Below, in pieces: positions 1 to 64,000 of a DNA stretch of 64,000 bases. Numbering within the stretch: position 1 is the stretch's first letter; every line of letters starts with the position of its first letter. The notes below the pieces were generated by a model, which worked only from the letters and a program-made list of their open reading frames with translations, made no database searches and was not told where the DNA came from. The stretch covers positions 2,905-66,904 of the forward strand of contig JBKPQH010000026.1 of the NCBI GenBank assembly GCA_046733935.1, written 5' to 3'. A program made the translations under genes and the position numbers. The stretch comes from Pseudomonadota bacterium (lineage in GTDB: Bacteria; Pseudomonadota; Alphaproteobacteria; Sphingomonadales; Sphingomonadaceae).

Positions 1-207
1 CTTGTCGAACACCTTGCCGGTCATCTGGCCGCGCACTCCGCCGCCTCCAGCTTCGCCGCTTGTGTCCGTCCGGTCCCAGGGCGTGAAAACGAACGCAGCG
101 TCAGACCCGGCCTCACGCTCGATCTCCTCGAACGCCGCGCAGATGCGGTCGCGGAGCGATTCGAACCAGTCGCGGGCGGCCTGCTGCTGGTCGTCGAGCT
201 CGATCAT
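1..207 (-). CDS. hemF: oxygen-dependent coproporphyrinogen-III oxidase, N-terminal 69 codons (gene continues left of window)
   Basis: Own reverse-strand translation from ATG at 207: MIELDDQQQAARDWFESLRDRICAAFEEIEREAG...TPWDRTDTSGEAGGGGVRGQMTGKVFDK. Fits the remembered HemF N-terminus (W-x-R..GGG..G-x-VF-x-K). Absent from the ORF track because it runs off the edge. Confidence 0.7.
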   Translation of the reverse strand, partial: MIELDDQQQAARDWFESLRDRICAAFEEIEREAGSDAAFVFTPWDRTDTSGEAGGGGVRGQMTGKVFDK

Positions 208-346
208 GCGCGCCTCATTGCGATGTCCTTGCCGGGAGGCAAGCCGGCACATGGCGAAGATGTAATGTCGACATAAAGCTGCTGTTCACCGGCAGGCCGT
301 CAGTTTCTCGCGCAGCAGGGGACATGAATTCAAGGACTTAGCAGGC

Positions 347-757
347 ATGAAGACCCTTCTTTTCACGCTCGCGCTGGGCGCGACGATCGCTTCGACTGCT
401 GCGGCGGCGCAGGATCGGCGCGGCGGACACGGCGGCTGGATGCAGGACATGACGCGCGCCCAGGCGCAACAGATGGCCGATGCGATGTTCCAGCGCTTCG
501 ATCTCAATCACGACGGCACTGTCACGCGGCAGGAGGCGGATCAGGCGGGAGCGCAATATGGCGAGCGGGCGCAGCGCATGATCGACCGGGTATTCGGCTC
601 GGCGCAATCGCTAACGCTTCAGCAATTCGAGGCGCAGCAGCTCGCGCGCTTCGACCGCGACGACCTCAACCATGACGGGACGGTGACATCAGTGGAAAGG
701 CAGCAGGCTCGCGCAGCGCTCAAGGCGGAACGAGCCGCGCAGCCGCAGTCTCAGTAA
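347..757 (+). CDS. secreted EF-hand calcium-binding protein
   Basis: 136 aa. Signal-like N-terminus MKTLLFTLALGATIASTAAAA. Two DLNHDGTVT loops match the canonical EF-hand DxNxDGxV pattern. Confidence 0.75.
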   Translation: MKTLLFTLALGATIASTAAAAQDRRGGHGGWMQDMTRAQAQQMADAMFQRFDLNHDGTVTRQEADQAGAQYGERAQRMIDRVFGSAQSLTLQQFEAQQLARFDRDDLNHDGTVTSVERQQARAALKAERAAQPQSQ

Positions 758-980
758 ACGCGGCGCTGCGCGTTCACCAGCATCCTCAAGAGCATGGCGA
801 CGGGCCGAGGCACGCCGACCTTGCCCTCGAGCCACAGGCTGACTGCCGAGCGAGAAACTCCGATCGCTTGCGCGAGGTCGTTTTGCGTGCGGTAGCCGAG
901 GCTGCGCATGGCGGAGCGCAACTCTTCGGGCGCCATCGAGGCCAGCATTTCGCGGTTTTCGCTCGTTTGGACGCTCGCCA

Positions 981-981
<1 letters not shown>
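751..981 (-). CDS. XRE-family helix-turn-helix transcriptional regulator (76 aa)
   Basis: QNDLAQAIGVSRSAVSLWLEGK is a classic Cro/XRE HTH. Its ATG shares one base with the glnB stop (TGATG). Confidence 0.7.
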
Positions 982-1358
<377 letters not shown>

Positions 1359-1393
1359 TCACCGCCGCATTTGGAAGGCAGGCCGCGCTCGAA

Positions 1394-2143
1394 ATGAAAG
1401 CTATCATCCTTTCGGCAGGGCAGGGGTCGCGGCTCGGGCATCTGGTCGACGACCGGCCCAAGTGCCTGATCGATTTCAATGGGCGGAGCCTGCTCGACCG
1501 GCAGCTCGATACGCTCGAGGCGAACGGCGTGCATGAAGCCGTCGTGGTCAGCGGCTTCCACGATGAACTCGTTCAGCAGGCGATCGCGGCGCGGACCGGC
1601 GGGCCCGCCGTGAGGACGATCTTCAACCCCTTCTACAAGGTCGCGGACAATACCGGCTCGCTCTTCATGGCGCGCGAGGAGCTGACCGGTGATTGCCTGG
1701 TCTGGAACGGCGACACGCTGGTCTCGCGGGAGCTGATGCGGAAGGTGGTCGTGAACGATCGGCCCGGCATCTGCGTCACGATCGACCGCAAGCAGGCCTA
1801 CGACGAGGACGACATGAAGGTGATCGCGGCCGAAGACGGGCGGCTGCGGGCAATCGGCAAACGGATTTCCGAAAGGGCGAATGCGGAATCGATCGGACTC
1901 CTGGCCTTTCGGTCGGGGGGCGCCGAGCAGTTCCGCGAGGCGATCGAGCGGGCGATGCGCACCACAGAGGGGACGACCATCTGGTACCTGCGCGTGATCC
2001 ACCACCTCGCCCAGAATGGGGAGGTGTGGACGCTAGACATCAACGGCGAGGAGTGGGGCGAGGTCGACTTTCCGGCCGACGTCGAGGCAGCGCGCGCGCT
2101 GACGGCCGGATGGGACGCGGAGGCCAAGGCCGCGGCGGCCTGA
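1394..2143 (+). CDS. sugar-phosphate nucleotidyltransferase family protein (LicC/MobA-like fold)
   Basis: 249 aa. MKAIILSAGQGSRLG...PKCL nucleotide-binding loop. Confidence 0.75.
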   Translation: MKAIILSAGQGSRLGHLVDDRPKCLIDFNGRSLLDRQLDTLEANGVHEAVVVSGFHDELVQQAIAARTGGPAVRTIFNPFYKVADNTGSLFMAREELTGDCLVWNGDTLVSRELMRKVVVNDRPGICVTIDRKQAYDEDDMKVIAAEDGRLRAIGKRISERANAESIGLLAFRSGGAEQFREAIERAMRTTEGTTIWYLRVIHHLAQNGEVWTLDINGEEWGEVDFPADVEAARALTAGWDAEAKAAAA

Positions 2144-2811
2144 TGGAGGCGCTGCGTATCCCCGTCGGCGACGAGAGCGTTTCGGCGCTCCTGATCCGGC
2201 CTGCGAATGCGAAGGCGTTGTACCTGTTTGCGCACGGTGCGGGCGCGGGGATGACGCACAAGAGCATGGCGTCGAACGCGGACGGGCTGGCCAAGCGCGG
2301 CATCGCGACGCTGCGCTACCAATTCCCGTACATGGAGAAGGGTTCGAAGCGACCGGACTCGCCCAAGATCGCACACGCGGCGGTACGGGCTGCGGCGGCT
2401 GAGGCGTTGAGGCTGGCGCCGGACCTGCCGCTGTTCGCAGGCGGGAGATCGTTCGGCGGGCGGATGACCTCGCAGGCGCAGGCGGTTGAGCCGCTGCCCG
2501 GAGTGCGCGGGCTCGCCTTCCTCGGCTTCCCGCTCCACCCCGCCGGGAAGCCGGGCATCGAACGCGCCGAGCATCTCTCGCGCGTCGAGGTGCCGATGCT
2601 TTTCGTGTCCGGCGCTCGCGATGCGCTGGCGGAGATGGATCTGCTGAAGCCGGTGGTTGCGCGTCTCAGGGATCGTGCCACGCTGCATGTGGTCGCCGAT
2701 GCCGATCACAGCCTCAAGGTACCGGCGAAGAGCGGACGCACGCCTGCCGAAGCAGAAGCCGAAGCTCTCGACGCGCTGGCGGAGTGGATGATCCTTTTGA
2801 GTAGAAGTTGA
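2143..2811 (+). CDS. alpha/beta hydrolase (dienelactone hydrolase / KANL3-like)
   Basis: Distal 222 codons of track ORF 1693..2811, starting at ATG 2143, which overlaps the upstream stop (ATGA). Motifs FAHGAGAG and GGRSFGGR (nucleophile elbow). Confidence 0.7.
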   Translation: MEALRIPVGDESVSALLIRPANAKALYLFAHGAGAGMTHKSMASNADGLAKRGIATLRYQFPYMEKGSKRPDSPKIAHAAVRAAAAEALRLAPDLPLFAGGRSFGGRMTSQAQAVEPLPGVRGLAFLGFPLHPAGKPGIERAEHLSRVEVPMLFVSGARDALAEMDLLKPVVARLRDRATLHVVADADHSLKVPAKSGRTPAEAEAEALDALAEWMILLSRS

Positions 2812-2994
2812 CCGGACGCGAGCTAGTAAGGGCTTAACGTCACTAAAGTCACGGACAGCGGCGCTTTTGCCGTGACCTTATCGGCGTTCCACGGCCACGC
2901 TTGAGATCGGACGATGCGAATGAGCCATACCTAGATTGCGGCCCCGACTTGGTGACAGGCGAGATCGTATTTTGAAAGCCTGTCGCTAATGTCT

Positions 2995-3019
2995 GCTTTG
3001 GGTGGAAACCTGCCATTAG
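2995..3019. repeat. REP-like intergenic repeat, diverged copy
   Basis: gctttgggtggaaacctgccattag. Shares aatgtctgc-(t/a)(t/a)-tgggt with the copy at 3381-3400 and ctgccattag (reverse complement of ttaatggcag) with the copy at 4355-4364. Confidence 0.35.
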
Positions 3020-3022
3020 TTC

Positions 3023-3349
3023 TCAGGCTTCGCCTTCACCCTTGTAGCCATGGATTGTCCCCCAAACGGTTTGTTTCCCCGGCTCTATTTGTCGCAGGTT
3101 CCACGCGAGGTGATCGTCAACGAGTTCGATATCCTTATGGCTGAAGGTCTCGCGCACCTTGTCGACCTCTAATAGCCGCGATCCGCAAGACTCCACGTCC
3201 CGCAAAAGAAGTTCTCGAGCGGTCTCTTCGTCGGGAGCTATGGCAACCATCCAGCCGCACGCGCCGTGTGCCCAGTCCGGGAGTATTTTTTGCTCCTCAT
3301 CGCGCCGCTCGAACGTGATCAGAGCGAGCCAAAAACGCCCATAGGTCAT
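3023..3349 (-). CDS. hypothetical protein (108 aa)
   Basis: Track ORF in the lower-GC islet. No motif recognised. Flanked by REP-like repeats. Confidence 0.45.
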   Translation of the reverse strand: MTYGRFWLALITFERRDEEQKILPDWAHGACGWMVAIAPDEETARELLLRDVESCGSRLLEVDKVRETFSHKDIELVDDHLAWNLRQIEPGKQTVWGTIHGYKGEGEA

Positions 3350-3392
3350 GACCCCGCGTCGGACCTTCTCGCAATCGCGTCAATGTCTGCAA

Positions 3393-3417
3393 TGGGTCGA
3401 AAACAGACTCTAGGCGA
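3393..3417. repeat. REP-like intergenic repeat
   Basis: tgggtcgaaaacagactctaggcga. Core tgggtcgaaa-R-c-R-gac recurs at 3427 and 4366. Confidence 0.5.
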
Positions 3418-3426
3418 GAGTCAGGT

Positions 3427-3450
3427 TTGGGTCGAAAGCAGACGCTGGCT
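3427..3450. repeat. REP-like intergenic repeat
   Basis: ttgggtcgaaagcagacgctggct, in tandem with the copy at 3393. Confidence 0.5.
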
Positions 3451-3778
3451 AATATGCGCGTGGTGGAGCGCCAATGTCCTTGGAGGGATCGTGCGGCCCC
3501 TCCTCATTTATCGTTTCATATCGTTTGTGAAGGGCATCATAGAGGCCCAACGCTTCGTCACCTCGCCGCCCCCAATCGAGCACCCGGTAGAAGCGGCTGC
3601 CATGCGACCCTGTTTTGAAAATCAGGTCTAGGAAGGCCGCGCCCAACGTTGCAGGACCTAGAACGAAACTGAATAAGCTGGCGATCAATAGCTTCACCTG
3701 AAGCATGAGAACGTCGCAAACGAAGTCTAATCGCGTGTGTGGACGCGCTTCGGGCTTTGGGCGCAATGGCCGTTTCAT
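3449..3778 (-). CDS. hypothetical membrane protein (109 aa)
   Basis: Track ORF. One hydrophobic stretch, LLIASLFSFVLGPATLGAAFLDLIF. No family recognised. Confidence 0.35.
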   Translation of the reverse strand: MKRPLRPKPEARPHTRLDFVCDVLMLQVKLLIASLFSFVLGPATLGAAFLDLIFKTGSHGSRFYRVLDWGRRGDEALGLYDALHKRYETINEEGPHDPSKDIGAPPRAY

Positions 3779-3951
3779 CCATCCTCACACTTCTCGCTCG
3801 AGCGTGCGCTGACGCTACATCCACGAAGCATCCGCTTTGGGCAAATTTATTGGACGAGATCAACTCGCCCTCCTACGCCTCGCCCAGCTCCGTTGCGTCG
3901 CGTTCGTGCGTCATTGGCCGCCCGGTTCGGGGCTCCTGAAGGGGACATTCT

Positions 3952-4335
3952 ATGGAAATCATTGCTCGTACCGCGCTTGCGGCAGCCGCTATCGCATTTG
4001 TGTCGAGCGCCGCACTCGCGCAGGATGCCACCAGGGTCGATCCAAAGCACTACAAGGTCATCACCGAAAACGCGCAGGTGCGGGTGCTCCGCATTCACTA
4101 CGGACCCCACGAGACAAGCGTCCGTCATTCGCACCCTGATTCGGTCGTGACCTACCTCACGGACGGCAATATCAACTTCGTGCTGGGCAACGGAAAGACC
4201 ATCACCGCGAAGACCAAGGCCGGTGAAGCAGAGTTTGCCCCCGCCGGAATTCACACTCCGACCAATCTCAGTGACAAGCCGTTCGAGGCGATCCTTGTCG
4301 AGCTGAAGGGCAAGGGAGTTCCGAAGAAGAAGTAG
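3952..4335 (+). CDS. secreted cupin-domain protein
   Basis: 127 aa. Signal peptide ending AALAQD. Beta-rich core with an HSHPD...H pattern typical of cupin_2. Confidence 0.65.
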   Translation: MEIIARTALAAAAIAFVSSAALAQDATRVDPKHYKVITENAQVRVLRIHYGPHETSVRHSHPDSVVTYLTDGNINFVLGNGKTITAKTKAGEAEFAPAGIHTPTNLSDKPFEAILVELKGKGVPKKK

Positions 4336-4365
4336 CCGTGTGCCCGCGGTAAGTTAATGGCAGCT

Positions 4366-4391
4366 TTGGGTCGAAAGCGGACTCTAGGCGA
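4366..4391. repeat. REP-like intergenic repeat
   Basis: ttgggtcgaaagcggactctaggcga, between convergent genes. Its reverse-strand reading (..SPLSTQSCH) resembles spurious small ORFs I remember this repeat family producing in Alphaproteobacteria. Confidence 0.5.
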
Positions 4392-4397
4392 TCTAGA

Positions 4398-4805
4398 CTA
4401 AGGACTGGGCGGCAAGAACCGTCCGACAATATCCCGAGCCAGCCTCGCCGGGCGCTTCGTCGCCGCGTCGAGGCAGCACCAGCAGCTCGAAATCTCGCTC
4501 AGCACGTCGTCGCCGCGCTTGAGGACGGTGCGGAAGAAGGCGCGAGCGCCCTCGACCTTCTCGGCAATGACCTCGGCAACGACATTGTCCTGGAGGAAGG
4601 TCGGGCGGAGGTAGGTGATCTCATGCTTGAGCGCGACCCACAGGTGCTGGGCAACGGCGCCGGGCGGCGCGACACTGCGCCAGTAATCCACGACCGCCTC
4701 CTGCACCCACTTGAGGTACACGGCATTGTTGACGTGACCCATGTGGTCGATGTCGGCGGGATCAATGGCGACGGGGTGGCGGAACATGATGGTGCAGGCT
4801 CTCAC
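4398..4805 (-). CDS. acyl-CoA thioesterase (4HBT/YbgC hot-dog fold)
   Basis: DIDHMGHVNNAVYLKW motif. 135 aa; the start may instead be the internal MFRHP at 4787. Confidence 0.75.
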   Translation of the reverse strand: MRACTIMFRHPVAIDPADIDHMGHVNNAVYLKWVQEAVVDYWRSVAPPGAVAQHLWVALKHEITYLRPTFLQDNVVAEVIAEKVEGARAFFRTVLKRGDDVLSEISSCWCCLDAATKRPARLARDIVGRFLPPSP

Positions 4806-4820
4806 CTGCTGACAGCGGTG

Positions 4821-5648
4821 TCAATAAGGTGGGTGGTCGAACCCGCCGGGACTCTTCGTAAATACCTCGCAGCCCGTCTCGGTAATTCCGATCGAATGTT
4901 CGAACTGCGCGGAGAGCGAGCGGTCGCGGGTGACGGCGGTCCAGCCGTCGTCGAGCACCTTCACGTCGGGGCGGCCGATGTTGATCATCGGCTCGACGGT
5001 GAAGATCATTCCGGACTTGAGCTCGGGGCCGGTGCCCGGGCGGCCGGCGTGGATGACTTCGGGGCTGTCGTGGAACAGGCGGCCGACGCCGTGGCCGCAG
5101 AAGTCGCGGACGACGCTGTAGCGCTGGCCCTCGGCATGGCGCTGGATGGCGTTGGCGATGTCGCCGAGATAGTTGCCTGGTCTCGCCTGCTCGAGCCCGA
5201 GCATCAGGCATTCGTAGGTCACGTCGACGAGCTTCCGCGCCTTCAGCGGCACGTCGCCGACCAGGTACATACGGCTGGTGTCGCCGTGCCAGCCATCGAC
5301 GATCGGCGTCACGTCGATGTTGACGATGTCGCCGTCCTTCAGCGTGCGGTCGCTGGGAATGCCGTGGCAGACGACGTGGTTGATCGAGATGCAGCAGCTC
5401 TTCGTGTAGCCGCGATAGCCGAGCGTCGCGGGAATCCCGCCGCCTTCGAGCGTCATCTTGTAGACGATGTCGTCCAGCTCCTGTGTCGAGACGCCGGGGA
5501 CGACGTACGGAACGAGGGCATCCAGGATCGATGCCGCCAGGCGGCCGGCGCGGCGCATGCCCTCGAACGCTTCCGGCCCGTGCAGCTTGATCACGCCGTT
5601 GCGCGCTTCCAGCCGGTCGTCGGGAGCGACGGTGATGTATTGAGTCAT
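4821..5648 (-). CDS. map: type I methionine aminopeptidase
   Basis: Track ORF trimmed to ATG 5648 (MTQYITV). Motifs HGIP..DGDIVNIDVT..GWHGDTSRMY..FCGHGVG..FTVEP give the MetAP metal-ligand pattern. Confidence 0.9.
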   Translation of the reverse strand: MTQYITVAPDDRLEARNGVIKLHGPEAFEGMRRAGRLAASILDALVPYVVPGVSTQELDDIVYKMTLEGGGIPATLGYRGYTKSCCISINHVVCHGIPSDRTLKDGDIVNIDVTPIVDGWHGDTSRMYLVGDVPLKARKLVDVTYECLMLGLEQARPGNYLGDIANAIQRHAEGQRYSVVRDFCGHGVGRLFHDSPEVIHAGRPGTGPELKSGMIFTVEPMINIGRPDVKVLDDGWTAVTRDRSLSAQFEHSIGITETGCEVFTKSPGGFDHPPY

Positions 5649-5693
5649 ACTCCCTAGATAGGCATTCGGACGCTCGGAGTCACCGGAGGCGGC

Positions 5694-6458
5694 GTGGTCG
5701 ATCAATCGAAAGTCTGGACGGCCGCGCTGGTGGTGATCGGAGACGAGATTCTCTCGGGCCGGACGCAGGACAAGAATGTCGCGCAGGTCGCGACCTGGCT
5801 GAACGAGCAGGGCATCCGGCTGGCCGAAGTGCGGATCGTTCCCGACCTAGTGGGTGCGATCGGCGACACGGTGAATGCGCTGCGGTCGGCGCACGATTAT
5901 GTGTTCACGACCGGTGGAATCGGGCCGACGCACGACGACATCACCGTGGACGCGATCGCGGAGGCGTTTGGAGTGCCCGTCGTCGTGCATCCCGACGCTC
6001 GCGCCATTCTCGAAGGTTACTACCGAGATCGGCCCGGTGGCTTGACCGACGCTCGTCTTCGGATGGCCCGGGTTCCCGAGGGGGCGGAGCTGATTCCGAA
6101 CCCGACGTCGGGCGCTCCCGGAGTGAAGATCGACAACGTCTACATCATGGCGGGGGTGCCGCACATCGCCGCGAGCATGCTGCAGGCCCTTGCCGGGAAG
6201 CTGCAAGGCGGCCGGCCGGTCGTCTCCGTCACCGTGGGCGCGCGCGCGGCGGAAAGCGATGTCGCGGACCTGCTTCGCGAAACCGAGGAAGCGCACCCGG
6301 GCGTCGCGATCGGCAGCTATCCTTTCTTCATGGACGGACGGTACGGCGCGAATTTCGTCATCCGGTCGGAGGATCGAGAACTAGCGCAGGCTACCGGCGA
6401 GGACCTCTCCGCGCGACTGCGGGAAGCCGGGTTCGAGCCGATCGAAGGCGGGATATAG
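5694..6458 (+). CDS. CinA-like molybdopterin-binding (MoCF) domain protein
   Basis: VVIGDEILSGRTQDKN...FTTGGIGPTHDDIT. 254 aa, GTG start. Confidence 0.8.
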   Translation: MVDQSKVWTAALVVIGDEILSGRTQDKNVAQVATWLNEQGIRLAEVRIVPDLVGAIGDTVNALRSAHDYVFTTGGIGPTHDDITVDAIAEAFGVPVVVHPDARAILEGYYRDRPGGLTDARLRMARVPEGAELIPNPTSGAPGVKIDNVYIMAGVPHIAASMLQALAGKLQGGRPVVSVTVGARAAESDVADLLRETEEAHPGVAIGSYPFFMDGRYGANFVIRSEDRELAQATGEDLSARLREAGFEPIEGGI

Positions 6459-6593
6459 CGCATTCCACAATTGCTGAAGCAGCTCGCCGCTCGCTGCGCT
6501 CGAGATTTCAAACATCCCCGGATGGACGCGGGTCGCCCCTCCGCTGCGCTCCGGGCGCTCCAAAATCAAAACATCCCCCGGGCGTTCCGATTT

Positions 6594-6667
6594 TGGAGCG
6601 GGTAACGGGAATCGAACCCGTGCGTTCAGCTTGGGAAGCTGACAGGCTACCATTACATCATACCCGC
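6594..6667 (-). tRNA. tRNA-Gly (anticodon CCC)
   Basis: Cloverleaf read by eye on the minus strand. GCGGGTA acceptor; anticodon stem TCAGC/GCTGA with loop TTCCCAA; T-arm ACGGG-TTCGATT-CCCGT; encoded CCA. Confidence 0.85.
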
Positions 6668-6763
6668 CCAGCAGCGGCGCTCGAGTTAGGTCCGCCGCTC
6701 AAGCGCGTCAACGCGAGATGAAATCTTCTTCATCGGGAACGTACCCGCCGAATTGGCGTTGCG

Positions 6764-6785
6764 TATAATAAGCACCCTTACTATA
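6764..6785. promoter_or_regulatory. candidate MarR operator overlapping a -10-like TATAAT
   Basis: Inverted repeat TATAATAAG-cacc-CTTACTATA (8 of 9 complementary), ending 11 nt upstream of the marR ATG. Confidence 0.4.
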
Positions 6786-6795
6786 TCCGTCGCAA

Positions 6796-7239
6796 ATGGA
6801 AACGATCCCGTTCGAAATCGGAGAGACCGCGCATGCGCTGCGCAAGGCGTTCGACCGCCTCGCGGTGGGGCTCGGCGTCACGCGCGCGCAGTGGAAGGTG
6901 CTGTTCAAGCTGACCCGCACTCCGGGGCTCCGACAGGTGGAGCTGGCGGACATGCTGGAGCTCGAGCCGATCACCTTGTGCCGAATCGTCGACCGGCTCG
7001 AAGAAGCAGGACTGGTCGAGCGTATTCGGGACCCGGACGACCGGCGTGCGTGGCGGCTTCACGTCACCGCAAACGCGCAGCCGCTCATCGACAAACTCCA
7101 GGCGGTCGGTGCCGAGCTCGTTGAGCATGCGTTCTCGGGGATCGACCCGAAAGACATTGAAATCACACGTCAGGTGCTGGCGCGCGTTCGCGAGAATGCC
7201 GGCCGGACTTCCGCAATCAGCAGGGCGTCGAACGAATGA
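6796..7239 (+). CDS. MarR-family transcriptional regulator
   Basis: 147 aa. Winged-helix core QVELADMLELEPITLCRIVDRLEEAGLVERIRDPDDRR. Confidence 0.85.
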   Translation: METIPFEIGETAHALRKAFDRLAVGLGVTRAQWKVLFKLTRTPGLRQVELADMLELEPITLCRIVDRLEEAGLVERIRDPDDRRAWRLHVTANAQPLIDKLQAVGAELVEHAFSGIDPKDIEITRQVLARVRENAGRTSAISRASNE

Positions 7240-8306
7240 ACAAGATGGCAACCGAACCCATGACCGCTGCCGCCGAGGCTCCGGAAGCCAAGGCGACTCG
7301 CAAGAAGGTGGCGGACAAGGGGATGCTCAGGACGATCCTGATGCTGATTGTTCCGGCGCTGCTGCTGATCGGCGGCGCTTATTATTATCTGACCAGCGGC
7401 GGAAGCGTGTCGACCGACGATGCGCAAGTGAAGCAGGACATCGTCTCCGTCAGTCCGCAGGTCAACGGCCAGATCGTGCAGGTGTTCGTCCGTAACGGCG
7501 CGCGCGTGCACCGCGGCGACCTGCTGTTCCGCATCGATCCGCAGCCTTACCGGGTCGCTCTCGAGCAGGCCCAGGCGCAGCTCGCCAATGCACGTTTGCA
7601 GACGACGGTGCTGCAGACGACTGCGGCCGGAACGAGCGGCGACATCACCGGCGCGCAGGCCAATCTTTCGATCAAGCGCAATGCGCTGGCGCGCCAGCAG
7701 GCTCTTCTGAAGCAGGGCTTCACGACCCGCTCCGACTACGATGATGCGCTCAATGAAGTCCGCAGCGCCGAGACGCAGCTTGCGGATGCTCGCGCGCGGG
7801 CGGCCAATGCCCATGCGGCGGTCGCGCCCGGCGAGCAGCCGCAGATCGGGCAGGCACAGGCGGCCGTCGACAAGGCGCGCCTCGATCTTTCGCGGACCGA
7901 CGTGCGCGCTCCGATGGACGGAGTGGTCGAGAACGCCGACAACCTCCAGATCGGCCAGATGGCCGTGACCGGCGTCGGAATGCTTTCGCTCGTCCACAGC
8001 ACCAATGCATGGGTCGAGGCGAACTTCAAGGAGAAGGACGTCGGCCGCATGGTCCCGGGGCAGCGCGCGACGATCGAGGTCGATGCATATTCGGGCCAGA
8101 AGTTCGAAGGCCACGTGCAAAGCGTCGGCGCTGGCACCGGAAGCGAATTCTCGCTGCTTCCCGCCCAGAACGCCAACGGCAATTGGGTCAAGGTCACGCA
8201 GCGCGTGCCCGTCAGGATCGCTTTCAACGGCACGCCTTCGAAGCCGATGATCGCCGGCCTTTCGGTCACCGCAAAAGTCTATTTCGACGAAGCCAAGAAG
8301 AAGTAA
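7236..8306 (+). CDS. emrA: HlyD/EmrA-family efflux periplasmic adaptor
   Basis: 356 aa. N-terminal TM, coiled-coil centre, beta-barrel C-terminus. Start overlaps the marR stop (ATGA). Confidence 0.85.
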   Translation: MNKMATEPMTAAAEAPEAKATRKKVADKGMLRTILMLIVPALLLIGGAYYYLTSGGSVSTDDAQVKQDIVSVSPQVNGQIVQVFVRNGARVHRGDLLFRIDPQPYRVALEQAQAQLANARLQTTVLQTTAAGTSGDITGAQANLSIKRNALARQQALLKQGFTTRSDYDDALNEVRSAETQLADARARAANAHAAVAPGEQPQIGQAQAAVDKARLDLSRTDVRAPMDGVVENADNLQIGQMAVTGVGMLSLVHSTNAWVEANFKEKDVGRMVPGQRATIEVDAYSGQKFEGHVQSVGAGTGSEFSLLPAQNANGNWVKVTQRVPVRIAFNGTPSKPMIAGLSVTAKVYFDEAKKK

Positions 8307-8313
8307 TCCGTCC

Positions 8314-9870
8314 ATGGCCGACGACACTCCGGCCCACGTCGCGACGCATCCGCTACCGACGGGCGAGCGGCTGATCGTCACCATCGGCGTGATGATGGCC
8401 GTCCTCCTGCAGGTGCTGGACACGACCATTGCCAACGTCGCTCTGCCGCACATGCAGGCGAGCCTCAGCGCGACGCAGGACACGATCAACTGGGTGCTGA
8501 CGAGCTACATCGTGGCTTCGGCGATCGCTTTGCCGATTAGCGGCTGGCTTGCCGATAAAGTCGGGCGCAAGCGATTGCTCCTGATCTCGGTGGTCGGTTT
8601 CACGGCGGCGTCGGTGCTCTGCGCAACGGCCACCTCGCTGACCGAGATGGTACTGTTCCGCGCGGTCCAGGGCATCAGCGGCGCGTTCATCGTTCCGCTC
8701 GCGCAGGCGACGCTATTCGACATCAATCCGCGCGAGAAGCACGGCCAGGCGATGGCGCTCTTCGGGGGCGGCGTGATGATCGGGCCGATCCTCGGGCCGG
8801 TGCTCGGCGGCTGGCTGACCGACAATTACAACTGGCGCTGGGTGTTCCTGGTGAACCTGCCGGTCGGAATCATCTGCACGCTGATCATGATGCGCTTCAT
8901 GCCCAAGACGGAGAAGCACGAGCGCAGGTTCGACATGTTCGGGTTTATCCTGCTGGCGCTCGCGCTCGCCGGGCTTCAGCTGTTCCTCGACCGCGGCGAG
9001 CAGGAAGACTGGCTGTCCAGTTGGGAGATCCGCGTCGAGCTGGGGCTGGCGATCGCCGCGTCATGGATGTTCATCGTCCACATGGCGACATCGAAACACC
9101 CGCTGTTCGAGCGGGCGATGTTCATCGACCGTAATTTCGCGACGAGCCTGGTGTTCATGGCCGCGACCGGAGTGCTGCTGCTCGCCGGGCTCGCCCTGCT
9201 GCCGCCCCTGCTCCAGAACATGTATGGCTATTCGGTGCTTCAGTCGGGCTTTCTCACCGCGCCGCGCGGGCTCGGCACCCTGGTCTCGATGCTGGTCGCC
9301 GGGCGTGCGACAGGCAAGATCGATGCACGTCTCCTGGTCGGCATCGGAGTCGTCCTGATGGGCGTGTCTCTCTACATGATGACCGGTTTCGCGATCGATC
9401 AGCCATCACGGCCGGTGATCGTCAGCGGCGTCGTGCAGGGGCTGGGCCTGGGCCTCATCTTCGTGCCGCTGCAGACTCTCGCTTTCGAGACTCTCGCTCC
9501 GCGCCTCAGAACGACCGGCGCCGCGCTATTGAACCTGTCGCGCAACATCGGCGGGTCGATCGGCATCTCCGTCGTCAGCACGCAGCTGGTCCGGATGACG
9601 CAGGTCAGCCATGCCGACCTCGCGGCGCAGATCACTCAGCAGAACATCCCGACCGCGGATCCGACAATTCTGCAGACGGCGATTCCCGTCGCTGGACCGG
9701 CCGCGCTTGCCTACATCAACATGATGGTGACGAAGCAGGCGTTGTTCATCGCCTATCTCGACGATTTCAAGCTGATGATGCTGGTGACGTTCGCGGTCCT
9801 CCCGCTGCTGTTCTTCATGAAACGCGGCAACCGAGTGGGTAGCGGCGGACCGCCGGTGCACATGGATTGA
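8314..9870 (+). CDS. emrB: DHA2 (EmrB/QacA) MFS multidrug efflux transporter
   Basis: 518 aa, many TM segments. Motifs [13 protein letters not shown] and [11 protein letters not shown]. Confidence 0.85.
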
Positions 9871-9892
9871 GCAAGAGAAAAGGAGACGCGCG

Positions 9893-10888
9893 ATGTTTGA
9901 GGTCGGAAAGCGACGGCTCGGACGCCAGGGGCCGGAAGTCTCGGCCATTGGCCTCGGCTGCATGGGCATGAGCGAATTCTACGGATCTGGCAGCGACGAG
10001 GAGTCGATCGCGACCATCCACCACGCGCTGGACCGTGGAGTGACGTTTCTCGACACCGCGGACATGTACGGCGTCGGAAGGAACGAGGAACTCGTCGGGC
10101 GGGCCATCCGCGACCGTCGCGACGAGGTCTTCCTTGCGACCAAATTCGGCAACGTGCGAGGGCCCGCCGGAGAGTTCCTCGGCGTCAAGGGCGATCCGGA
10201 CTACGTTCGCTCGGCGTGCGAGGCGAGCCTCAGAAGGCTCGGGGTCGAGACGATCGATCTCTACTATCAACATCGCGTCGATCCGAACGTGCCGATCGAG
10301 GACACGGTCGGAGCGATGGCGCGGTTGAAGGAAGAGGGGAAGATCCGCTTCCTCGGTCTTTCCGAAGCGGCGCCGCGGACGATCCGTCGTGCGGCTGCCG
10401 TAACGACGATCACGGCAGTACAGACCGAGCTGTCCTTGTGGAGCCGCGACGCGGAGGCCGAGGTGCTTCCGACGGTGCGGGATCTCGGCATCGGCTATGT
10501 CGCTTATTCCCCACTCGGCCGCGGTTTCCTGACCGGGCAGATCAAGTCGCCCGAAGATTTTCCCGAGGACGATTTCCGGCGCTTCCATCCGCGTTTCACC
10601 GGCGGGAACTTCGAGAAAAACATTAAGCTCGTCCGTGAGGTCGAGAAGATGGCTGAGGAGAAAGGCTGCACCGCCGCCCAGCTCGCGCTGGCCTGGGTCC
10701 TCGCGCAGGGCGAGGACGTGGTTCCGATTCCGGGCACCAAGCACGTTCGCTATCTCGACCAGAATATCGGCGCGCTGGAGATCAAGCTCACCGCCGTAAA
10801 CCTGCAGCGCCTCGACGAAATCCTTCCGCCGGGCGCCGCTGCGGGCGAGCGCTATCACCATCTCGGCATGGCGACGGTGAACCTTTAG
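9893..10888 (+). CDS. aldo/keto reductase
   Basis: 331 aa. [12 protein letters not shown]...DTADMYG..NEELVG signature. Confidence 0.85.
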
Positions 10889-10979
10889 TCCTTGCCATCC
10901 GCCGTTCGTCGACGAGCGGCTGGCGAACGCGAAACAGCCATGCAATGCACTGCTCCCTGAACGGGAAGGGGGCTTTTGC

Positions 10980-12839
10980 ATGCTCGATGTATCGCGTCGT
11001 GAACTGATCGTCTCTGCGTCGGCAGCGTCGCTTGCGGCCGGGGTGCCCGCCATGGCGATGGCGCAGACCGCAGCCGCCGCGGCGGCATGGGATCTTTCCG
11101 AGCTCTATCCCAGCGACGCTGCGTGGGAGGCGGAGCGCCAGGCGCTGCTCAAGACGATCCCCGGCCTGAAGGCGCAAAAAGGCACGCTGCGCCGAAGCGC
11201 CGCCGCGATGCGCTCGGCGCTCGTTGCGCAATCCGACATCGGCAAGCGGGCTTCGCGCCTTTACACTTATGCTTCGCTCAAGGCCGACGAGGACCGGCGC
11301 GTCGCGGCCAACCAGGAACGCAAGAGCCAGGCGCAGGACGTGTTCACCGCGCTTGGCGAGGCGACGGCCTGGACCAATCCCGAGATCGTCGCGCTCGGTC
11401 CGGCGAAGGTGAACGCCTTCATTGCCGCCGACCCTGTCCTGAAGACGAGGTTCGCGTTCGGACTGCACGATACCCTGCGGCTCGCGAAGCACACTCTGTC
11501 CCCTGCGGAAGAGCAGTTGCTGGCCGCCGCCGGAACTCCGCTCGCCGGACCGAACGATATCCGCGACCAGCTTGCCGCGTCCGATATTCCGCGGCCGACC
11601 GTGAAGCTGAGCAGCGGCAAGGAAATCCGGCTGGACGACCAGGGCTACACGCTGTCGCGGGATGCCCCGAACCGAGCCGATCGAAAGATGGTCTTCGACA
11701 AGTTCTGGGCGAGTTACAAGGCGTTCGAGAATTCGCTCGGCACCTCGCTGGCGGCGCAGGTCAAGGGCGATCTCTTCCGCGCCAAGGCGCGCCATTACGG
11801 CAGCGCGCTCGAGGCCGCGCTGGATGGGAGCAACCTTCCGGAAGCTGTGTATCGCTCGCTGATCGCGGAGACGAACCGCGGGCTTCCGGTGCTTCATCGC
11901 TATTTCGAGCTGCGCCGCCGAATGCTCGGCCTTCCGGACATGGGCTACTGGGACATTTATCCGCCGCTGGTGAAGTCGGCCCGGACCTACAGCCTCGCCG
12001 AGATGCGGCAGCTGACGATCGACGCGGTCAAGCCGCTCGGCCCTGATTACGTCGCGCTGTTCAGCGAAGTGACCGCGAAGCGCTGGATGGATCCGTTCCC
12101 GAGGCAGGGCAAAGCGTCGGGCGCGTACATGAATCCCGGCGCGTTCGACGTGCACCCGTATCTGCTGCTGAACCTCAGCGACAAATATGACGGGCTAAGC
12201 ACCTATGCGCACGAATGGGGTCATGCGATGCACACCCTGCTCGCCAACAAGGCGCAGCCCTACGAGCTGTCGGGCTATCCCACCTTCACCGCCGAGGTCG
12301 CTTCGACGGCGCACGAGCTGCTGCTTGCCAACATGATGGTCGAGCGGGCGCCCTCGAAGCAGGAAAAGTTGTTCTATCTCGGGCAGATCATGGAGAATTA
12401 CCGAGGGACGTTCTTCCGGCAGTCGATGTTCGCGGAGTTCCAGCTGGCGATCAACGATCTCGCCAACAAGGGCGAGGGCCTGTCGGGCGAGAAGATGTCC
12501 GCGCTCTACCTCGACCTGCTGAAGCGCTACCACGGGCCGAAGGTGCAGATCGAACCGGTCTACGCGGCCGAGTGGGCGTACATCCAGCACTTCTACTTCG
12601 GCTTCTACGTCTGGCAGTATGCGACCTCGATCACGGCGGCGAACTTCTTTGCGCAGAAGGTGATGCACGGGACGAGCGCGGACCGCGACCGCTATCTCAG
12701 CGTGCTTCGCGCCGGGGGCTCGGACTATGGCTACAACCTGCTGAAGATGGGCGGCCTCGATATGGCGACCGCGGAGCCGTACCGGCTCATCGTCGACAGC
12801 TTCAGCAAGGTGCTCGACCAGGCCGAAGCGCTGATCTGA
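10980..12839 (+). CDS. pepF: M3-family oligoendopeptidase F with Tat-type signal
   Basis: 619 aa. HEWGHAMH zinc motif. N-terminus has SRRELIV plus an Ala-rich h-region ending AMA. Confidence 0.85.
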   Translation: MLDVSRRELIVSASAASLAAGVPAMAMAQTAAAAAAWDLSELYPSDAAWEAERQALLKTIPGLKAQKGTLRRSAAAMRSALVAQSDIGKRASRLYTYASLKADEDRRVAANQERKSQAQDVFTALGEATAWTNPEIVALGPAKVNAFIAADPVLKTRFAFGLHDTLRLAKHTLSPAEEQLLAAAGTPLAGPNDIRDQLAASDIPRPTVKLSSGKEIRLDDQGYTLSRDAPNRADRKMVFDKFWASYKAFENSLGTSLAAQVKGDLFRAKARHYGSALEAALDGSNLPEAVYRSLIAETNRGLPVLHRYFELRRRMLGLPDMGYWDIYPPLVKSARTYSLAEMRQLTIDAVKPLGPDYVALFSEVTAKRWMDPFPRQGKASGAYMNPGAFDVHPYLLLNLSDKYDGLSTYAHEWGHAMHTLLANKAQPYELSGYPTFTAEVASTAHELLLANMMVERAPSKQEKLFYLGQIMENYRGTFFRQSMFAEFQLAINDLANKGEGLSGEKMSALYLDLLKRYHGPKVQIEPVYAAEWAYIQHFYFGFYVWQYATSITAANFFAQKVMHGTSADRDRYLSVLRAGGSDYGYNLLKMGGLDMATAEPYRLIVDSFSKVLDQAEALI

Positions 12840-12842
12840 CGC

Positions 12843-13619
12843 TTAGTCCTCGTCGATCAGGCTCATGCAGGTGACTCCCGCTTCGGCCTTCTGAAGCTCG
12901 GAGACGTCGACCTCGACGACGGCGAAGCCGCGGTCGCGGAGCACGCCGGCAGTTCGCGGATTGCCGGCCGGGAGGATCAGGCAATCGCCGACGCGAAGGC
13001 TGTTCGCGGCTGCCGGCTCGCCTTCCGCCACGGCCAAAGGCTGCACTCCGGCGAACTGCGCCGGGTCCACCGCGCGCGGGTTGTAGACAAGGATCGGTGT
13101 CGCCGAACCGTCGGCGCCGGCAAACGTCGCCCCCGTCTTGAGGTGCAGGCAGTCGCGGAGCTCCGCCTGCACCACCGAGTAGCCGAGCGGCTCCGCAGCT
13201 TCGCGAAGGGCTGCGATGCCCTTTCGGTCGGTCCGACTCGAAAGGCCGACGTACAGCGTGCGGCCGATGCGCATGACGTCTCCGCCGTCGATGAAGCCGT
13301 TCGTGATCCGGTGAAGCTCGAAGTGGCCGGCCAGGCCGCTGGAGGTGGAGCTGGTCTCTCCAATTCGCGAAGCAGCGCCCGGCCGGGTAATGATGGCGTG
13401 GCCGTCGAGCAGCAGGGCCGTGTCCTCGACGAAGACCGCGTCGGGATCCTCCGGCAGGTCGGGGAGGCGGATGATCTCGAGGCCGGCATGGACGAGCGCC
13501 TGCTCATATGCAGCATGCTGGCTAGCCGCCCGCTGCGCGTCGATCGGCACTCGATCGAGATGCGTCAGCTGGCATTCGGCGATGCGTGGGCTCACCGACC
13601 TTGTGAAGGCCCGGCTCAA
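12843..13619 (-). CDS. dimethylarginine dimethylaminohydrolase-like amidinotransferase
   Basis: 258 aa. DDAH-like N-terminus (RSVSPRIAECQLTH) and a C-terminal GVTCMSL candidate Cys nucleophile. Confidence 0.7.
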   Translation of the reverse strand: MSRAFTRSVSPRIAECQLTHLDRVPIDAQRAASQHAAYEQALVHAGLEIIRLPDLPEDPDAVFVEDTALLLDGHAIITRPGAASRIGETSSTSSGLAGHFELHRITNGFIDGGDVMRIGRTLYVGLSSRTDRKGIAALREAAEPLGYSVVQAELRDCLHLKTGATFAGADGSATPILVYNPRAVDPAQFAGVQPLAVAEGEPAAANSLRVGDCLILPAGNPRTAGVLRDRGFAVVEVDVSELQKAEAGVTCMSLIDED

Positions 13620-14878
13620 CGTTGGTCCCGGCGCACGATCACGCCGCCTTTCATCACGACGAGGATGTTCCGCACTGCCTTTACGTCACGGGTCGGGTCG
13701 CCGTCGACCGCGACGAGGTCCGCAAGCAGGCCCGCGCGCACTTCGCCCCGATCCGTCAGGTGCAGGATGCGGGCATTGCGGGAGGTGGCGGAGATGAGGA
13801 CCTGGGCGGCGGACATGCCGGCGCGCTGCATCGCGTCCATTTCGAGCCAGTTCTCGCCGTGGGCGAAGACGCCGACGTCGCCGCCCATGCAGATCGGCAC
13901 TCCGGCCTTCATCGCCAGCTGGAACGAGCGGCGGTTCTGCTGGACGGTCTCGGGCGCCGGCTCCTGGCCGTTCCAATGCTCGAAATAGCGGGCGTAAGCC
14001 TCTGAGGCGGCGATGGTAGGGCAGAGCGCGATGCTTTTCGAGGCCATCGCCTTGAAGACGGCTTCGGTTCCGCCGTAGCCATGCTCGATCGTGTCCGCTC
14101 CGGCGCGCACGGCGCGCATCATACCCTCGGCAGTGGTCGCGTGGACGGCGACGAGACGGCCTGCGTCGTGGGCGGCGGCGACACCGGCGTCGAGCTCGGC
14201 CTGCGAGAGCGTCGTGCGGCTCGGTTCGCCCTTGCCCCAGTGATAATCCGCATAGAATTTGATGATCGTCGCGCCGCCGGCGACCTGGTCCCGCACGGCG
14301 CGGATCGTCTCGTCGACGCCTGCGACTTCCTGGGCGCCCTGCGGGATCACAACCCCCGGCTCGAAGCCTTTGGGGCCGTAAGCGCCGCGCGCGACGATCG
14401 CCTTTGTGGAGACAAGGAGGCGAGGGCCGGGGACGATGCCCTGGTCGATAGCCTGCTTGAGTCCGACGTCCGCGAACCCTGCGCCTTCAGTGCCGAGATC
14501 GCGTTCAGTGGTGAAGCCGGCTTCGAGCGTCTTGCGGGCGTGGACCACGGCGCGGGCCGTGCGCAGCGCGAGCGGCTCGTGCAGGACCTGATCGTCCCAT
14601 AGGGTCTCGTTGTACGGATGGAGGAACAGGTGCGAATGGCCCTCGATCATGCCGGGCATGAGCGTCGTGCCGGGCAGGTCGATGGTGCGGGCACCTGCCG
14701 GCGCGGCGACGTTTGGACCGGCGGCGGCGATGCGGTCACCTTCGATGAGTACGGACCAGCCTTCGTGCGCAGCCGGGTTTACACCGTCGAACACGCGCGT
14801 TGGTCGCAGCAACAGCGTCTCGGCGAATGAGGGAACGGCCAGCAGAACGGCAAGCAGGAACAGGATCGAGCGGCGCAT
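13616..14878 (-). CDS. secreted metal-dependent amidohydrolase
   Basis: 420 aa. Signal peptide. GMIEGHSHL (HxH) motif. Overlaps the downstream DDAH-like gene by 4 nt. Confidence 0.8.
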   Translation of the reverse strand: MRRSILFLLAVLLAVPSFAETLLLRPTRVFDGVNPAAHEGWSVLIEGDRIAAAGPNVAAPAGARTIDLPGTTLMPGMIEGHSHLFLHPYNETLWDDQVLHEPLALRTARAVVHARKTLEAGFTTERDLGTEGAGFADVGLKQAIDQGIVPGPRLLVSTKAIVARGAYGPKGFEPGVVIPQGAQEVAGVDETIRAVRDQVAGGATIIKFYADYHWGKGEPSRTTLSQAELDAGVAAAHDAGRLVAVHATTAEGMMRAVRAGADTIEHGYGGTEAVFKAMASKSIALCPTIAASEAYARYFEHWNGQEPAPETVQQNRRSFQLAMKAGVPICMGGDVGVFAHGENWLEMDAMQRAGMSAAQVLISATSRNARILHLTDRGEVRAGLLADLVAVDGDPTRDVKAVRNILVVMKGGVIVRRDQR

Positions 14879-14917
14879 CGGCCGAAACTGTCACCGCGAG
14901 TGAAGCGAAGCAATCCG

Positions 14918-15703
14918 CTAGCCGGCGATATAGCCGCCGTCGGCGACATAAAGGCCGCCCGTGCAATAGGAAGCCGCGTCGCTCGCAAGGAAGGCGATGA
15001 GCTGGGCGATCTCCTCGTTTTTCCCGTAGCGGCCGATGGGAATGCGGCTGTTGATCATGTCTCGAAATGCCGAAGTGTTGCCGCCGCCGAGCTGATCGCC
15101 GAGCGATTGCATCATGCGATTGTCGATCGGGCCGGGAGCGACCGCGTTGACGCGTATGTTCGAGGGCCCAAGCTCCATTGCGGCGGTCTTTGTCAGGCCC
15201 GCCACCGCGTGCTTGCTCGCGACGTAGGGTGCCGCGCCAGGGAAGCCAACGATGCCGGCCACGGAGGAGGTTGCCACGATTGCGCCTCCGCCGGTCGCCT
15301 TCATCGCCCACACGGCATGCTTCATTGCCAGCCAGACGCCGATCACGTTGACCCGAAGCACGTGCTCGAAATCTTCGAGGGAGAGCTTGTCGCTAGGTCC
15401 GAGAACGCCTTCGGTGCCGGCATTGGCGACGAGGATGTTGAGGCCCCCGAAGCGCCCGACCGTTGCCGCGACGCTGGCCTTGGTGGCCGCTTCATCCGTG
15501 CAGTCGGCAACCGTCATTGCGCAAGCTTCAGAATCGCCGATTTGCGCGCAGCTTTCTTCCAGTTGGGCTTGATCGCGGTCCGTCAGCATGACCTTCGCAC
15601 CGAGGTCGACGAAGAGCCTTGCCGTCGCTCGGCCGATGCCGCCGGCGGCGCCGGTGACGATCGCGACCTTTCCGTCGAGACGCTGCAGTGTGCTGCCCGC
15701 CAT
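14918..15703 (-). CDS. SDR-family oxidoreductase
   Basis: TGAAGGIGRA (TGxxxGxG) and YVASKHAV (YxxxK). Confidence 0.85.
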   Translation of the reverse strand: MAGSTLQRLDGKVAIVTGAAGGIGRATARLFVDLGAKVMLTDRDQAQLEESCAQIGDSEACAMTVADCTDEAATKASVAATVGRFGGLNILVANAGTEGVLGPSDKLSLEDFEHVLRVNVIGVWLAMKHAVWAMKATGGGAIVATSSVAGIVGFPGAAPYVASKHAVAGLTKTAAMELGPSNIRVNAVAPGPIDNRMMQSLGDQLGGGNTSAFRDMINSRIPIGRYGKNEEIAQLIAFLASDAASYCTGGLYVADGGYIAG

Positions 15704-15721
15704 CGACGGCAGATTAGCATG

Positions 15722-15756
15722 AAAAAGGGCGGCCGGGATGATCCCAACCGCCCTTC
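15722..15756 (-). terminator. rho-independent terminator downstream of rplM-rpsI
   Basis: Minus strand reads AAGGGCGG-ttgggatcatcccgg-CCGCCCTT followed by TTT. Confidence 0.55.
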
Positions 15757-15837
15757 TGTTTCTTCCGGCCTAGCCGTCACGGGAGTGAATCCCGTAACGT
15801 CAGTCCTGTCGCTTCGCGCAGGCGTCGCTGCGGTCGG

Positions 15838-16374
15838 TCAGCGCTTGCTGAACTGGAAGCTGCGGCGTGCCTTGGCGCGGCCGTACTTCTTCCGCTCGAC
15901 GACGCGCGGATCGCGGGTGAGGAAACCGGCCTGCTTCACCGCGGTGCGAAGCGCGGGCTCGAAGCGGCTCAGCGCCTGGGCGATGCCGTGCTTGACCGCG
16001 CCGGCCTGGCCCGAGAGGCCGCCGCCCTTGACGGTCGCTTCCACGTCATACTGACCGCGACGATCGGCGACGTCGAACGGCTGGTTGATCACCAGGCGAA
16101 GCGACGGACGAGCGAAATAGGTCTCCTGCTCGCGGCCGTTGACGACGATCTTGCCCGAGCCCGGCTTTAGCCAGACGCGCGCGACGGCGTCCTTGCGGCG
16201 GCCCGTCGCATAAGCGCGGCCATATTTGTCAAGCTGCTGCTCGCGCAGCGGAGCGGCCTCCTGGACCGGCGGCGGAGCAGCCGGAGCTTCGGCGGCCGGC
16301 GCTTCCGGAGCAGGCGCGGCGGGAGCCGGAGTTGCGCCGAGCTGGTCGGCGATCGATTCACGAGTGTCGGACAT
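15838..16374 (-). CDS. rpsI: 30S ribosomal protein S9 (with Ala/Pro-rich N-terminal extension)
   Basis: C-terminus [19 protein letters not shown]...[18 protein letters not shown]. Confidence 0.95.
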
Positions 16375-16853
16375 TAGGCGCCCACCTTGTTCTTGCGGTT
16401 CATCGACGCGACGTCGAGGATTTGCGGCTCCTGGCCGCCGTGCGGATGCTCGGTGCCATTGTAGACGTGGAGCGCGCGCATCTGGTCACGGCCGAGCGGG
16501 CCGCGCGGGATCATGCGCTCAACCGCCTTTTCGAGGATGCGCTCGGGGAAACGGCCCTCGAGCACCTTGCCCGCGGTCACGCCCTTGATTCCGCCCGGAT
16601 AGCCGGTGTGCTTGTAGTACACTTTCTGCTCCAGCTTGCGGCCGGTGAAGCGGATCTTGTCCGCATTGATCACGACGACGTGATCGCCGCAGTCGACGTG
16701 CGGGGTGAAGCTCGGCTTGTGCTTTCCGCGCAGGATGTTGGCGATGATCGTCGCGACGCGGCCGACAACCAGGCCGTCGGCATCGATCAGGTGCCATTTC
16801 TTCTCGACCTCGGCCGGCTTTGCCGACTTGGTCGTCTTCATCAGCGCCTTCAT
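16374..16853 (-). CDS. rplM: 50S ribosomal protein L13
   Basis: Track ORF trimmed to ATG 16853. [42 protein letters not shown]. Stop shares one base with the rpsI start. Confidence 0.95.
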
Positions 16854-17063
16854 GGCGTTGATCCTTTCGTTGAAATGCGAAAGGCGCCGCAAGAACGGCG
16901 CCGCGGAGCAGCTATTTGCGGGTGAACCGCGGAAAGTCAAGGAAATCCCGAGATTTGCGAGTGGGTAAAATAATACCCAAACTGTGCGTATCGGCTGCGT
17001 AACGACTGGAACGTGAAGGCCTCCCACACCGTTTCAGCAGCAACACGAATATGGGAGGAAGTC

Positions 17064-17129
17064 ATGTATATCGGTCTTGGCGGTCTGTTGCTGCTGATCC
17101 TGATCCTCTGGCTGCTCGGCGTCATCTAA
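17064..17129 (+). CDS. candidate 21-aa hydrophobic small protein
   Basis: Own reading: GGGAGGA Shine-Dalgarno ends 7 nt before ATG 17064. Encodes MYIGLGGLLLLILILWLLGVI then TAA. Too short for the ORF track. Confidence 0.35.
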   Translation: MYIGLGGLLLLILILWLLGVI

Positions 17130-17378
17130 GCAGCGCATGTAAATGTCGGGCGCAGTTAGGAGCCCGACGATCTCGAGGGGTGCCGGCCGATCGAAGGGCT
17201 TTTCGATCGGCAGCATCGCTAAAACCCCTCGGCCTCGAGGAGCCGTAGCTAATTGCAATCCCCGCAGTACCGTCCGCTGGCATAAAAAATTTGTCAGGCT
17301 AGGCCGTAGCAATCCGGGGTTCAGAATCGGCCAATACATCCCACATCCGCAAGCCAACACCAGATGTGGAGATGTTTG

Positions 17379-17900
17379 ATGAGAACACTTCCCGCCATGG
17401 CCGTTGCCGGACTTGCGGCGGCGCTTGCCGGAACGGCAATTGCGGCCAGTCCCAAGAGCCATGTCATGAACGTGCCGCTCCCGGACGGATCGGTCGCACG
17501 CGTCGAATATGTCGGCGATGTCGCTCCGAAGGTCACGGTGGACCCGGCTCCGTTGGAGCGGGGCTGGGCGCCCGGCGCGTTCCCGTCGTTCGCCGGCTTC
17601 GACCAGATGATGCGCCAGATGGACCGCCAGACGCAGGAGATCATGCGACAGGTCCAGCAGATGAAGGTGGCACCGGGCCTGAACGTCGCCGGTTTCGGCG
17701 GCCTGTCGTCCGGGGCCAACAGCGTCAGCGTGGTGTCGGTGACCAACGGCGGCGGAACGTGCACCAGGACCACGCAGGTGGTTTCGCAGGGTGCGGGCAA
17801 GCCTCCCAAGGTGACCTCCAGCGTCAACGGCGATTGCGGCCCCGCTGGCCAATCCGCGCCCCGGCCGTCGACCGGTGCGGCGCCGATCAATCCCACTTGA
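17379..17900 (+). CDS. secreted hypothetical protein
   Basis: Track ORF 17364..17900. The second ATG (17379) follows GGAGA by 6 nt. Signal peptide MRTLPAMAVAGLAAALAGTAIAA. Confidence 0.6.
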   Translation: MRTLPAMAVAGLAAALAGTAIAASPKSHVMNVPLPDGSVARVEYVGDVAPKVTVDPAPLERGWAPGAFPSFAGFDQMMRQMDRQTQEIMRQVQQMKVAPGLNVAGFGGLSSGANSVSVVSVTNGGGTCTRTTQVVSQGAGKPPKVTSSVNGDCGPAGQSAPRPSTGAAPINPT

Positions 17901-18022
17901 CCGTTCGGGCGGCGCGTCCCGCCGCCCGGCGCGAAGATAAGGCTTCGTTCACGCGTTGCCCCTTATGACGTTGCGCTTAGTGCCGCGGCGCGTGCTGCCG
18001 AGGCAGCCTGATTCACCTTTGA

Positions 18023-18346
18023 ATGGAGTGCAATTCGGCCGTGCCGAGACGCGTCAAGGATTTCATCGACATCAGCGAATATACGTCGCTCGACGACCTC
18101 ATCCGGTACCTCGAGACAATCAGGGACAATCTGCCGGCGGAACACGAGGCCGAGCTCAAGATTCGCGGAGACGACGTGTTCGGGCGACGCCTGACGATCA
18201 CGTATTTCCGCGATCAGACGGCGGACGAAGCGGACCTGGAGGCGAAATATTCGGACCCCGGGATCGAGCAATTGCGCAGGGAGCTCGACGAGGTGCCGTA
18301 CAAGCTCAGCGCGCGGAAAGCTGCCTCGCGTCCCCGCCGCAACTAG
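18023..18346 (+). CDS. hypothetical protein (107 aa, acidic)
   Basis: Track ORF with GC-rich third positions. No family recognised. Confidence 0.45.
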   Translation: MECNSAVPRRVKDFIDISEYTSLDDLIRYLETIRDNLPAEHEAELKIRGDDVFGRRLTITYFRDQTADEADLEAKYSDPGIEQLRRELDEVPYKLSARKAASRPRRN

Positions 18347-18349
18347 CGA

Positions 18350-18565
18350 CTAGGCGGGTCTGGCGCGCACGCGCTCGACGAGACGGTCCTTCTCCCAAAG
18401 TTCGAAACTTCCGGAGTCGCAGCGGCTGATTGCTTCATTGCGCGCGTCGTCGTCGGCCGAAGCCTCGATCCATTCCGCGTTCGTGATCTTGCCGGCTCCA
18501 TCGAGCCGGTACAGCCGATAATTTGGCAACGCCCCTAGCCCCCGTACTCTATCGACGAGTAACAT
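18350..18565 (-). CDS. small conserved hypothetical protein (71 aa)
   Basis: Track ORF 18350..18706 trimmed to the internal ATG. YRLYRLDGAGKI...FELWEKDRLVERV resembles a small orphan family I recall as common in Alphaproteobacteria. Confidence 0.45.
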   Translation of the reverse strand: MLLVDRVRGLGALPNYRLYRLDGAGKITNAEWIEASADDDARNEAISRCDSGSFELWEKDRLVERVRARPA

Positions 18566-18704
18566 AGCATCGCCGAGAAAGGATTCACCTGTGTTATACC
18601 GAGGGTGAGCTTTCGCTTTGTAATTGCAAGATTTTCGAAATGGTACGGATGTGTAACCTAGGTTAAGCGCAATTCCCCAAAGCCCGTTGCACAAATGCGC
18701 GTCC

Positions 18705-19424
18705 ATGATCAGCGTTCACCTGAAGCAGTTGCGTAAGCGTACGGAGATCAGCGCGGAGGAAGAGCGCGCGATCCGCGGGCTGGTCGCCCAAACGCGCAGG
18801 TTTCCCGCGGACGAGGTGATCATCCACTCGGGCGAAGAGCTCAACAGCAGCCTGATGCTGCTCGAGGGATGGATGGCTCGGAGCAAGGATCTCGAGAGCG
18901 GCGAACGCCAGGTCACCGAGCTTCATATCGCTGGCGACTTCCCCGACCTCCACGGCTTCACGCTCAAGCGACTCGACCATGACTTGATGACTTTGACGGA
19001 ATGCACGGTGGCGGTCGTGCCGCACGACCGGCTGAAGGAAATCACCGAGCGCTATCCGCATCTTGCGCGCGTCTACTGGTTTTCCACCAACGTCGATGCG
19101 GCGATCCATCGCGAGTGGGGGCTTTCGCTCGGGCAACGCTCGGCGATATCGCGAATGGCGCACCTTTTTTGCGAGCTCTACATGCGGCTCGAGCTTGTCG
19201 GGCGCACACACGGAAACGCATATGAGCTGCCGCTGACCCAGCGAGAGCTAGCCGAATGCCTGGGGCTCACGGTGGTGCACGCGAACCGTACGCTGCAGGA
19301 GCTGCGCCGACGCGGTCTCGTGGAGTTCGAGAACCGGCACATGACCCTTCTCGATCGCCGCGGAATCGAAGGAGTCGCAGCCTTCGATCCGGCCTATCTC
19401 TATCTCGACCGGAAGCCGCTGTAG
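18705..19424 (+). CDS. Crp/Fnr-family transcriptional regulator
   Basis: cNMP-binding-like N-domain and C-terminal HTH (TQRELAECLGLTVVHANRTLQELRRRGLV). First ATG at 18705; the track starts at TTG 18687. Confidence 0.8.
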   Translation: MISVHLKQLRKRTEISAEEERAIRGLVAQTRRFPADEVIIHSGEELNSSLMLLEGWMARSKDLESGERQVTELHIAGDFPDLHGFTLKRLDHDLMTLTECTVAVVPHDRLKEITERYPHLARVYWFSTNVDAAIHREWGLSLGQRSAISRMAHLFCELYMRLELVGRTHGNAYELPLTQRELAECLGLTVVHANRTLQELRRRGLVEFENRHMTLLDRRGIEGVAAFDPAYLYLDRKPL

Positions 19425-19427
19425 CGA

Positions 19428-19742
19428 TCAGCCGACGCTCTCCTCGACCCAGTCGGCGTAAGAGGTGAGCACCTTGTCGATCGGCCAGGTGACGATGCAC
19501 GGCACATCATAGCTGTGCAGCCCGGCGATGCGCGCGATCAGCGCATCTGCCTCGATGTGTGAGGTCTTGAGGATCGCGGCGACCTCGTCGGTGGTCTCGA
19601 TCGCGCCGTTCCATCGATAGATCGAACGGACGGGCCCGAGAATGTTGATGCATGCGGCGAGCCGCTCCTCGACGACGGTGCGCCCGATGCGCTCGGCCTC
19701 GGCGGCGTTCGCGAACAGGACGTAGACGGAAACGACGCTCAT
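19428..19742 (-). CDS. cutA: divalent-cation tolerance protein CutA
   Basis: 104 aa. ERLAACINILGPVRSIYRWNG..E...E motif. Confidence 0.85.
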   Translation of the reverse strand: MSVVSVYVLFANAAEAERIGRTVVEERLAACINILGPVRSIYRWNGAIETTDEVAAILKTSHIEADALIARIAGLHSYDVPCIVTWPIDKVLTSYADWVEESVG

Positions 19743-20803
19743 GCGCCCCTGCGTCCGAGCTCATGGGCGCCCCAGACCGTGGCCGCCACGAGCAGCGCCC
19801 CGGTCGCCTGATGGAGCACGGCCAGCCAGATCGCGATTCCGGAGAGAACCGTCAGGATGCCGAAGATGATCTGGGTCCCGAAGGCTGAGTGGATGGCGAT
19901 GGAGGCCCGGCGCGCGCCTTCGACGCCGCGGACCTTACGGGCAAAGACGACCAAGATTGCAACGACCACCCATGCCCACCAGCGGTGCATGAAATGGACC
20001 AGGAACGGGTCGTGCGTCATGGCGAAGGCGGCGCCGTGGGACCAGTCGATGCCTTCGGGCACGAAACGGCCGTTCATATCCGGCCAGCTATTCGAGACAT
20101 AGCCGGCGCGGAAGCCGGCGACCCACGCGCCGAGCATGAGCTGGACGAAGAGGACACCCAAGGCGACCCCGCTCCAAACAGTCAGGCGCGAAGGGCGGGC
20201 GTCAGGATCTTTCGCCAGCCGACGCAGGTCGAGCGCCGTCCAGATCAAGGCGCCGAACAGGAAGAGAGCGAACAGCAGGTGGGCGGAGAGGCGGTAGGGG
20301 CTGACCTCCGTGCGGCCTTCAAGGCCCGACATCACCATGAACCAGCCAACCGCGCCCTGCGCTCCGCCCAGAAGGAACAGAGCGGCGAGACGCCAGCCGA
20401 AGCCGCTTGGAATGGCCCGCTTCAGAGCGAACCAGCCGACACCCAGGAAGAACACTACGCCGATGACCCTGCCGAGCAGCCGGTGAACCCATTCCCAAAA
20501 GAAGATGAACTTGAAGCCGGCGAGCGTCATTCCGGCAGGTCCGGCCACTTCGCGATACTGCGGGGTTTGTTTGTAGAGGTCGAACGCCCGTTCCCAGGCG
20601 TCATGCGTGAGGGGAGGCATCGCCCCGCTGATCGGCTTCCATTCGGTGATCGAGAGGCCGCTTTCGGTAAGGCGCGTAATTCCGCCGATGACCACCATCG
20701 CGAAGACCATCGCCGCGACGACCAGGAGCAGGTTCGAGGCGGCAAAAGGTCGCGGACGGCTCTCGGCGCGGACGGGCGCGATGGAACGAACAGCTGAGCT
20801 CAT
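19739..20803 (-). CDS. ctaA: heme A synthase (COX15/CtaA)
   Basis: 354 aa, multi-TM. GGITRLTESGLSITEWKP motif. Confidence 0.9.
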   Translation of the reverse strand: MSSAVRSIAPVRAESRPRPFAASNLLLVVAAMVFAMVVIGGITRLTESGLSITEWKPISGAMPPLTHDAWERAFDLYKQTPQYREVAGPAGMTLAGFKFIFFWEWVHRLLGRVIGVVFFLGVGWFALKRAIPSGFGWRLAALFLLGGAQGAVGWFMVMSGLEGRTEVSPYRLSAHLLFALFLFGALIWTALDLRRLAKDPDARPSRLTVWSGVALGVLFVQLMLGAWVAGFRAGYVSNSWPDMNGRFVPEGIDWSHGAAFAMTHDPFLVHFMHRWWAWVVVAILVVFARKVRGVEGARRASIAIHSAFGTQIIFGILTVLSGIAIWLAVLHQATGALLVAATVWGAHELGRRGA

Positions 20804-20861
20804 GAGACGAGAGGCTATTCACGTCCAGCGGGCCGCTTCGCAAGTCTCGAAATAATCCGAT

Positions 20862-20874
20862 GATATATTGTAAC
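20862..20874. promoter_or_regulatory. candidate Fur/Zur-type box
   Basis: GATATATTGTAAC lies in an AT-rich patch just upstream of the merC-like/zur pair. It is 11 of 13 matches to the palindrome GTTATATTATAAC (my recollection of Zur-box shape). Confidence 0.3.
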
Positions 20875-20904
20875 GATAACGGCTCTCCTCTATATCCGTC
20901 GGCT

Positions 20905-21282
20905 GTGGGACAATTGACATTCCAGAGCAGCCGGCTGGATCGCCTTGCCATGGGGCTCTCGGGCCTCTGCGTGGTGCACTGCATCGCGACCGCCGTGCTT
21001 TTGGGACTGCTCGCTTCCGCAGGCGGATTTCTCGGCAGCCCGATCATCCACGAAGTGGGCCTAACGCTGGCGATGATGATCGGCGCGTTCGCACTTGGCC
21101 GCGGATTCCTGGAGCACGGGTTTGTCATGCCGGCGTCGATCGGAGCGCTCGGCCTGGGTGTCATGGCGGGAGCGCTGAGCCTGCCGCATGACGGCCGCGA
21201 ACCGGTGTACACCGTGGCCGGCGTGATGATCCTGGCGCTCGGCCACCGCCTCAATGTCATGGCGACGGAGCAGGGCTTCTGA
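20905..21282 (+). CDS. MerC-domain membrane protein
   Basis: LDRLAMGLSGLCVVHC followed by four TM segments. Start uncertain: GTG 20905, TTG 20914, or the track ATG 20860, which overlaps the AT-rich box. Confidence 0.65.
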   Translation: MGQLTFQSSRLDRLAMGLSGLCVVHCIATAVLLGLLASAGGFLGSPIIHEVGLTLAMMIGAFALGRGFLEHGFVMPASIGALGLGVMAGALSLPHDGREPVYTVAGVMILALGHRLNVMATEQGF

Positions 21283-21319
21283 TTGCTTGCCCGCGCTGGC
21301 ATGCAGGACTAACGTTTTG

Positions 21320-21790
21320 ATGTTCATGGCCCATCACGATCATAAGGTTCACGAGGGCGCCGCGCTGACCGCTGCGGCGCGCGACCGGCTGACTCGCGAA
21401 GGCGAGCAGTGGACCGACATGCGCGCCGCCGTGTTCGAGTCGCTTGCGAGCTTCGACAAGCCGGCGAGCGCCTATGACATCGCGGAGGCCGTATCGAAGG
21501 CACAGGGGCGGCGGGTGGCCGCCAACAGCGTGTACCGGATCCTCGACCTGTTCGTGGGCGCCAACCTGGCGCGGCGGGTCGAAAGCGCGAACGCCTACGT
21601 TGCCAACGAGCATCCGGAATGCCTGCACGATTGCATCTTCCTGATCTGCGACGAGTGCGGGCAGGCGGTGCATATCGACGACGACCGCCTGACCGGCGGC
21701 GTACGCGACGCCGCGAAAAGCGCCGGTTTTTCGGCGCCCCGGCCGGTCATCGAGGTGCGCGGAACCTGCGGGGATTGCGCCGGCTCCTGA
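21320..21790 (+). CDS. zur: Fur-family metalloregulator, probably Zur
   Basis: Track ORF trimmed to ATG 21320. His-rich N-terminus MFMAHHDHKVH, winged helix, two CxxC pairs (CDEC, CGDC). Confidence 0.7.
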   Translation: MFMAHHDHKVHEGAALTAAARDRLTREGEQWTDMRAAVFESLASFDKPASAYDIAEAVSKAQGRRVAANSVYRILDLFVGANLARRVESANAYVANEHPECLHDCIFLICDECGQAVHIDDDRLTGGVRDAAKSAGFSAPRPVIEVRGTCGDCAGS

Positions 21791-21864
21791 GCAATTTGTG
21801 AGGATTTGCTGAAAACCGCCTCACATTGGTGACACGGGCCTGCGTTCCGGATAAGTCCCCGCCC

Positions 21865-23787
21865 ATGTCAGACCGGCCTGAAACGCCGCTGCTCGATACG
21901 GTCGAGTTTCCCGCGGATATCAGAAAGCTAAGCAAGGAGCAGCTGCCGCAGCTCGCCGACGAGCTTCGCCAGGAGACCATCTCCGCCGTGTCGGTGACCG
22001 GCGGACATCTCGGCGCCGGTCTTGGAGTGGTCGAGCTCACCGTGGCGATTCATTATGTGTTCGATACTCCCAACGACAAATTGATCTGGGACGTCGGGCA
22101 CCAGGCCTATCCGCACAAGATCGTGACCGGGCGGCGCGACCGCATCCGCACGCTTCGGCAGGGCGGGGGCCTGAGCGGCTTCACCCGGCGCAGCGAGAGC
22201 GAATACGATCCGTTCGGAGCGGCGCACAGCTCGACGTCGATTTCGGCGGCGCTTGGCTTTGCGATTGCCAGCAAACTGTCGAACGATCCCGGCCGAGCGA
22301 TCGCTGTGATCGGCGACGGGGCGCTGAGCGCCGGCATGGCCTATGAGGCGATGAACAACGCCGCGGCGGCTGGAAACCGGCTGATCGTCGTTCTCAATGA
22401 CAATGACATGTCGATCGCACCGCCGGTCGGCAGCCTGCGCAATTCGCTCGCGAGGCTGGTCAGCTCGCGCAAGTATCTGGCGCCGCGCAAACTCGCGCAG
22501 AAGCTGGCGCGGGCGATGCCCGAGCCCCTGCACGTCGCCGCGCGGAAGATGGAAGAATATGCCCGCGGCATGTTCACCGGCGGCACGCTCTTCGACGAGC
22601 TTGGTTTCTATTATGTGGGGCCGATCGACGGACATGACGTGCGCGCCCTGGTCGAGGTCCTCGAGAACGTGCGCAATGCGGACGTCGGGCCGATGCTCGT
22701 CCATGTCGTCACCCAGAAGGGCAAGGGCTACGCGCCCGCCGAGAACAGCGCGGACAAATATCACGGCGTGGTCAAGTTCGATGTCGTTTCAGGAGTCCAG
22801 GCCAAGGCCGTCGCAGGAGCGCCGAGCTACACGAGCGTCTTTGCCAAGGCCCTGACGGCGGAAATGGAGCGCGACCAGCGGGTCGTCGCGATCACGGCCG
22901 CCATGCCTTCGGGTACGGGCCTCGACAAGGTTGCGGAGAAGTTCCCCGAGCGCACGTTCGACGTCGGCATCGCCGAGCAGCACGCAGTGACCTTTGCGGC
23001 CGGTCTCGCGGCGCAGGGCTACAAGCCGTTCGCGACCATTTATTCGACCTTCCTTCAGCGGGCCTACGACCAGGTCGTGCACGACGTCGCGATCCAGAAC
23101 CTGCCCGTCCGGTTCGCAATGGACCGCGCCGGCTTGGTCGGGGCCGACGGAGCGACGCACGCCGGTAGCTTCGATCTCGCTTACCTTTGCACCCTGCCGA
23201 ATTTCGTCGTGATGGCCGCGGCCGACGAGGCCGAGCTGGTGCACATGGTGCATACGATGGCGCTGCACGACAGCGGCCCGATCGCCGTTCGCTATCCGCG
23301 GGGCGAGGGCACTGGAGTTCCGCTTCCGGAGGAGCCGTGGGAGCTGGACATCGGCAAGGGCCGTATCGTTCGGGAGGGCAAGAAGGTCGCGATCCTCTCC
23401 CTCGGCACGCGGCTCGCCGAAGCCGAGAAGGCCGCAGACCAGCTCGACGCCATGGGCCTTTCGACGACGGTCGCCGACCTGCGCTTCGCCAAGCCGCTCG
23501 ACACCGAGCTGATCCGGCGCCTGCTGACCACGCATGAGGTTGCGGTGACGATCGAGGAGGCCTCGATCGGTGGCCTCGGCGCGCACGTGCTGACGCTGGC
23601 GAGTGACGAGGGGTTGGTCGATGCAGGCCTCAAGATCCGCACCATGCGCTTGCCTGACCATTTCCAGGAGCACGACAAGCCCGAAAAGCAGTATGACGAA
23701 GCGCACCTCAACGCTCCGCATATCGTCGAGGCGGTGCTCAAGGCGCTGCGCGTGAACAGCGCCGGAGTCGAGGAGGTTCGGGCGTAG
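21865..23787 (+). CDS. dxs: 1-deoxy-D-xylulose-5-phosphate synthase
   Basis: Trimmed to [24 protein letters not shown] and [17 protein letters not shown] (ThDP motif). Confidence 0.95.
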
Positions 23788-23813
23788 CCAAGCTTCGGGC
23801 AGACCAGCTGCTC

Positions 23814-24521
23814 GTGATGCGCGGGCTCGCCGAGAGCCGGACTCGGGCGCAGGCGCTGATCATGGCCGGTGCGGTCTTCTCGGGAGAGAAGAAGCTTTCG
23901 AAAGCTGGAGACATGTTGCCCGAGGACGCGCCGCTGGAGGTGCGCGGGAAGGACCATCCGTGGGTATCGCGCGGGGGGATCAAGCTCGATCATGGGCTGA
24001 CGCACTTTGGGTTCGACGTGGCGGGCGACGTGGCGCTCGACGTCGGAAGCTCGACGGGTGGATTCACGGACGTGCTGCTCTCGCGCGGGGCGGCGAAGGT
24101 GTACGCGGTGGACGTCGGTACCAACCAGCTGGCTTGGAAGCTGCGGCAGGATCCGCGCGTGGTGGTCCACGAGCAGACAAATGCGCGCGCCCTCGACGCC
24201 AATATTATTCCCGAGCTTGTCGACATCGTCGTGTGCGACGCGAGCTTCATTTCGCTCGCCAAGGTGCTCGAGGCGCCGCTGAGGCTCGCTAAGTCCGGAG
24301 CCACGCTCGTCGCTCTGGTCAAGCCGCAGTTCCAAGCAGGGCGCGAGGAGGTGGGGAAGGGCGGTGTCGTTCGCGATCCAGCGGTGCACGACAGGGTTTG
24401 CGCCGAGGCCAAGGGCTGGGTTGAATCGCAGGGCTGGACGGTGCTGGGGATCACTCGGAGTCCCATCACGGGACCCGAAGGCAATGTGGAATTCTTGTTG
24501 GGAGCCCGGAAGGATGGCTGA
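23814..24521 (+). CDS. tlyA: TlyA-family rRNA 2'-O-methyltransferase
   Basis: S4-like N-terminus (RGLAESRTRAQALI) and FtsJ core (DVGSSTGGFTD). Start uncertain; see findings. Confidence 0.85.
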   Translation: MMRGLAESRTRAQALIMAGAVFSGEKKLSKAGDMLPEDAPLEVRGKDHPWVSRGGIKLDHGLTHFGFDVAGDVALDVGSSTGGFTDVLLSRGAAKVYAVDVGTNQLAWKLRQDPRVVVHEQTNARALDANIIPELVDIVVCDASFISLAKVLEAPLRLAKSGATLVALVKPQFQAGREEVGKGGVVRDPAVHDRVCAEAKGWVESQGWTVLGITRSPITGPEGNVEFLLGARKDG

Positions 24522-25032
24522 AACTGTCGAACGGAAGAGCTGGTGGAAGCTCGCGCTCGTCGCCGTCGCGGCGATCGAGCTGCTCGGCGGTCTCAGCGGC
24601 TGGCTTTCCAACAGCGGCTACGGAAACCCCTGGTTCGCCGCGCTGAACAAGCCCAGCTTCATGCCGCCGGGATGGGTGTTCGGCGTCGTCTGGCCTATCT
24701 TATACGCGCTGCTTGGGATTGCGCTCGCCATGATCCTGGTCGAGCCGCCGTCACCGAGGCGGCAGGCTGCATTGACCTTGTTCTTCATCCAGCTGGTCCT
24801 GAATTTCGCCTGGTCGCCGATCTTCTTTGCGGCGCACGACATCACGACGGCGAAAATCATGATCTTCGTCATGGCCGCGACGGCTGCGGCTGCTGCGGGC
24901 CAGTTCCTGCGGCTGAAGAGGGCGGCAGGCCTGTTGATGGCGCCCTATCTGCTGTGGCTGATCTTCGCCGCGACGCTCAATACGGCGATCGAGCAGCTCA
25001 ATCCCGGCGCAGGCACCTTCCTGTTCGGCTGA
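24514..25032 (+). CDS. tspO: TspO/MBR tryptophan-rich sensory protein
   Basis: Distal part of track ORF 24364..25032, from ATG 24514. PPGWVFGVVWPILY and FFIQLVLNFAWSPIFF. Confidence 0.85.
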   Translation: MAETVERKSWWKLALVAVAAIELLGGLSGWLSNSGYGNPWFAALNKPSFMPPGWVFGVVWPILYALLGIALAMILVEPPSPRRQAALTLFFIQLVLNFAWSPIFFAAHDITTAKIMIFVMAATAAAAAGQFLRLKRAAGLLMAPYLLWLIFAATLNTAIEQLNPGAGTFLFG

Positions 25033-25139
25033 CCGCCAGAAAACTGGGGATAGTTCAGGCAGTTGGGGATAGCTCCGGCGCCCAGGGTGGCGGATTGGGC
25101 CGCAACTCCCTATTTCGGCGCCGAAAGGGAGGAGTTTCG

Positions 25140-25439
25140 ATGCAGTCCGAGAACAAGCTGTTCGACGACTTCGTGAAGATGGTGAACGGCTTTGCCGGGA
25201 CCATGGCCGGCATGGGCCGCGAGGCCGAGTCCGGCGCTCGCGAGAAGTTCCGCGAATGGATGGGCGGACAGGACTTCGTCGGCCGCGACGAGTTCGAGGC
25301 GATCAAGGCGATGGCCGCCGCCGCTCGCGACGAGAACGAGATCCTGAAGGCGCGGATCGCCGCGCTCGAAGCCAAGGTCGCCGGTCCTGCCGCCGGCGCC
25401 AAGCGCGGCGGAGCGAAGAAGGCGAACCCGGGGGCGTGA
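25140..25439 (+). CDS. ubiK: UbiK/BMFP-family accessory protein
   Basis: Last 99 codons of track ORF 24543..25439, from ATG 25140. LFDDFVKM...FVGRDEFEA...ARIAALE coiled coil. Confidence 0.7.
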   Translation: MQSENKLFDDFVKMVNGFAGTMAGMGREAESGAREKFREWMGGQDFVGRDEFEAIKAMAAAARDENEILKARIAALEAKVAGPAAGAKRGGAKKANPGA

Positions 25440-25951
25440 ACCTGAGCGAAGAAGAAATCCAGGACGAGCGCGAAGACGGCGCTCCGATCGAAATCCTCGA
25501 ACAATATTTCGAGGCGCGCGGATGGGCGTGCGAACGTACTGGCGACGGCGAAATCGTCGCTTCGGCGACGGGAAGCTGGGCGCAATACGAGCTTCGAGGC
25601 GTCTGGCGGCCGGAGGACCAGGTTCTGCAGTTCCTGGCGTTCCCGGACATCAAGGTCGCGCCCGAGAAGAGGCTGGCGATCTACGAGGCGCTGAGCTTGA
25701 TCAATGAGCAGCTATGGCTCGGCCATTTCGAGATGTGGTCCGGCTCGGGCCTGGTGTTGTTCCGCCACTCCACCATCCTCGACACCCGATCGGACGAAGG
25801 CCTGAGCCTGGAGCAGGCCGAGGCGATCGCCGAAGCGGCGGTCGAGGAATGCGAGCGCTTCTATCCCGTTTTCCAGTTCGTGCTGTGGGGCGGCAAATCG
25901 CCCGGCGAAGCCATTGCAGCGGCGCTGATCGACACGCACGGCGAAGCATGA
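25436..25951 (+). CDS. YbjN-domain protein
   Basis: GTG 25436 overlaps the ubiK stop (GTGA). Acidic ~170-aa protein. The placement upstream of proC is an arrangement I recall as common in Alphaproteobacteria. Confidence 0.6.
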   Translation: MNLSEEEIQDEREDGAPIEILEQYFEARGWACERTGDGEIVASATGSWAQYELRGVWRPEDQVLQFLAFPDIKVAPEKRLAIYEALSLINEQLWLGHFEMWSGSGLVLFRHSTILDTRSDEGLSLEQAEAIAEAAVEECERFYPVFQFVLWGGKSPGEAIAAALIDTHGEA

Positions 25952-26796
25952 CGAGCGGACCGAGGCTGCCGGTGCCGACGTGGTTCGTCGGCTGCGGCAA
26001 CATGGGCGGCGCGATCGTCGCCGGATGGCGCATGGCCGGCGTCGACCTGTCCTCGGCCATGGCCATTCGCCCGAGTGGATTGCCCGTGGAGGGGGTGCAC
26101 ACGGTTTCGGGCATTGCCGATGCCGGCCGGCCGCCGCAGCTCGTGATCCTCGGTTTCAAGCCGCAGAAGCTGGACGAGGTCGCGCCCGAGCTGCGCAAGT
26201 TCTTGAGCTCGAAGACCGTCGTCGTTTCGATCCTCGCGGGCGTCGAGGCCACGAGCTTGCGCGAGCGTTTCCCCGGCGTCGCGTCGATCGTTCGGGCGAT
26301 GCCGAACCTGCCGGTCGCCATCCGCCGCGGAGTGGTCGCGCTCTACAGCCCGGACGCTGACCAAGCGACGCAGCAGCTCCTCTCCAACATCTTTACACCG
26401 CTTGGATATGTGCCGTGGGTGGCGGACGAAGCGAGGCTTGCGGCGGTCGGCTCCGTTGCCGGTGCCGGGCCCGCCTATGTCGCGCGGTTCGTCGCGGCCC
26501 TGGCGAAGGCCGGAGAGAAGAGGGGGCTCAGCAGGGAGCTTGCAGAGACCATTGCGCTGGAGACTGTGCTCGGCACGGCATGGATGGCCGCCTCTTCCGG
26601 GGAAGACATGGAATCGGTCGCCAGGCGCGTGGCCAGTCCCAAGGGCACGACCGAAGCAGGGCTCGCGGTGCTCGACCACGACGAGGTTCTCGACCAGTTG
26701 ATCGCGCTCACGATCGATGCCGCGGGCCGTCGTGGAGCCGAGCTTGCCGAGGAGGCGAAGGTTCGTCCGCTTGCCGAGTCCGCGCGCCTGCCCTAG
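25948..26796 (+). CDS. proC: pyrroline-5-carboxylate reductase
   Basis: From ATG 25948, within track ORF 25714..26796. FVGCGNMGGAIVAGW (NADP loop), VRAMPNLP, SPKGTTEAGL. Confidence 0.9.
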   Translation: MTSGPRLPVPTWFVGCGNMGGAIVAGWRMAGVDLSSAMAIRPSGLPVEGVHTVSGIADAGRPPQLVILGFKPQKLDEVAPELRKFLSSKTVVVSILAGVEATSLRERFPGVASIVRAMPNLPVAIRRGVVALYSPDADQATQQLLSNIFTPLGYVPWVADEARLAAVGSVAGAGPAYVARFVAALAKAGEKRGLSRELAETIALETVLGTAWMAASSGEDMESVARRVASPKGTTEAGLAVLDHDEVLDQLIALTIDAAGRRGAELAEEAKVRPLAESARLP

Positions 26797-26807
26797 GCGC
26801 GGCTGAC

Positions 26808-27917
26808 ATGATCGGCGAACTGCACAAGGTCGACGAAAAGGGAATCGCGCTTGAGCCTGCGGCGGAGCCAGTCCCGGCTGAGGAGCGCGCCCGCTTGCTC
26901 ATCGATCCCGGTTTCGGCCGGGTCTTCACCGATCACATGGCGATCATCGAATATGATGAGAAGCAGGGCTGGCATTCTGCTCGCATCACCGCGCGCCAGC
27001 CATTCACGATGGATCCGGCTTCTCCCGTTCTCCATTATGCCCAGGAGATTTTTGAGGGCATGAAGGCCTACCGCCGGCCGAATGGCGGGGCGGCACTCTT
27101 CCGGCCCGATGCCAATGCGCGGCGCTTCGCAAAGTCGGCCATCCGGATGGCGATGCCGCCGTTGCCCGAAGAGATGTTCCTGGAATCGGTGCGCGAGCTT
27201 GTCCGCGCCGATCGCGAATGGATCCCGGAAGCCGAGGACGGTTCGCTCTATCTCCGGCCCTTCATGATCGCGAACGGCTCGTTCCTGGGAATGAGGTCGT
27301 CGACGCGGTTCATCTACGCGGTGATCGCCTCGTCCGTCGGCGCTTATTTCAAGAACGATTCTCCCAGCATCTCCCTCTGGGTGACGCGCGAATATGTCCG
27401 GGCGGCGCCGGGCGGCACGGGCGAGGCCAAGTGCGGCGGCAATTATGCGGGGAGCCTCGTGGCGCAGGCCGAAGCCATCCGGCGGGGCTGCGACCAGGTC
27501 GTGTTCCTGGACGCGGTGGAGCGGCGCTGGGTCGAAGAGCTCGGCGGCATGAATGTCTTCTTCGTGTTCGATGATGGCTCCATTCAAACGCCGCCGCTCG
27601 ACGGCACGATCCTTCACGGAGTCACCCGGGATTCATTGCTCAGGCTGGCCCGGAACATGGGGCTCACCGTCCGCGAGGAACCTTATTCGATCGACGAGTG
27701 GAAGGCGGATGCCGAGAGCGGGCGGCTCACCGAGGCTTTCGCTTGCGGGACGGCGGCGGTCGTGACCCCGATCGGGCGCGTCAAGGAGGCGGATGGCGAG
27801 TTCTCGATCGGTGGCCAATCTTCGGGGCCGCTAACCCTTCGGCTGCGGTCGGCGCTGGTCGATATCCAGCGAGGCTCCGCGCCCGACCCTTACGGGTGGA
27901 TCCAACAGATCGACTAA
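26808..27917 (+). CDS. ilvE: branched-chain amino-acid aminotransferase
   Basis: From ATG 26808, within track ORF 26415..27917. VLHYAQEIFEGMKAYR; class IV aminotransferase, 369 aa. Confidence 0.9.
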   Translation: MIGELHKVDEKGIALEPAAEPVPAEERARLLIDPGFGRVFTDHMAIIEYDEKQGWHSARITARQPFTMDPASPVLHYAQEIFEGMKAYRRPNGGAALFRPDANARRFAKSAIRMAMPPLPEEMFLESVRELVRADREWIPEAEDGSLYLRPFMIANGSFLGMRSSTRFIYAVIASSVGAYFKNDSPSISLWVTREYVRAAPGGTGEAKCGGNYAGSLVAQAEAIRRGCDQVVFLDAVERRWVEELGGMNVFFVFDDGSIQTPPLDGTILHGVTRDSLLRLARNMGLTVREEPYSIDEWKADAESGRLTEAFACGTAAVVTPIGRVKEADGEFSIGGQSSGPLTLRLRSALVDIQRGSAPDPYGWIQQID

Positions 27918-28489
27918 GGTCGTTTCGCCGCGAGCGCCGCAGGGTTCGCAACGTCGCGGATGCCGTTCGCCTCTATGTCGGCCAGCAGTTCCTTGAGCCA
28001 GGCGCGGTCGAGCTTACGCTGCGCTTCGATGTGACGAAGCAGATGCTCGCCTCCAGTGGAGGTTACCGGCGCCAGCTCCTTCCGGATGGGTCCCAGCTTG
28101 GCGATGAGCTCGTCGAGCCGCTCGATTCTCCGGCGAACGGCATCTTTGACGAGCTCAGGGTCGGCGAAGTGAAGGAATAGAAGGGCCCCGTAGAGCGTCT
28201 GCGCCACCGGTCCCTCGACGTCCAGCTGCCGGTGCAATCCGTCGCGGAATTCGCGGCGGCCGTCCTCGGTAATCCGGTAGATCGTCCGAACGCCGCCGCG
28301 CGCTACGCGCTCCTCGGCCACTGCCGAGATCAGGCCGTCCTTCTCGAGTTGCCGCACGGCGTAATAGAGCGTGCCGACATCCACATCGATGTAGCATTCG
28401 ACCATCGCCGCCTGGAGCCGGCGCTTGATTTCATAGGGATGGAAGTCGCCACGGTGCAGCACGCCGAGAATGAGCAATCTTGCGTTCAT
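27914..28489 (-). CDS. PadR-family transcriptional regulator
   Basis: LLILGVLHRGDFHPYEIKRRL...GTLYYAVRQLEKDGLI. Confidence 0.85.
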   Translation of the reverse strand: MNARLLILGVLHRGDFHPYEIKRRLQAAMVECYIDVDVGTLYYAVRQLEKDGLISAVAEERVARGGVRTIYRITEDGRREFRDGLHRQLDVEGPVAQTLYGALLFLHFADPELVKDAVRRRIERLDELIAKLGPIRKELAPVTSTGGEHLLRHIEAQRKLDRAWLKELLADIEANGIRDVANPAALAAKRP

Positions 28490-28490
28490 A

Positions 28491-28502
28491 GTTTAATTAA
28501 AC
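28491..28502. promoter_or_regulatory. perfect 12-bp palindrome, candidate PadR operator
   Basis: GTTTAATTAAAC starts 2 nt from the padR start codon, in the 47-bp divergent intergenic region. Confidence 0.35.
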
Positions 28503-28536
28503 TAATAAGATTCAAGTAAGCAAGTGGAGAAAAGCC

Positions 28537-28938
28537 ATGTGGCGAACGATTGGAAGCATCGTGGCGGGCCTGGTCGTCTGGGCTGTGGTCGTCACTGTTC
28601 TCAATTTCGGCCTTCGTCTTGCCATCCCCGACTATCACGCTGCGGAAGCGACACTGCAGTTCACGATGGCAATGAAGATCGGCCGGCTGACAGAAGCTGC
28701 CGTGGCCTCGATCGCCGCCGGGGCCGTTGTGGGCCTGATCGAACCAACGAAGAAATGGACACTTGGACTGACCGGGTTGATCGTCCTGGCGATGTTCTTG
28801 CCCGTGCACGTCAACCTGTGGAGCAAGTTCCCGGTCTGGTACCACCTGACATTCCTCGTGCCGCTGGTCCCGCTCGTGCTTCTCGGGGGCGCCTTGGTTC
28901 ACGGCAATCGCGCAAGACGGCCCTCGACCGCTAGTTGA
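28537..28938 (+). CDS. hypothetical membrane protein (divergent from padR)
   Basis: 133 aa, four hydrophobic segments. Confidence 0.6.
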   Translation: MWRTIGSIVAGLVVWAVVVTVLNFGLRLAIPDYHAAEATLQFTMAMKIGRLTEAAVASIAAGAVVGLIEPTKKWTLGLTGLIVLAMFLPVHVNLWSKFPVWYHLTFLVPLVPLVLLGGALVHGNRARRPSTAS

Positions 28939-29266
28939 AAATTGACAGGTCGAGCGGCTCGCTAGGGCCGAACCAGATGACATGTTCGGTGTGGTCGGCG
29001 AGGTCGTTGCCGGTTTCGGCATGAGCAAAGATTGTCAGAGCGCCACGGTTGAGCGCCAGGAACTGAGCGACATCTCCGAAGACGTCCCGCGGTACGGTCA
29101 GCTGGACGCTTCCGCGCGGATGCGGGCCCACGGGGCGCAGGTGGAAGTGGCCGACCCCGATCGGAAAGCGCTCCTCGGCCGCCGCCGCGAGCTGCTTCGC
29201 GACCTCAACCTGTTCGGGATCGTAGTAGATGTGCGCGTGGAAATCGCGGATGCTGGGCTCGGACAT
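28931..29266 (-). CDS. DOPA 4,5-dioxygenase-family protein
   Basis: Trimmed to MSEPSIRDFHAHIYYD. RPVGPHP...ALNRG...FAH..TG.DL.DH...IW.G family pattern. Confidence 0.7.
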   Translation of the reverse strand: MSEPSIRDFHAHIYYDPEQVEVAKQLAAAAEERFPIGVGHFHLRPVGPHPRGSVQLTVPRDVFGDVAQFLALNRGALTIFAHAETGNDLADHTEHVIWFGPSEPLDLSIFN

Positions 29267-29369
29267 GCTCTGTCTATAGCCGGAATGCGCGGGAGACCCC
29301 ATCTTCCCTTTGCAGGGTGCGGCCGCTCGCTATAAGCGCCGGCTCTCCCGCAAGACGCGGACCGCCTGC

Positions 29370-29444
29370 TGGGGCGTCGCCAAGTGGTAAGGCACCGGTT
29401 TTTGGTACCGGCATTCGCAGGTTCGAATCCTGCCGCCCCAGCCA
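29370..29444 (+). tRNA. tRNA-Gln (anticodon TTG)
   Basis: TGGGGCGTCGCCAAGTGGTAAGGCACCGGTTTTTGGTACCGGCATTCGCAGGTTCGAATCCTGCCGCCCCAGCCA. Close to remembered E. coli tRNA-Gln. Anticodon loop TTTTGGT. Confidence 0.85.
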
Positions 29445-29457
29445 ATTCGAGCAACAG

Positions 29458-30300
29458 TTACTCCGTGAGCAACGGCTCGAATTCTTTCACGAGGCGGTCG
29501 ATCGCAAGCATCTGCGAAAGATAAGGCCGCAGCGCGGAAAGCGGCAAGGCGGACGGCCCGTCGCAAAGGGCTTTGTCCGGGTCCGGGTGGGCTTCGACGA
29601 AGAGCCCTGCAATTCCGAGCGCCATTCCAGACCGCGCAAGCGCTGTTGCTTGATCTCTTCGGCCTCCTGCGCTGTCGCTGCGGCCGCCGGGGTGCTGGAG
29701 CGCATGGGTCGCGTCGAAGACCACTGGCGCGAGCGATTTCATCTCGTCCATCCCGAGCATGTCCACCACGAGGTTGTTGTAGCCGAAGCTCGTGCCGCGC
29801 TCGCAAAGGATGACCCGGTCGTTTCCGGCTTCTCGGCACTTGTCGATGATGTGCTGCATCTCCCTGGGAGCGAGGAACTGCGGCTTCTTCACATTGATCG
29901 CCGCGCCAGTCTCGGCGATCGCCATGACCAGGTCCGTTTGCCGCGCAAGGAAAGCCGGCAGCTGGAGGATGTCGGCGACCTCCGCTGCGGGCGTCGCCTG
30001 ATGCGGCTCGTGGACATCGGTGAGGATCGGGACATCGAAGCGGCGTTTGACGGCGGCGAGGATATTCAACCCCTCGTCCAGCCCAGGTCCGCGGAATGAG
30101 TGGATCGAGGAGCGATTTGCCTTATCGAAGGAGGCCTTGAAGACGTAGGGTATGCCGAGCTCGCGAGTGATCTCCACAAACGCGCTTGCGACTTCCATGA
30201 CCAAATGCTCGTTCTCGATGACGTTGATTCCGCCGATCAGAACGAATGGGCTGCCGTTCGCGAACGTGATTCCGCCGGGGAGACTGACGCTTTCAGGCAA
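29458..30300 (-). CDS. kdsA: 3-deoxy-8-phosphooctulonate (Kdo-8-P) synthase
   Basis: Track ORF 29458..30411 trimmed to in-frame TTG 30300, which sits 8 nt after [18 protein letters not shown]...[11 protein letters not shown]...VKKPQFL...FDATHALQ. Confidence 0.85.
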
Positions 30301-30462
30301 GAGTGGACTCCTCTTCAACTTCTCAAACTGGCGTTTGCGCCGGCAAGCACTGCTGAATCGCCGCGGCCATATCTTTCTTGCCAGGAATTTCCAGAAGGCA
30401 CCCTTTCCCACATCGGGTGAGACTAAAAGCGGACCGGCGCTATCTCTTGGCTCGAGAGCTTA

Positions 30463-31332
30463 TCAAGAAAAGGACCGCAACCGCTGCAGGTAAGCTGCGT
30501 AGTCACCTTTCCCGAGGCGGCCGATTGCGCGGTCGAGGCCTGCCTCGTCGATAAAGCCGCTGCGCCACGCAATCTCTTCGGGACAGGCGATTTTCATCCC
30601 TTGGCGTCGCTGGAGCGTGCCCACGAACTCCGCCGCATCGAGCAATGTGTCGGGCGTGCCCGTGTCGAGCCAGGCATATCCACGACCCATGAGCTCGACC
30701 TTGAGCTGACCGCGATCCAAGTAGGCGCGATTGACGTCGGTGATCTCGAGCTCTCCTCGCGCCGACGGGCGAAGACTGGCTGCGATATCCACGACTTCGG
30801 GATCGTAAAAATAGAGGCCGGTAACCGCCCAGTTCGAGCGCGGCTGCGCCGGCTTCTCCTCGATCGACAACGCCCGCATGCGTTCGTCGAACTCCACAAC
30901 ACCATATCGTTCCGGATCCGCCACCTGGTAAGCAAAAACGGTTGCTCCCGTCGGGTCTTTACTGGGCTGTTGAAGGACATCGGACAGGCCGTGGCCAAAG
31001 AAGATGTTGTCGCCGAGCACCAGGCATGACGGTCCGCCGGCGATGAAATCCGCTCCGATCGTGAAGGCTTGGGCAAGGCCTTTGGGCTCCGGCTGAACGG
31101 CGTACGAAATGGCCATGCCCCAGTGCGATCCATCCCCGAGCAGATGCTGGAAGGCGCCCGCGTCATGAGGAGTGGTAATGACCAGCACCTCGCGAATGCC
31201 GGCGAGCATCAGGGTCGTAAGGGGGTAATAGATCATCGGCTTGTCGTAGACGGGCATCAGCTGCTTCGAGACGGCGAGGGTCATTGGATACAACCGGGTG
31301 CCGCTACCGCCTGCGAGAATGATCCCCCTCAT
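30463..31332 (-). CDS. rfbA: glucose-1-phosphate thymidylyltransferase
   Basis: [18 protein letters not shown]. 289 aa. Confidence 0.95.
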
Positions 31333-32240
31333 GACTGCGATGCTCCCACGAAATTGAGTTCACGCACAAGTCGATGAACGATGTCCGGGATGGAGGTCCG
31401 CCAGTCTGGCAACCGGACGGAATGAATGCGCTCGACCTTCGAGCAGTCGAGGCTCGAATTGAAAGGTCGCTTCGCAGCGGTTGGGTATTCGGCCGTACTG
31501 ATCCTTCGAACTCGAGCGGTCGGGCCATCGATCGAGCCGGAAGCGGAGAAGATCGCTTCCGCGAAATCCGCCCAGGTTGCTTGACCGACCGCCGTCAGGT
31601 GGAAGATGCCTCGCAAATCCGCTTTGTCCGACGCGATGAGGTTGCCTGCGATGCTCAGCAGCCCGGCGGCGATATCCAGGGCACTGGTCGGATTGCCGTG
31701 CTGGTCGGCCACTACCGCAACCTCGTCGTGCTGGGCGCCGATGCGAAGCATCGTCTTGGCGAAATTCGAAGCGAACGGACTGTAGACCCACGCCGTGCGG
31801 ACGATCGCTGAATTGCCACATGCTTCCCGAACGGCCTTTTCCCCGGCCAGCTTCGAAGCTCCGTAGACGCCCGTCGGGTCTGTCTCGTCGCCTTCGACGT
31901 AGGGCCCGGCCTTGCTGCCGTCGAAAACATAATCGGTCGAAAGATGGATCAGCGGCACGTCGAGCGATGTTGCCGCCCGAGCGACAGCGCGCGCGCCGTG
32001 CTCGTTGACGGCGAACGCGACATCCGGCTCCGATTCCGCCCGATCTACGGCCGTATAGGCAGCAGCCGACACGATTACGTCGGGCGAAACGGCGGCAAGC
32101 GCGTCCCGAATTGTCTCGGGATCTCCACGCAGATCGAAGCCAGGCCGGCCGAGCGGCACCACTTCGTATGCCGTTTCGGCAGCACGCTCGATCAGGGATC
32201 GGGCAACTTGCCCTTCTCTGCCTGTGACGGCGATCCGCAT
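31329..32240 (-). CDS. rfbD: dTDP-4-dehydrorhamnose reductase
   Basis: Track ORF trimmed to ATG 32240 ([16 protein letters not shown]). Stop overlaps the rfbA start. Confidence 0.85.
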
Positions 32241-32251
32241 CGAGCGAGAGC

Positions 32252-33310
32252 CTAGGCCCGGCCCTTGTCGAGCAGACCAAGGCGCTGCCCGGAATAGCGT
32301 TCGCGAAGCGGCTGCCACCACCATTCGTTATCCAGATACCACTGCACCGTTTTCTCGATGCCGGTGTCGAAATTCTCCTGGGCGCGCCAACCAAGCTCGG
32401 TTTCCACCTTCGTGGCATCGATCGCGTAGCGCGCATCATGGCCGGGGCGGTCAGTAACGAAGGAAATCAGTTCGTGTCGTGGCCGATTGGCCGGCGCAAT
32501 GGCATCGAGAACCTCGCAGATGCGCTCGACCACGTCGATGTTTCGCCGCTCGTTACGGCCGCCGACATTGTATGTCTCGCCAATGCGGCCGCGATCCGCG
32601 ATGATGTCGAGGGCACGGGCGTGATCCTCTACATAGAGCCAGTCACGCACATTCTCCCCCTTGCCGTACACCGGCAGCTGCTCACCATTGAGCGCGTTCA
32701 GGATCGTCAATGGGATGAGTTTCTCGGGAAAGTGGAACGGCCCATAGTTGTTCGAGCAGTTGGAGACGACGACGGGTAACCCATAGGTTCTGTGCCATGC
32801 CTTCGCGAGATGATCGGCAGAAGCTTTTGACGCGGAGTAGGGAGAGCTCGGATCGTACGGCGTTTCTTCGGTGAAGAGTCCGTCCTGACCCAGGGAGCCA
32901 TACACCTCGTCGGTTGAAACGTGGAGAAAACGAAATTCGGGTCGGCGCTTTGGCTCCAATCCAGACCAATAAGCTCGCGCTGCCTCGAGCAAATTGAAAG
33001 TCCCGATGACGTTTGTCTGGATGAACTCGGCGGCACCGGTAATCGACCGGTCCACGTGACTCTCGGCAGCCAGATGCATGATGCGATCGGGCGCAAATTC
33101 TCCGACAGCACGGTCCATTGCGCTCCGCTCGCATATATTCGCGTGCAGGAAGCGGTAATTGGCCTTGTCTTTCACCGACCTGAGAGAATCCAGGTTGCCC
33201 GCGTATGTTAGCGCATCGATGTTGAGGACTTCATAGCCCTTGTCGAGAACCAGGTGTCTGACGACGGCAGAGCCGATGAATCCGGCGCCTCCGGTGATGA
33301 TCACCCGCAT
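32252..33310 (-). CDS. rfbB: dTDP-glucose 4,6-dehydratase
   Basis: Trimmed to ATG 33310 ([17 protein letters not shown]). [11 protein letters not shown] (YxxxK). Confidence 0.95.
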
Positions 33311-33918
33311 GGTCGGCGTTCTACCGAGAATAGAGGCGGCAGATTCGCAAAGCTCGGCAGTCCGCGATCCTTCGCGGAAAGCGTTTCGGGATCTGCCACG
33401 TCCGGCCATTCAATGCCGATCTGGGGGTCGTTCCAGAGCACGCCCATATCGTGTTCGGGGCTGTAATAGTCCGTCACTCGGTAGGTGATGGCTGAATTGG
33501 GCTCGAGCGTACAGAATGCATGCCCGAAACCGATCGGAATCCACAGCTGGTTGAGCTTCTCGGCAGTCAGCACCAAGGAGATCGACCGCCCATAGGTGGG
33601 AGAGTCTCGGCGAAGGTCTACGGCCACGTCGAAGATCGAGCCGGAGATGCACCGCACGAGCTTCCCTTGTGCATGCGGGGCGCGTTGAAAGTGGATCCCG
33701 CGGATTGTCCCAGGGCGAACGCTCAGCGATTGATTGTCCTGGACGAACTCGACGGAACCTGTCCGGCTGACGAGCGGCGCCATTCGCAGGATCTCGGAGA
33801 AAAAGCCGCGCTCGTCGCCGTGTTTTGTCGGCAGGATCTCGAGAGGACCCTCGATGTCGAACTCACGAAATTCCACCCGCTCTCCGAGACCCGTCAGTCC
33901 AGTCCGCCGGTCATACAC
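33301..33918 (-). CDS. rfbC: dTDP-4-dehydrorhamnose 3,5-epimerase
   Basis: [10 protein letters not shown]...IRGIHFQ. RmlC cupin. The start may be an internal GTG (~33876). Confidence 0.9.
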
Positions 33919-33991
33919 GCTAATTTCCGCATGTGCCCCTCTCTTCGCGGCCCTGGATCACGCCGACACACTCAAGCGGCGCTTGCGGTCG

Positions 33992-34861
33992 TCAGATCGC
34001 CCCTTCTGCGCCGCAGAGCAGCGCCGCGTCACTGCTCAACTCGACTTCGACTCCGGCGTCGACGAGCAGGCACTCCCCGGCTGAAGCACGATCCCGGCCC
34101 GCACGGACATGACCGTTGAGCGGAGCCAACCAGCGGCGACGGTCCACTATCGATGCAAGCATTTGTCCGTGCGACGAGACACGCATCAGAGAGAAGATCG
34201 GACCATTCACAAGGATGCTGTCGGAGTCACCCGACGGACCCGAACCGTCCTGATCGTATGGAGCAGTCGTGGATACCGCGAGAGCCTCCTCGAGATGCAA
34301 TTCACGTGGGCGCCCGTAGTCGTAGAGGCGGTAGGTAACATCGGCGTTCTGTTGAAACTCAAGGAGGGTAATGCCCCCTCCAATGGCGTGGATCGTCCCC
34401 GCCGGAACGTAGAAGAAATCGCCTGCTCGAACGGCCTTCCAGTCCATCAATTCATCGAGAAATCCAGCAGCGGCGGCTTCGCGCAGCTTGGCGACCGAGG
34501 TTTCTTCGCGCAGACCGAGACCCAGTCTCGCACCGGGCTGTGCCTCAAGAATATACCAGCATTCGCTTTTTCCTCGCCGAAGGCCGCGTTCGCGCGCCTG
34601 CACGTCGTCTGGATGAACTTGAACGGAGAGTCTTTCGCTTGTGAAGATGTATTTGACCAGCAGCGGGAGTTTGGCCGAGTTCGGCCCGTCGAACCAGATC
34701 TCGCCGATGCGCCGGCCGGAGGTCTGTCCGAACATGGAAGGAATGGCGGTCCGGCCCCATGGCTTCTCCACCTGCCTTGGAACGAATTTCAATACGCGGC
34801 TCCCAGTGCGTGTGCGACATGCAGTGTCATCGGAAATGGGACGGCAAGCCTGTTGCCGCAA
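33992..34861 (-). CDS. manA: class I mannose-6-phosphate isomerase-like cupin
   Basis: VEKPWGR..IGEIWF...LSVQVHPDD...ECWYIL. TTG start. Confidence 0.7.
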   Translation of the reverse strand: MRQQACRPISDDTACRTRTGSRVLKFVPRQVEKPWGRTAIPSMFGQTSGRRIGEIWFDGPNSAKLPLLVKYIFTSERLSVQVHPDDVQARERGLRRGKSECWYILEAQPGARLGLGLREETSVAKLREAAAAGFLDELMDWKAVRAGDFFYVPAGTIHAIGGGITLLEFQQNADVTYRLYDYGRPRELHLEEALAVSTTAPYDQDGSGPSGDSDSILVNGPIFSLMRVSSHGQMLASIVDRRRWLAPLNGHVRAGRDRASAGECLLVDAGVEVELSSDAALLCGAEGAI

Positions 34862-35064
34862 TCGATGAGTGCATCAAGCACTTCAAACGAGGTGTCACGG
34901 GAGGAGTGCCGGGCCGACGAAAAAATACAAAGCATCGGCAACCCGGCCGGTAGAAAGCCATTGACTGGCACTGCCTCGTTGGTGCTGAAGCGCTGCTGCT
35001 CGAAGACTTGCTTCGAGGTGTCAGATGCAGTTGAATTTCCTGGGAATTGTGAAGGGGCGACCTG

Positions 35065-36003
35065 GTGGACATCAGCGAAGAGCTTGAGCAACTTAAATTG
35101 AGGGTAGCGGCGCTCGAGCAAGGCAAGCCCGATTGGCTTACCGTCAAGGAAATGATCCGTACCAGCGTACTTCAGCCGCCGTTGGACGGACCAACGGTAC
35201 CGGCAACGGTTCCGTTCATGGAACATTCCAACTGCGTTGCCGAGGACTTTGTCCATCCCCGCTACTTCCAGCTCTGCAAGCTGATCGAAGAAGCACCGGT
35301 ATGGCATCGCAAGCAATGGGAATATGTTTTCATCCTGCATCACCTGGATAAGGCGGGGCTGCTGACTTCCGGCCGGCGTGCCGTAGGATTCGGTGTGGGC
35401 CTCGAGCCGTTACCGTCGGCATTTGCTCGTCTCGGCGTTCAGGTACTCGGAACGGATGCACCTTCCGAAATAGGTGAAGCGGCCGGTTGGGCTCAGAACA
35501 AGGAGCACACGAAGGGCTTGGCCGAGATGCGCTTCGCGTGGGTTCCCGAAGATGTGTTCAAGTCCCGCGTATCCTTCCAGGAATGCGACATGAACCAGAT
35601 CGACCCTTCCATTCGCAACTTCGACTTCGCCTGGTCGTCCTGCTGCTTCGAACACTTGGGATCCATCGAAGCGGGGCTGGATTTCGTGCGCAACAGTGTT
35701 GAGTCGTGCCTCAAAGTCGGCGGCGTCGCAGTCCACACGACCGAGCTCAACATGAGTTCCGATACCAAAACGATTGAGGAAAGCCCTGAAACGGTACTTT
35801 ACCGCAGGTCTGACCTCAGCTCATTCCTCGATGAGATGACCTTGCGTGGACATTCGGTCATGCCGTTGCGGATTGCTCCCAACGCCCATGCGCTCGATTT
35901 CTACGTCGACGTTCCGCCCTACAGTCAAAACCCGCACCTGCGGCTCCAGTTGGCTGGTTATGCAACCACGTCAGTTGGCCTGGTCATTCGCCGGGGTCGC
36001 TGA
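35065..36003 (+). CDS. SAM-dependent methyltransferase (polysaccharide-associated)
   Basis: 312 aa. HRKQWEYVFI...AVGFGVGLEPLPSAFARLG (motif I-like)...FDFAWSSCCFEHLG. Visibly lower GC than its neighbours. Confidence 0.65.
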   Translation: MDISEELEQLKLRVAALEQGKPDWLTVKEMIRTSVLQPPLDGPTVPATVPFMEHSNCVAEDFVHPRYFQLCKLIEEAPVWHRKQWEYVFILHHLDKAGLLTSGRRAVGFGVGLEPLPSAFARLGVQVLGTDAPSEIGEAAGWAQNKEHTKGLAEMRFAWVPEDVFKSRVSFQECDMNQIDPSIRNFDFAWSSCCFEHLGSIEAGLDFVRNSVESCLKVGGVAVHTTELNMSSDTKTIEESPETVLYRRSDLSSFLDEMTLRGHSVMPLRIAPNAHALDFYVDVPPYSQNPHLRLQLAGYATTSVGLVIRRGR

Positions 36004-36128
36004 TCCACCGATCGCCGCCGTTGCTGAGAAGGGGTTGCCGGATGGGCTGGGACAATCTCTCACCACCGAGGAGGGGTCGCCGCGGCTCAAGCGGCGGCAG
36101 CCCCTTCGTGTGATAGTTGGAGCGGGGG

Positions 36129-37469
36129 TTAGACTATGGTCGCTGGCGGTTCCGTGTGCCAGCTGGTGGGAGTATGGTACAGCGCAGCGGCGTTCCACGC
36201 GAAGCTTCCGTCGGCTTGCCCCGACCATTGGGAAAGCACGCCCGAATCGTCACGCCACAGGATGTCGTCGCGTAGGTCGCTGTTGTAATCGCCGATGGCG
36301 ACGATGTGCCAGTTGGCTGGCGTCTGGTAGATCGCCGCCGGGTTCCACGCGAAGCTTCCATCCGCCTGGCCGAGCCACTCGGACAGGACTCCACTGTCGT
36401 CACGCCACAGGATGTCGGCTTTGAAGTCGCCGTTGAAGTCGCCGGTGCCGACGACGTGCCAGCTCGCCGGGGTCTGGTAGATCGCATTGGGGTTCCAGGC
36501 GAAGCTCCCGTCGGCCTGGGCCAGCCACTCGGAGAGCACTCCGTTGTCGTCCCGCCACAGGATGTCGTCGAGACCGTCAGCATTGAAGTCGGCGGTGCCG
36601 GCCACGTGCCAGCTGCCGGGCGTCTGATAAATCGCGCTCGGGTTCCAGGCAAAGCTGCCGTTCGATTGGCCGAGCCATTCGGACAGGACTCCACTGTCAT
36701 CGCGCCACAGGATGTCCTGCCGCCCGTCGCCATTGAAGTCGTCGGTGGAGGCGATGTGCCAAGTGCCGGGGGTTTGGTAGACCGCGTTGGGGTTCCACGC
36801 GAAGCTGCCGTTGGGTTGGCCGAGCCATTCGGACACCACCCCAGCGTCGTCTCGCCACAAGACGTCGATACGGCCGTCGGCGTTGAAGTCCGCCGTGCCG
36901 GCAACGTGCCAGCTGCTCGCCGTCTGATACATCGAGGACGGGTTCCAGGCGAAGCTGCCGTTGCCCTGCGCCAGCCACTCCGACAACGTGCCGGAACTGT
37001 CGACCCACAGCAGGTCGCTGCGCCCGTCGCCGTTGAAATCGTTGTTTGCCGGGGCCACCAACCGGATATCGATGCCATTTTGAATGTCGGTGACCACGAG
37101 CCGGCCTGGCCCAATGTTGCTAATCGTTACGGAGCCGCCATTGTAGGTCAGGCCGGTTGCGGTGACGGTCACGTTGGCGGTCTGGGTCGTCAGCCCAGTG
37201 ATCTGGATGTGATCACCGATCTGCAGATCCGTTATGGTGTCACCGTCGAGACCGGACGCAGAGTCCTGGAACGTATCGATGCCGGTTCCACCGGTCAGCG
37301 TGTCTGTGCCAACTCCGCCCGTAAGAATGTCGTTGCCCGGCCCGCCGTCTATTGTGTCATTGCCGCCGTTTCCCTCGAGGGTGTCGTTTCCGTCCAGCCC
37401 GAGCATCGTGTCATCCAGGTCGCTGCCCTTAAGCAGGTCGGTACCGCTCGTCCCCGTAATCGTTGCCAT
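36129..37469 (-). CDS. RTX (hemolysin-type calcium-binding) + FG-GAP/VCBS repeat protein
   Basis: 446 aa, no signal peptide. aa 20-66 are GGxGxD nonapeptides (GNDTLEGNGGNDTIDGGPGNDILTGGVGTDTLTGGTGID). Six DFNGDG-type repeats start at aa 144, 194, 244, 294, 344 and 394. Confidence 0.85.
   Translation of the reverse strand: MATITGTSGTDLLKGSDLDDTMLGLDGNDTLEGNGGNDTIDGGPGNDILTGGVGTDTLTGGTGIDTFQDSASGLDGDTITDLQIGDHIQITGLTTQTANVTVTATGLTYNGGSVTISNIGPGRLVVTDIQNGIDIRLVAPANNDFNGDGRSDLLWVDSSGTLSEWLAQGNGSFAWNPSSMYQTASSWHVAGTADFNADGRIDVLWRDDAGVVSEWLGQPNGSFAWNPNAVYQTPGTWHIASTDDFNGDGRQDILWRDDSGVLSEWLGQSNGSFAWNPSAIYQTPGSWHVAGTADFNADGLDDILWRDDNGVLSEWLAQADGSFAWNPNAIYQTPASWHVVGTGDFNGDFKADILWRDDSGVLSEWLGQADGSFAWNPAAIYQTPANWHIVAIGDYNSDLRDDILWRDDSGVLSQWSGQADGSFAWNAAALYHTPTSWHTEPPATIV
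36150..37040 (-). repeat. six in-frame 150-bp tandem repeats (FG-GAP blades)
   Basis: Exact 50-codon periodicity, counted from the translation. This is a coding repeat, not CRISPR. Confidence 0.85.
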
Positions 37470-37689
37470 TCACTCACCCTTCCGCACAATGAACCCTAGT
37501 CCGGCCGCTGAGACCGCGCTGTGGTTGCTCAGTTCAGTTCGGCGTCAACGGCTCTAGACGAGGAAATATCCTGTTCACTCCGACGTAATTAAAATGAAAC
37601 AATTGCGCCACTTGCACGACATGAGGGTGGCCACCCACCCGTCCCGAGCTGGCACAGCTGACCTCTGATACCGGCAGAGTCAGCGGACG

Positions 37690-37720
37690 AAAAAAAGGGG
37701 CCGGTCCGAAGACCGACCCC
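37690..37720 (-). terminator. rho-independent terminator after the OMP gene
   Basis: Minus strand reads GGGGTCGGTC-ttcg-GACCGGCCCC followed by TTTTTTT. Confidence 0.8.
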
Positions 37721-37746
37721 TCTCATTGCATTCCGAGTGCTTCGAC

Positions 37747-38532
37747 TTAGCCGCGCTCACCACGCTCGACCGGCGCCGGAGGCGGCGGCGGGGGAGGCGG
37801 AGGCGGCGGGCACGTATCCGTCGCCGCGATGACGCTGCCGTCGGGGCAGGTCTGCGTCGCCGGAGGAGGCGGCGGCGGCGGAGGCGGCGGGGGCGGCGGA
37901 GCAGCCTCGGCAACCGACGCACCAAAGAGGTATCCTAGACCGACCAGTCCTACGAGACGGTGGGTGCCACCCGAATTCTGCTTGCGCTTGTAATCCGAGT
38001 AACGACCCTCGAGGCTCGCGTAGAAGCCGCCGCTGATCATCTGGTTGATCCCGGCGCCCCACTGCCAACCATTGACCTTGTAGTGGTTGTAGTAAGCACC
38101 CGGCAGAGCCGAATCGAGCACGCCGGCCGAATTGAACGGCGTGAAGCGCTTCCGCTGCTCATTCCGGACGTAGCCGACCTTGCCGTAGACGAGGGTCGAC
38201 GGGGTGACATTCACGCCCGCCCGAAGCGCGATCGCCCACTCCTCGAACGACTTATGCTCGGCGAGGCCAGGGCCGTCGATCGTGCGGACTTCATTGGGAG
38301 CCCACCAATAGGTGAGTTCCGGCCCAAGCACGAACCCGCCGAGGTCGAAGTCGACGCCGGCAGCGCCGCCGACACCCAGCTTGGTGTGGTGGTCGCCGTC
38401 GGCGTTGAACTGGTCAGCGCCGGCCTGGGCTTCGACGCGGAAGCCGCGAAGGCCCTGGGCATTCGCCTGCTGGGCTGCGAGCACCGAAACGAGCGCGAGC
38501 GCCGTGAAAGTACCTTTACGAAAGAGCGTCAT
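37747..38532 (-). CDS. outer-membrane beta-barrel (OmpA-like/porin-family barrel) with poly-proline tail
   Basis: 261 aa. Signal peptide ...QQANAQG. Alternating aromatic/Gly beta-strand pattern ending LVGLGYLF. Then 13 Pro, ATQTCPDGSVIAATDTC, 11 Pro (counted from codons). Confidence 0.8.
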   Translation of the reverse strand: MTLFRKGTFTALALVSVLAAQQANAQGLRGFRVEAQAGADQFNADGDHHTKLGVGGAAGVDFDLGGFVLGPELTYWWAPNEVRTIDGPGLAEHKSFEEWAIALRAGVNVTPSTLVYGKVGYVRNEQRKRFTPFNSAGVLDSALPGAYYNHYKVNGWQWGAGINQMISGGFYASLEGRYSDYKRKQNSGGTHRLVGLVGLGYLFGASVAEAAPPPPPPPPPPPPPATQTCPDGSVIAATDTCPPPPPPPPPPPAPVERGERG

Positions 38533-39094
38533 TACAATCCCCTTCTTCTGTGAGACGTTTACTTTATGAAATTAAATTTTCGTTCAAACATTTCTCTAAA
38601 TGGTGATCTAACTAAACGATAATTCATTGGGAGCGGCTTGTGAACATCTATTCAGTTACCGACCCGTTACATTCCTACGAAAAGTGTACCTCCAAGTGTC
38701 GCTTACGCAGCAGGCCAGACGCAGAACAGTCAAGGCAAGTTCCATTTAGGTGGCCAAATTTGAAAGTCTGTTGCGGGGATGCAACATTGCGTCAGGGGGC
38801 ACGGGCTGAAGATTCCGGGGAGGGCCTTCAGGCTTGACTGTTTGATTAAATTCAGCGACTTGCCGCGACTGACATACTGGCACTTTAGAAGAGGATAATG
38901 CGCCGCTTCTGGTCGGTGCCAAAGTTTTTCTGCATATTGTTTTCGGTTCAGAAATGAATTTGGCACTGAATCCATGAGGCAAGTCAAAGTGGCTGGTTTC
39001 GCGATGCTCGCCGAACAACGAACCGAGATCCGAGATTTCGGTGCTCGACTTGGCAATGCCGGTCAGTCCTAATCGATTGCGTCTGGGGTGGGAC
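38533..39094. promoter_or_regulatory. AT-rich divergent control region of the capsule operon and the OMP gene
   Basis: 562 bp with no convincing CDS. I counted 42 G+C in 38521-38640 (35%) against 44 of 60 (73%) in 38401-38460. Confidence 0.45.
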
Positions 39095-40243
39095 ATGGAA
39101 TTCGACTGTAAGCGTGCATACCCGGAGTGTCCTCCGGAAAACACCTTGTCACCAGATGGTGAGCTGAGCTCAGCTGAGTCGGCAGCCAACAATCTTATCG
39201 TTCCGGTAATCCTGAGCGGCGGTGGTGGCAGCCGCCTCTGGCCATTCTCAACTCAAGAGACCCCAAAGCAGTTCCTGCCACTTATTCAAAACAAGTGTCT
39301 ATTCGAGGAGGCGCTCGACCGCGTCCGAAATCCGATGGCTTTCGCGGCGCCGATCGTGGTCGGCAGCATCCATCACGCCGATCTTTGCGAGAAACTGCTC
39401 CGGCAGGACGGGGAGCAGGCTCGCTTGATTCTCGAACCCTGCGGGCGGAACACGGCGCCCGCAGTGGTGATGGCGGCGGCGGTTGCCGCGGAAACTCACG
39501 GCGAGGATGCGCTAATCCTGGTAATGCCGAGCGATCACATCATCGAAAAGATCGACGAGTTTCACGAAGCGATCGCTGTCGGTGAACCGGCTGCAGGGGC
39601 TGGTCGTCTCGTCACCTTCGGAGTGCGTCCGACCGGACCGGACACAGGCTACGGATATCTGAAGACCGGTGGTGATGTATCCGAGGCCCCGGGCGTCAAG
39701 GATGTGATCCGGTTCGTGGAGAAGCCCCAAGCGGACGTCGCGGAGACGATGGTTGCGAGCGGCGATCATCTTTGGAATGCCGGAATCTTTCTGTTCCGGG
39801 CCGCGACGTTGCTGTCGGAGGCAGCGGAGACATGCCCTGCGATCGCTGAAGCCGCGCGTCGTGCCGTGGCCAACGGTGACCGCGACGGGATCCGCATCAT
39901 TCCGGACGCGGATGTCCTTTCCAACTGCCCGTCTGAATCGATCGACTACGCGGTAATGGAGCTTTCATCGCGCGTTGCAGTCGTCCCTATGTCGCCCGGT
40001 TGGTCGGACCTCGGCAGTTGGGATGCCCTTGCGTCGGTTCTCGGCACCGCTTCGCCCGTGGGTCCGATTACGACGGTTGATTGCGAGAGTTGTTATATCC
40101 GCAGCGACGGGGTGCAGGTGGCGGCGCTCGGCGTGCGTGACCTGATCATCGTTGCGTCCGGCGGACGACTGCTAATTCTGCCCCGCGGACGATCACAAGA
40201 AGTGAAGAAGCTGCTTTCGGCGATGGACTCGATGGCCGCTTAA
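39095..40243 (+). CDS. manC: mannose-1-phosphate guanylyltransferase (no PMI domain)
   Basis: VPVILSGGGGSRLWPFS..PKQFL. The nearest ATG (39095) follows GGGGTGGGA. The track ORF starts at GTG 39041. Confidence 0.85.
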   Translation: MEFDCKRAYPECPPENTLSPDGELSSAESAANNLIVPVILSGGGGSRLWPFSTQETPKQFLPLIQNKCLFEEALDRVRNPMAFAAPIVVGSIHHADLCEKLLRQDGEQARLILEPCGRNTAPAVVMAAAVAAETHGEDALILVMPSDHIIEKIDEFHEAIAVGEPAAGAGRLVTFGVRPTGPDTGYGYLKTGGDVSEAPGVKDVIRFVEKPQADVAETMVASGDHLWNAGIFLFRAATLLSEAAETCPAIAEAARRAVANGDRDGIRIIPDADVLSNCPSESIDYAVMELSSRVAVVPMSPGWSDLGSWDALASVLGTASPVGPITTVDCESCYIRSDGVQVAALGVRDLIIVASGGRLLILPRGRSQEVKKLLSAMDSMAA

Positions 40244-40309
40244 CCATAAACGGCGTCCTCCCGGGGGCGCCGGATTGTATTTGCTGGTGCGGAGGACACC
40301 TCAACCCAA

Positions 40310-41452
40310 GTGTATCACGATTCCAAAACGAGGTGGTCGATTTCCGCCCTTAAAGCCCGTGGGAGACTGCCCAAGGTCCAATGGCTGTTTCTCCTAACGG
40401 TCGTTTTGCCGACTGCGGTTGCCATCGTCTATTATGGCTTGTTCGCCTCCGACGTTTACGTCTCGGAGTCGCGGTTCGTCGTCCGTAGTCCGGATAAGCC
40501 CACGATGTCGGGCCTCGGTGTTCTGCTTAAGTCCACCGCATTCTCCACCGCGGGTGACGAGATTTATGCGGCAGATGATTATATTCAGTCTCGCGACGCG
40601 CTCCGGGCACTCAACCAGAACCAGGCTGTGGTGAGAGCCTATTCCAACGACGGAATCTCCATATTCGACCGTTTCAATCCGCTCGGGTGGGATGGCTCAT
40701 TCGAGAGTCTCTATGAGTATTTCAAAAAGAGAGTGCGGGTCGACTACGATACAACTTCCTCGATCACGACGCTCACGGTTCGCGCCTACACGCCGCAAGC
40801 AGCTCAGAGCTTCAACGCTCAACTGCTCGCGTTGGCAGAGGAGACCGTCAATCGGCTAAATCGGCGCGGGCGGGTAGATGTCGTCCAGCTATCGGAGCAG
40901 GAAGTCAGGGCGGCCGAGGAAGCTGAACGGCAGGCGGCCGCGTCTCTGGCGCAGTTCCGCAATGCGAGCGGAATCATCGACCCGGAGAAACAGGCGACGG
41001 TCCAGCTCCAGATGATCTCGAAGCTCCAGGACGAGTTGATCGGTTCGAGGATGCAGCTGCTGCAGCTTCGCAACATCGCACCGGAAAATCCGCAGATTCC
41101 AATCCTGCAGACACGGGTGGCCGGGTTGGCGCGGGAGATCGATCGGCAACTCGGCCTCGTGGCAGGCAATCGCCGATCTCTTTCGGCAACGGCTGCGCGC
41201 TACCAACGGCTCCAGCTTGATCGCGAATTTGCGGACAAGAGGCTCGCTGCGGCAATGACGTCCCTGCAGGAGGCCCGTGCCGAGGCCCGGCGCAAGCAGG
41301 CTTATGTCGAACGGATCGCGCAGCCGAGCCGGCCTGACGAGGCGCAGGAGCCCCGGCGCCTCCGCGGTGTCTTTGCTACATTTGTTCTCGGGCTCATTGC
41401 CTGGGCGATCCTCACCATGCTGCTGGCGGGTATCCGGGAGCACCATGGCTGA
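40310..41452 (+). CDS. kpsE: capsule export inner-membrane protein, KpsE/PCP-3 type
   Basis: 380 aa. N-terminal TM then SDVYVSESRFVVRS, a long coiled periplasmic region, and a C-terminal TM. Confidence 0.8.
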   Translation: MYHDSKTRWSISALKARGRLPKVQWLFLLTVVLPTAVAIVYYGLFASDVYVSESRFVVRSPDKPTMSGLGVLLKSTAFSTAGDEIYAADDYIQSRDALRALNQNQAVVRAYSNDGISIFDRFNPLGWDGSFESLYEYFKKRVRVDYDTTSSITTLTVRAYTPQAAQSFNAQLLALAEETVNRLNRRGRVDVVQLSEQEVRAAEEAERQAAASLAQFRNASGIIDPEKQATVQLQMISKLQDELIGSRMQLLQLRNIAPENPQIPILQTRVAGLAREIDRQLGLVAGNRRSLSATAARYQRLQLDREFADKRLAAAMTSLQEARAEARRKQAYVERIAQPSRPDEAQEPRRLRGVFATFVLGLIAWAILTMLLAGIREHHG

Positions 41453-42258
41453 TGGCCCTGGAGCTGCACAGCACCGGCGTTAGCCTCGCCCAGTCCTGGC
41501 GCGTCGAACGGCGCGTCATTTGGGCGCTGATGCTGCGGGAAATGCTGACTCGCTATGGGCGGCACAACATCGGCTTCCTTTGGCTGTTCGTGGAACCGAT
41601 GCTATTCACGCTTGGTATCACTACGCTGTGGACTGCATTGAGATCGGTCCACGGGTCCAATCTGCCCATAGTAGCTTTCGCAATCACCGGCTATTCGAGC
41701 GTCTTGCTGTGGCGGAACATGCCGAGCCGCTGCATGCGTGCTCTCGAACCGAACCTGTCGTTACTTTATCACCGAAACGTCCGCCCGATCGATGTCTACC
41801 TCGCGCGGTTGCTCCTGGAAGCTGCCGGCGCCACCATGTCCTTCGTGATGCTGACAATTTTCTTCCACTTCGTCGGTTGGCTCGATCTTCCGGAGGACGT
41901 GCTTCAGGTCGCCGGCGGCTGGTGCATGATCGCTTGGTTCGGGATTGCCTTGGCCATCTATTTAGGCGCGCTTTCCGAAACTTCGGAAACTGTCGAGAAA
42001 CTCTGGCATCCGGCTGCCTACCTCTTGTTCCCTCTTTCGGGTGCTGCCTTTCTTGTGGACGCGCTGCCAAGCGCAGCTCAGCGCCTCGTCCTCTACCTGC
42101 CGATGGTCAACGGCGTAGAGTTCGTTCGCCAGGGCTTCTTCGGCTCCAAGATGATCGCCCACTATGACATGGGCTACATGGCGGTGGTGAACACCGTACT
42201 CACCCTCCTCGGCCTGGCTCAGATGCGGAAGGTGAGCCGAACGGTGGTGCCGGAATGA
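41452..42258 (+). CDS. kpsM: capsule ABC transporter permease (ABC-2 type)
   Basis: 268 aa, about 6 TM. Start overlaps the kpsE stop (TGATG). Confidence 0.85.
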   Translation: MALELHSTGVSLAQSWRVERRVIWALMLREMLTRYGRHNIGFLWLFVEPMLFTLGITTLWTALRSVHGSNLPIVAFAITGYSSVLLWRNMPSRCMRALEPNLSLLYHRNVRPIDVYLARLLLEAAGATMSFVMLTIFFHFVGWLDLPEDVLQVAGGWCMIAWFGIALAIYLGALSETSETVEKLWHPAAYLLFPLSGAAFLVDALPSAAQRLVLYLPMVNGVEFVRQGFFGSKMIAHYDMGYMAVVNTVLTLLGLAQMRKVSRTVVPE

Positions 42259-42917
42259 TCCGCCTCACCAACGTCAATAAGGTTTACCCGACTCACGCGG
42301 GACCCGTGCACATTCTTCGCGACGTCGGCTTGACGGTCAGGCGCGGTGAGCGCGTCGGAATTCTGGGTCGAAATGGCGCCGGCAAATCTACGCTCATCCG
42401 TTTGGTTAGCGGGGCCGAGCTTCCGTCGAGCGGCGTCGTCGAGCGCCGTATGAGCGTATCCTGGCCGCTCGCGTTCGGAGGTGCTTTCCAGGGTTCCCTT
42501 ACCGGTCTCGACAATCTCCGATTCATTTGTCGCATCTACGGCGCCGATCCGGAAGAACATGTCGCGTTCGTGCAGGAGTTCTCGGAGCTGGGGCTTTACC
42601 TGCGCGAGCCCGTGAAGTCGTACTCGTCGGGGATGCGGGCGCGGCTTGCTTTCGCAATTTCGATGGTCATCGAATTCGACTGTTTCCTAATCGACGAAAT
42701 CATCGCCGTCGGCGACGCGCGTTTCCATGAAAAATGCAATAGGGAGCTGTTCGACAAGCGCGGAGATCGGGCGATGATCATTGTCTCGCACGACGCGAAC
42801 TTCATCCGCCAACATTGCACGAGGGCCGCGGTGCTCAGCGATGGAGAGCTGCACCATCACAGCAACCTGGACGATGCATTCGCTTTCTATCTCGAGGAAA
42901 CGGCGCTGGCGGCATGA
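42255..42917 (+). CDS. kpsT: capsule ABC transporter ATP-binding protein
   Basis: Walker A GRNGAGKST, signature YSSGMRARLAF, Walker B FDCFLIDE. 220 aa. Confidence 0.9.
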   Translation: MIRLTNVNKVYPTHAGPVHILRDVGLTVRRGERVGILGRNGAGKSTLIRLVSGAELPSSGVVERRMSVSWPLAFGGAFQGSLTGLDNLRFICRIYGADPEEHVAFVQEFSELGLYLREPVKSYSSGMRARLAFAISMVIEFDCFLIDEIIAVGDARFHEKCNRELFDKRGDRAMIIVSHDANFIRQHCTRAAVLSDGELHHHSNLDDAFAFYLEETALAA

Positions 42918-44179
42918 GGAAGAGTCTCCGAGGAGCTGCCGATCTGGGAGTGCGCCAAGCGTGGCTTTGGAAGCACCGTCGGCATCACCGCGACCACGCT
43001 GAAGGACCCCTGACGCGGCTTCTCGTGGACGTTTCGGCAATCATCCGTCACGACGCCCAGACCGGCATCCAGCGGGTCGTTCGTGCGGTCTGGTCGGAGC
43101 TCAGTCGGCTCAACGGGCAGGGTTTCGAGCTGCAGCCCGTTTTCGCCACGAATGCGCATGGTTATTGCTATGCGCCTACACCTTTCCTCGAGCACGGTGT
43201 GTCGACGACAAAGCGTGCGGTTGTTCGCGTTCGCCCTGGCGACAAGTTCCTAGGACTTGATCTTTCCGCTCATCTTCTGCCCAAATATCGTCAACAGCTA
43301 AGGGCTTGGCGGCGTCACGGGGCAACCATCCACCTGGTCGTTTACGACTTGTTGCCGCTAGTCCGCCCCGAATGGTTCACCCCGTCGTCTGCCAACAATT
43401 TCCGGAAGTGGGTTGAAATCGTAACGGAGGATGCCGACCAGGCTATCTGCATCTCCGACCACGTGGCTCATGAACTGGGTGGACATCTCGCCCGCACAGC
43501 AGCGGGCCGGGCCATGGCAATCGGACGCCTCGAAATGGGCGCCGATATTTCGGGCTCGATTCCATCCAGCGGCCTATCCCCCGAGGTCCGTCAGGTGCTC
43601 GACCAACTGCGGTTCCGTCGAGCAATCCTGATGGTCGGGACAGTTGAACCTCGCAAAGGCTACGATGTCGCGCTCGACGCTTTCGATTATCTGTGGCGCA
43701 CTGAGCAGGGGGCACCGGACCTGGTGCTTGTCGGCAAAGGCGGCTGGAAGACCGCAGAGCTTCAGCACCGCATTCGGATGCATCCTCAGTTCGGTCGACG
43801 GCTGCATTGGTTCGACCGTGTGAGCGACGAAGGCTTGTGCCAGCTGTACGAAGCATGCCGCGGAGTATTGATTGCCTCCCGCGGCGAAGGATTTGGCCTG
43901 CCGCTCGTGGAAGCCGCAATGCACAGCCGGCATGTCCTGGCGCGCGACTTGCCGGTTTTCCGCGAACGGCGCTTGCCGAACGTGCTCTATTTCTCGTCCG
44001 ATGAGCCTTGTGCCATGGGAGGTCGCCTCATGGACCTGCTGAGGGCCGCAGATTCCAGGCCTAACCCGCCCATCGAGCTGGCAACGTGGAAGGACTGCGT
44101 TGCCGGATTGCTGCGCGAGATAGGATTGCCGCTGCCACAACAAAGAGATGCTGGTTTTCCACTTCGAAAAGCGTCCTAA
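42914..44179 (+). CDS. glycosyltransferase family 4 (GT-B)
   Basis: From ATG 42914, overlapping the kpsT stop (ATGA). LLVDVSAIIRHDAQTGIQRV N-terminus and SRGEGFGLPLVEA. Confidence 0.8.
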   Translation: MRKSLRGAADLGVRQAWLWKHRRHHRDHAEGPLTRLLVDVSAIIRHDAQTGIQRVVRAVWSELSRLNGQGFELQPVFATNAHGYCYAPTPFLEHGVSTTKRAVVRVRPGDKFLGLDLSAHLLPKYRQQLRAWRRHGATIHLVVYDLLPLVRPEWFTPSSANNFRKWVEIVTEDADQAICISDHVAHELGGHLARTAAGRAMAIGRLEMGADISGSIPSSGLSPEVRQVLDQLRFRRAILMVGTVEPRKGYDVALDAFDYLWRTEQGAPDLVLVGKGGWKTAELQHRIRMHPQFGRRLHWFDRVSDEGLCQLYEACRGVLIASRGEGFGLPLVEAAMHSRHVLARDLPVFRERRLPNVLYFSSDEPCAMGGRLMDLLRAADSRPNPPIELATWKDCVAGLLREIGLPLPQQRDAGFPLRKAS

Positions 44180-44181
44180 AC

Positions 44182-46194
44182 TTGATCTCCTACGCTCAGA
44201 ATTACGAGGACGTGATCCTGTGGCGTGCGTTGCGCGTTGTGGCGGCAGGAACCTACATTGACGTAGGTGCGCATGATCCCGTGGTAGACTCGGTCAGCCT
44301 GGCCTTCTACCTGGCCGGGTGGCGCGGGACCCACGTCGAGCCGACGCCGCTTTATGCGCAGCGCATACGCGAGGCACGACCGGACGAAATCGTGGTCGAG
44401 GCCGCAGTCAGCGCTTCTCCAGGGCCGATGCGGTTCTTTGAGCTCAGCGGTCTCTCAACTGGACGTCGGGATATCGCGGAGCATCATGCACGCGCGGGCC
44501 ATCTTGCGCGCGAAATCCTCGTCCCGACAGTACGTCTTGGTGAGTTACTCAAGCTTGCGCCGGGCGACATCCACTGGCTGAAGATCGACGTCGAAGGGAT
44601 GGAGGCGGACGTCCTTCGCAGTTGGGACGATGTGGAGGTTCGTCCTTGGGTCCTTGTCATTGAAGCGACCTACCCCAACTCACAGGAGCCCACGCAGCAC
44701 CTTTGGATCGATGAAGTTCTGAAGCGTGGGTATGAGCAAGTCTTCTTCGATGGCTTGAGCTGCTACTTCCTACACAAAGACAAGCGCGAGCTTGCACCGC
44801 ACTTCGCGGCGCCGGCGAACGTTTTCGATGCTTACACGATCACCACCGATCATTTTTCGGCGGCGGACATTCGGGAGTCGTTGGAGATCGCCGAGCAGGC
44901 CAAGGCGGAGGCCCTTACCCATGCTGAACAGCTCGCCGGTGAGCTGACTCAAGCCAAGCTGCTTCAGCAAACCGCACAGAGCGCACAATGGCAGGCGGTC
45001 GACCGGCTCGCGAGGGCTGAGCAAGAGCATCGCACATCAGTGGAGTCGCTCTTGCAGGACCGGCAGGAAACCGAGCAGCGGACGCGCGAGCAACTCGAGA
45101 AGCTGGAAGCAGAAAGATCCGAAGCGCGCGTGGAGCTCGCTCGCCTGGAGGAACGCTGTGCCCAGCTGCAAGACAAGCTCGACCGCTCGGACGCGGTCAA
45201 TCGCAACGCAGGAGAGCAACTCGCTGCGCAGCAGATGCAATTGCGCGATTTCCGCAGCGAGGCGGAGCAGTGGCGTACTGAAGGCAATCAGTTACGCCAG
45301 CAGGTCGCACAGCTTCAGCAGATCATCGCTTCTGCGGACGTCCTTATCCGGAAAGCTGCTGCTGAGCCGGAGGGCAGATGGCAGCGGCTGGGCCTGTCCC
45401 TGGGCCTAGCTAGGCCGCGGGCGGCTTTGCAATCGCTTGCGAACTGGGCCGCAGGCTCTAGCGAGGTGCGCGGATTGCCCGGCAGTCGCAACGCCGAAGA
45501 AAGCGCAAGGACCAACTCCGGCATTTTAATGAATCTAACTGACCGAAACCCCTACCAGCGGGCCAACTCGCTAGCCGAGCTCCTGTCCTGGCCTGATGTC
45601 GATTTCGTTCGGTGCGCATATGTAACAATCCTCGGCCGTCAGCCCGATCGTGACGGCGAGGCCTATTATGCCGAGCGCGTGCGGGCAGGCCATTCCAAGC
45701 TGGAAGTGCTCTCGCAGTTGCGTAATTCTCCTGAGGCGCTCGGCCACGACCCGGGCATCGCCGGGCTCGATCGCGCTCTGCGCGCAGCACGCAGGGCGCG
45801 TATGCCGTTCCTCGGAGCCATATTCCGCGCTTTCGGTAACCAGGAGGGCGACCGTGCAGCGGACCGGCGGCGTCGCGCGATAGCCAATGAAATGGCCCTC
45901 CTTCGCGCGAGGAGCGATGCAGGTCTCTACCGGCTCCAGTCGCTTTCGTCGGCCATTCAGCGAGTTGACGATCGCTTGGAGGCGTTGGAAGGACGGCTTG
46001 CCAACGCGTCGCTCGACGTGGCTGGACCCGGTGCTCAATTCGGCGGGGCCCGGCGGCCTTCGCGGGAACTCACTGACCCTGTCGATATCAGTTCGGCAAC
46101 GACCCCCGATCAGGTAATCGGTTTGATCAAAAATGCGGTGAATACATCTCGCGAGGCGGCTGTATTCCACTCCCAGAGTCGTTCCAGCTCATGA
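44182..46194 (+). CDS. FkbM-type methyltransferase fused to a long coiled coil and a DUF4214-like domain
   Basis: TTG 44182 gives (M)ISYAQNYEDVILW, a typical FkbM start. DVGAHDP...WLKIDVEGMEADVL. A proline-free Q/E/R/L-rich stretch of ~160 aa. Then DVDFVRCAYVTILGRQPDRDGEAYY. Confidence 0.75.
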   Translation: MISYAQNYEDVILWRALRVVAAGTYIDVGAHDPVVDSVSLAFYLAGWRGTHVEPTPLYAQRIREARPDEIVVEAAVSASPGPMRFFELSGLSTGRRDIAEHHARAGHLAREILVPTVRLGELLKLAPGDIHWLKIDVEGMEADVLRSWDDVEVRPWVLVIEATYPNSQEPTQHLWIDEVLKRGYEQVFFDGLSCYFLHKDKRELAPHFAAPANVFDAYTITTDHFSAADIRESLEIAEQAKAEALTHAEQLAGELTQAKLLQQTAQSAQWQAVDRLARAEQEHRTSVESLLQDRQETEQRTREQLEKLEAERSEARVELARLEERCAQLQDKLDRSDAVNRNAGEQLAAQQMQLRDFRSEAEQWRTEGNQLRQQVAQLQQIIASADVLIRKAAAEPEGRWQRLGLSLGLARPRAALQSLANWAAGSSEVRGLPGSRNAEESARTNSGILMNLTDRNPYQRANSLAELLSWPDVDFVRCAYVTILGRQPDRDGEAYYAERVRAGHSKLEVLSQLRNSPEALGHDPGIAGLDRALRAARRARMPFLGAIFRAFGNQEGDRAADRRRRAIANEMALLRARSDAGLYRLQSLSSAIQRVDDRLEALEGRLANASLDVAGPGAQFGGARRPSRELTDPVDISSATTPDQVIGLIKNAVNTSREAAVFHSQSRSSS

Positions 46195-49100
46195 ATTTTC
46201 CAACTGATTTCAGAGGGCGGATCGTTCAGGTCGTAGAAGCGCTCGATGTCGGAGACGCCGTTTCCGGCCAGGTCATCGCGCTAGACGAGATGCTCCGCGA
46301 GATGGGCTTGAACAGTCAGGTGCTGGTCAAGTGGATGCATCACGACGTTCGTGGAAAATGCGATGTGCTCGACGACGTGAGGCTGACAGACGAAGATGTC
46401 GTGATCTATCACTCGGCCGGCTTCTCCGATCACAGCCTTCCCTATGTCCTCGACACCCATTGCACGCGCATCCTGCTGTACCACAACATCACGCCACACG
46501 AGTTCTTCGAAGAGAGCTCGGACCTACACGTTTTCTGCAAGAATGGACGGGAGCAGCTCAAGAGCGTCATCGGAGCTTTTCAGTACTTCTGGGCTGATAG
46601 CCAGTACAACCTCGACGAGCTCATCGAACTGGGAGCGCCGAAAGAGCGATGCCACGTGATCCCCATCATGGTAGCAAGCCCGGAACAGACGGGACACAGC
46701 GACAAGGTTCCGGGATCCTGGCTCTTCCTGGGGAGGATCGCTGCGAACAAGGGGCAAATGGATCTCGCCCAAGAGTTCCTGAAGGCCCGTCGAGAGGACC
46801 CGAAATCCGCATCCAAGCTCTTTCTAGTTGGGGGGTATAACGACCAGGAGCCCTATTACTGCGCTCTAAAGCAGCTCGTCGAAAGGAAGGGTAAGGGAAA
46901 TATCGTCCTCACGGGCAAGGTCGGCGACGCGCAGAAGGAACATTTTCTTCACCAGTCTGCGGTGTTCGTGAGCTTTAGCCGCCACGAGGGTTTCGGAGTG
47001 CCGCTGGTCGAAGCGCCGCTTCGTGGCACGCCAGTCATCGCGCTCTCCGGCACGGCGGTGGATGAGACGATGGGCGGGAGTTCAGGTGTCGCTGGGAGTG
47101 CCGCGGACGCTAGGCGCCTCGCAATGCGTGCCGCCCGCGACGAGGCATTCCGCGAGAAGCTCCTTATAGAGCAACAGTCGAATGCTGCTCGCTTCGAGAG
47201 ATCCGCCGTACGCTCGAAATTATGGAATGCGCTCGAGGACGTACTTCCGGCCCGAGATCGGTACCGCAAAGTGTCGGTTGTCGTCTGCACGTACAATCGG
47301 CGCGCGGATCTGGAGCGCTGTCTCGATTATCTCGCCTACCAGTCGAGCCCTTCGTTTGAAGTCGTCGTCGTGGACGGACCCTCGACGGACGGGACCAAAG
47401 AGCTGCTGGCGGAGTGGGAAGGTCGCGTTAAGATCGTTCACAATCCCGAGCGAAATCTGTCGGTCTCGCGCAACTTGGGTGCAGATGCTGCGGCGGGCGA
47501 CATTGTCGCTTACATCGACGATGACGCGATTCCGTTCGCCGATTGGGTCGACACCTTGCTGCGAGAGTTCAACCAGCGGCCAGCCACGACAGCGGCTCTG
47601 GGAGGACCAGCCTATCTCGCAGGATCCTTGAAGTTTCAGGTCGAGGACATCGCATTCAACAAGTTTGCGGAAGCCTGGGCCAATGTGGACTCAGACAAGA
47701 TTGGCAAAGACGGGTGGGTGCGGTCGCTATTGGGTACGAATACTGCGTTTTCCCGCTCCTACCTGCAAGAGGTGGGGGGGTTCGACGAGCAGTATGACTA
47801 TTTCCTCGACGAATCCGATCTAACGTTCAGGCTTCAGTCGCACGGTGCTCTCGTTGCCTATTGCCCAGACCTGTACCTCCGTCATGAGTTCGCTCGAAGT
47901 GACAATCGCAAGGGCAAGTACACGTTCAATTGGTACTCGATCTCGAAGAACACGACTTACTTTATTGCCCTCTACTCCGGGCTCGGAGGAGAGGAGCTGT
48001 TACAATACGTCAAGGAGAAGTTGGCGAAGGAACGAGTAGCTCCCCTCGATGCAGCATTGGCTGCCGGCAACATCAATAAAAAACTTCACTCACAGCTGGT
48101 GGCCGAAATCTGGCGCGGCATGAAGCAAGGGTTGAAAGACAGCGAGCGCGGCGTGATGACCCGCCAGATCTCGCCGCCGCCGACGAATTTCTTGCCATTC
48201 GAGAGCAGCGCGTCTTTTCGCAGGGTCGGCGTCGATATCCGCCGGCTTCACATTTGCATCCTGAGTAAAGAGTTCCCGCCGTTCGGCGCTGCGGGAGGAA
48301 TTGGTACGCTCTACTACCATCTCGCCAGCGAGCTGCTCTTGCTGGGCCACGAAGTGACGGTCGTGCTGCCGTCGGACGCAACGAGCCGTTTCGATCAGGG
48401 TAGATTCCACATCCGCTATGTTCAGCGCGGCCCCGTCGAGTTTCGCGAGGAGCCCCCCGCAACGGCGGCAAATCTCTCATGGTCCCTCAGAGCGGCAGCT
48501 GCGGTAGCGGAGATTCACGGCGAGCGCGCGGTCGACATCGTCGACTCAGCGCTGTGGGATACGGAAGCGCTGGCGCTTGCGCTCATCGAGCAACCAAGGC
48601 CGCCGGTCGTGGCAAGGCTCGTCACGCCTTTCGCCGTCGCGGCGGAGACCAACGGATGGATCCTACAGCCCGAGATCGCGGCTCAGTACGTTGCGGCTGA
48701 AAAGGCTCTCATTGAGCATGCCGACGCCGTGGTCGGTATCAGTGATTCCATCATTAAGACTGTTGCTACCCAATATTGCATGGAGCCTGACCGCCGCTGG
48801 TACGTGAGCCATTGCGGGATCGCGTATTGGCCGTTCTTCAATTGGCATGATGATTATGACGAACTCACCGGGGAAGAGAAGATCGGCCGGTTCGTTGCTC
48901 GCTATCCGAAGACGGTCCTTTTCGTCGGGCGGCTGGAGCGCCGCAAAGGCATCGACACTCTCATAGCAGCTGCCGCCGACTTCCTTGGCAAACACAAGAA
49001 CGTCGGCCTGATCGTCTGTGGTCAGGATATAGAAGATTGGCAGACGAAAGCTGCGAAGATGGTGCCTGCAGGGGTGAGATCTCAGATCCTGTTTACCGGC

Positions 49101-49565
49101 AATGTGTCGGACGCCACTCGAGAGAAGCTGATGGCGCGTGCCTACTGTCTCGTGTTTCCCTCACGCTATGAATCCTTCGGATTGGTTCCTCTCGAAGCTT
49201 TTGTGCACGGTGTTCCGGTGATCGCAGCGCAAGCCGGAGCAATTCCCGAGGTAGTTGCGGACGGCACGTCCGGCCTGCTCTTCCCCGCGCAGGACGCGAG
49301 CAGTCTGGCGCAAAAGGTCGATGCACTCATCTTGGACACCGCACTCCAAGAGCGATTGTCCTGCGGAGCTCGGCGCGCAATACACGAGTTCAGTGGCCGC
49401 GCGTCTGCGATACGTGCCATCGATCTCTACGCGTCACTGCTTGGCGACAAAGCCACTGCCGATAGGGCGCTCGAAAGTTCCGATCGCCGATTTTCCGAGA
49501 AACGAGATGACAAACGGGCCGTGGAGCCCAACGTCGTCGCTTGTGCCGCAGACAGCGCGCCATAA
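46191..49565 (+). CDS. three-module glycosyltransferase (GT4 - GT2 - GT4), 1124 aa
   Basis: aa 1-330 GT4 (SRHEGFGVPLVEA). aa 360-600 GT2 (VSVVVCTYNR...VVVVDGPSTDGT...YIDDDAIP). aa 685-1080 GT4 (GGIGTLYYHL...PSRYESFGLVPLEAFVHGVPVIA). Confidence 0.85.
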   Translation: MNFPTDFRGRIVQVVEALDVGDAVSGQVIALDEMLREMGLNSQVLVKWMHHDVRGKCDVLDDVRLTDEDVVIYHSAGFSDHSLPYVLDTHCTRILLYHNITPHEFFEESSDLHVFCKNGREQLKSVIGAFQYFWADSQYNLDELIELGAPKERCHVIPIMVASPEQTGHSDKVPGSWLFLGRIAANKGQMDLAQEFLKARREDPKSASKLFLVGGYNDQEPYYCALKQLVERKGKGNIVLTGKVGDAQKEHFLHQSAVFVSFSRHEGFGVPLVEAPLRGTPVIALSGTAVDETMGGSSGVAGSAADARRLAMRAARDEAFREKLLIEQQSNAARFERSAVRSKLWNALEDVLPARDRYRKVSVVVCTYNRRADLERCLDYLAYQSSPSFEVVVVDGPSTDGTKELLAEWEGRVKIVHNPERNLSVSRNLGADAAAGDIVAYIDDDAIPFADWVDTLLREFNQRPATTAALGGPAYLAGSLKFQVEDIAFNKFAEAWANVDSDKIGKDGWVRSLLGTNTAFSRSYLQEVGGFDEQYDYFLDESDLTFRLQSHGALVAYCPDLYLRHEFARSDNRKGKYTFNWYSISKNTTYFIALYSGLGGEELLQYVKEKLAKERVAPLDAALAAGNINKKLHSQLVAEIWRGMKQGLKDSERGVMTRQISPPPTNFLPFESSASFRRVGVDIRRLHICILSKEFPPFGAAGGIGTLYYHLASELLLLGHEVTVVLPSDATSRFDQGRFHIRYVQRGPVEFREEPPATAANLSWSLRAAAAVAEIHGERAVDIVDSALWDTEALALALIEQPRPPVVARLVTPFAVAAETNGWILQPEIAAQYVAAEKALIEHADAVVGISDSIIKTVATQYCMEPDRRWYVSHCGIAYWPFFNWHDDYDELTGEEKIGRFVARYPKTVLFVGRLERRKGIDTLIAAAADFLGKHKNVGLIVCGQDIEDWQTKAAKMVPAGVRSQILFTGNVSDATREKLMARAYCLVFPSRYESFGLVPLEAFVHGVPVIAAQAGAIPEVVADGTSGLLFPAQDASSLAQKVDALILDTALQERLSCGARRAIHEFSGRASAIRAIDLYASLLGDKATADRALESSDRRFSEKRDDKRAVEPNVVACAADSAP

Positions 49566-49694
49566 AGGGGCGTGCACGGCGGACTATTCCATGCGGTTCA
49601 AGGTCCGAGCTGCCTTTCCGTCCTGTTTGTCATCGGCTAGGCGGCTAACCCGCTCGGTGATCGTGACCAGATCCGCCTGCGCCTTGCCGAATAG

Positions 49695-50747
<1,053 letters not shown>

Positions 50748-50781
50748 TCCTAGGCAACCGCGAATAAAAGACAGATACTCC

Positions 50782-51681
50782 ATGCCACGTACACTCATCA
50801 CCGGAATCGGCGGGTTCACCGGTCGGTATCTCGCGCCGGTCCTGGCAGGTTTGGGGCACGAAGTGCATGGAATCGTGCATGTCTCCGATGGACACCCTGT
50901 TGACGGCGCGCACAGGCTTTACCAAGCGGACCTAGCGGATCTTGCAAGCGTGGAGCGTATCGTCTCGGAGGTTCGCCCCGATCATGTAGCTCATCTCGCT
51001 GGCATTGCGTTCGTAGCGCACTCAGACGTCGACCAAATGTATCGTGCGAATGTCGTGGGCACCCGGCAGCTGCTCGAGGCGGTCGCCAGTTTGACCATAG
51101 TGCCCAAGTCGGTGCTGATCGCCAGCAGCGCCAACGTCTATGGAAACGCGCACGAGGGGCTACTCGCTGAGAGCAGCATGTTGGCTCCGGTTAATGATTA
51201 CGGGGTGAGCAAGGTTGCCACTGAGTACGTCGCTTCGATTTACAAAGGGCGTTTGCCCCTCATAGTTGTACGACCGTTCAATTACACCGGCAGGGGGCAA
51301 GGTTCGCAGTTCATCATTCCAAAGATCGTTGAACATGCGCGGACCCGGGCGCCGGTTATCGAATTGGGCAATCTCGACGTCGCGCGCGATTTCTCCGATG
51401 TGCGAACTGTGGTGGACGTTTACGCACGGCTGCTTGCGGAGCCGAAAGCGGTCGGGGGAACGTTCAACGTATCTTCAGGCCGCGCGGTCGCTCTAAGAGA
51501 CGTAATAGAAATCGTTCAAAGCATCTCGGGTCATAGTTTTGGGGTTCACGTGAATCCGGCGTTCGTACGAGCCAATGAAGTGCGAACGCTGTGCGGATCG
51601 GCAGCCAAGCTCCAGCAGGTTATTGGCCCACTGCCCGCAATTCCGCTCCAGGAAACATTGCGCTGGATGCTCGAAGGCTAG
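50782..51681 (+). CDS. rmd: GDP-4-keto-6-deoxy-D-mannose reductase (GDP-D-rhamnose synthase; a talose-forming homologue is not excluded)
   Basis: 299 aa. ITGIGGFTGRYL, YGVSKVATE (YxxxK), VVRPFNYTGRGQ, LDVARDFSDVR. Matches remembered P. aeruginosa Rmd. Confidence 0.75.
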   Translation: MPRTLITGIGGFTGRYLAPVLAGLGHEVHGIVHVSDGHPVDGAHRLYQADLADLASVERIVSEVRPDHVAHLAGIAFVAHSDVDQMYRANVVGTRQLLEAVASLTIVPKSVLIASSANVYGNAHEGLLAESSMLAPVNDYGVSKVATEYVASIYKGRLPLIVVRPFNYTGRGQGSQFIIPKIVEHARTRAPVIELGNLDVARDFSDVRTVVDVYARLLAEPKAVGGTFNVSSGRAVALRDVIEIVQSISGHSFGVHVNPAFVRANEVRTLCGSAAKLQQVIGPLPAIPLQETLRWMLEG

Positions 51682-51685
51682 CTAA

Positions 51686-52813
51686 ATGCGTGTGACGCTC
51701 TGTGTCGATGCGTTGGAGCCTCAACTCGGTGGCATCGGCCGATACACGTGGGAGCTGTGCAAGCGACTTCCGCAAAGCAGCCAGATATCGACAGTGCAGT
51801 TCATCCGCGCCGGCTCGCTGGTCGAAGACCCTGCTCTTCTGCGCCGCGACGAGAAGTATCGCCCGAGCTTCTTCCGGCGCCATCCGAGGTGGCTGAGGAG
51901 GTGGCGGGCCCGGACAGCCCTCCAATCGGGGCTCGTCCATGGACCGAATTATTTCCTGCCCCGTGAAGCTGAGACGGGAATTATCACAGTCCACGACCTT
52001 TCGGTTTTCCGGTACCCCGACATGCATCCAGCCGAACGCGTCAGAGCTTTTGATCGGCTGTTTGCATCGTCCCTTGGTCGAGCCGCTCACGTCGTCACCG
52101 ACACGGAAACGGTCAGAGGCGAGCTAATTGATGCATTCTCGCTCGCGCCCGGGTTTGTATCGGCCGTGCCCCTCGGGGTTGATGCCCGTTTCGCGCCGAA
52201 GAACCGCACTGAGGTTGCCAGTACGATCGAGCAGTGGCGTCTCGAGCCGGGCTGCTATGGTCTCAGCGTTGCTGCCTTCGAGCCGAGAAAGAAGATTGCG
52301 GAGCTGCTTGCCGCATGGCGACGGCTGCCGAATGACATTCGTGCCCGACATCCATTGGTGCTCGCGGGTGGGGCGGGCTGGCAGAATCAGCCACTCCACC
52401 AGCAGATTTCAAGCGCCGTGTCGGAAGGCTGGCTCAAATACATCGGCTTCGTGGACGACGCGCACTTGCCCGCGCTTTATGCGGGAGCACGGCTGTTCAT
52501 CTACCCATCTGTGTACGAGGGCTTTGGCCTTCCACCCGTCGAAGCGATGGCCAGCGGAACGCCGGTGGTGGTAGCAAATCGCTCGTGCTTGCCTGAAGTC
52601 TGCGGCGAAGCGGCGCAGTTTGTTGACCCTGACGATTCCGACAGCTTCACGTCCACAATCGAGCTATGCCTTGTAGACCAGGAATGGCAGTCGAGCGCCA
52701 TTGCCCGCGGCCTAGAGCGCGCGGCGCGGTATACTTGGGAGCTTTGTGCCGCGCAGACGGTCGAGGTCTATTCGAAGGTATATGGCGAGATTTGCGGCTC
52801 TCCGGCGGGTTGA
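51686..52813 (+). CDS. glycosyltransferase family 4
   Basis: 375 aa. GGIGRYTWEL and PSVYEGFGLPPVEAMASGTPVV. Confidence 0.85.
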   Translation: MRVTLCVDALEPQLGGIGRYTWELCKRLPQSSQISTVQFIRAGSLVEDPALLRRDEKYRPSFFRRHPRWLRRWRARTALQSGLVHGPNYFLPREAETGIITVHDLSVFRYPDMHPAERVRAFDRLFASSLGRAAHVVTDTETVRGELIDAFSLAPGFVSAVPLGVDARFAPKNRTEVASTIEQWRLEPGCYGLSVAAFEPRKKIAELLAAWRRLPNDIRARHPLVLAGGAGWQNQPLHQQISSAVSEGWLKYIGFVDDAHLPALYAGARLFIYPSVYEGFGLPPVEAMASGTPVVVANRSCLPEVCGEAAQFVDPDDSDSFTSTIELCLVDQEWQSSAIARGLERAARYTWELCAAQTVEVYSKVYGEICGSPAG

Positions 52814-54566
52814 CTGGCCAGGCGCGAAGATACAGATCGTGAGCGCTCGATTGGGGGTACTCGTGGACGGTTGCTCCGTCTCTAAATCATTGGCAGAGAA
52901 CCAGAAACCCGGATACTCGGAAAATTCAGCGGGCGGCGGCGCGGATGTAGTGGAATTGATCGACACGGCTCAGTTCCTGGCGATCCCGCCGTTCCCTCGC
53001 GCACGTGTTCAATCGTTCGCCATCGTGGACTCGTGTGAGCGAACAGACAGTGAACTGGTCGATCTCGTTCGTCGGCACAGGGTCGGCGGGACCTATTGGG
53101 CGACGCAGCCCCGCTTGCCCGTCCAGTATGTCGTCGTCCGTACAGCCGCAGCCATTTCGGCGTTGAGGAATGCAAGCGAGCCGCTCGTGCTCTGGACAGG
53201 TGGGGAAGCACCGCCCGACAACGCCGCCTCTGTCGTTGCGACCGGCGCCTGCGATCCGTGGCACATGCTCAGTGGGGCGACGATGCTCGTCGCTTCTCAG
53301 GAAGACGAGGTATCGCTCATCGCTTCGGTTCTCGGGGTGCCTGTGAAGCTCTTCGACGCCGAGACCGGGAGCCTACATCCGCTGGCGCCGGACACCGCGA
53401 CGGAATTCTTTAAAGCGCTGTCCAAGAATTTATACCGGAATCCCTTCACCAACGAGCCCATGAGTGCGCGTGAAGCCGTGGAGCTTTGCGGCTTCTGGCG
53501 TCGCATGATCGACAGCAATCGCGACCTCGCCGGCGGTCTGGGCTTTGCTTTCTGGAAGCAGGATCAAATCTCGCTTCTTTTGTGGGGCGGCTCGGAGCCT
53601 TTGCGGTTCCTGCGCAATTCTCACCAGGCACGGGCGGACGGGCCTGTGGCCGTGTGGCGCGCGAAAGCTTCCGTTGAAGCGCTCTCCGCACTTCAGCGAG
53701 CCGAGGTGCCGCTAATCGAGGTCGAAGACGGATTCCTGCGGTCGCAGGGCCTTGGGGCGGACTGCGTGCCGCCGCTGTCCATCACCGTGGACCGGCTTGG
53801 TGCCTACTTCGACCCGGCACGACCGAGTGAGCTCGAGCAGCTTCTTCAAGCAGGCGAGTTCGACGCTGCACTGCTTCGTCGGGCCAGGCGGCTGGCGAAG
53901 CTGATTGTGCACGCGGGCCTCGGCAAATATGAGCGCGCCGATGCCCCGGCCATGGCGCGCCCGGCCGGTGAGCGGCGGCATATCCTCGTGCCCGGTCAGG
54001 TCGAGGACGATCGCGCCGTGCAAACCGGTGGCTGCGGGCTGGTCTCCAATCTTGAGCTGCTCAAGCGCGTCAGGGCCGAAGCGCCAGGAGCTTACATCCT
54101 CTACAAGCCGCATCCCGACATACTGGCCGGTCATCGCCGCGGTGCGATCACTGAACGGGATTGCCTTCGTTACGCGGACGCAATCGTCACGGACGCGCCC
54201 ATTTCATCGCTGATCGCAATGGTGGACGAAGTGCATGTGAACACCTCGCTCGCCGGGTTCGAAGCACTGATGCGCAGAAAGCAGGTCACGACCTACGGCG
54301 TTCCCTTCTACGCCGGGTGGGGCCTTACACGCGATCTCGGGCCGGTGCCCCCACGCCGAACAGCGCGCCGCTCCCTCGACGAGCTCGTCGCCGCGACCTT
54401 GTTGGTTTACCCGCGCTACCTCGATCCCGTAACCGGCCTCCCGTGTCCGGCCGAAGTCGTCGTGGACCACCTCAGCAGTGGCCCAAGCCGTCATTCAGGT
54501 CTGATCGTGATAATGCGCCGCCTTCAGGGAAAGCTCATGCGGGCCTTCGGGAGCGTGGTCCAGTGA
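52782..54566 (+). CDS. kpsC: KpsC-type beta-Kdo transferase (capsule lipid-linker extension)
   Basis: EVEDGFLRSQGLG, VPGQVEDD, YKPHPD, NTSLAGFEALM..VTTYGVPFYAGWGLT. Start uncertain: ATG 52782, GTG 52839 or GTG 52950. Confidence 0.8.
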   Translation: MARFAALRRVDWPGAKIQIVSARLGVLVDGCSVSKSLAENQKPGYSENSAGGGADVVELIDTAQFLAIPPFPRARVQSFAIVDSCERTDSELVDLVRRHRVGGTYWATQPRLPVQYVVVRTAAAISALRNASEPLVLWTGGEAPPDNAASVVATGACDPWHMLSGATMLVASQEDEVSLIASVLGVPVKLFDAETGSLHPLAPDTATEFFKALSKNLYRNPFTNEPMSAREAVELCGFWRRMIDSNRDLAGGLGFAFWKQDQISLLLWGGSEPLRFLRNSHQARADGPVAVWRAKASVEALSALQRAEVPLIEVEDGFLRSQGLGADCVPPLSITVDRLGAYFDPARPSELEQLLQAGEFDAALLRRARRLAKLIVHAGLGKYERADAPAMARPAGERRHILVPGQVEDDRAVQTGGCGLVSNLELLKRVRAEAPGAYILYKPHPDILAGHRRGAITERDCLRYADAIVTDAPISSLIAMVDEVHVNTSLAGFEALMRRKQVTTYGVPFYAGWGLTRDLGPVPPRRTARRSLDELVAATLLVYPRYLDPVTGLPCPAEVVVDHLSSGPSRHSGLIVIMRRLQGKLMRAFGSVVQ

Positions 54567-55894
54567 ACAAGCCGGTGCCCAATCTTGCGCCATCGTTGCA
54601 GGCGACCGACGGGGGAGAACGTGGACGGCGGTCTCGCAAGCCGGCTGTTGCACAGCGGGAGCACCGCTCATTCCTCTTCCTGCAGGGTCCTCCGGGCCCG
54701 CTCTTTCGCGAACTGGGCATGGTCATGGTCCAGCTCGGCTTCCGAATTTACCGGATCAATCTCAGCGGCGGCGACCTGCATGACTGGCCGGATGCGACTG
54801 TCAATTTCCGCGGCCGCTTCTCGGACTGGCCGGTCTTCGTCGACAAGTTCCTTCGCGAGCACGGGATCACCGATCTTGTGCTGTTCGGCGACTGCCGTCC
54901 TTATCACGTCTCCGCACACGGCGTGGCGGGCGTTCGCGGGATCCGCACTCACGTGCTCGAGGAAGGATATCTGCGCCCGCACTGGATGACGCTCGAACCG
55001 GAGGGCGTGAACGCACGCTCCACTCTCAGTCGCGACAAGGACTGGTTTCACAAGGAAGCGCAGCGCCTCGGACCTGAACCGATGCTGCCGCCTGTCACCG
55101 CCAGTTTCAGGCGGCGGGCTCGAGATTCATACTGGCATTATCACCACGTCGTGGCCGGTCGTCTGCAATTTCCCCACTATCGGTCGCACCGGTCAGGCTC
55201 GATCATTTTCGAAGGCTTCGGCTGGGTGTGGAAGTTCCTGCGCCAGAAGCGGGAACGGAGCCGCACGGCGAAGGTGCTCGGGGAGTTGAGAGGCAAGTCC
55301 CTCTTCGTGCTGCCGCTTCAGCTATCTGGCGATTTCCAGATCCGTGCCCACTCGGCCTTCCCCGACATGCAGAGCGCCGCGCGTTACGCGATCGAGAGCT
55401 TTGCGGCGCACGCTCCTTCGGACATGCATCTGCTGCTGAAGGCGCATCCGTTGGATTGCAGCTTTTTCGATTGGGCGGGCTTCGTGCGCCGCCATGCACG
55501 TCGACTGAGCCTCGACAGCCGGCTTCATTATGTCGATGGCGGCGACCTCAATAAGATAGTCCACCGCGCCCAAGGGCTCGTGTGCGTGAACAGCACGTCA
55601 GCGACGCTCGCTCTGGCGAAAGACACTCCGGTCTGCACCATCGGGGAGGCGATCTACGACATGCCGGGCCTGACGCACCAAGGCCACCTCGACACGTTCT
55701 GGTGCGATCCGACGGGACCCGAGCCCGGCCTTTATCGCGCCTTTCGCCGCGTTCTTGTGGACCGTTGCATGGTTCGCGGCGGGCTCGCGAGCGAGTCTGC
55801 AGTCGCGACTCTGATCGAGTCCATCACCGACAGGCTATGTCGCCAATCTTCGGTTCAAAGCGAAGAGAGCCAGGAATCGACGCTGGCGAAGTGA
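54563..55894 (+). CDS. kpsS: KpsS-type beta-Kdo transferase (capsule lipid-linker initiation)
   Basis: GTG 54563 overlaps the kpsC stop (GTGA). FLFLQGPPGPLF...LEEGYLRP...LPLQLSGDFQIRAHS. Confidence 0.8.
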   Translation: MNKPVPNLAPSLQATDGGERGRRSRKPAVAQREHRSFLFLQGPPGPLFRELGMVMVQLGFRIYRINLSGGDLHDWPDATVNFRGRFSDWPVFVDKFLREHGITDLVLFGDCRPYHVSAHGVAGVRGIRTHVLEEGYLRPHWMTLEPEGVNARSTLSRDKDWFHKEAQRLGPEPMLPPVTASFRRRARDSYWHYHHVVAGRLQFPHYRSHRSGSIIFEGFGWVWKFLRQKRERSRTAKVLGELRGKSLFVLPLQLSGDFQIRAHSAFPDMQSAARYAIESFAAHAPSDMHLLLKAHPLDCSFFDWAGFVRRHARRLSLDSRLHYVDGGDLNKIVHRAQGLVCVNSTSATLALAKDTPVCTIGEAIYDMPGLTHQGHLDTFWCDPTGPEPGLYRAFRRVLVDRCMVRGGLASESAVATLIESITDRLCRQSSVQSEESQESTLAK

Positions 55895-57012
55895 TTTGCC
55901 CACGTCGGCGCCTGGTATCCTTTCAAGCGCGTTAGCTGAGCGTCTCGGGCGGGACTGTTCTCTTGGGCGTAGGAGTTGATGGCGCGCTCCCACGCCGGTC
56001 CGTCCAATGGGTCCAGATAATCCGGGACATCGCCGGCAATCTCGCGGAACACCGGCAGATCGCTTGCAATGACCGGCGCACCGGCGCGCAGAGCTTCGAC
56101 TACAGGCAGGCCGTAGCCTTCGACCAGGCTTGGAAAGAGGAGCGCGCGTGTTGTTGCGAGATGAGCAGCTAGAGTCTGGTCGTCACATCGGCTCATCTCC
56201 GTCACTGCACCTTGCAGAATCGCACTGCGCTCGAGCAAGTCGACGGCCTGCTCGGACTCCCAGCCCCTTTGGCCGATCACCAGCAGTTGCGGCGCGCGTT
56301 CGCCCAGCCGCGCCACGATTCGCGACCACACGTGCAACAACATCAGGTGGTTCTTGCGCGCCTCAATCGTGCCGAGGACGACGAAGGTCGAGCGAGGCGG
56401 CGGGGCAGGTGGGCCCGTCGGTTGGGCTGCCGCATCGCTGCCGAGCAGCGCGGCGACCATGGCTGGGCAGGGCAGGCCCCCCTTTCGAGCAAAGCACCTG
56501 AGATCGTCAAGCGTCGTGTGGCTGTTGCCGATCACGCCTGCGGCGCTGCTCAAGACGGTCCGCATGCGGTCCTCGTGCTTGGGCTTCTCGCCCGCACGGC
56601 AGAACTCGGGGTGCGTGATGGGGATCAGGTCATGAACGAAATACACCGGACGCACGCCGGCGTCGCTGACCCACCTCCGGAACCGAGGATCGTTTAGTCC
56701 GGTATGACCGATGTTCAGGTAAAGACGACCACGGCCATCGCAACTGTTTCTCGGTGCGTACCTCAGCCCGCCAAACACCAAAGACCTTCGAAATCCCGTC
56801 CCCGGCTGCAGCAGCATGTCGAAGAGGGCGCCGGAGGACTCCCTGTCGAGGATACGTTGGATTCGCGAGTGCTGCACAACAGCTTGTGACTCACTGGCAT
56901 ATCGATCGAGATAGGCCAGACAGACTCGGTCAATCCCCGTAGGGTATCGCCCCACCCACCGCCGCCACACGAGACGCGTGACATCGAGCAGGAGAGGGGC
57001 GTCGTTACTCAG
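55855..57012 (-). CDS. glycosyltransferase family 4
   Basis: Track ORF starts at GTG 56970. The conserved N-terminal LLLDVTRL lies upstream, suggesting CTG 57012 (see findings). C-terminal FPSLVEGYGLPVVEA. Confidence 0.75.
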   Translation of the reverse strand: MSNDAPLLLDVTRLVWRRWVGRYPTGIDRVCLAYLDRYASESQAVVQHSRIQRILDRESSGALFDMLLQPGTGFRRSLVFGGLRYAPRNSCDGRGRLYLNIGHTGLNDPRFRRWVSDAGVRPVYFVHDLIPITHPEFCRAGEKPKHEDRMRTVLSSAAGVIGNSHTTLDDLRCFARKGGLPCPAMVAALLGSDAAAQPTGPPAPPPRSTFVVLGTIEARKNHLMLLHVWSRIVARLGERAPQLLVIGQRGWESEQAVDLLERSAILQGAVTEMSRCDDQTLAAHLATTRALLFPSLVEGYGLPVVEALRAGAPVIASDLPVFREIAGDVPDYLDPLDGPAWERAINSYAQENSPARDAQLTRLKGYQAPTWANHFASVDSWLSSL

Positions 57013-57021
57013 GTGACCTCG

Positions 57022-58248
57022 TCAAGGGGCGATCGTGCGGACGGTAGCAACCGGCAGGATTGAGGAGCTCAGCAGGTTCAGGAAACGCTGAAAGTCGGCG
57101 ACGCGCGAATTCGAAACATAAATGATGTCACCGTCGCGCATGCGGAAGTGCTGGGCGGCGAAGAACGTACTCGGCTGTTTTAGATCCACTTGGTAGATGA
57201 TCGGAACTAGCCCTTCGGCGTTCGGCTGCAGGCCTTGCGCAATCGGCCCGAGCAATTGCGGATGTTCCCACCGGAAGAGGAACACTCCCCGCGGGTCCGC
57301 GCGCTGGTCCTGTAATCCTCCGATGCGGCCGAGCGCTTGCGCGAGCGTCAATCCGACACCTTCGAACCGGACCTCATCGTTTCTCCCGGTCGCCCCCATC
57401 ACGGTGAAGCTATAGGGCTGATAAAGTGCGGTCACGACGTCGTCACTTCGAAGGATGACGTTCTGTCGCGGATCTTGAACGAGGTCACGCGCTGCCATCC
57501 GTTGAACGACACCACCGCGAGTGATCTCGACGGTCATTCGGTCAAGCGGCTGGCTTGTGCCGCCAGCCTCGGCGATGGCGTCGAGGAGGCGCTCGCCGCG
57601 TGGTGTGAGTGGCACCCGCTGCGGGCTCTTCACGTCACCGAGGACAGTCACGTTGGCCGTTGCGTTGCGCGCGAGCCGCACCACCGCTTGCGGTAGATGG
57701 GCTTTGCCTTGCAAGCGGCGGACAATTTCTCGCTCGATCTCGCGTAAAGTGCGGCCCGCCGCAGGTACTTGCCCTGCGAAAGGGATCGTGATCGCGCCAG
57801 AGGGCCCCACGAGTATTCCTGGAAGCGTGTTTGGCCGGCTCGTCTGAACGGGCGATCCGATCCCAGTATCGAAGTTCGTGGCAGTACCGAACAAGGCCGC
57901 CGGCGCTGCCTCCCAGATCGTGACTTCGAGCGTGTCGCCGACACCAACCCGTGTCCCGATAGGGGTCGCATCGCCGATGCGCGTAGCGAAATCGCCCCGC
58001 AGCTCGGCGACGTTCACCTGCTGCGCGACTTGATCCGTGACCTCCACGAGGCGCAATCCTGCTGGTGCACTTATCGGAGCTCTCACTATCTCCTTGGTCG
58101 TGGGTCCGACCGCAGTACATGCAGGCAGAACGCAGAGTGCCGCTCCAAGCCACACACAAGACGCTCTAGCTGCAGTTCGCCGCTTCGATGTCGCTGTTCG
58201 CGCCACCGACGTGCGCGCTAAAGTACTGATCAAGGCCGATAATCCCAA
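57022..58248 (-). CDS. outer-membrane polysaccharide export protein (OPX, Wza-like)
   Basis: 408 aa. Possible lipobox VLPAC. Poly_export-type segment (GDTLEVTIWE) followed by SLBB-like repeats. Confidence 0.8.
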   Translation of the reverse strand: MGLSALISTLARTSVARTATSKRRTAARASCVWLGAALCVLPACTAVGPTTKEIVRAPISAPAGLRLVEVTDQVAQQVNVAELRGDFATRIGDATPIGTRVGVGDTLEVTIWEAAPAALFGTATNFDTGIGSPVQTSRPNTLPGILVGPSGAITIPFAGQVPAAGRTLREIEREIVRRLQGKAHLPQAVVRLARNATANVTVLGDVKSPQRVPLTPRGERLLDAIAEAGGTSQPLDRMTVEITRGGVVQRMAARDLVQDPRQNVILRSDDVVTALYQPYSFTVMGATGRNDEVRFEGVGLTLAQALGRIGGLQDQRADPRGVFLFRWEHPQLLGPIAQGLQPNAEGLVPIIYQVDLKQPSTFFAAQHFRMRDGDIIYVSNSRVADFQRFLNLLSSSILPVATVRTIAP

Positions 58249-58353
58249 GTGTAATACTGGTCGGCTAGAACTTAGCCGTGCGATTGCGGCGCAACAAGTG
58301 CTGTGAAGCTCTGTGGCGCTGCGTGATTTGGGCTAGGCCATCCGCGACCCGAC

Positions 58354-64000: not shown

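Follow-up and report, generated by a model that had tools for sequence, protein, structure and literature searches.

A widespread Kps-type capsule cassette in a sphingomonad, with a coiled-coil methyltransferase proposed as chain terminator

The genes lying between a tRNA-Gln and an OPX gene in a 64,000-nucleotide stretch of a Sphingomonadaceae contig (the window) form a real, uncharacterised variant of the Kps capsule system, shown by its gene identities, operon coupling, domain architecture, a coil of hypervariable length and cross-phylum synteny. On balance, we consider it probable that this is an ABC-transporter-dependent (group 2/3-like) capsule locus, in which an FkbM methyltransferase/coiled-coil (FkbM/cc) protein acts as terminator in the pathway proposed below, and which spreads as a mobile module. 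Profile searches found the gene calls of the original prediction, from tRNA-Gln (29370) to OPX (58248), essentially correct. The features are as follows.

29370–29444, +: tRNA-Gln(ttg) (ARAGORN; Rfam RF00005, 63.8 bits)
29458–30411, −: kdsA, Kdo-8-phosphate synthase (NF003543, 6.9e-123; TIGR01362, 3.7e-112; both above cut-off)
30463–31332, −: rfbA (Pfam NTP_transferase, 2e-76)
31329–32324, −: rfbD (Pfam RmlD_sub_bind, 3e-96)
32252–33409, −: rfbB (Pfam GDP_Man_Dehyd/Epimerase, 5e-91)
33301–33918, −: rfbC (Pfam dTDP_sugar_isom, 2e-60)
33992–34861, −: manA-like cupin (PMI_typeI_cat, E = 0.003; Cupin_2, E = 0.005; both below cut-off)
35065–36003, +: methyltransferase-like ORF (Methyltransf_23, E = 0.006; Methyltransf_11, E = 0.016; sub-threshold)
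36129–37469, strand not stated: RTX/FG-GAP protein, not a polysaccharide enzyme
37747–38532, −: small OMP beta-barrel ending in a poly-proline tail (OMP_b-brl, 5.2e-14)
39095–40243, +: manC, mannose-1-phosphate guanylyltransferase (NTP_transferase, 1.1e-43; ManC_GMP_beta-helix; TIGR01479, 7.7e-100)
40310–41452, +: kpsE, PCP-3 inner-membrane/periplasmic adaptor (TIGR01010 BexC/CtrB/KpsE, 2.6e-107, under the curated cut-off)
41452–42258, +: kpsM, ABC-2 permease (ABC2_membrane, 2.9e-11; NF050053 KpsM, 2.6e-32, under the curated cut-off)
42255–42917, +: kpsT, ABC ATPase, 220 aa (ABC_tran, sole match)
42914–44179, +: GTa, GT4 (Glycos_transf_1, 4.9e-13)
44182–46194, +: FkbM methyltransferase/coiled-coil/DUF4214 protein (PF05050, 9e-24; PF13946, 8e-8)
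46191–49565, +: three-module glycosyltransferase (GT), 1124 aa (Glycos_transf_1, twice; Glycos_transf_2, 7.9e-27; Glyco_transf_4)
49713–50747, +: gmd, GDP-mannose 4,6-dehydratase (GDP_Man_Dehyd, 5.4e-137, full-length)
50782–51681, +: rmd, Rmd-like GDP-4-keto-6-deoxy-D-mannose reductase, SDR (PDB matches)
51686–52813, +: GTb, GT4 (Glycos_transf_1, 3.3e-25; Glyco_transf_4)
52782–54566, +: kpsC (Capsule_synth, 2.7e-43; PDB KpsC 6mgd, 9.4e-64); start uncertain, 52782 ATG or 52839 GTG
54563–55894, +: kpsS, beta-Kdo transferase (Capsule_synth, 6.2e-66; NF050054 KpsS, 1.5e-67)
55855–56970, −: GTc, GT4 (Glycos_transf_1, 8.8e-15)
57022–58248, −: OPX, KpsD/CtrA/Wza class (Poly_export, 6.9e-15; SLBB_2, 2.5e-22; SLBB, 2.1e-10; NF011658, 4.9e-36)

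The tRNA-Gln(ttg) gene marks the left edge of a polysaccharide region of lower GC (0.58–0.61 over the locus vs 0.64–0.66 in the flanks), and its 3' end is not repeated elsewhere in the window. The Dxs protein of the host is 91% identical to a Sphingomicrobium protein, in agreement with the supposition that the host is a sphingomonad, and we assign it as a soil, Sphingomicrobium-like one. For every locus protein the nearest relatives belong to Sphingomonadales, and include Sphingomonas, Sphingomicrobium, Novosphingobium, Porphyrobacter, Sandarakinorhabdus and one Sphingobium plasmid. Nearly every CDS had been predicted to be polysaccharide-related, but the RTX/FG-GAP protein and the small OMP, neither of them a polysaccharide enzyme, had been overlooked. 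Homologues of the latter occupy the equivalent position in loci L001 (48%), L003 (65%) and L006 (62%), and by this comparison it is an accessory gene that is conserved in sphingomonad forms of the locus. Each gene of the plus-strand run manC-kpsE-kpsM-kpsT-GT4-FkbM-GT4/GT2/GT4-gmd-rmd-GT4-kpsC-kpsS was verified, as were its seven tight junctions: kpsE/kpsM (1-nt overlap), kpsM/kpsT (ATGA), kpsT/GTa (ATGA overlap), GTa/FkbM (2-nt gap), FkbM/three-module GT (ATGA), rmd/GTb (4-nt gap) and kpsC/kpsS (GTGA overlap). A terminator-like hairpin lies 3' of manC, at 40251–40272.

The predicted Kps-type export and anchoring chassis is present, with KpsE, KpsM, KpsT, OPX, KpsC and KpsS all detected. KpsS carries QLSGD and AHP motifs. 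In KpsC a single canonical beta-Kdo transferase (GT107) module spans aa 272–567, this C-terminal module alone having the QVEDD and KPHPD motifs. The N-terminal ~270 aa of KpsC are divergent, with no Capsule_synth match at E ≤ 1, and a two-module KpsC was rejected, as only one Capsule_synth module is recognisable. Since the N-terminal module is unrecognisable, the linker may not follow the E. coli model. The Kps names could also have been over-called, and the locus could encode an undecaprenol-linked Wzm/Wzt O-antigen or EPS pathway like the P. aeruginosa CPA. The KpsM, KpsT and KpsE scores do fall under the NCBIfam curated cut-offs, the best named NCBIfam matches of KpsT are TagH and Wzt, and gmd, rmd, the GT4s and the methyltransferase resemble the CPA or the P. 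syringae TET locus. We nevertheless consider this very improbable, because KpsE matches TIGR01010 end to end (357/380 aa), KpsS and KpsC match Capsule_synth with QxxxD and HP motifs, KpsC matches its PDB counterpart, and an OPX is present. No WecA/WbpL-type or Bac_transf initiating enzyme was found in the locus, whose ORFs gave no match to the phosphoglycosyltransferase, Wzx, Wzy or WaaL families. In addition, KpsT is 62–80% identical to KpsT of related loci and a domain search found no Wzt_C carbohydrate-binding domain in it, whereas the true Wzt relatives adjoining FkbM homologues are only 30–35% identical to it and do have Wzt_C.

The group 2 capsules of E. coli and Neisseria depend on KpsMTED, KpsFU and KpsCS, and have a poly-beta-Kdo linker on lyso-phosphatidylglycerol. 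The locus resembles them in its translationally coupled KpsE, KpsM, KpsT, OPX, KpsS and KpsC, in the position of the serotype-specific genes between the transport genes and kpsCS, and in having a Kdo supply gene. It differs in the single recognisable GT107 module of KpsC, the short OPX (408 aa), a product that is probably not acidic but a neutral polymer of 6-deoxyhexose, the presence of a coiled-coil methyltransferase, and the absence of kpsF and kpsU, which, like kdsB, do not occur in the window; in Sphingomonas ginkgonis, kpsF-kdsB-kdsA is located within the syntenic locus. A Kps-type chassis with KpsC/S, E, D and M/T homologues is also found in the B. pseudomallei capsule I (wcb; 6-deoxy-D-manno-heptan), which exports an O-antigen-like 6-deoxy-sugar homopolymer made via a Gmd-like dehydratase and an Rmd-like reductase. 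Its substrate is a heptose, in contrast to the hexose proposed for our locus, and wcb is not known to encode a coiled-coil methyltransferase.

The kdsA gene, whose product also matches DAHP_synth_1 (1.6e-69), is the last of the string rfbC-B-D-A-kdsA, and the rfbA, rfbB, rfbC and rfbD products are assigned to the dTDP-L-rhamnose pathway. The original manA and methyltransferase calls have sub-threshold Pfam matches. The former, a weak call, is probably a class I phosphomannose isomerase, and its gene adjoins manC in the sphingomonad loci L001, L006, L014 and L018 (42–57% identity); the latter, also weak, is possibly a class I SAM methyltransferase, carries a short coil at its N-terminus and has a sole relative among the fetched loci, in L037 (42%). 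The predicted combination of gmd and an Rmd-like reductase with a Kps chassis is confirmed, and Gmd is 70–86% identical among Kps-type related loci. The top PDB match of the Rmd-like protein is an unnamed putative epimerase of B. cenocepacia (4lw8, 2.8e-83); structures that are named as Rmd rank next, with 2pk3 at 2.4e-39 and 6x3b at 1.4e-31. Its product may be D-rhamnose or 6-deoxy-D-talose, between which the sequence does not discriminate. The designation of the polymer as a D-rhamnan is too specific and too simple, since rfbCBDA shares an operon with kdsA, and a GT2 module is part of the putative polymerase. L- and D-rhamnose genes also occur within one locus in P. syringae (PMC7820976).

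This putative polymerase is the three-module protein, which comprises GT4 (aa ~1–340), GT2 (aa ~360–570) and GT4 (aa ~690–1090) modules with PDB matches to GT4 and GT2 structures; its N-terminal 340 aa, searched alone, match Glyco_trans_1_4 (5.5e-16). GTa is the conserved partner directly 5' of the FkbM gene, with 35–63% homologues in nearly all related loci, and GTb is conserved 3' of rmd. In 10 non-sphingomonad loci GTc immediately precedes kpsC, with both genes on one strand, and in Legionella and Fluoribacter GTc and the KpsC module are apparently within one 777-aa ORF. We propose that, of the transferases, GTc is the one to act first on the Kdo linker.

The FkbM/cc protein, 100% identical to the 670-aa protein P0001, has the predicted terminator architecture: a methyltransferase (aa 1–208), a coiled coil (226–394), DUF4214 (~460–555) and two C-terminal helices. 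The head has the invariant columns DxGA...E...KxDxEGxE in the homologue alignment and a Rossmann methyltransferase fold, with the sugar O-methyltransferase MeT1 among its fold matches. An AF2 monomer model predicts a single helix of 169 residues at aa 226–394, with a pLDDT of only 50–75, and its 3.5-residue hydrophobic periodicity is 50.6, compared with 18.4 ± 11.3 for shuffled sequences (reached by 15/1000 shuffles). Among 110 homologues the flanking domains are fixed while the coil is hypervariable, the spacer measuring 222–486 aa (sd 50) vs an sd of 4 for the head position. Relatives without DUF4214, which have the FkbM head and coil, lie directly after a Wzt with Wzt_C (2.8e-28, 1.2e-37) or are fused to GT4 polymerases (1776 and 1658 aa), which is the terminator context of O8/O9a/O12 (PMC11231755) and supports a terminator and ruler role. 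Relatives bearing DUF4214 co-occur with Kps in 30/38 loci, against 7/43 for the others (Fisher p = 1e-8). From these models and analogies we propose that the protein is a chain terminator and molecular ruler; no experimental study of any member of the family was found in the literature.

The protein could instead be a decorating or scaffolding methyltransferase of the Kps locus, responsible for internal methylation or for organising the complex. The P. aeruginosa CPA methyltransferases PA5457/PA5459 alter structure and are not WbdD-like length regulators (PMC3560663), so that methylation could be decorative; characterised group 2 systems lack a chain terminator, and characterised ABC capsules, Hib among them, lack a terminating residue (PMC11231755); and the weak methyltransferase-like ORF at 35065–36003 may indicate that methylation is more general. 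The WbdD-type coupling to export is absent, and since KpsT has no cap-binding domain a terminal methyl would have no obvious reader. However, PA5457/PA5459 have neither coiled coils nor docking domains (PMC3560663), in contrast to the hypervariable 169-residue helix, and the context of the DUF4214-less relatives is diagnostic of terminators; we consider a decorating role unlikely.

A terminator role agrees with the comparison to WbdD/WbdA (E. coli O8/O9a, Klebsiella O5/O3) and WbbB (Klebsiella O12), which share the N-terminal capping enzyme, coiled coil and C-terminal docking region, an adjacent multi-module GT polymerase, a GDP-mannose-derived homopolymer-like product, and a coil length that differs between homologues (PMC11231755). 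Our protein matches WbdD neither in sequence nor in fold. Its head is of the FkbM family, its C-terminus consists of DUF4214 and helices rather than an amphipathic helix, the transporter lacks the cap-reading Wzt_C, and the polymer would sit on a Kdo-lipid and not on und-PP. The P. aeruginosa CPA and P. syringae TET systems share gmd and rmd, GT4 enzymes that resemble rhamnosyltransferases, and an O-methyltransferase that has been linked to termination (PMC7820976, PMC3560663). In them, however, Wzm and a Wzt that bears a C-terminal binding domain carry out export, WbpL initiates on und-P and the product is ligated to lipid A-core; our locus has none of these. The plasmid-borne, 3B-type E. coli group 3 locus of pPSJ-12_1 (NZ_AP027623.1) has a near-identical layout, in the order kpsD-M-T-E, methyltransferase/long coiled coil, multi-module GT, GTs, rfbBDAC and kpsC-kpsS, and the coil length of group 3 'putative methyltransferases' is variable (PMC13171606). 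It differs in its Methyltransf_24 head, a ~530-aa coil ending in SWKLTAPVR with no DUF4214, a dual GT2 polymerase, and the absence of gmd and rmd. The two methyltransferase/coiled-coil proteins have no sequence similarity (BLASTP E = 0.24) and are by this measure analogous, not homologous; the literature searched yielded no functional work on the one from E. coli.

We infer the following pathway, including its sugar stereochemistry and the terminator function. KdsA, with KdsB and KpsF encoded elsewhere, would provide CMP-Kdo, from which KpsS would add the first beta-Kdo to a phosphatidylglycerol-type lipid, to be extended by KpsC through its one intact GT107 module. GTc, which travels with KpsC and is sometimes fused to it in relatives, would add the first non-Kdo sugar, and an adaptor may be assembled by GTa and GTb, which are conserved GT4s. 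The GT4-GT2-GT4 protein would then polymerise a 6-deoxyhexose glycan from GDP-D-rhamnose (ManA/ManC/Gmd/Rmd), with dTDP-L-rhamnose (RfbABCD) as the probable second substrate, for the GT2 module. The 169-residue helix would hold the O-methyltransferase ~25 nm from the C-terminal docking region, so that chains reaching this length would be capped and elongation halted, as with WbdD, before KpsMT-KpsE-OPX export the lipid-linked polymer. As the transporter has no cap-reading domain, capping would set length and not gate export, unlike in O8/O9a-type O-antigen systems.

No characterised equivalent was found in the literature searched, in line with the original prediction. The predicted joining of parts of two pathways is present, but is less chimeric than supposed, given the analogous gene that directly follows kpsE in E. 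coli group 3 kps clusters, and a tabulated Rubrivivax cluster of kpsMTED, gmd, FkbM and rml genes (PMC3684757). The core kpsE-M-T-GT-FkbM/cc-[multi-GT]-gmd-rmd-GT with kpsC/kpsS/OPX also occurs in Burkholderia, Paraburkholderia, Ralstonia, Cupriavidus, Polaromonas, Legionella, Fluoribacter, Methylococcaceae (including Methylobacter) and Geobacteraceae, its synteny being conserved in alpha-, beta-, gamma- and deltaproteobacteria. The system had been suggested to exist because sphingomonads lack lipid A, as their means of showing an O-antigen-like polymer of controlled length in the absence of LPS; the lineage is generally regarded as lacking Kdo-containing LPS. The sphingomonad host, the Sphingomonadales relatives and the Kdo pathway gene in the locus are consistent with this suggestion, which we find decidedly unlikely: the cassette is present in many LPS-bearing genera (the seven named above from Burkholderia to Fluoribacter, and Methylobacter), and therefore LPS absence is not its rationale; it neither originated as an LPS substitute nor is confined to that role. 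Moreover, the GC dip and the 60–80% identity of KpsT and Gmd between classes fit a general-purpose module that has spread horizontally. By these comparisons the uncharacterised cassette is a mobile module that is widespread also in LPS-bearing bacteria, and not a sphingomonad invention.

We re-annotated the region from tRNA-Gln to the OPX gene (29370-58248) by ORF calling, Pfam and NCBIfam scans and inspection of start codons. The features obtained, together with one gene just past OPX, are as follows.

29370-29444, tRNA-Gln(ttg)
minus strand, in order of transcription: rfbC, rfbB, rfbD, rfbA and kdsA, all with strong profile matches
33992-34861, manA-like gene (PMI_typeI_cat, E = 0.003, sub-threshold)
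35065-36003, methyltransferase-like gene (Methyltransf_23, E = 0.006, sub-threshold)
36129-37469, minus strand, secreted-type RTX/FG-GAP protein
37747-38532, minus strand, small outer-membrane beta-barrel protein (OMP) with a poly-proline tail
plus-strand run: manC, kpsE, kpsM, kpsT, the GT4 gene GTa (42914-44179), the FkbM/coiled-coil/DUF4214 gene (44182-46194; 670 aa, identical to protein P0001), a GT4-GT2-GT4 gene (1124 aa), gmd, an Rmd-like reductase gene, the GT4 gene GTb (51686-52813), kpsC and kpsS
minus strand, after kpsS: the GT4 gene GTc (55855-56970), then OPX (408 aa)
58354-60897, minus strand, larger RTX/FG-GAP protein, also with a PPC domain and a serralysin-like M10 protease

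The plus-strand gene run of the original prediction was borne out by the Pfam and NCBIfam scans, and the seven junctions it had described as overlapping or ≤4 nt apart were recovered when the start codons were inspected. Its manA and methyltransferase calls are plausible, but the Pfam matches are only sub-threshold; in four related sphingomonad loci a manA-like gene is the neighbour of manC. The gene list was thus right overall, although it omitted two genes within the span, those for the smaller RTX/FG-GAP protein and the small OMP.

The two RTX proteins are paralogues (55% identity over 413 aa); besides RTX repeats, each has a region in which FG-GAP repeats occur seven times. A role for the pair as capsule partners, for instance S-layer-like, is unsupported, neither being found in any syntenic locus. 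The OMP has two poly-proline runs that flank a Cys-containing segment at its C-terminus. Three sphingomonad loci (L001, L003 and L006 of those fetched below) have a homologue of it in the same place, between a manA-like gene and manC.

The GC content is 0.58-0.61 over the locus (29000-61000) and 0.64-0.66 in the flanks. The flanking genes are housekeeping ones, among them rpsI, rplM, dxs, ctaA and map. Dxs shares 91% identity with a Sphingomicrobium sp. protein and 96% with metagenomic proteins, which places the host in the Sphingomonadaceae. Despite the lower GC, a tRNA-flanked integrative island was rejected, as the span holds neither a second tRNA-Gln 3' end nor an integrase. A terminator-like GC-rich hairpin lies between manC and kpsE (40251-40272) and an AT-rich intergenic stretch of 560 bp upstream of manC (38533-39094), which suggests that manC may be transcribed independently of the kpsE-kpsS run. 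No RfaH/JUMPStart-type or other known RNA element was found at Rfam gathering scores.

The export genes are those of a Kps-type capsule. KpsM and KpsT form an ABC-2 transporter (ABC2_membrane 2.9e-11, ABC_tran 4.6e-16), with a KpsM match to NF050053 (2.6e-32) that lies below the curated cut-off. KpsE, a PCP-3 protein, matches TIGR01010 over its whole length (2.6e-107; 359 bits, cut-off 437), and OPX has Poly_export and SLBB domains. The KpsC and KpsS calls were put to profile searches, and both proteins gave Capsule_synth matches. For KpsS the match is 6.2e-66, with QxxxD and HP motifs present and a hit to the NF050054 equivalog of 1.5e-67 (228 bits, cut-off 600); a PDB sequence search with KpsS gave no usable match. 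The C-terminal module of KpsC is a canonical GT107 (PDB KpsC 6mgd, 9.4e-64; motifs QVEDD and KPHPD), and its N-terminal ~270 aa (52782-53591) contain neither motif and no Capsule_synth match at E ≤ 1. KpsC of this locus is atypical. It shares the single-module pattern with KpsC of most related loci; that of a Rhodobiaceae locus (L028) has a clear dual GT107 module. Sphingomonads, Ralstonia and Cupriavidus have a degenerate N-terminal part. In Legionella qingyii (L029) and Fluoribacter gormanii (L047) its place is taken by a GTc-like GT4, joined to a single GT107 module in one 777-aa ORF. Comparison of the loci indicates that some KpsC proteins have one module and others form a fusion with the next glycosyltransferase. 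In ten non-sphingomonad loci the gene immediately before kpsC, in the same orientation, is of the GTc type, and from this position we propose that GTc would be the first transferase to act on the Kdo linker.

The only Kdo-supply gene in the window is kdsA, which scores above the curated NCBIfam cut-off; tblastn with Sphingomonas ginkgonis KpsF and KdsB found neither kpsF nor kdsB there, so that these two may be encoded elsewhere in the genome, and lpx and waaL are likewise not present in the window. In S. ginkgonis itself, kpsF-kdsB-kdsA lie inside the syntenic locus. We also considered an undecaprenol-linked route. Among the locus ORFs there is no match to the Glycos_transf_4 (MraY/WecA), Bac_transf or Wzy_C families, and none to an initiating phosphoglycosyltransferase, Wzx, Wzy or WaaL family, which argues against such a route. 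The locus differs in the same way from the undecaprenyl-diphosphate O-antigen pathways of CPA and O9a, since its ORFs include no initiating phosphoglycosyltransferase, Wzm/Wzt or WaaL ligation step.

As to sugar supply, Gmd is clear (Pfam, 5.4e-137). The top PDB match of the Rmd-like reductase is a Burkholderia cenocepacia protein of no named function (4lw8, 2.8e-83), followed by the named Rmd structures 2pk3 (2.4e-39) and 6x3b (1.4e-31). Judged from these sequences, ManC, the ManA-like protein, Gmd and the reductase would yield a GDP-6-deoxy-D-hexose, in the simplest case GDP-D-rhamnose, the C4 outcome being rhamnose or 6-deoxytalose. The simple D-rhamnan of the original prediction is nevertheless unlikely, because rfbCBDA stands in one string with kdsA and the polymerase has an inverting GT2 module between its two GT4 modules. 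A mixed D-/L-rhamnose polymer, or another hetero-polymer, is no less likely than D-rhamnan alone. Both rhamnose pathways also occur in the CPA loci of P. syringae (PMC7820976). The association of the GT2 module with rfb genes across loci was too inconsistent to be claimed.

The gene at 44182-46194 encodes the FkbM/coiled-coil/DUF4214 protein. An alignment of 22 homologues shows a conserved head of ~220 aa, an indel-rich region and a conserved block that includes DUF4214. The head is an N-terminal FkbM methyltransferase (PF05050 9e-24, TIGR01444 1.2e-14), which AlphaFold2 models as a confident alpha/beta domain (aa 1-208, pLDDT about 90) with Rossmann methyltransferase matches in Foldseek. The model continues with one unbroken helix (aa 226-394), a disordered linker, the helical DUF4214 domain (aa ~460-555, pLDDT >90) and further helices at aa 559-609 and 642-667; the C-terminal region has no TM segment. 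Hydrophobic residues recur along the helix with a sharp, heptad-type period of 3.5 residues: the score is 50.6, shuffled sequences average 18.4 (sd 11.3), and 15 of 1000 shuffles reached the observed value. Among 110 homologues, the spacer between head and DUF4214 varies from 222 to 486 aa (sd 50), against an sd of 4 for the head anchor. The C-terminal 230 aa, with DUF4214 at 45502-45850, gave a weak and non-significant Foldseek likeness to the phycobilisome linker domain PF00427 (best 3ohw, E = 0.63, prob 0.92), which we note as a weak lead.

This architecture matches that of WbdD and WbbB, in which a catalytic cap-adding domain, a coiled-coil ruler and a docking region follow one another (PMC11231755); a catalytic domain at the far end of the protein and a coil length that varies among homologues are found in both, and the C-terminal DUF4214 region is the putative counterpart of the docking region. 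The likeness does not extend to sequence or fold: no WbdD/WbbB homology was detected, a PDB sequence search at E ≤ 1 gave only a spurious KaiC match, and Foldseek with the full model returned generic Rossmann methyltransferases only. A second difference lies in the transporter, since KpsT (220 aa) consists of ABC_tran only and, unlike the WbdD/WbbB systems, has no Wzt_C cap-reading domain. The cap could therefore set length but not be read by the transporter; the FkbM protein would add a cap that sets chain length and passes unread by KpsT.

A scan of a genome collection found 330 relatives. From these we fetched 80 loci, which include at least 38 species-level relatives that the locus represents, and ran all window proteins against them by tblastn. 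The conserved core is kpsE-kpsM-kpsT-GTa-FkbM/coiled-coil gene-[variable multi-GT]-gmd-rmd-GTb, with kpsC, kpsS, GTc and OPX nearby. It occurs in Sphingomonadales (Sphingomonas ginkgonis, Sphingomicrobium, Novosphingobium, Porphyrobacter, Sandarakinorhabdus, Aurantiacibacter) and outside them in Polaromonas, Burkholderia puraquae, Paraburkholderia, Ralstonia edaphi, Cupriavidus basilensis, Legionella qingyii, Fluoribacter gormanii, Methylococcaceae, Geobacteraceae, Rhodobiaceae and a Verrucomicrobia genome. The presence of the cassette in many LPS-bearing genera weakens the original rationale that the locus serves a sphingomonad without LPS. A version of the cassette is plasmid-borne: the 60-kb plasmid pTomTYG71b of Sphingobium sp. 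TomTYG71 (L082), typed as non-mobilizable, carries the FkbM/coiled-coil gene, gmd, rmd and ctrA/C/D/wcbD-like export genes.

Kps genes accompany the DUF4214-bearing relatives in 30 of 38 loci and the remaining relatives in 7 of 43 (Fisher p = 1e-8). Relatives that match in the FkbM head only lie in a different context. They combine this head with a coiled coil, whose length varies, and a conserved SWRxTxPxR motif, and they follow a long Wzt-like ATPase with 30-35% identity to KpsT; the Wzt protein beside a relative without DUF4214 was examined in two cases and contains Wzt_C in both (2.8e-28 and 1.2e-37). Two of them form single ORFs with multi-GT4 polymerase regions, in Pseudomonas carbonaria (L068, 9956-15286, 1776 aa) and Xanthobacter tagetidis (L032, 9899-14875, 1658 aa), and would be WbbB-like, all-in-one terminator-ruler-polymerases with a methyltransferase as cap enzyme. 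Such a setting is typical of cap-dependent O-antigen systems and gives the best indirect support for a chain-capping role of the FkbM head. The motif SW[RK]xTxPxR follows the coiled coil in the FkbM/coiled-coil proteins of the Wzt-type loci L051, L033, L038, L043, L054, L068 and L032, and also in the non-homologous methyltransferase/coiled-coil protein of an E. coli group-3 plasmid (L084, 3439-6174); where the Wzt-type relatives have it, the family of the window has G-x-W-x-R-L-G-x-x-L-G-L. The motif after the coil, in either form, may be a shared docking element.

Literature searches found no characterised equivalent of the locus, in agreement with the original prediction. They returned no paper characterising the FkbM/coiled-coil/DUF4214 family or the combination of Kps, GDP-6-deoxyhexose and terminator genes, and nothing relevant on kps, Kdo or glycosphingolipid capsules in Sphingomonas or Sphingomonadaceae, on KpsC with rmd and a D-rhamnose capsule, or on FkbM coiled-coil proteins in O-antigen. 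Even so, Kps loci of similar design exist, as seen in E. coli group-3 loci and a Rubrivivax cluster. On the E. coli plasmid pPSJ-12_1, kpsD-M-T-E are followed by genes for a 912-aa protein and a dual-GT2 protein, then by further GTs, rfbBDAC and kpsC-kpsS. A Methyltransf_24 head, a Q/E/L-rich coil of ~530 aa and the motif SWKLTAPVR make up the 912-aa protein. It was rejected as a homologue of the window protein (BLASTP E = 0.24, different Pfam head); the two are analogous, not homologous. The Rubrivivax gelatinosus cluster is tabulated with kpsM/T/E/D, gmd, an FkbM methyltransferase and rml genes (PMC3684757).

Overall, the original observation holds with minor corrections and its interpretation in part: the locus joins a Kps anchoring and export chassis to a GDP-6-deoxyhexose line with a terminator-type coiled-coil methyltransferase, the LPS-less rationale is weakened, and a simple D-rhamnan is unlikely. 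The FkbM/coiled-coil/DUF4214 protein would be the first ruler terminator on a Kdo-lipid-anchored Kps capsule, with DUF4214 docking a terminator module, shared with O-antigen systems, onto the capsule polymerase, the ruler setting length, and the product serving as a de facto O-antigen in LPS-less sphingomonads. We put this joint reading forward as a serious possibility that falls somewhat short of probable.

How ABC-transporter capsules set their chain length is left without a mechanism in a 2025 review of the subject (PMC12220298), and the best-studied of these capsules, such as that of Hib, are described as lacking a terminating residue (PMC11231755). The main value of the locus is a tractable route to how Kps capsules set chain length: it offers a test case that joins a capsule chassis, a naturally varying coil length and homologous heads beside Wzt_C transporters, and so makes an open question testable without adding a new principle. 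The comparison of loci shows one putative terminator module re-fitted to two lipid-carrier systems. For sphingomonads, usually described as Kdo-free, the locus predicts a Kdo-containing glycolipid. If the ruler reading is true, a large and overlooked class of environmental and pathogen-related loci would use a ruler to set capsule chain length.

Follow-up and report, generated by a model that had tools for sequence, protein, structure and literature searches.

An FkbM methyltransferase with a coiled-coil stalk and DUF4214 module: a candidate chain terminator and length ruler in a Kps-type capsule locus

What determines chain length in ABC-transporter-dependent (Kps) capsules is acknowledged to be an open question. 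Reviews presume that chain length follows from synthesis and export; by the prevailing view Kps transporters recognise their glycan by its lipid end, and the Hib capsule is described as having 'no chain terminating residue'. Coiled-coil rulers joined to terminators have been established for O-antigens only, in systems whose transporters bear a carbohydrate-binding module (CBM), and a coil that carries the terminator distally has been called a 'characteristic marker' of the capping strategy (PMC11231755). The locus described here encodes a methyltransferase with a long coil next to a putative polymerase, and loci of this type make the question testable in capsules. The window, that is, the whole stretch of 64,000 nucleotides analysed, comes from a soil bacterium.

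As the original prediction had proposed, the surroundings of the gene form a Kps-type capsule locus. Profile matches on the forward strand identify manC (mannose-1-phosphate guanylyltransferase, 39041–40243), a kpsE-like gene (40310–41452), kpsM (41452–42258) and kpsT (42255–42917). The glycosyltransferase gene GT4a (42815–44179), assigned by Pfam and synteny, overlaps kpsT, so that translation probably starts 3′ of 42815. Beyond the methyltransferase gene and its large glycosyltransferase neighbour lie, on the same strand, gmd (49713–50747) and a gene for an rmd-like reductase (50782–51681), which belong to the GDP-D-rhamnose pathway, GT4b (51686–52813; Pfam and synteny), and kpsC and kpsS for beta-Kdo linker synthesis (52746–55894, with the true start of kpsS near 54650). 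GT4c (55855–56970) and a gene for a kpsD-like OPX export protein (57022–58248), both found by profile matches, are on the reverse strand, as are kdsA, rmlA, rmlD, rmlB and rmlC upstream of the locus (29458–33918), which cover Kdo-8-P and dTDP-L-rhamnose supply.

KpsM/KpsT, KpsE (PCP-3), a KpsD-like OPX protein, KpsC and KpsS are all found in this one locus. KpsC carries two Capsule_synth modules and KpsS one, and the KpsD-like protein has Poly_export/SLBB domains. The match to the KpsE family TIGR01010 scores 359 bits, under the cutoff of 437, and the KpsM and KpsS models also match below their equivalog cutoffs; judged by these profiles, the set is complete yet diverged from its enterobacterial equivalogs. 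KpsT consists of 220 residues with an ABC_tran domain only, and its length is 215–220 residues across related Kps loci. The cap-reading CBM on the transporter ATPase that marks WbdD/WbbB-type systems is absent from the window KpsT. The cassette of kpsE-M-T, GT4a, methyltransferase gene, large glycosyltransferases, gmd-rmd and GT4b, together with kpsC/S/D, recurs in at least 12 genomes across the Alpha-, Beta- and Gammaproteobacteria; genera in which it is conserved are Sphingomonas, Novosphingobium, Chakrabartia, Legionella, Polaromonas, Cupriavidus, Paraburkholderia and Burkholderia.

The gene itself, delimited by the ORF list, homologue starts and Pfam matches, occupies 44182–46194 on the forward strand and encodes 670 residues between a TTG start and a TGA stop. 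The frame is open over 44086–46194 in the ORF scan. TTG 44182, 2 nt past the TAA of the upstream GT4 gene, is the sole start that fits the homologues, whose starts lie 0–2 residues before the N-terminal sequence (M)ISYAQNYEDV. An alternative GTG start at 44086 (702 residues) was rejected, as it overlaps the upstream gene and adds an extension absent from every homologue. At E<1e-5 the protein has 925 homologues, and both the FkbM and the DUF4214 Pfam domains are present in 116 of the 120 best, which argues that the architecture is not a chance assembly. Its four expected parts, FkbM domain, long helix, DUF4214 and second helix, were all recovered by Pfam, AlphaFold2 (AF2) and a heptad scan.

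The N-terminal part (residues 1–208, 44182–44805) is an FkbM-family class I SAM-dependent methyltransferase domain, identified by Pfam, TIGR01444, AF2, Foldseek and sequence motifs. PF05050 (Methyltransf_21/FkbM) matches residues 27–184 with E=8e-24 (85.1 bits; cutoff 22.7) and TIGR01444 matches with E=1e-14 (55.1 bits; cutoff 37.7). The three motifs on which the assignment had originally been based are all present. Among 120 relatives, the SAM-loop and KIDVEG motifs are kept throughout, and the residues of D-x-G-A and W-x-K-x-DVEG-x-E vary little or not at all. The residues singled out as catalytic in this protein are D27 and G29 in the SAM loop, with K134, D136 and E138. The AF2 model has pLDDT values above 90 in this domain, and the Foldseek matches of the full model are class I sugar and small-molecule methyltransferases of a generic kind. 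A search of PDB sequences with the family profile returned only compositional matches to coiled coils and, for the head and DUF4214, no relative with a solved structure. Motifs and model together indicate an intact methyltransferase domain with a class I Rossmann fold, of a kind predicted to be able to modify a non-reducing terminal sugar. The claim that the protein uses a catalytic fold different from that of WbdD therefore fails: FkbM has the same superfold as the WbdD methyltransferase and only the family differs.

Between the head and the C-terminal end runs an extended coil of the sort found in WbdD/WbbB-type rulers. Its limits (residues 225–393, 44854–45360; 169 residues, about 25 nm) are taken from AF2, the heptad scan, the range of lengths and the indels. 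AF2 models it as a single continuous helix with pLDDT of about 80–87, dropping to about 57 near the C-terminal end (residues 370–420), in what is a monomer model. Residues 212–395 are free of proline, and Q, E, R, L and A account for 68% of the coil stretch against 50% of the whole protein, in keeping with the composition first remarked upon. In a crude heptad scan, residues 228–257, 295–346 and 353–380 score above the 99th percentile of shuffles and residues 258–294 have no assigned heptad signal. Together with the PDB matches to coiled-coil proteins and the indels described below, helix and heptad signal show that the coil is real.

Nearly all of the length variation in the family is located in this coil, which spans 141–401 residues between fixed anchors. 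The N-domain is mostly 224–227 residues long (two shorter outliers have 156 and 175), DUF4214 is 71–72 and the linker 48–69 (one outlier has 154). We scored 44 coil indels in 34 pairs of close relatives. The sizes are 7 (ten times), 11 (seven times) and 4 residues (four times), in addition to 14, 21, 28, 56, 18, 22, 25 and 32; among those of up to 14 residues, 22 of 27 measure 4, 7, 11 or 14 residues (p=2e-8). Indels outside the coil in these close-relative pairs are mostly of 1–3 residues. In one instance, two proteins (P0063 and P0075) are 99% identical apart from a single 32-residue coil indel. The coil lengths of the family as a whole have no periodicity at 7, 11 or 18 residues; the phase signal appears only when single indels between close relatives are scored. 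Insertions and deletions between close relatives preserve the heptad or hendecad phase. The variation in length as such may reflect no more than neutral drift in a spacer of low complexity.

The coil is followed by a conserved motif, AEPEGRWQRLGLSLGLARP... (residues 394–420, 45361–45441), in which W400 and G404 are nearly invariant, and by a flexible linker (residues 421–450, 45442–45531) modelled with low confidence (pLDDT <50). The DUF4214 segment noticed at the outset is borne out by PF13946 at residues 472–520 (E=7e-8; 32.8 bits, cutoff 23.2). Invariant columns and pLDDT of 95–98 delimit a wider folded helical unit, residues 451–540 (45532–45801), starting RNPYQRANSL and ending in an invariant HDPGIAGLDRAL motif plus a basic amphipathic helix. 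The second short coil, too, is recovered as a 51-residue AF2 helix (residues 559–609, 45856–46008; pLDDT about 88–92) with a heptad signal at residues 579–615. The C-terminal tail (residues 610–670, 46009–46191) comprises a disordered stretch and then helices at residues 642–668, and is weakly conserved among Kps-type relatives. WbdD has a C-terminal amphipathic membrane helix, and we found no equivalent in this protein, the tail helix at residues 642–668 having only a modest hydrophobic moment. No other membrane anchor came to light; the strongest basic amphipathic segment by this measure, residues 521–548 within the conserved HDPGIAGLDRAL region, is the best candidate for one.

The DUF4214–coil2 module also exists as a standalone protein, which starts at exactly the RNPYQRANSL residue. 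It lies alone, directly 5′ of the polymerase gene, in two Kps/gmd/rmd loci: that of Sphingobium algorifonticola, which is without FkbM, and a second that has a separate FkbM gene of 380 residues. At E<=1e-30, 393 representatives match the module. The original prediction gave neither DUF4214 nor the second coil a role; from these occurrences they appear to form an autonomous, polymerase-associated module. DUF4214 is present in 9 of 11 KpsT loci but in none of 30 loci with a CBM-bearing Wzt (Fisher p=1.6e-7); among these loci it is specific to the Kps context.

An association with the polymerase is suggested by the genomes, through gene overlap, conserved adjacency and Rosetta-stone fusions. The ATGA at 46191–46194, in which the methyltransferase stop overlaps the next ATG, was found as predicted; the downstream gene (46191–49565, forward strand) encodes an 1124-residue protein with the Pfam order GT4–GT2–GT4, a putative polymerase. 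In 11 of 14 loci the homologue's stop overlaps or abuts the start of the next ORF, and the neighbouring ORFs that were scanned encode GT4-first glycosyltransferases, of 784–1605 residues in most loci. FkbM, coil, DUF4214 and glycosyltransferases are joined in one polypeptide in L005 (1505 residues), L011 (2328) and P0204 (1858), and by alignment the window glycosyltransferase is colinear with the GT4–GT2 part of these fused proteins. P0287 (1430 residues) has the arrangement DUF4214x2–GT4x2–GT2. Gene order and fusions place the head at the N-terminus and the end coupled or fused to the polymerase at the C-terminus.

Relatives of the head occur in O-antigen loci. FkbM–coil proteins of Stenotrophomonas maltophilia, Ralstonia pickettii, Dyella, Luteibacter and others have a homologous N-domain (about 40–51% identity) and, like the window protein, a coil after the head and a locus that makes GDP-D-rhamnose. 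They are shorter, at about 400–500 residues (median about 457 for the FkbM–coil products of Wzm/Wzt loci) with a coil of about 40–300, and where the window protein has DUF4214 they end in SWRxTxPxR and a basic tail of about 100 residues. The SWRxTxPxR element resembles the post-coil motif and may be its counterpart. Their transporter partner bears Wzt_C, whereas the window KpsT is without a CBM: in 30 gmd/rmd-type Wzm/Wzt loci the ATPase has at least 382 residues, and Wzt_C was confirmed in both ATPases scanned (5e-28, 4e-39). The FkbM gene is directly 3′ of wzt in all five loci examined. By this position, the short relatives appear to carry the classical signature of a capped glycan, and the notion of an FkbM terminator as an isolated invention must be given up. 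In a rough NJ tree of the head clade, built without support values and not cleanly resolved, the Kps-type heads fall mainly into two groups interleaved with O-antigen-type heads of Xanthomonadales, with the Legionella head L006 apart. A literature search found no experimental paper on these O-antigen-locus proteins.

On balance, we think that the gene probably encodes the chain-terminating, length-setting subunit of a Kps-type pathway (ABC-transporter-dependent, anchored on poly-Kdo-lipid) for a rhamnose-rich capsule. We infer the following sequence of events. Through its C-terminal module, made up of the post-coil motif, DUF4214, second coil and tail, the protein would dock physically onto the GT4–GT2–GT4 polymerase on the cytoplasmic side of the inner membrane, probably as an oligomer. 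The coil would keep the FkbM O-methyltransferase at a distance from the polymerase until the chain has grown so far that its non-reducing end meets the head. Methylation of a rhamnose hydroxyl on this terminal, rather than an internal, sugar would then stop further extension, and, as with WbdD, the minimum or modal chain length would be set by the length of the coil. Without a cap-reading module on KpsT, capping would serve to control length and have no part in licensing export; since Kps transporters are thought to read the lipid end, a cap would have no known reader here.

The same lack of a cap-reading CBM fits a different use of the enzyme, in which FkbM would methylate internal rhamnose, in every repeat or at random, the coil and DUF4214 would hold and oligomerise it in the complex, and the balance of polymerisation and KpsMT export would set chain length, much as reviews presume for ABC-dependent capsules. 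The directly downstream second FkbM gene in the Legionella locus L006, which implies more than one methylation step, also agrees with it. So does precedent from the common polysaccharide antigen (CPA, a D-rhamnan) of Pseudomonas aeruginosa: PA5457 and PA5459 are gmd/rmd-pathway methyltransferases that influence chain length, but unlike the window protein they have no coiled coil or interaction domains, and their overexpression gives no WbdD-like chain shortening, so that finding a methyltransferase gene in a D-rhamnan locus does not by itself point to a terminator. Internal methylation nevertheless has no obvious need for a stalk of 21–60 nm that puts the enzyme at such a distance from the polymerase, heads of the same clade are encoded next to Wzt proteins whose CBMs read terminal caps, and the coil changes length fast while keeping its phase. 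We regard this use of the enzyme as unlikely.

Quite unlikely, in our estimate, is a scheme that puts the scaffold first. Here DUF4214–coil2 would be essential to polymerase assembly, processivity or membrane recruitment and might bind glycan, FkbM and its coil being an optional addition whose cap would label completed chains, for example to guard them from degradation or to alter the surface, without measuring them. The module beside a polymerase in a locus without FkbM, its direct fusion to polymerase glycosyltransferases in P0287 and its many matching representatives all speak for this, as does a preprint in which Psh, an RTX-DUF4214 protein of Pseudomonas putida, is reported to bind O-antigen and a role of DUF4214 at the glycan cap is proposed (bioRxiv 10.64898/2026.09.02.748959). 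Psh shares DUF4214 but is secreted, extracellular and without an enzyme domain, whereas the DUF4214 of the window protein appears, from its gene context, to be cytoplasmic and polymerase-associated. The fold bears a weak likeness to the protein-docking modules known as phycobilisome-linker domains, yet these were the only Foldseek matches of the C-terminal module and are not significant (E about 1). A scaffold role leaves the hypervariable coil and its in-phase indels unexplained, and it could hold together with a terminator and ruler instead of replacing them.

Members of the FkbM family act on a wide range of acceptors, but we think it highly improbable that this one methylates the Kdo linker or lipid at the reducing end, or some different molecule, with the stalk reaching, for example, KpsMT–KpsE: a 125-residue C-terminal extension of Legionella qingyii KpsT with weak DUF4214-like motifs hints at a link to the transporter, but the likeness (14.7 bits) is at motif level, without a Pfam match, and we rejected it as a DUF4214; moreover, the head clade is common to undecaprenyl-linked O-antigen systems without a Kdo-lipid anchor, and in the loci compared the gene is coupled to the polymerase gene and never to kpsMT.

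For the terminator and ruler, the same layout caps and measures surface sugar chains in other bacteria, so that some capsules may carry a built-in length ruler. A wider reading, that a widespread subset of Kps capsules has a genetically encoded chain length, set by a capsule-specific terminator-ruler of three exchangeable parts, namely an FkbM head, a coil of 21 to over 60 nm tuned through heptad or hendecad indels, and a DUF4214–coil2 dock not recognised before, is speculative and in our view doubtful as it stands. In such systems DUF4214–coil2 may also bind the nascent glycan, taking over part of the role of the Wzt CBM, since no CBM is present. Were chain length so encoded, this would be the first cytoplasmic function for DUF4214 and would overturn the view of ABC-dependent capsules as terminator-free; docking to the polymerase would in itself give this large domain of unknown function its first functional context. 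The locus type is present in cultivable Cupriavidus, Paraburkholderia, Legionella and Asticcacaulis, with C. basilensis, P. sediminicola, P. acidicola ATCC 31363, L. qingyii and A. benevestitus among the carriers, and nature supplies controls in the S. algorifonticola locus with the DUF4214 module only and in near-identical proteins that differ by a single coil indel. Capsule chain length bears on surface properties, phage and immune recognition, and glyco-engineering.

Precedents for the parts come from several systems. In our literature search we found no paper on FkbM with a coiled coil or on DUF4214 with a methyltransferase, though the census of Mann, Kimber & Whitfield (2019) may list FkbM-type terminators of CBM-linked systems. 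Terminal O-methylation is documented in E. coli O101, where the O-methyl cap needs a methyltransferase-plus-coiled-coil protein (PMC13168486), and in Aquifex, where a D-rhamnan carries a 3-O-methyl-D-rhamnose cap (PMC9445017). The original prediction held that such terminators are not expected in Kps loci. This agrees with the mainstream view, but coiled-coil methyltransferases had already been noted in E. coli group 3: many capsule clusters there encode putative methyltransferases with coiled coils of variable length, to which no function was given, the variation being treated as not critical for K-antigen production (PMC13171606, 2026). The K114_5-like proteins resemble the window protein in their Kps-type loci, N-terminal SAM methyltransferase and strain-variable coil length; K114_5 is a PANTHER 'rhamnosyl O-methyltransferase' followed by about 490 residues of predicted coils. 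The methyltransferase family described there is PF13578, against PF05050 here, and the supplementary entries examined list no DUF4214 for these proteins. We suggest that they deserve the same scrutiny.

The comparative evidence points to a layout like that of WbdD (E. coli O9a/O8; Klebsiella O3/O5), as originally proposed: a distal catalytic head, a long coil, a C-terminus placed near the polymerase, and translational coupling. Both proteins have an N-terminal head that includes a class I SAM methyltransferase, then a long coil and a C-terminal end, which in WbdD recruits the separate multi-module GT4 polymerase WbdA; in both systems the polymerase is the product of a separate, adjacent gene. 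They differ in having no sequence homology, in the FkbM head being without a kinase, and in the C-terminal region, which is DUF4214 and a second coil here and an amphipathic helix in WbdD. The pathway is Kps-type in the window (poly-Kdo-lipid, KpsMT without a CBM), whereas WbdD serves an Und-PP pathway with Wzm/Wzt-CBM. In Klebsiella O12 WbbB and O7 ORF6 a single polypeptide has the order terminator, coil, polymerase, as in L005, L011 and P0204. Their heads are a beta-Kdo glycosyltransferase (O12 WbbB) and a methyltransferase, kinase and CBM (O7), where the window protein has FkbM, and both are without DUF4214 and come from O-antigen systems with a CBM-bearing Wzt. Set beside them, the window gene is a split, translationally coupled version of the FkbM–coil–DUF4214–GT4(–GT2) fusions that resemble the WbbB/ORF6 order.

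The methyltransferase gene lies in an open frame at window positions 44086–46194 (+). Within this frame, TTG at 44182, two bases past the TAA of the upstream GT4 glycosyltransferase gene, is the only family-compatible start; it yields a 670-residue protein with the N-terminus (M)ISYAQNYEDV, and homologue starts fall no more than two residues away. Pfam places a Methyltransf_21/FkbM domain at residues 27–184 (E = 8e-24) and a DUF4214 domain at residues 472–520 (E = 7e-8), and NCBIfam gives a match to TIGR01444. A monomeric AlphaFold2 model (120-sequence alignment, mean pLDDT 81) comprises a Rossmann domain at residues 1–208 (pLDDT above 90), a single long helix at 225–393, a disordered linker at 421–450, a compact helical DUF4214 domain (pLDDT 95–98), a second helix at 559–609 (coil2) and short terminal helices at the C-end. 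Gln, Glu, Arg, Leu and Ala make up 68% of the long helix, and a crude heptad scan gave a signal above the 99th percentile of shuffles at residues 228–257, 295–346, 353–380 and 579–615. The stop codon and the ATG of the next gene share ATGA at 46191–46194. Because the domain matches, model, composition, heptad scan and ATGA agree, the four-part product, its coiled coil and the overlap with the downstream glycosyltransferase gene, all described in the original prediction, are real; the observation is confirmed and its interpretation upheld in part. The prediction erred in assigning the FkbM head a catalytic fold different from that of WbdD, since Foldseek groups it with class I methyltransferases, the superfold of the WbdD methyltransferase. 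With each species represented by one genome, the nearest genomes are those of sphingomonads, and the sequence is present in soil metagenomes from at least 10 studies.

The surrounding genes form a true Kps-type system, as had been proposed. They run manC, a KpsE-family gene (TIGR01010, 359 bits), KpsM, KpsT (220 residues, ABC domain only), GT4a, the methyltransferase gene, a gene for a 1124-residue GT4–GT2–GT4 protein (the putative polymerase), gmd (equivalog), an rmd-like reductase, GT4b, KpsC with two Capsule_synth modules and KpsS, followed on the other strand by GT4c and a KpsD-like OPX protein. Mechanical ORFs overlap by 70–400 nt at kpsT/GT4a (42815–42917), GT4b/kpsC (52746–52813) and kpsC/kpsS (54161–54566); GT4a and kpsS probably begin downstream of these ORF starts, the KpsS profile match opening only at residue 163, near nucleotide 54650. 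Just upstream of the locus, kdsA and a complete rmlA–rmlD–rmlB–rmlC set occupy 29458–33918 (−), so that together with gmd and rmd the window encodes both the dTDP-L-rhamnose and GDP-D-rhamnose pathways. Given these genes and the Kps set, the polymer is probably rhamnose-rich (D-Rha, possibly also L-Rha) on a Kdo-lipid anchor, and may contain both enantiomers. Two large RTX/FG-GAP repeat proteins, probable type I secretion substrates, flank the locus at 36129–37469 (−) and 58354–60897 (−), the latter also carrying PPC, a serralysin-like M10 peptidase domain and an M10 C-terminal domain.

At E < 1e-5 the family comprises 925 proteins in a sequence search, and 116 of the 120 best contain both Pfam domains in lengths of 604–922 residues. 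Segments were measured between nearly invariant anchor residues. The N-domain mostly spans 224–227 residues (two shorter outliers, 156 and 175), the post-coil linker 48–69 (one outlier, 154) and the DUF4214 core 71–72, and the coil segment ranges from 141 to 401; conservation is high in head and DUF4214 and low in the coil. No periodicity of coil length was found across the whole family. Individual indels were scored on 34 minimum-spanning-tree edges joining proteins whose N-domains exceed 80% identity, giving 44 coil indels: ten of 7 residues, seven of 11 and four of 4, with others of 14, 21, 28, 56, 18, 22, 25 and 32. Of the 27 measuring 14 residues or fewer, 22 are of 4, 7, 11 or 14 residues, an excess over uniform expectation with binomial p = 2e-8, for edges that are not fully independent. 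Non-coil indels in these close relatives are mostly of 1–3 residues, and one pair of proteins is 99% identical, coil included, apart from a single 32-residue indel. We take the segment to be a genuine coiled coil whose length shifts fast by structurally allowed steps. The extremes include P0204, L011 (374–7357), where some 630 residues part FkbM from DUF4214 (a fully helical stretch would measure roughly 90 nm), and the homologous protein P0203, in which FkbM is followed by about 1100 residues with four DUF4214 repeats.

The stop codon of the homologous gene overlaps or abuts the next ORF in 11 of 14 loci; that ORF encodes a GT4-first glycosyltransferase in nine of the ten scanned, of 784–1605 residues in most loci. 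Fused forms also occur: FkbM–coil–DUF4214–GT4 in L005 (1505 residues), FkbM–coil–2×DUF4214–GT4×2–GT2 in L011 (2328 residues) and P0204 (1858 residues), and 2×DUF4214–GT4×2–GT2 without the head in P0287 (1430 residues). L005 and L011 are on short MAG contigs, L011 reaching the contig end. The window glycosyltransferase aligns colinearly with P0204 and P0287 across the GT4–GT2 junction. The module from RNPYLRANSL onwards (residues 451 to ~617) recurs as standalone proteins of 180–260 residues, up to 69% identical, and a profile search with it gave 393 cluster representatives at E ≤ 1e-30. Two standalone proteins, of 192–216 residues, are encoded immediately ahead of the capsule polymerase gene in Kps/gmd/rmd loci that are syntenic with the window. 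That of Sphingobium algorifonticola (GCA_004005485.1; L081:10001–10579) is directly upstream of the polymerase in a Kps/gmd/rmd locus that has no FkbM and is otherwise syntenic with the window. In L083 the gene (10001–10651) overlaps the start of a 1372-residue multi-GT4 gene, after which comes a separate 380-residue FkbM gene; its product itself opens with a DUF4214-like motif, SFVEDSYRVLLGRLPEND. Because the module is coupled to, fused to or found standalone next to polymerase genes, DUF4214–coil2 appears to be an autonomous partner of the polymerase, with FkbM and the long coil as an N-terminal addition. The only fold resemblance of DUF4214 in Foldseek is a weak one (E ~1) to phycobilisome-linker docking domains; a preprint reports O-antigen binding by an RTX–DUF4214 protein (bioRxiv 10.64898/2026.09.02.748959), and by analogy DUF4214 could possibly also contact glycan. 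An Archangium MAG (L047:1625–3601 (−)) has the inverted order DUF4214 (residues 242–291), coiled coil (348–432) and Methyltransf_23 (458–616); as this joins DUF4214 and coil to another class I methyltransferase head, it suggests that DUF4214 with a coil is a scaffold on which methyltransferases of several families can be mounted.

Mapping the window genes onto 80 loci, one genome per species, revealed two contexts. The Kps-type cassette (kpsE–kpsM–kpsT/GT4a/homologue/large glycosyltransferases/gmd–rmd/GT4b with kpsC/S/D/GT4c) is found in Sphingomonas, Novosphingobium, Chakrabartia, an alphaproteobacterial MAG, Legionella qingyii, Polaromonas, Cupriavidus basilensis, three Paraburkholderia and one Burkholderia; it is syntenic in at least 12 genomes, within a family of hundreds of proteins. 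The 30 O-antigen-type loci, most with gmd/rmd, come from Stenotrophomonas maltophilia, Ralstonia pickettii, Dyella, Luteibacter, Massilia and others. Their ATPases have at least 382 residues, and both of the two scanned carry the carbohydrate-binding module (CBM) Wzt_C (5e-28, 4e-39). The FkbM gene directly follows wzt in all five loci fully read, and its product (median ~457 residues) consists of FkbM and coil without DUF4214, with an SWRxTxPxR motif in 22 of 30 and, among sequences read, a basic tail of ~100 residues. In the FkbM–coil genes of L025, L058, L037, L067 and L028 (~9992–11460), this motif occupies the place equivalent to G-R-W-Q-R-L-G-L at residues 398–405 of the window protein. 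Of the 11 KpsT-type loci, 9 have DUF4214, against none of the 30 with Wzt-CBM (Fisher p = 1.6e-7). Published accounts give a coiled-coil terminator with a CBM-bearing transporter as the hallmark of capped glycans; because its O-antigen-type members pair coil with Wzt-CBM, the head clade seems tied to terminal capping, and DUF4214 is the Kps-specific element. The L. qingyii KpsT (L006:7951–8985 (−), NZ_RZGX01000017.1) has 344 residues, with a 125-residue C-terminal extension at the Wzt CBM position containing two DUF4214-resembling xxYxxxLGRxPExxE-like motifs; the extension scores weakly against the family HMM (14.7 bits) and has no Pfam match.

Beyond the observed architecture, domain identities, synteny, fusions and pattern of coil variation, we infer polymerase binding, terminal specificity, termination and a ruler effect. 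The C-terminal module would dock onto the polymerase at the membrane, and a stalk of ~25 nm would hold the methyltransferase apart from it; chains reaching the head would be O-methylated at the non-reducing end and extended no further, at a threshold set by coil length. We lean slightly towards this full mechanism. That the protein is a polysaccharide O-methyltransferase and that it is in complex with the polymerase are each more likely than the whole; control of chain length by the length of the coil is less likely. Against the mechanism we count a KpsT without a cap reader, the description of Kps-type capsules as lacking terminating residues, P. aeruginosa common polysaccharide antigen methyltransferases that are not WbdD-like, the drop in AlphaFold2 confidence at the coil C-end in the monomeric model, and the lack of any membrane anchor found in the window protein.

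Terminators had not been expected in Kps loci. Precedent is partial: PMC13171606 points out coiled coils of differing length in putative methyltransferases from many group 3 capsule clusters of E. coli, and its supplement lists, in an E. coli Kps cluster, K114_5, with 857 residues, a PF13578 methyltransferase and then ~490 residues of coils. Its methyltransferase family differs from that of the window protein, its entry shows no DUF4214, and the paper ascribes no function to it. Supplementary file 3 of that paper also lists K115_10, from an E. coli Kps cluster, with 589 residues, an N-terminal P-loop domain and coils at 336–468; from this entry it may represent another kind of coiled-coil terminator encoded by capsule loci, kinase- or sulfotransferase-like. 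In E. coli O101, recent experiments support installation of a terminal O-methyl cap by a methyltransferase-plus-coiled-coil protein (PMC13168486). The window protein has no sequence homology to WbdD, WbbB or O7 ORF6, but its topology appears like that of proven terminators, head distal and polymerase proximal. The proposed split of terminator and polymerase would resemble WbdD, and its fused relatives may be likened to WbbB or O7 ORF6. A transporter-borne CBM, which is the second feature that defines the capped-glycan class, was sought and is absent from the window locus; we therefore file the protein as a variant outside the prototypical class, a candidate coiled-coil terminator and ruler that a DUF4214 docking module would fit to the assembly of Kps-type capsules, widespread and open to experiment.
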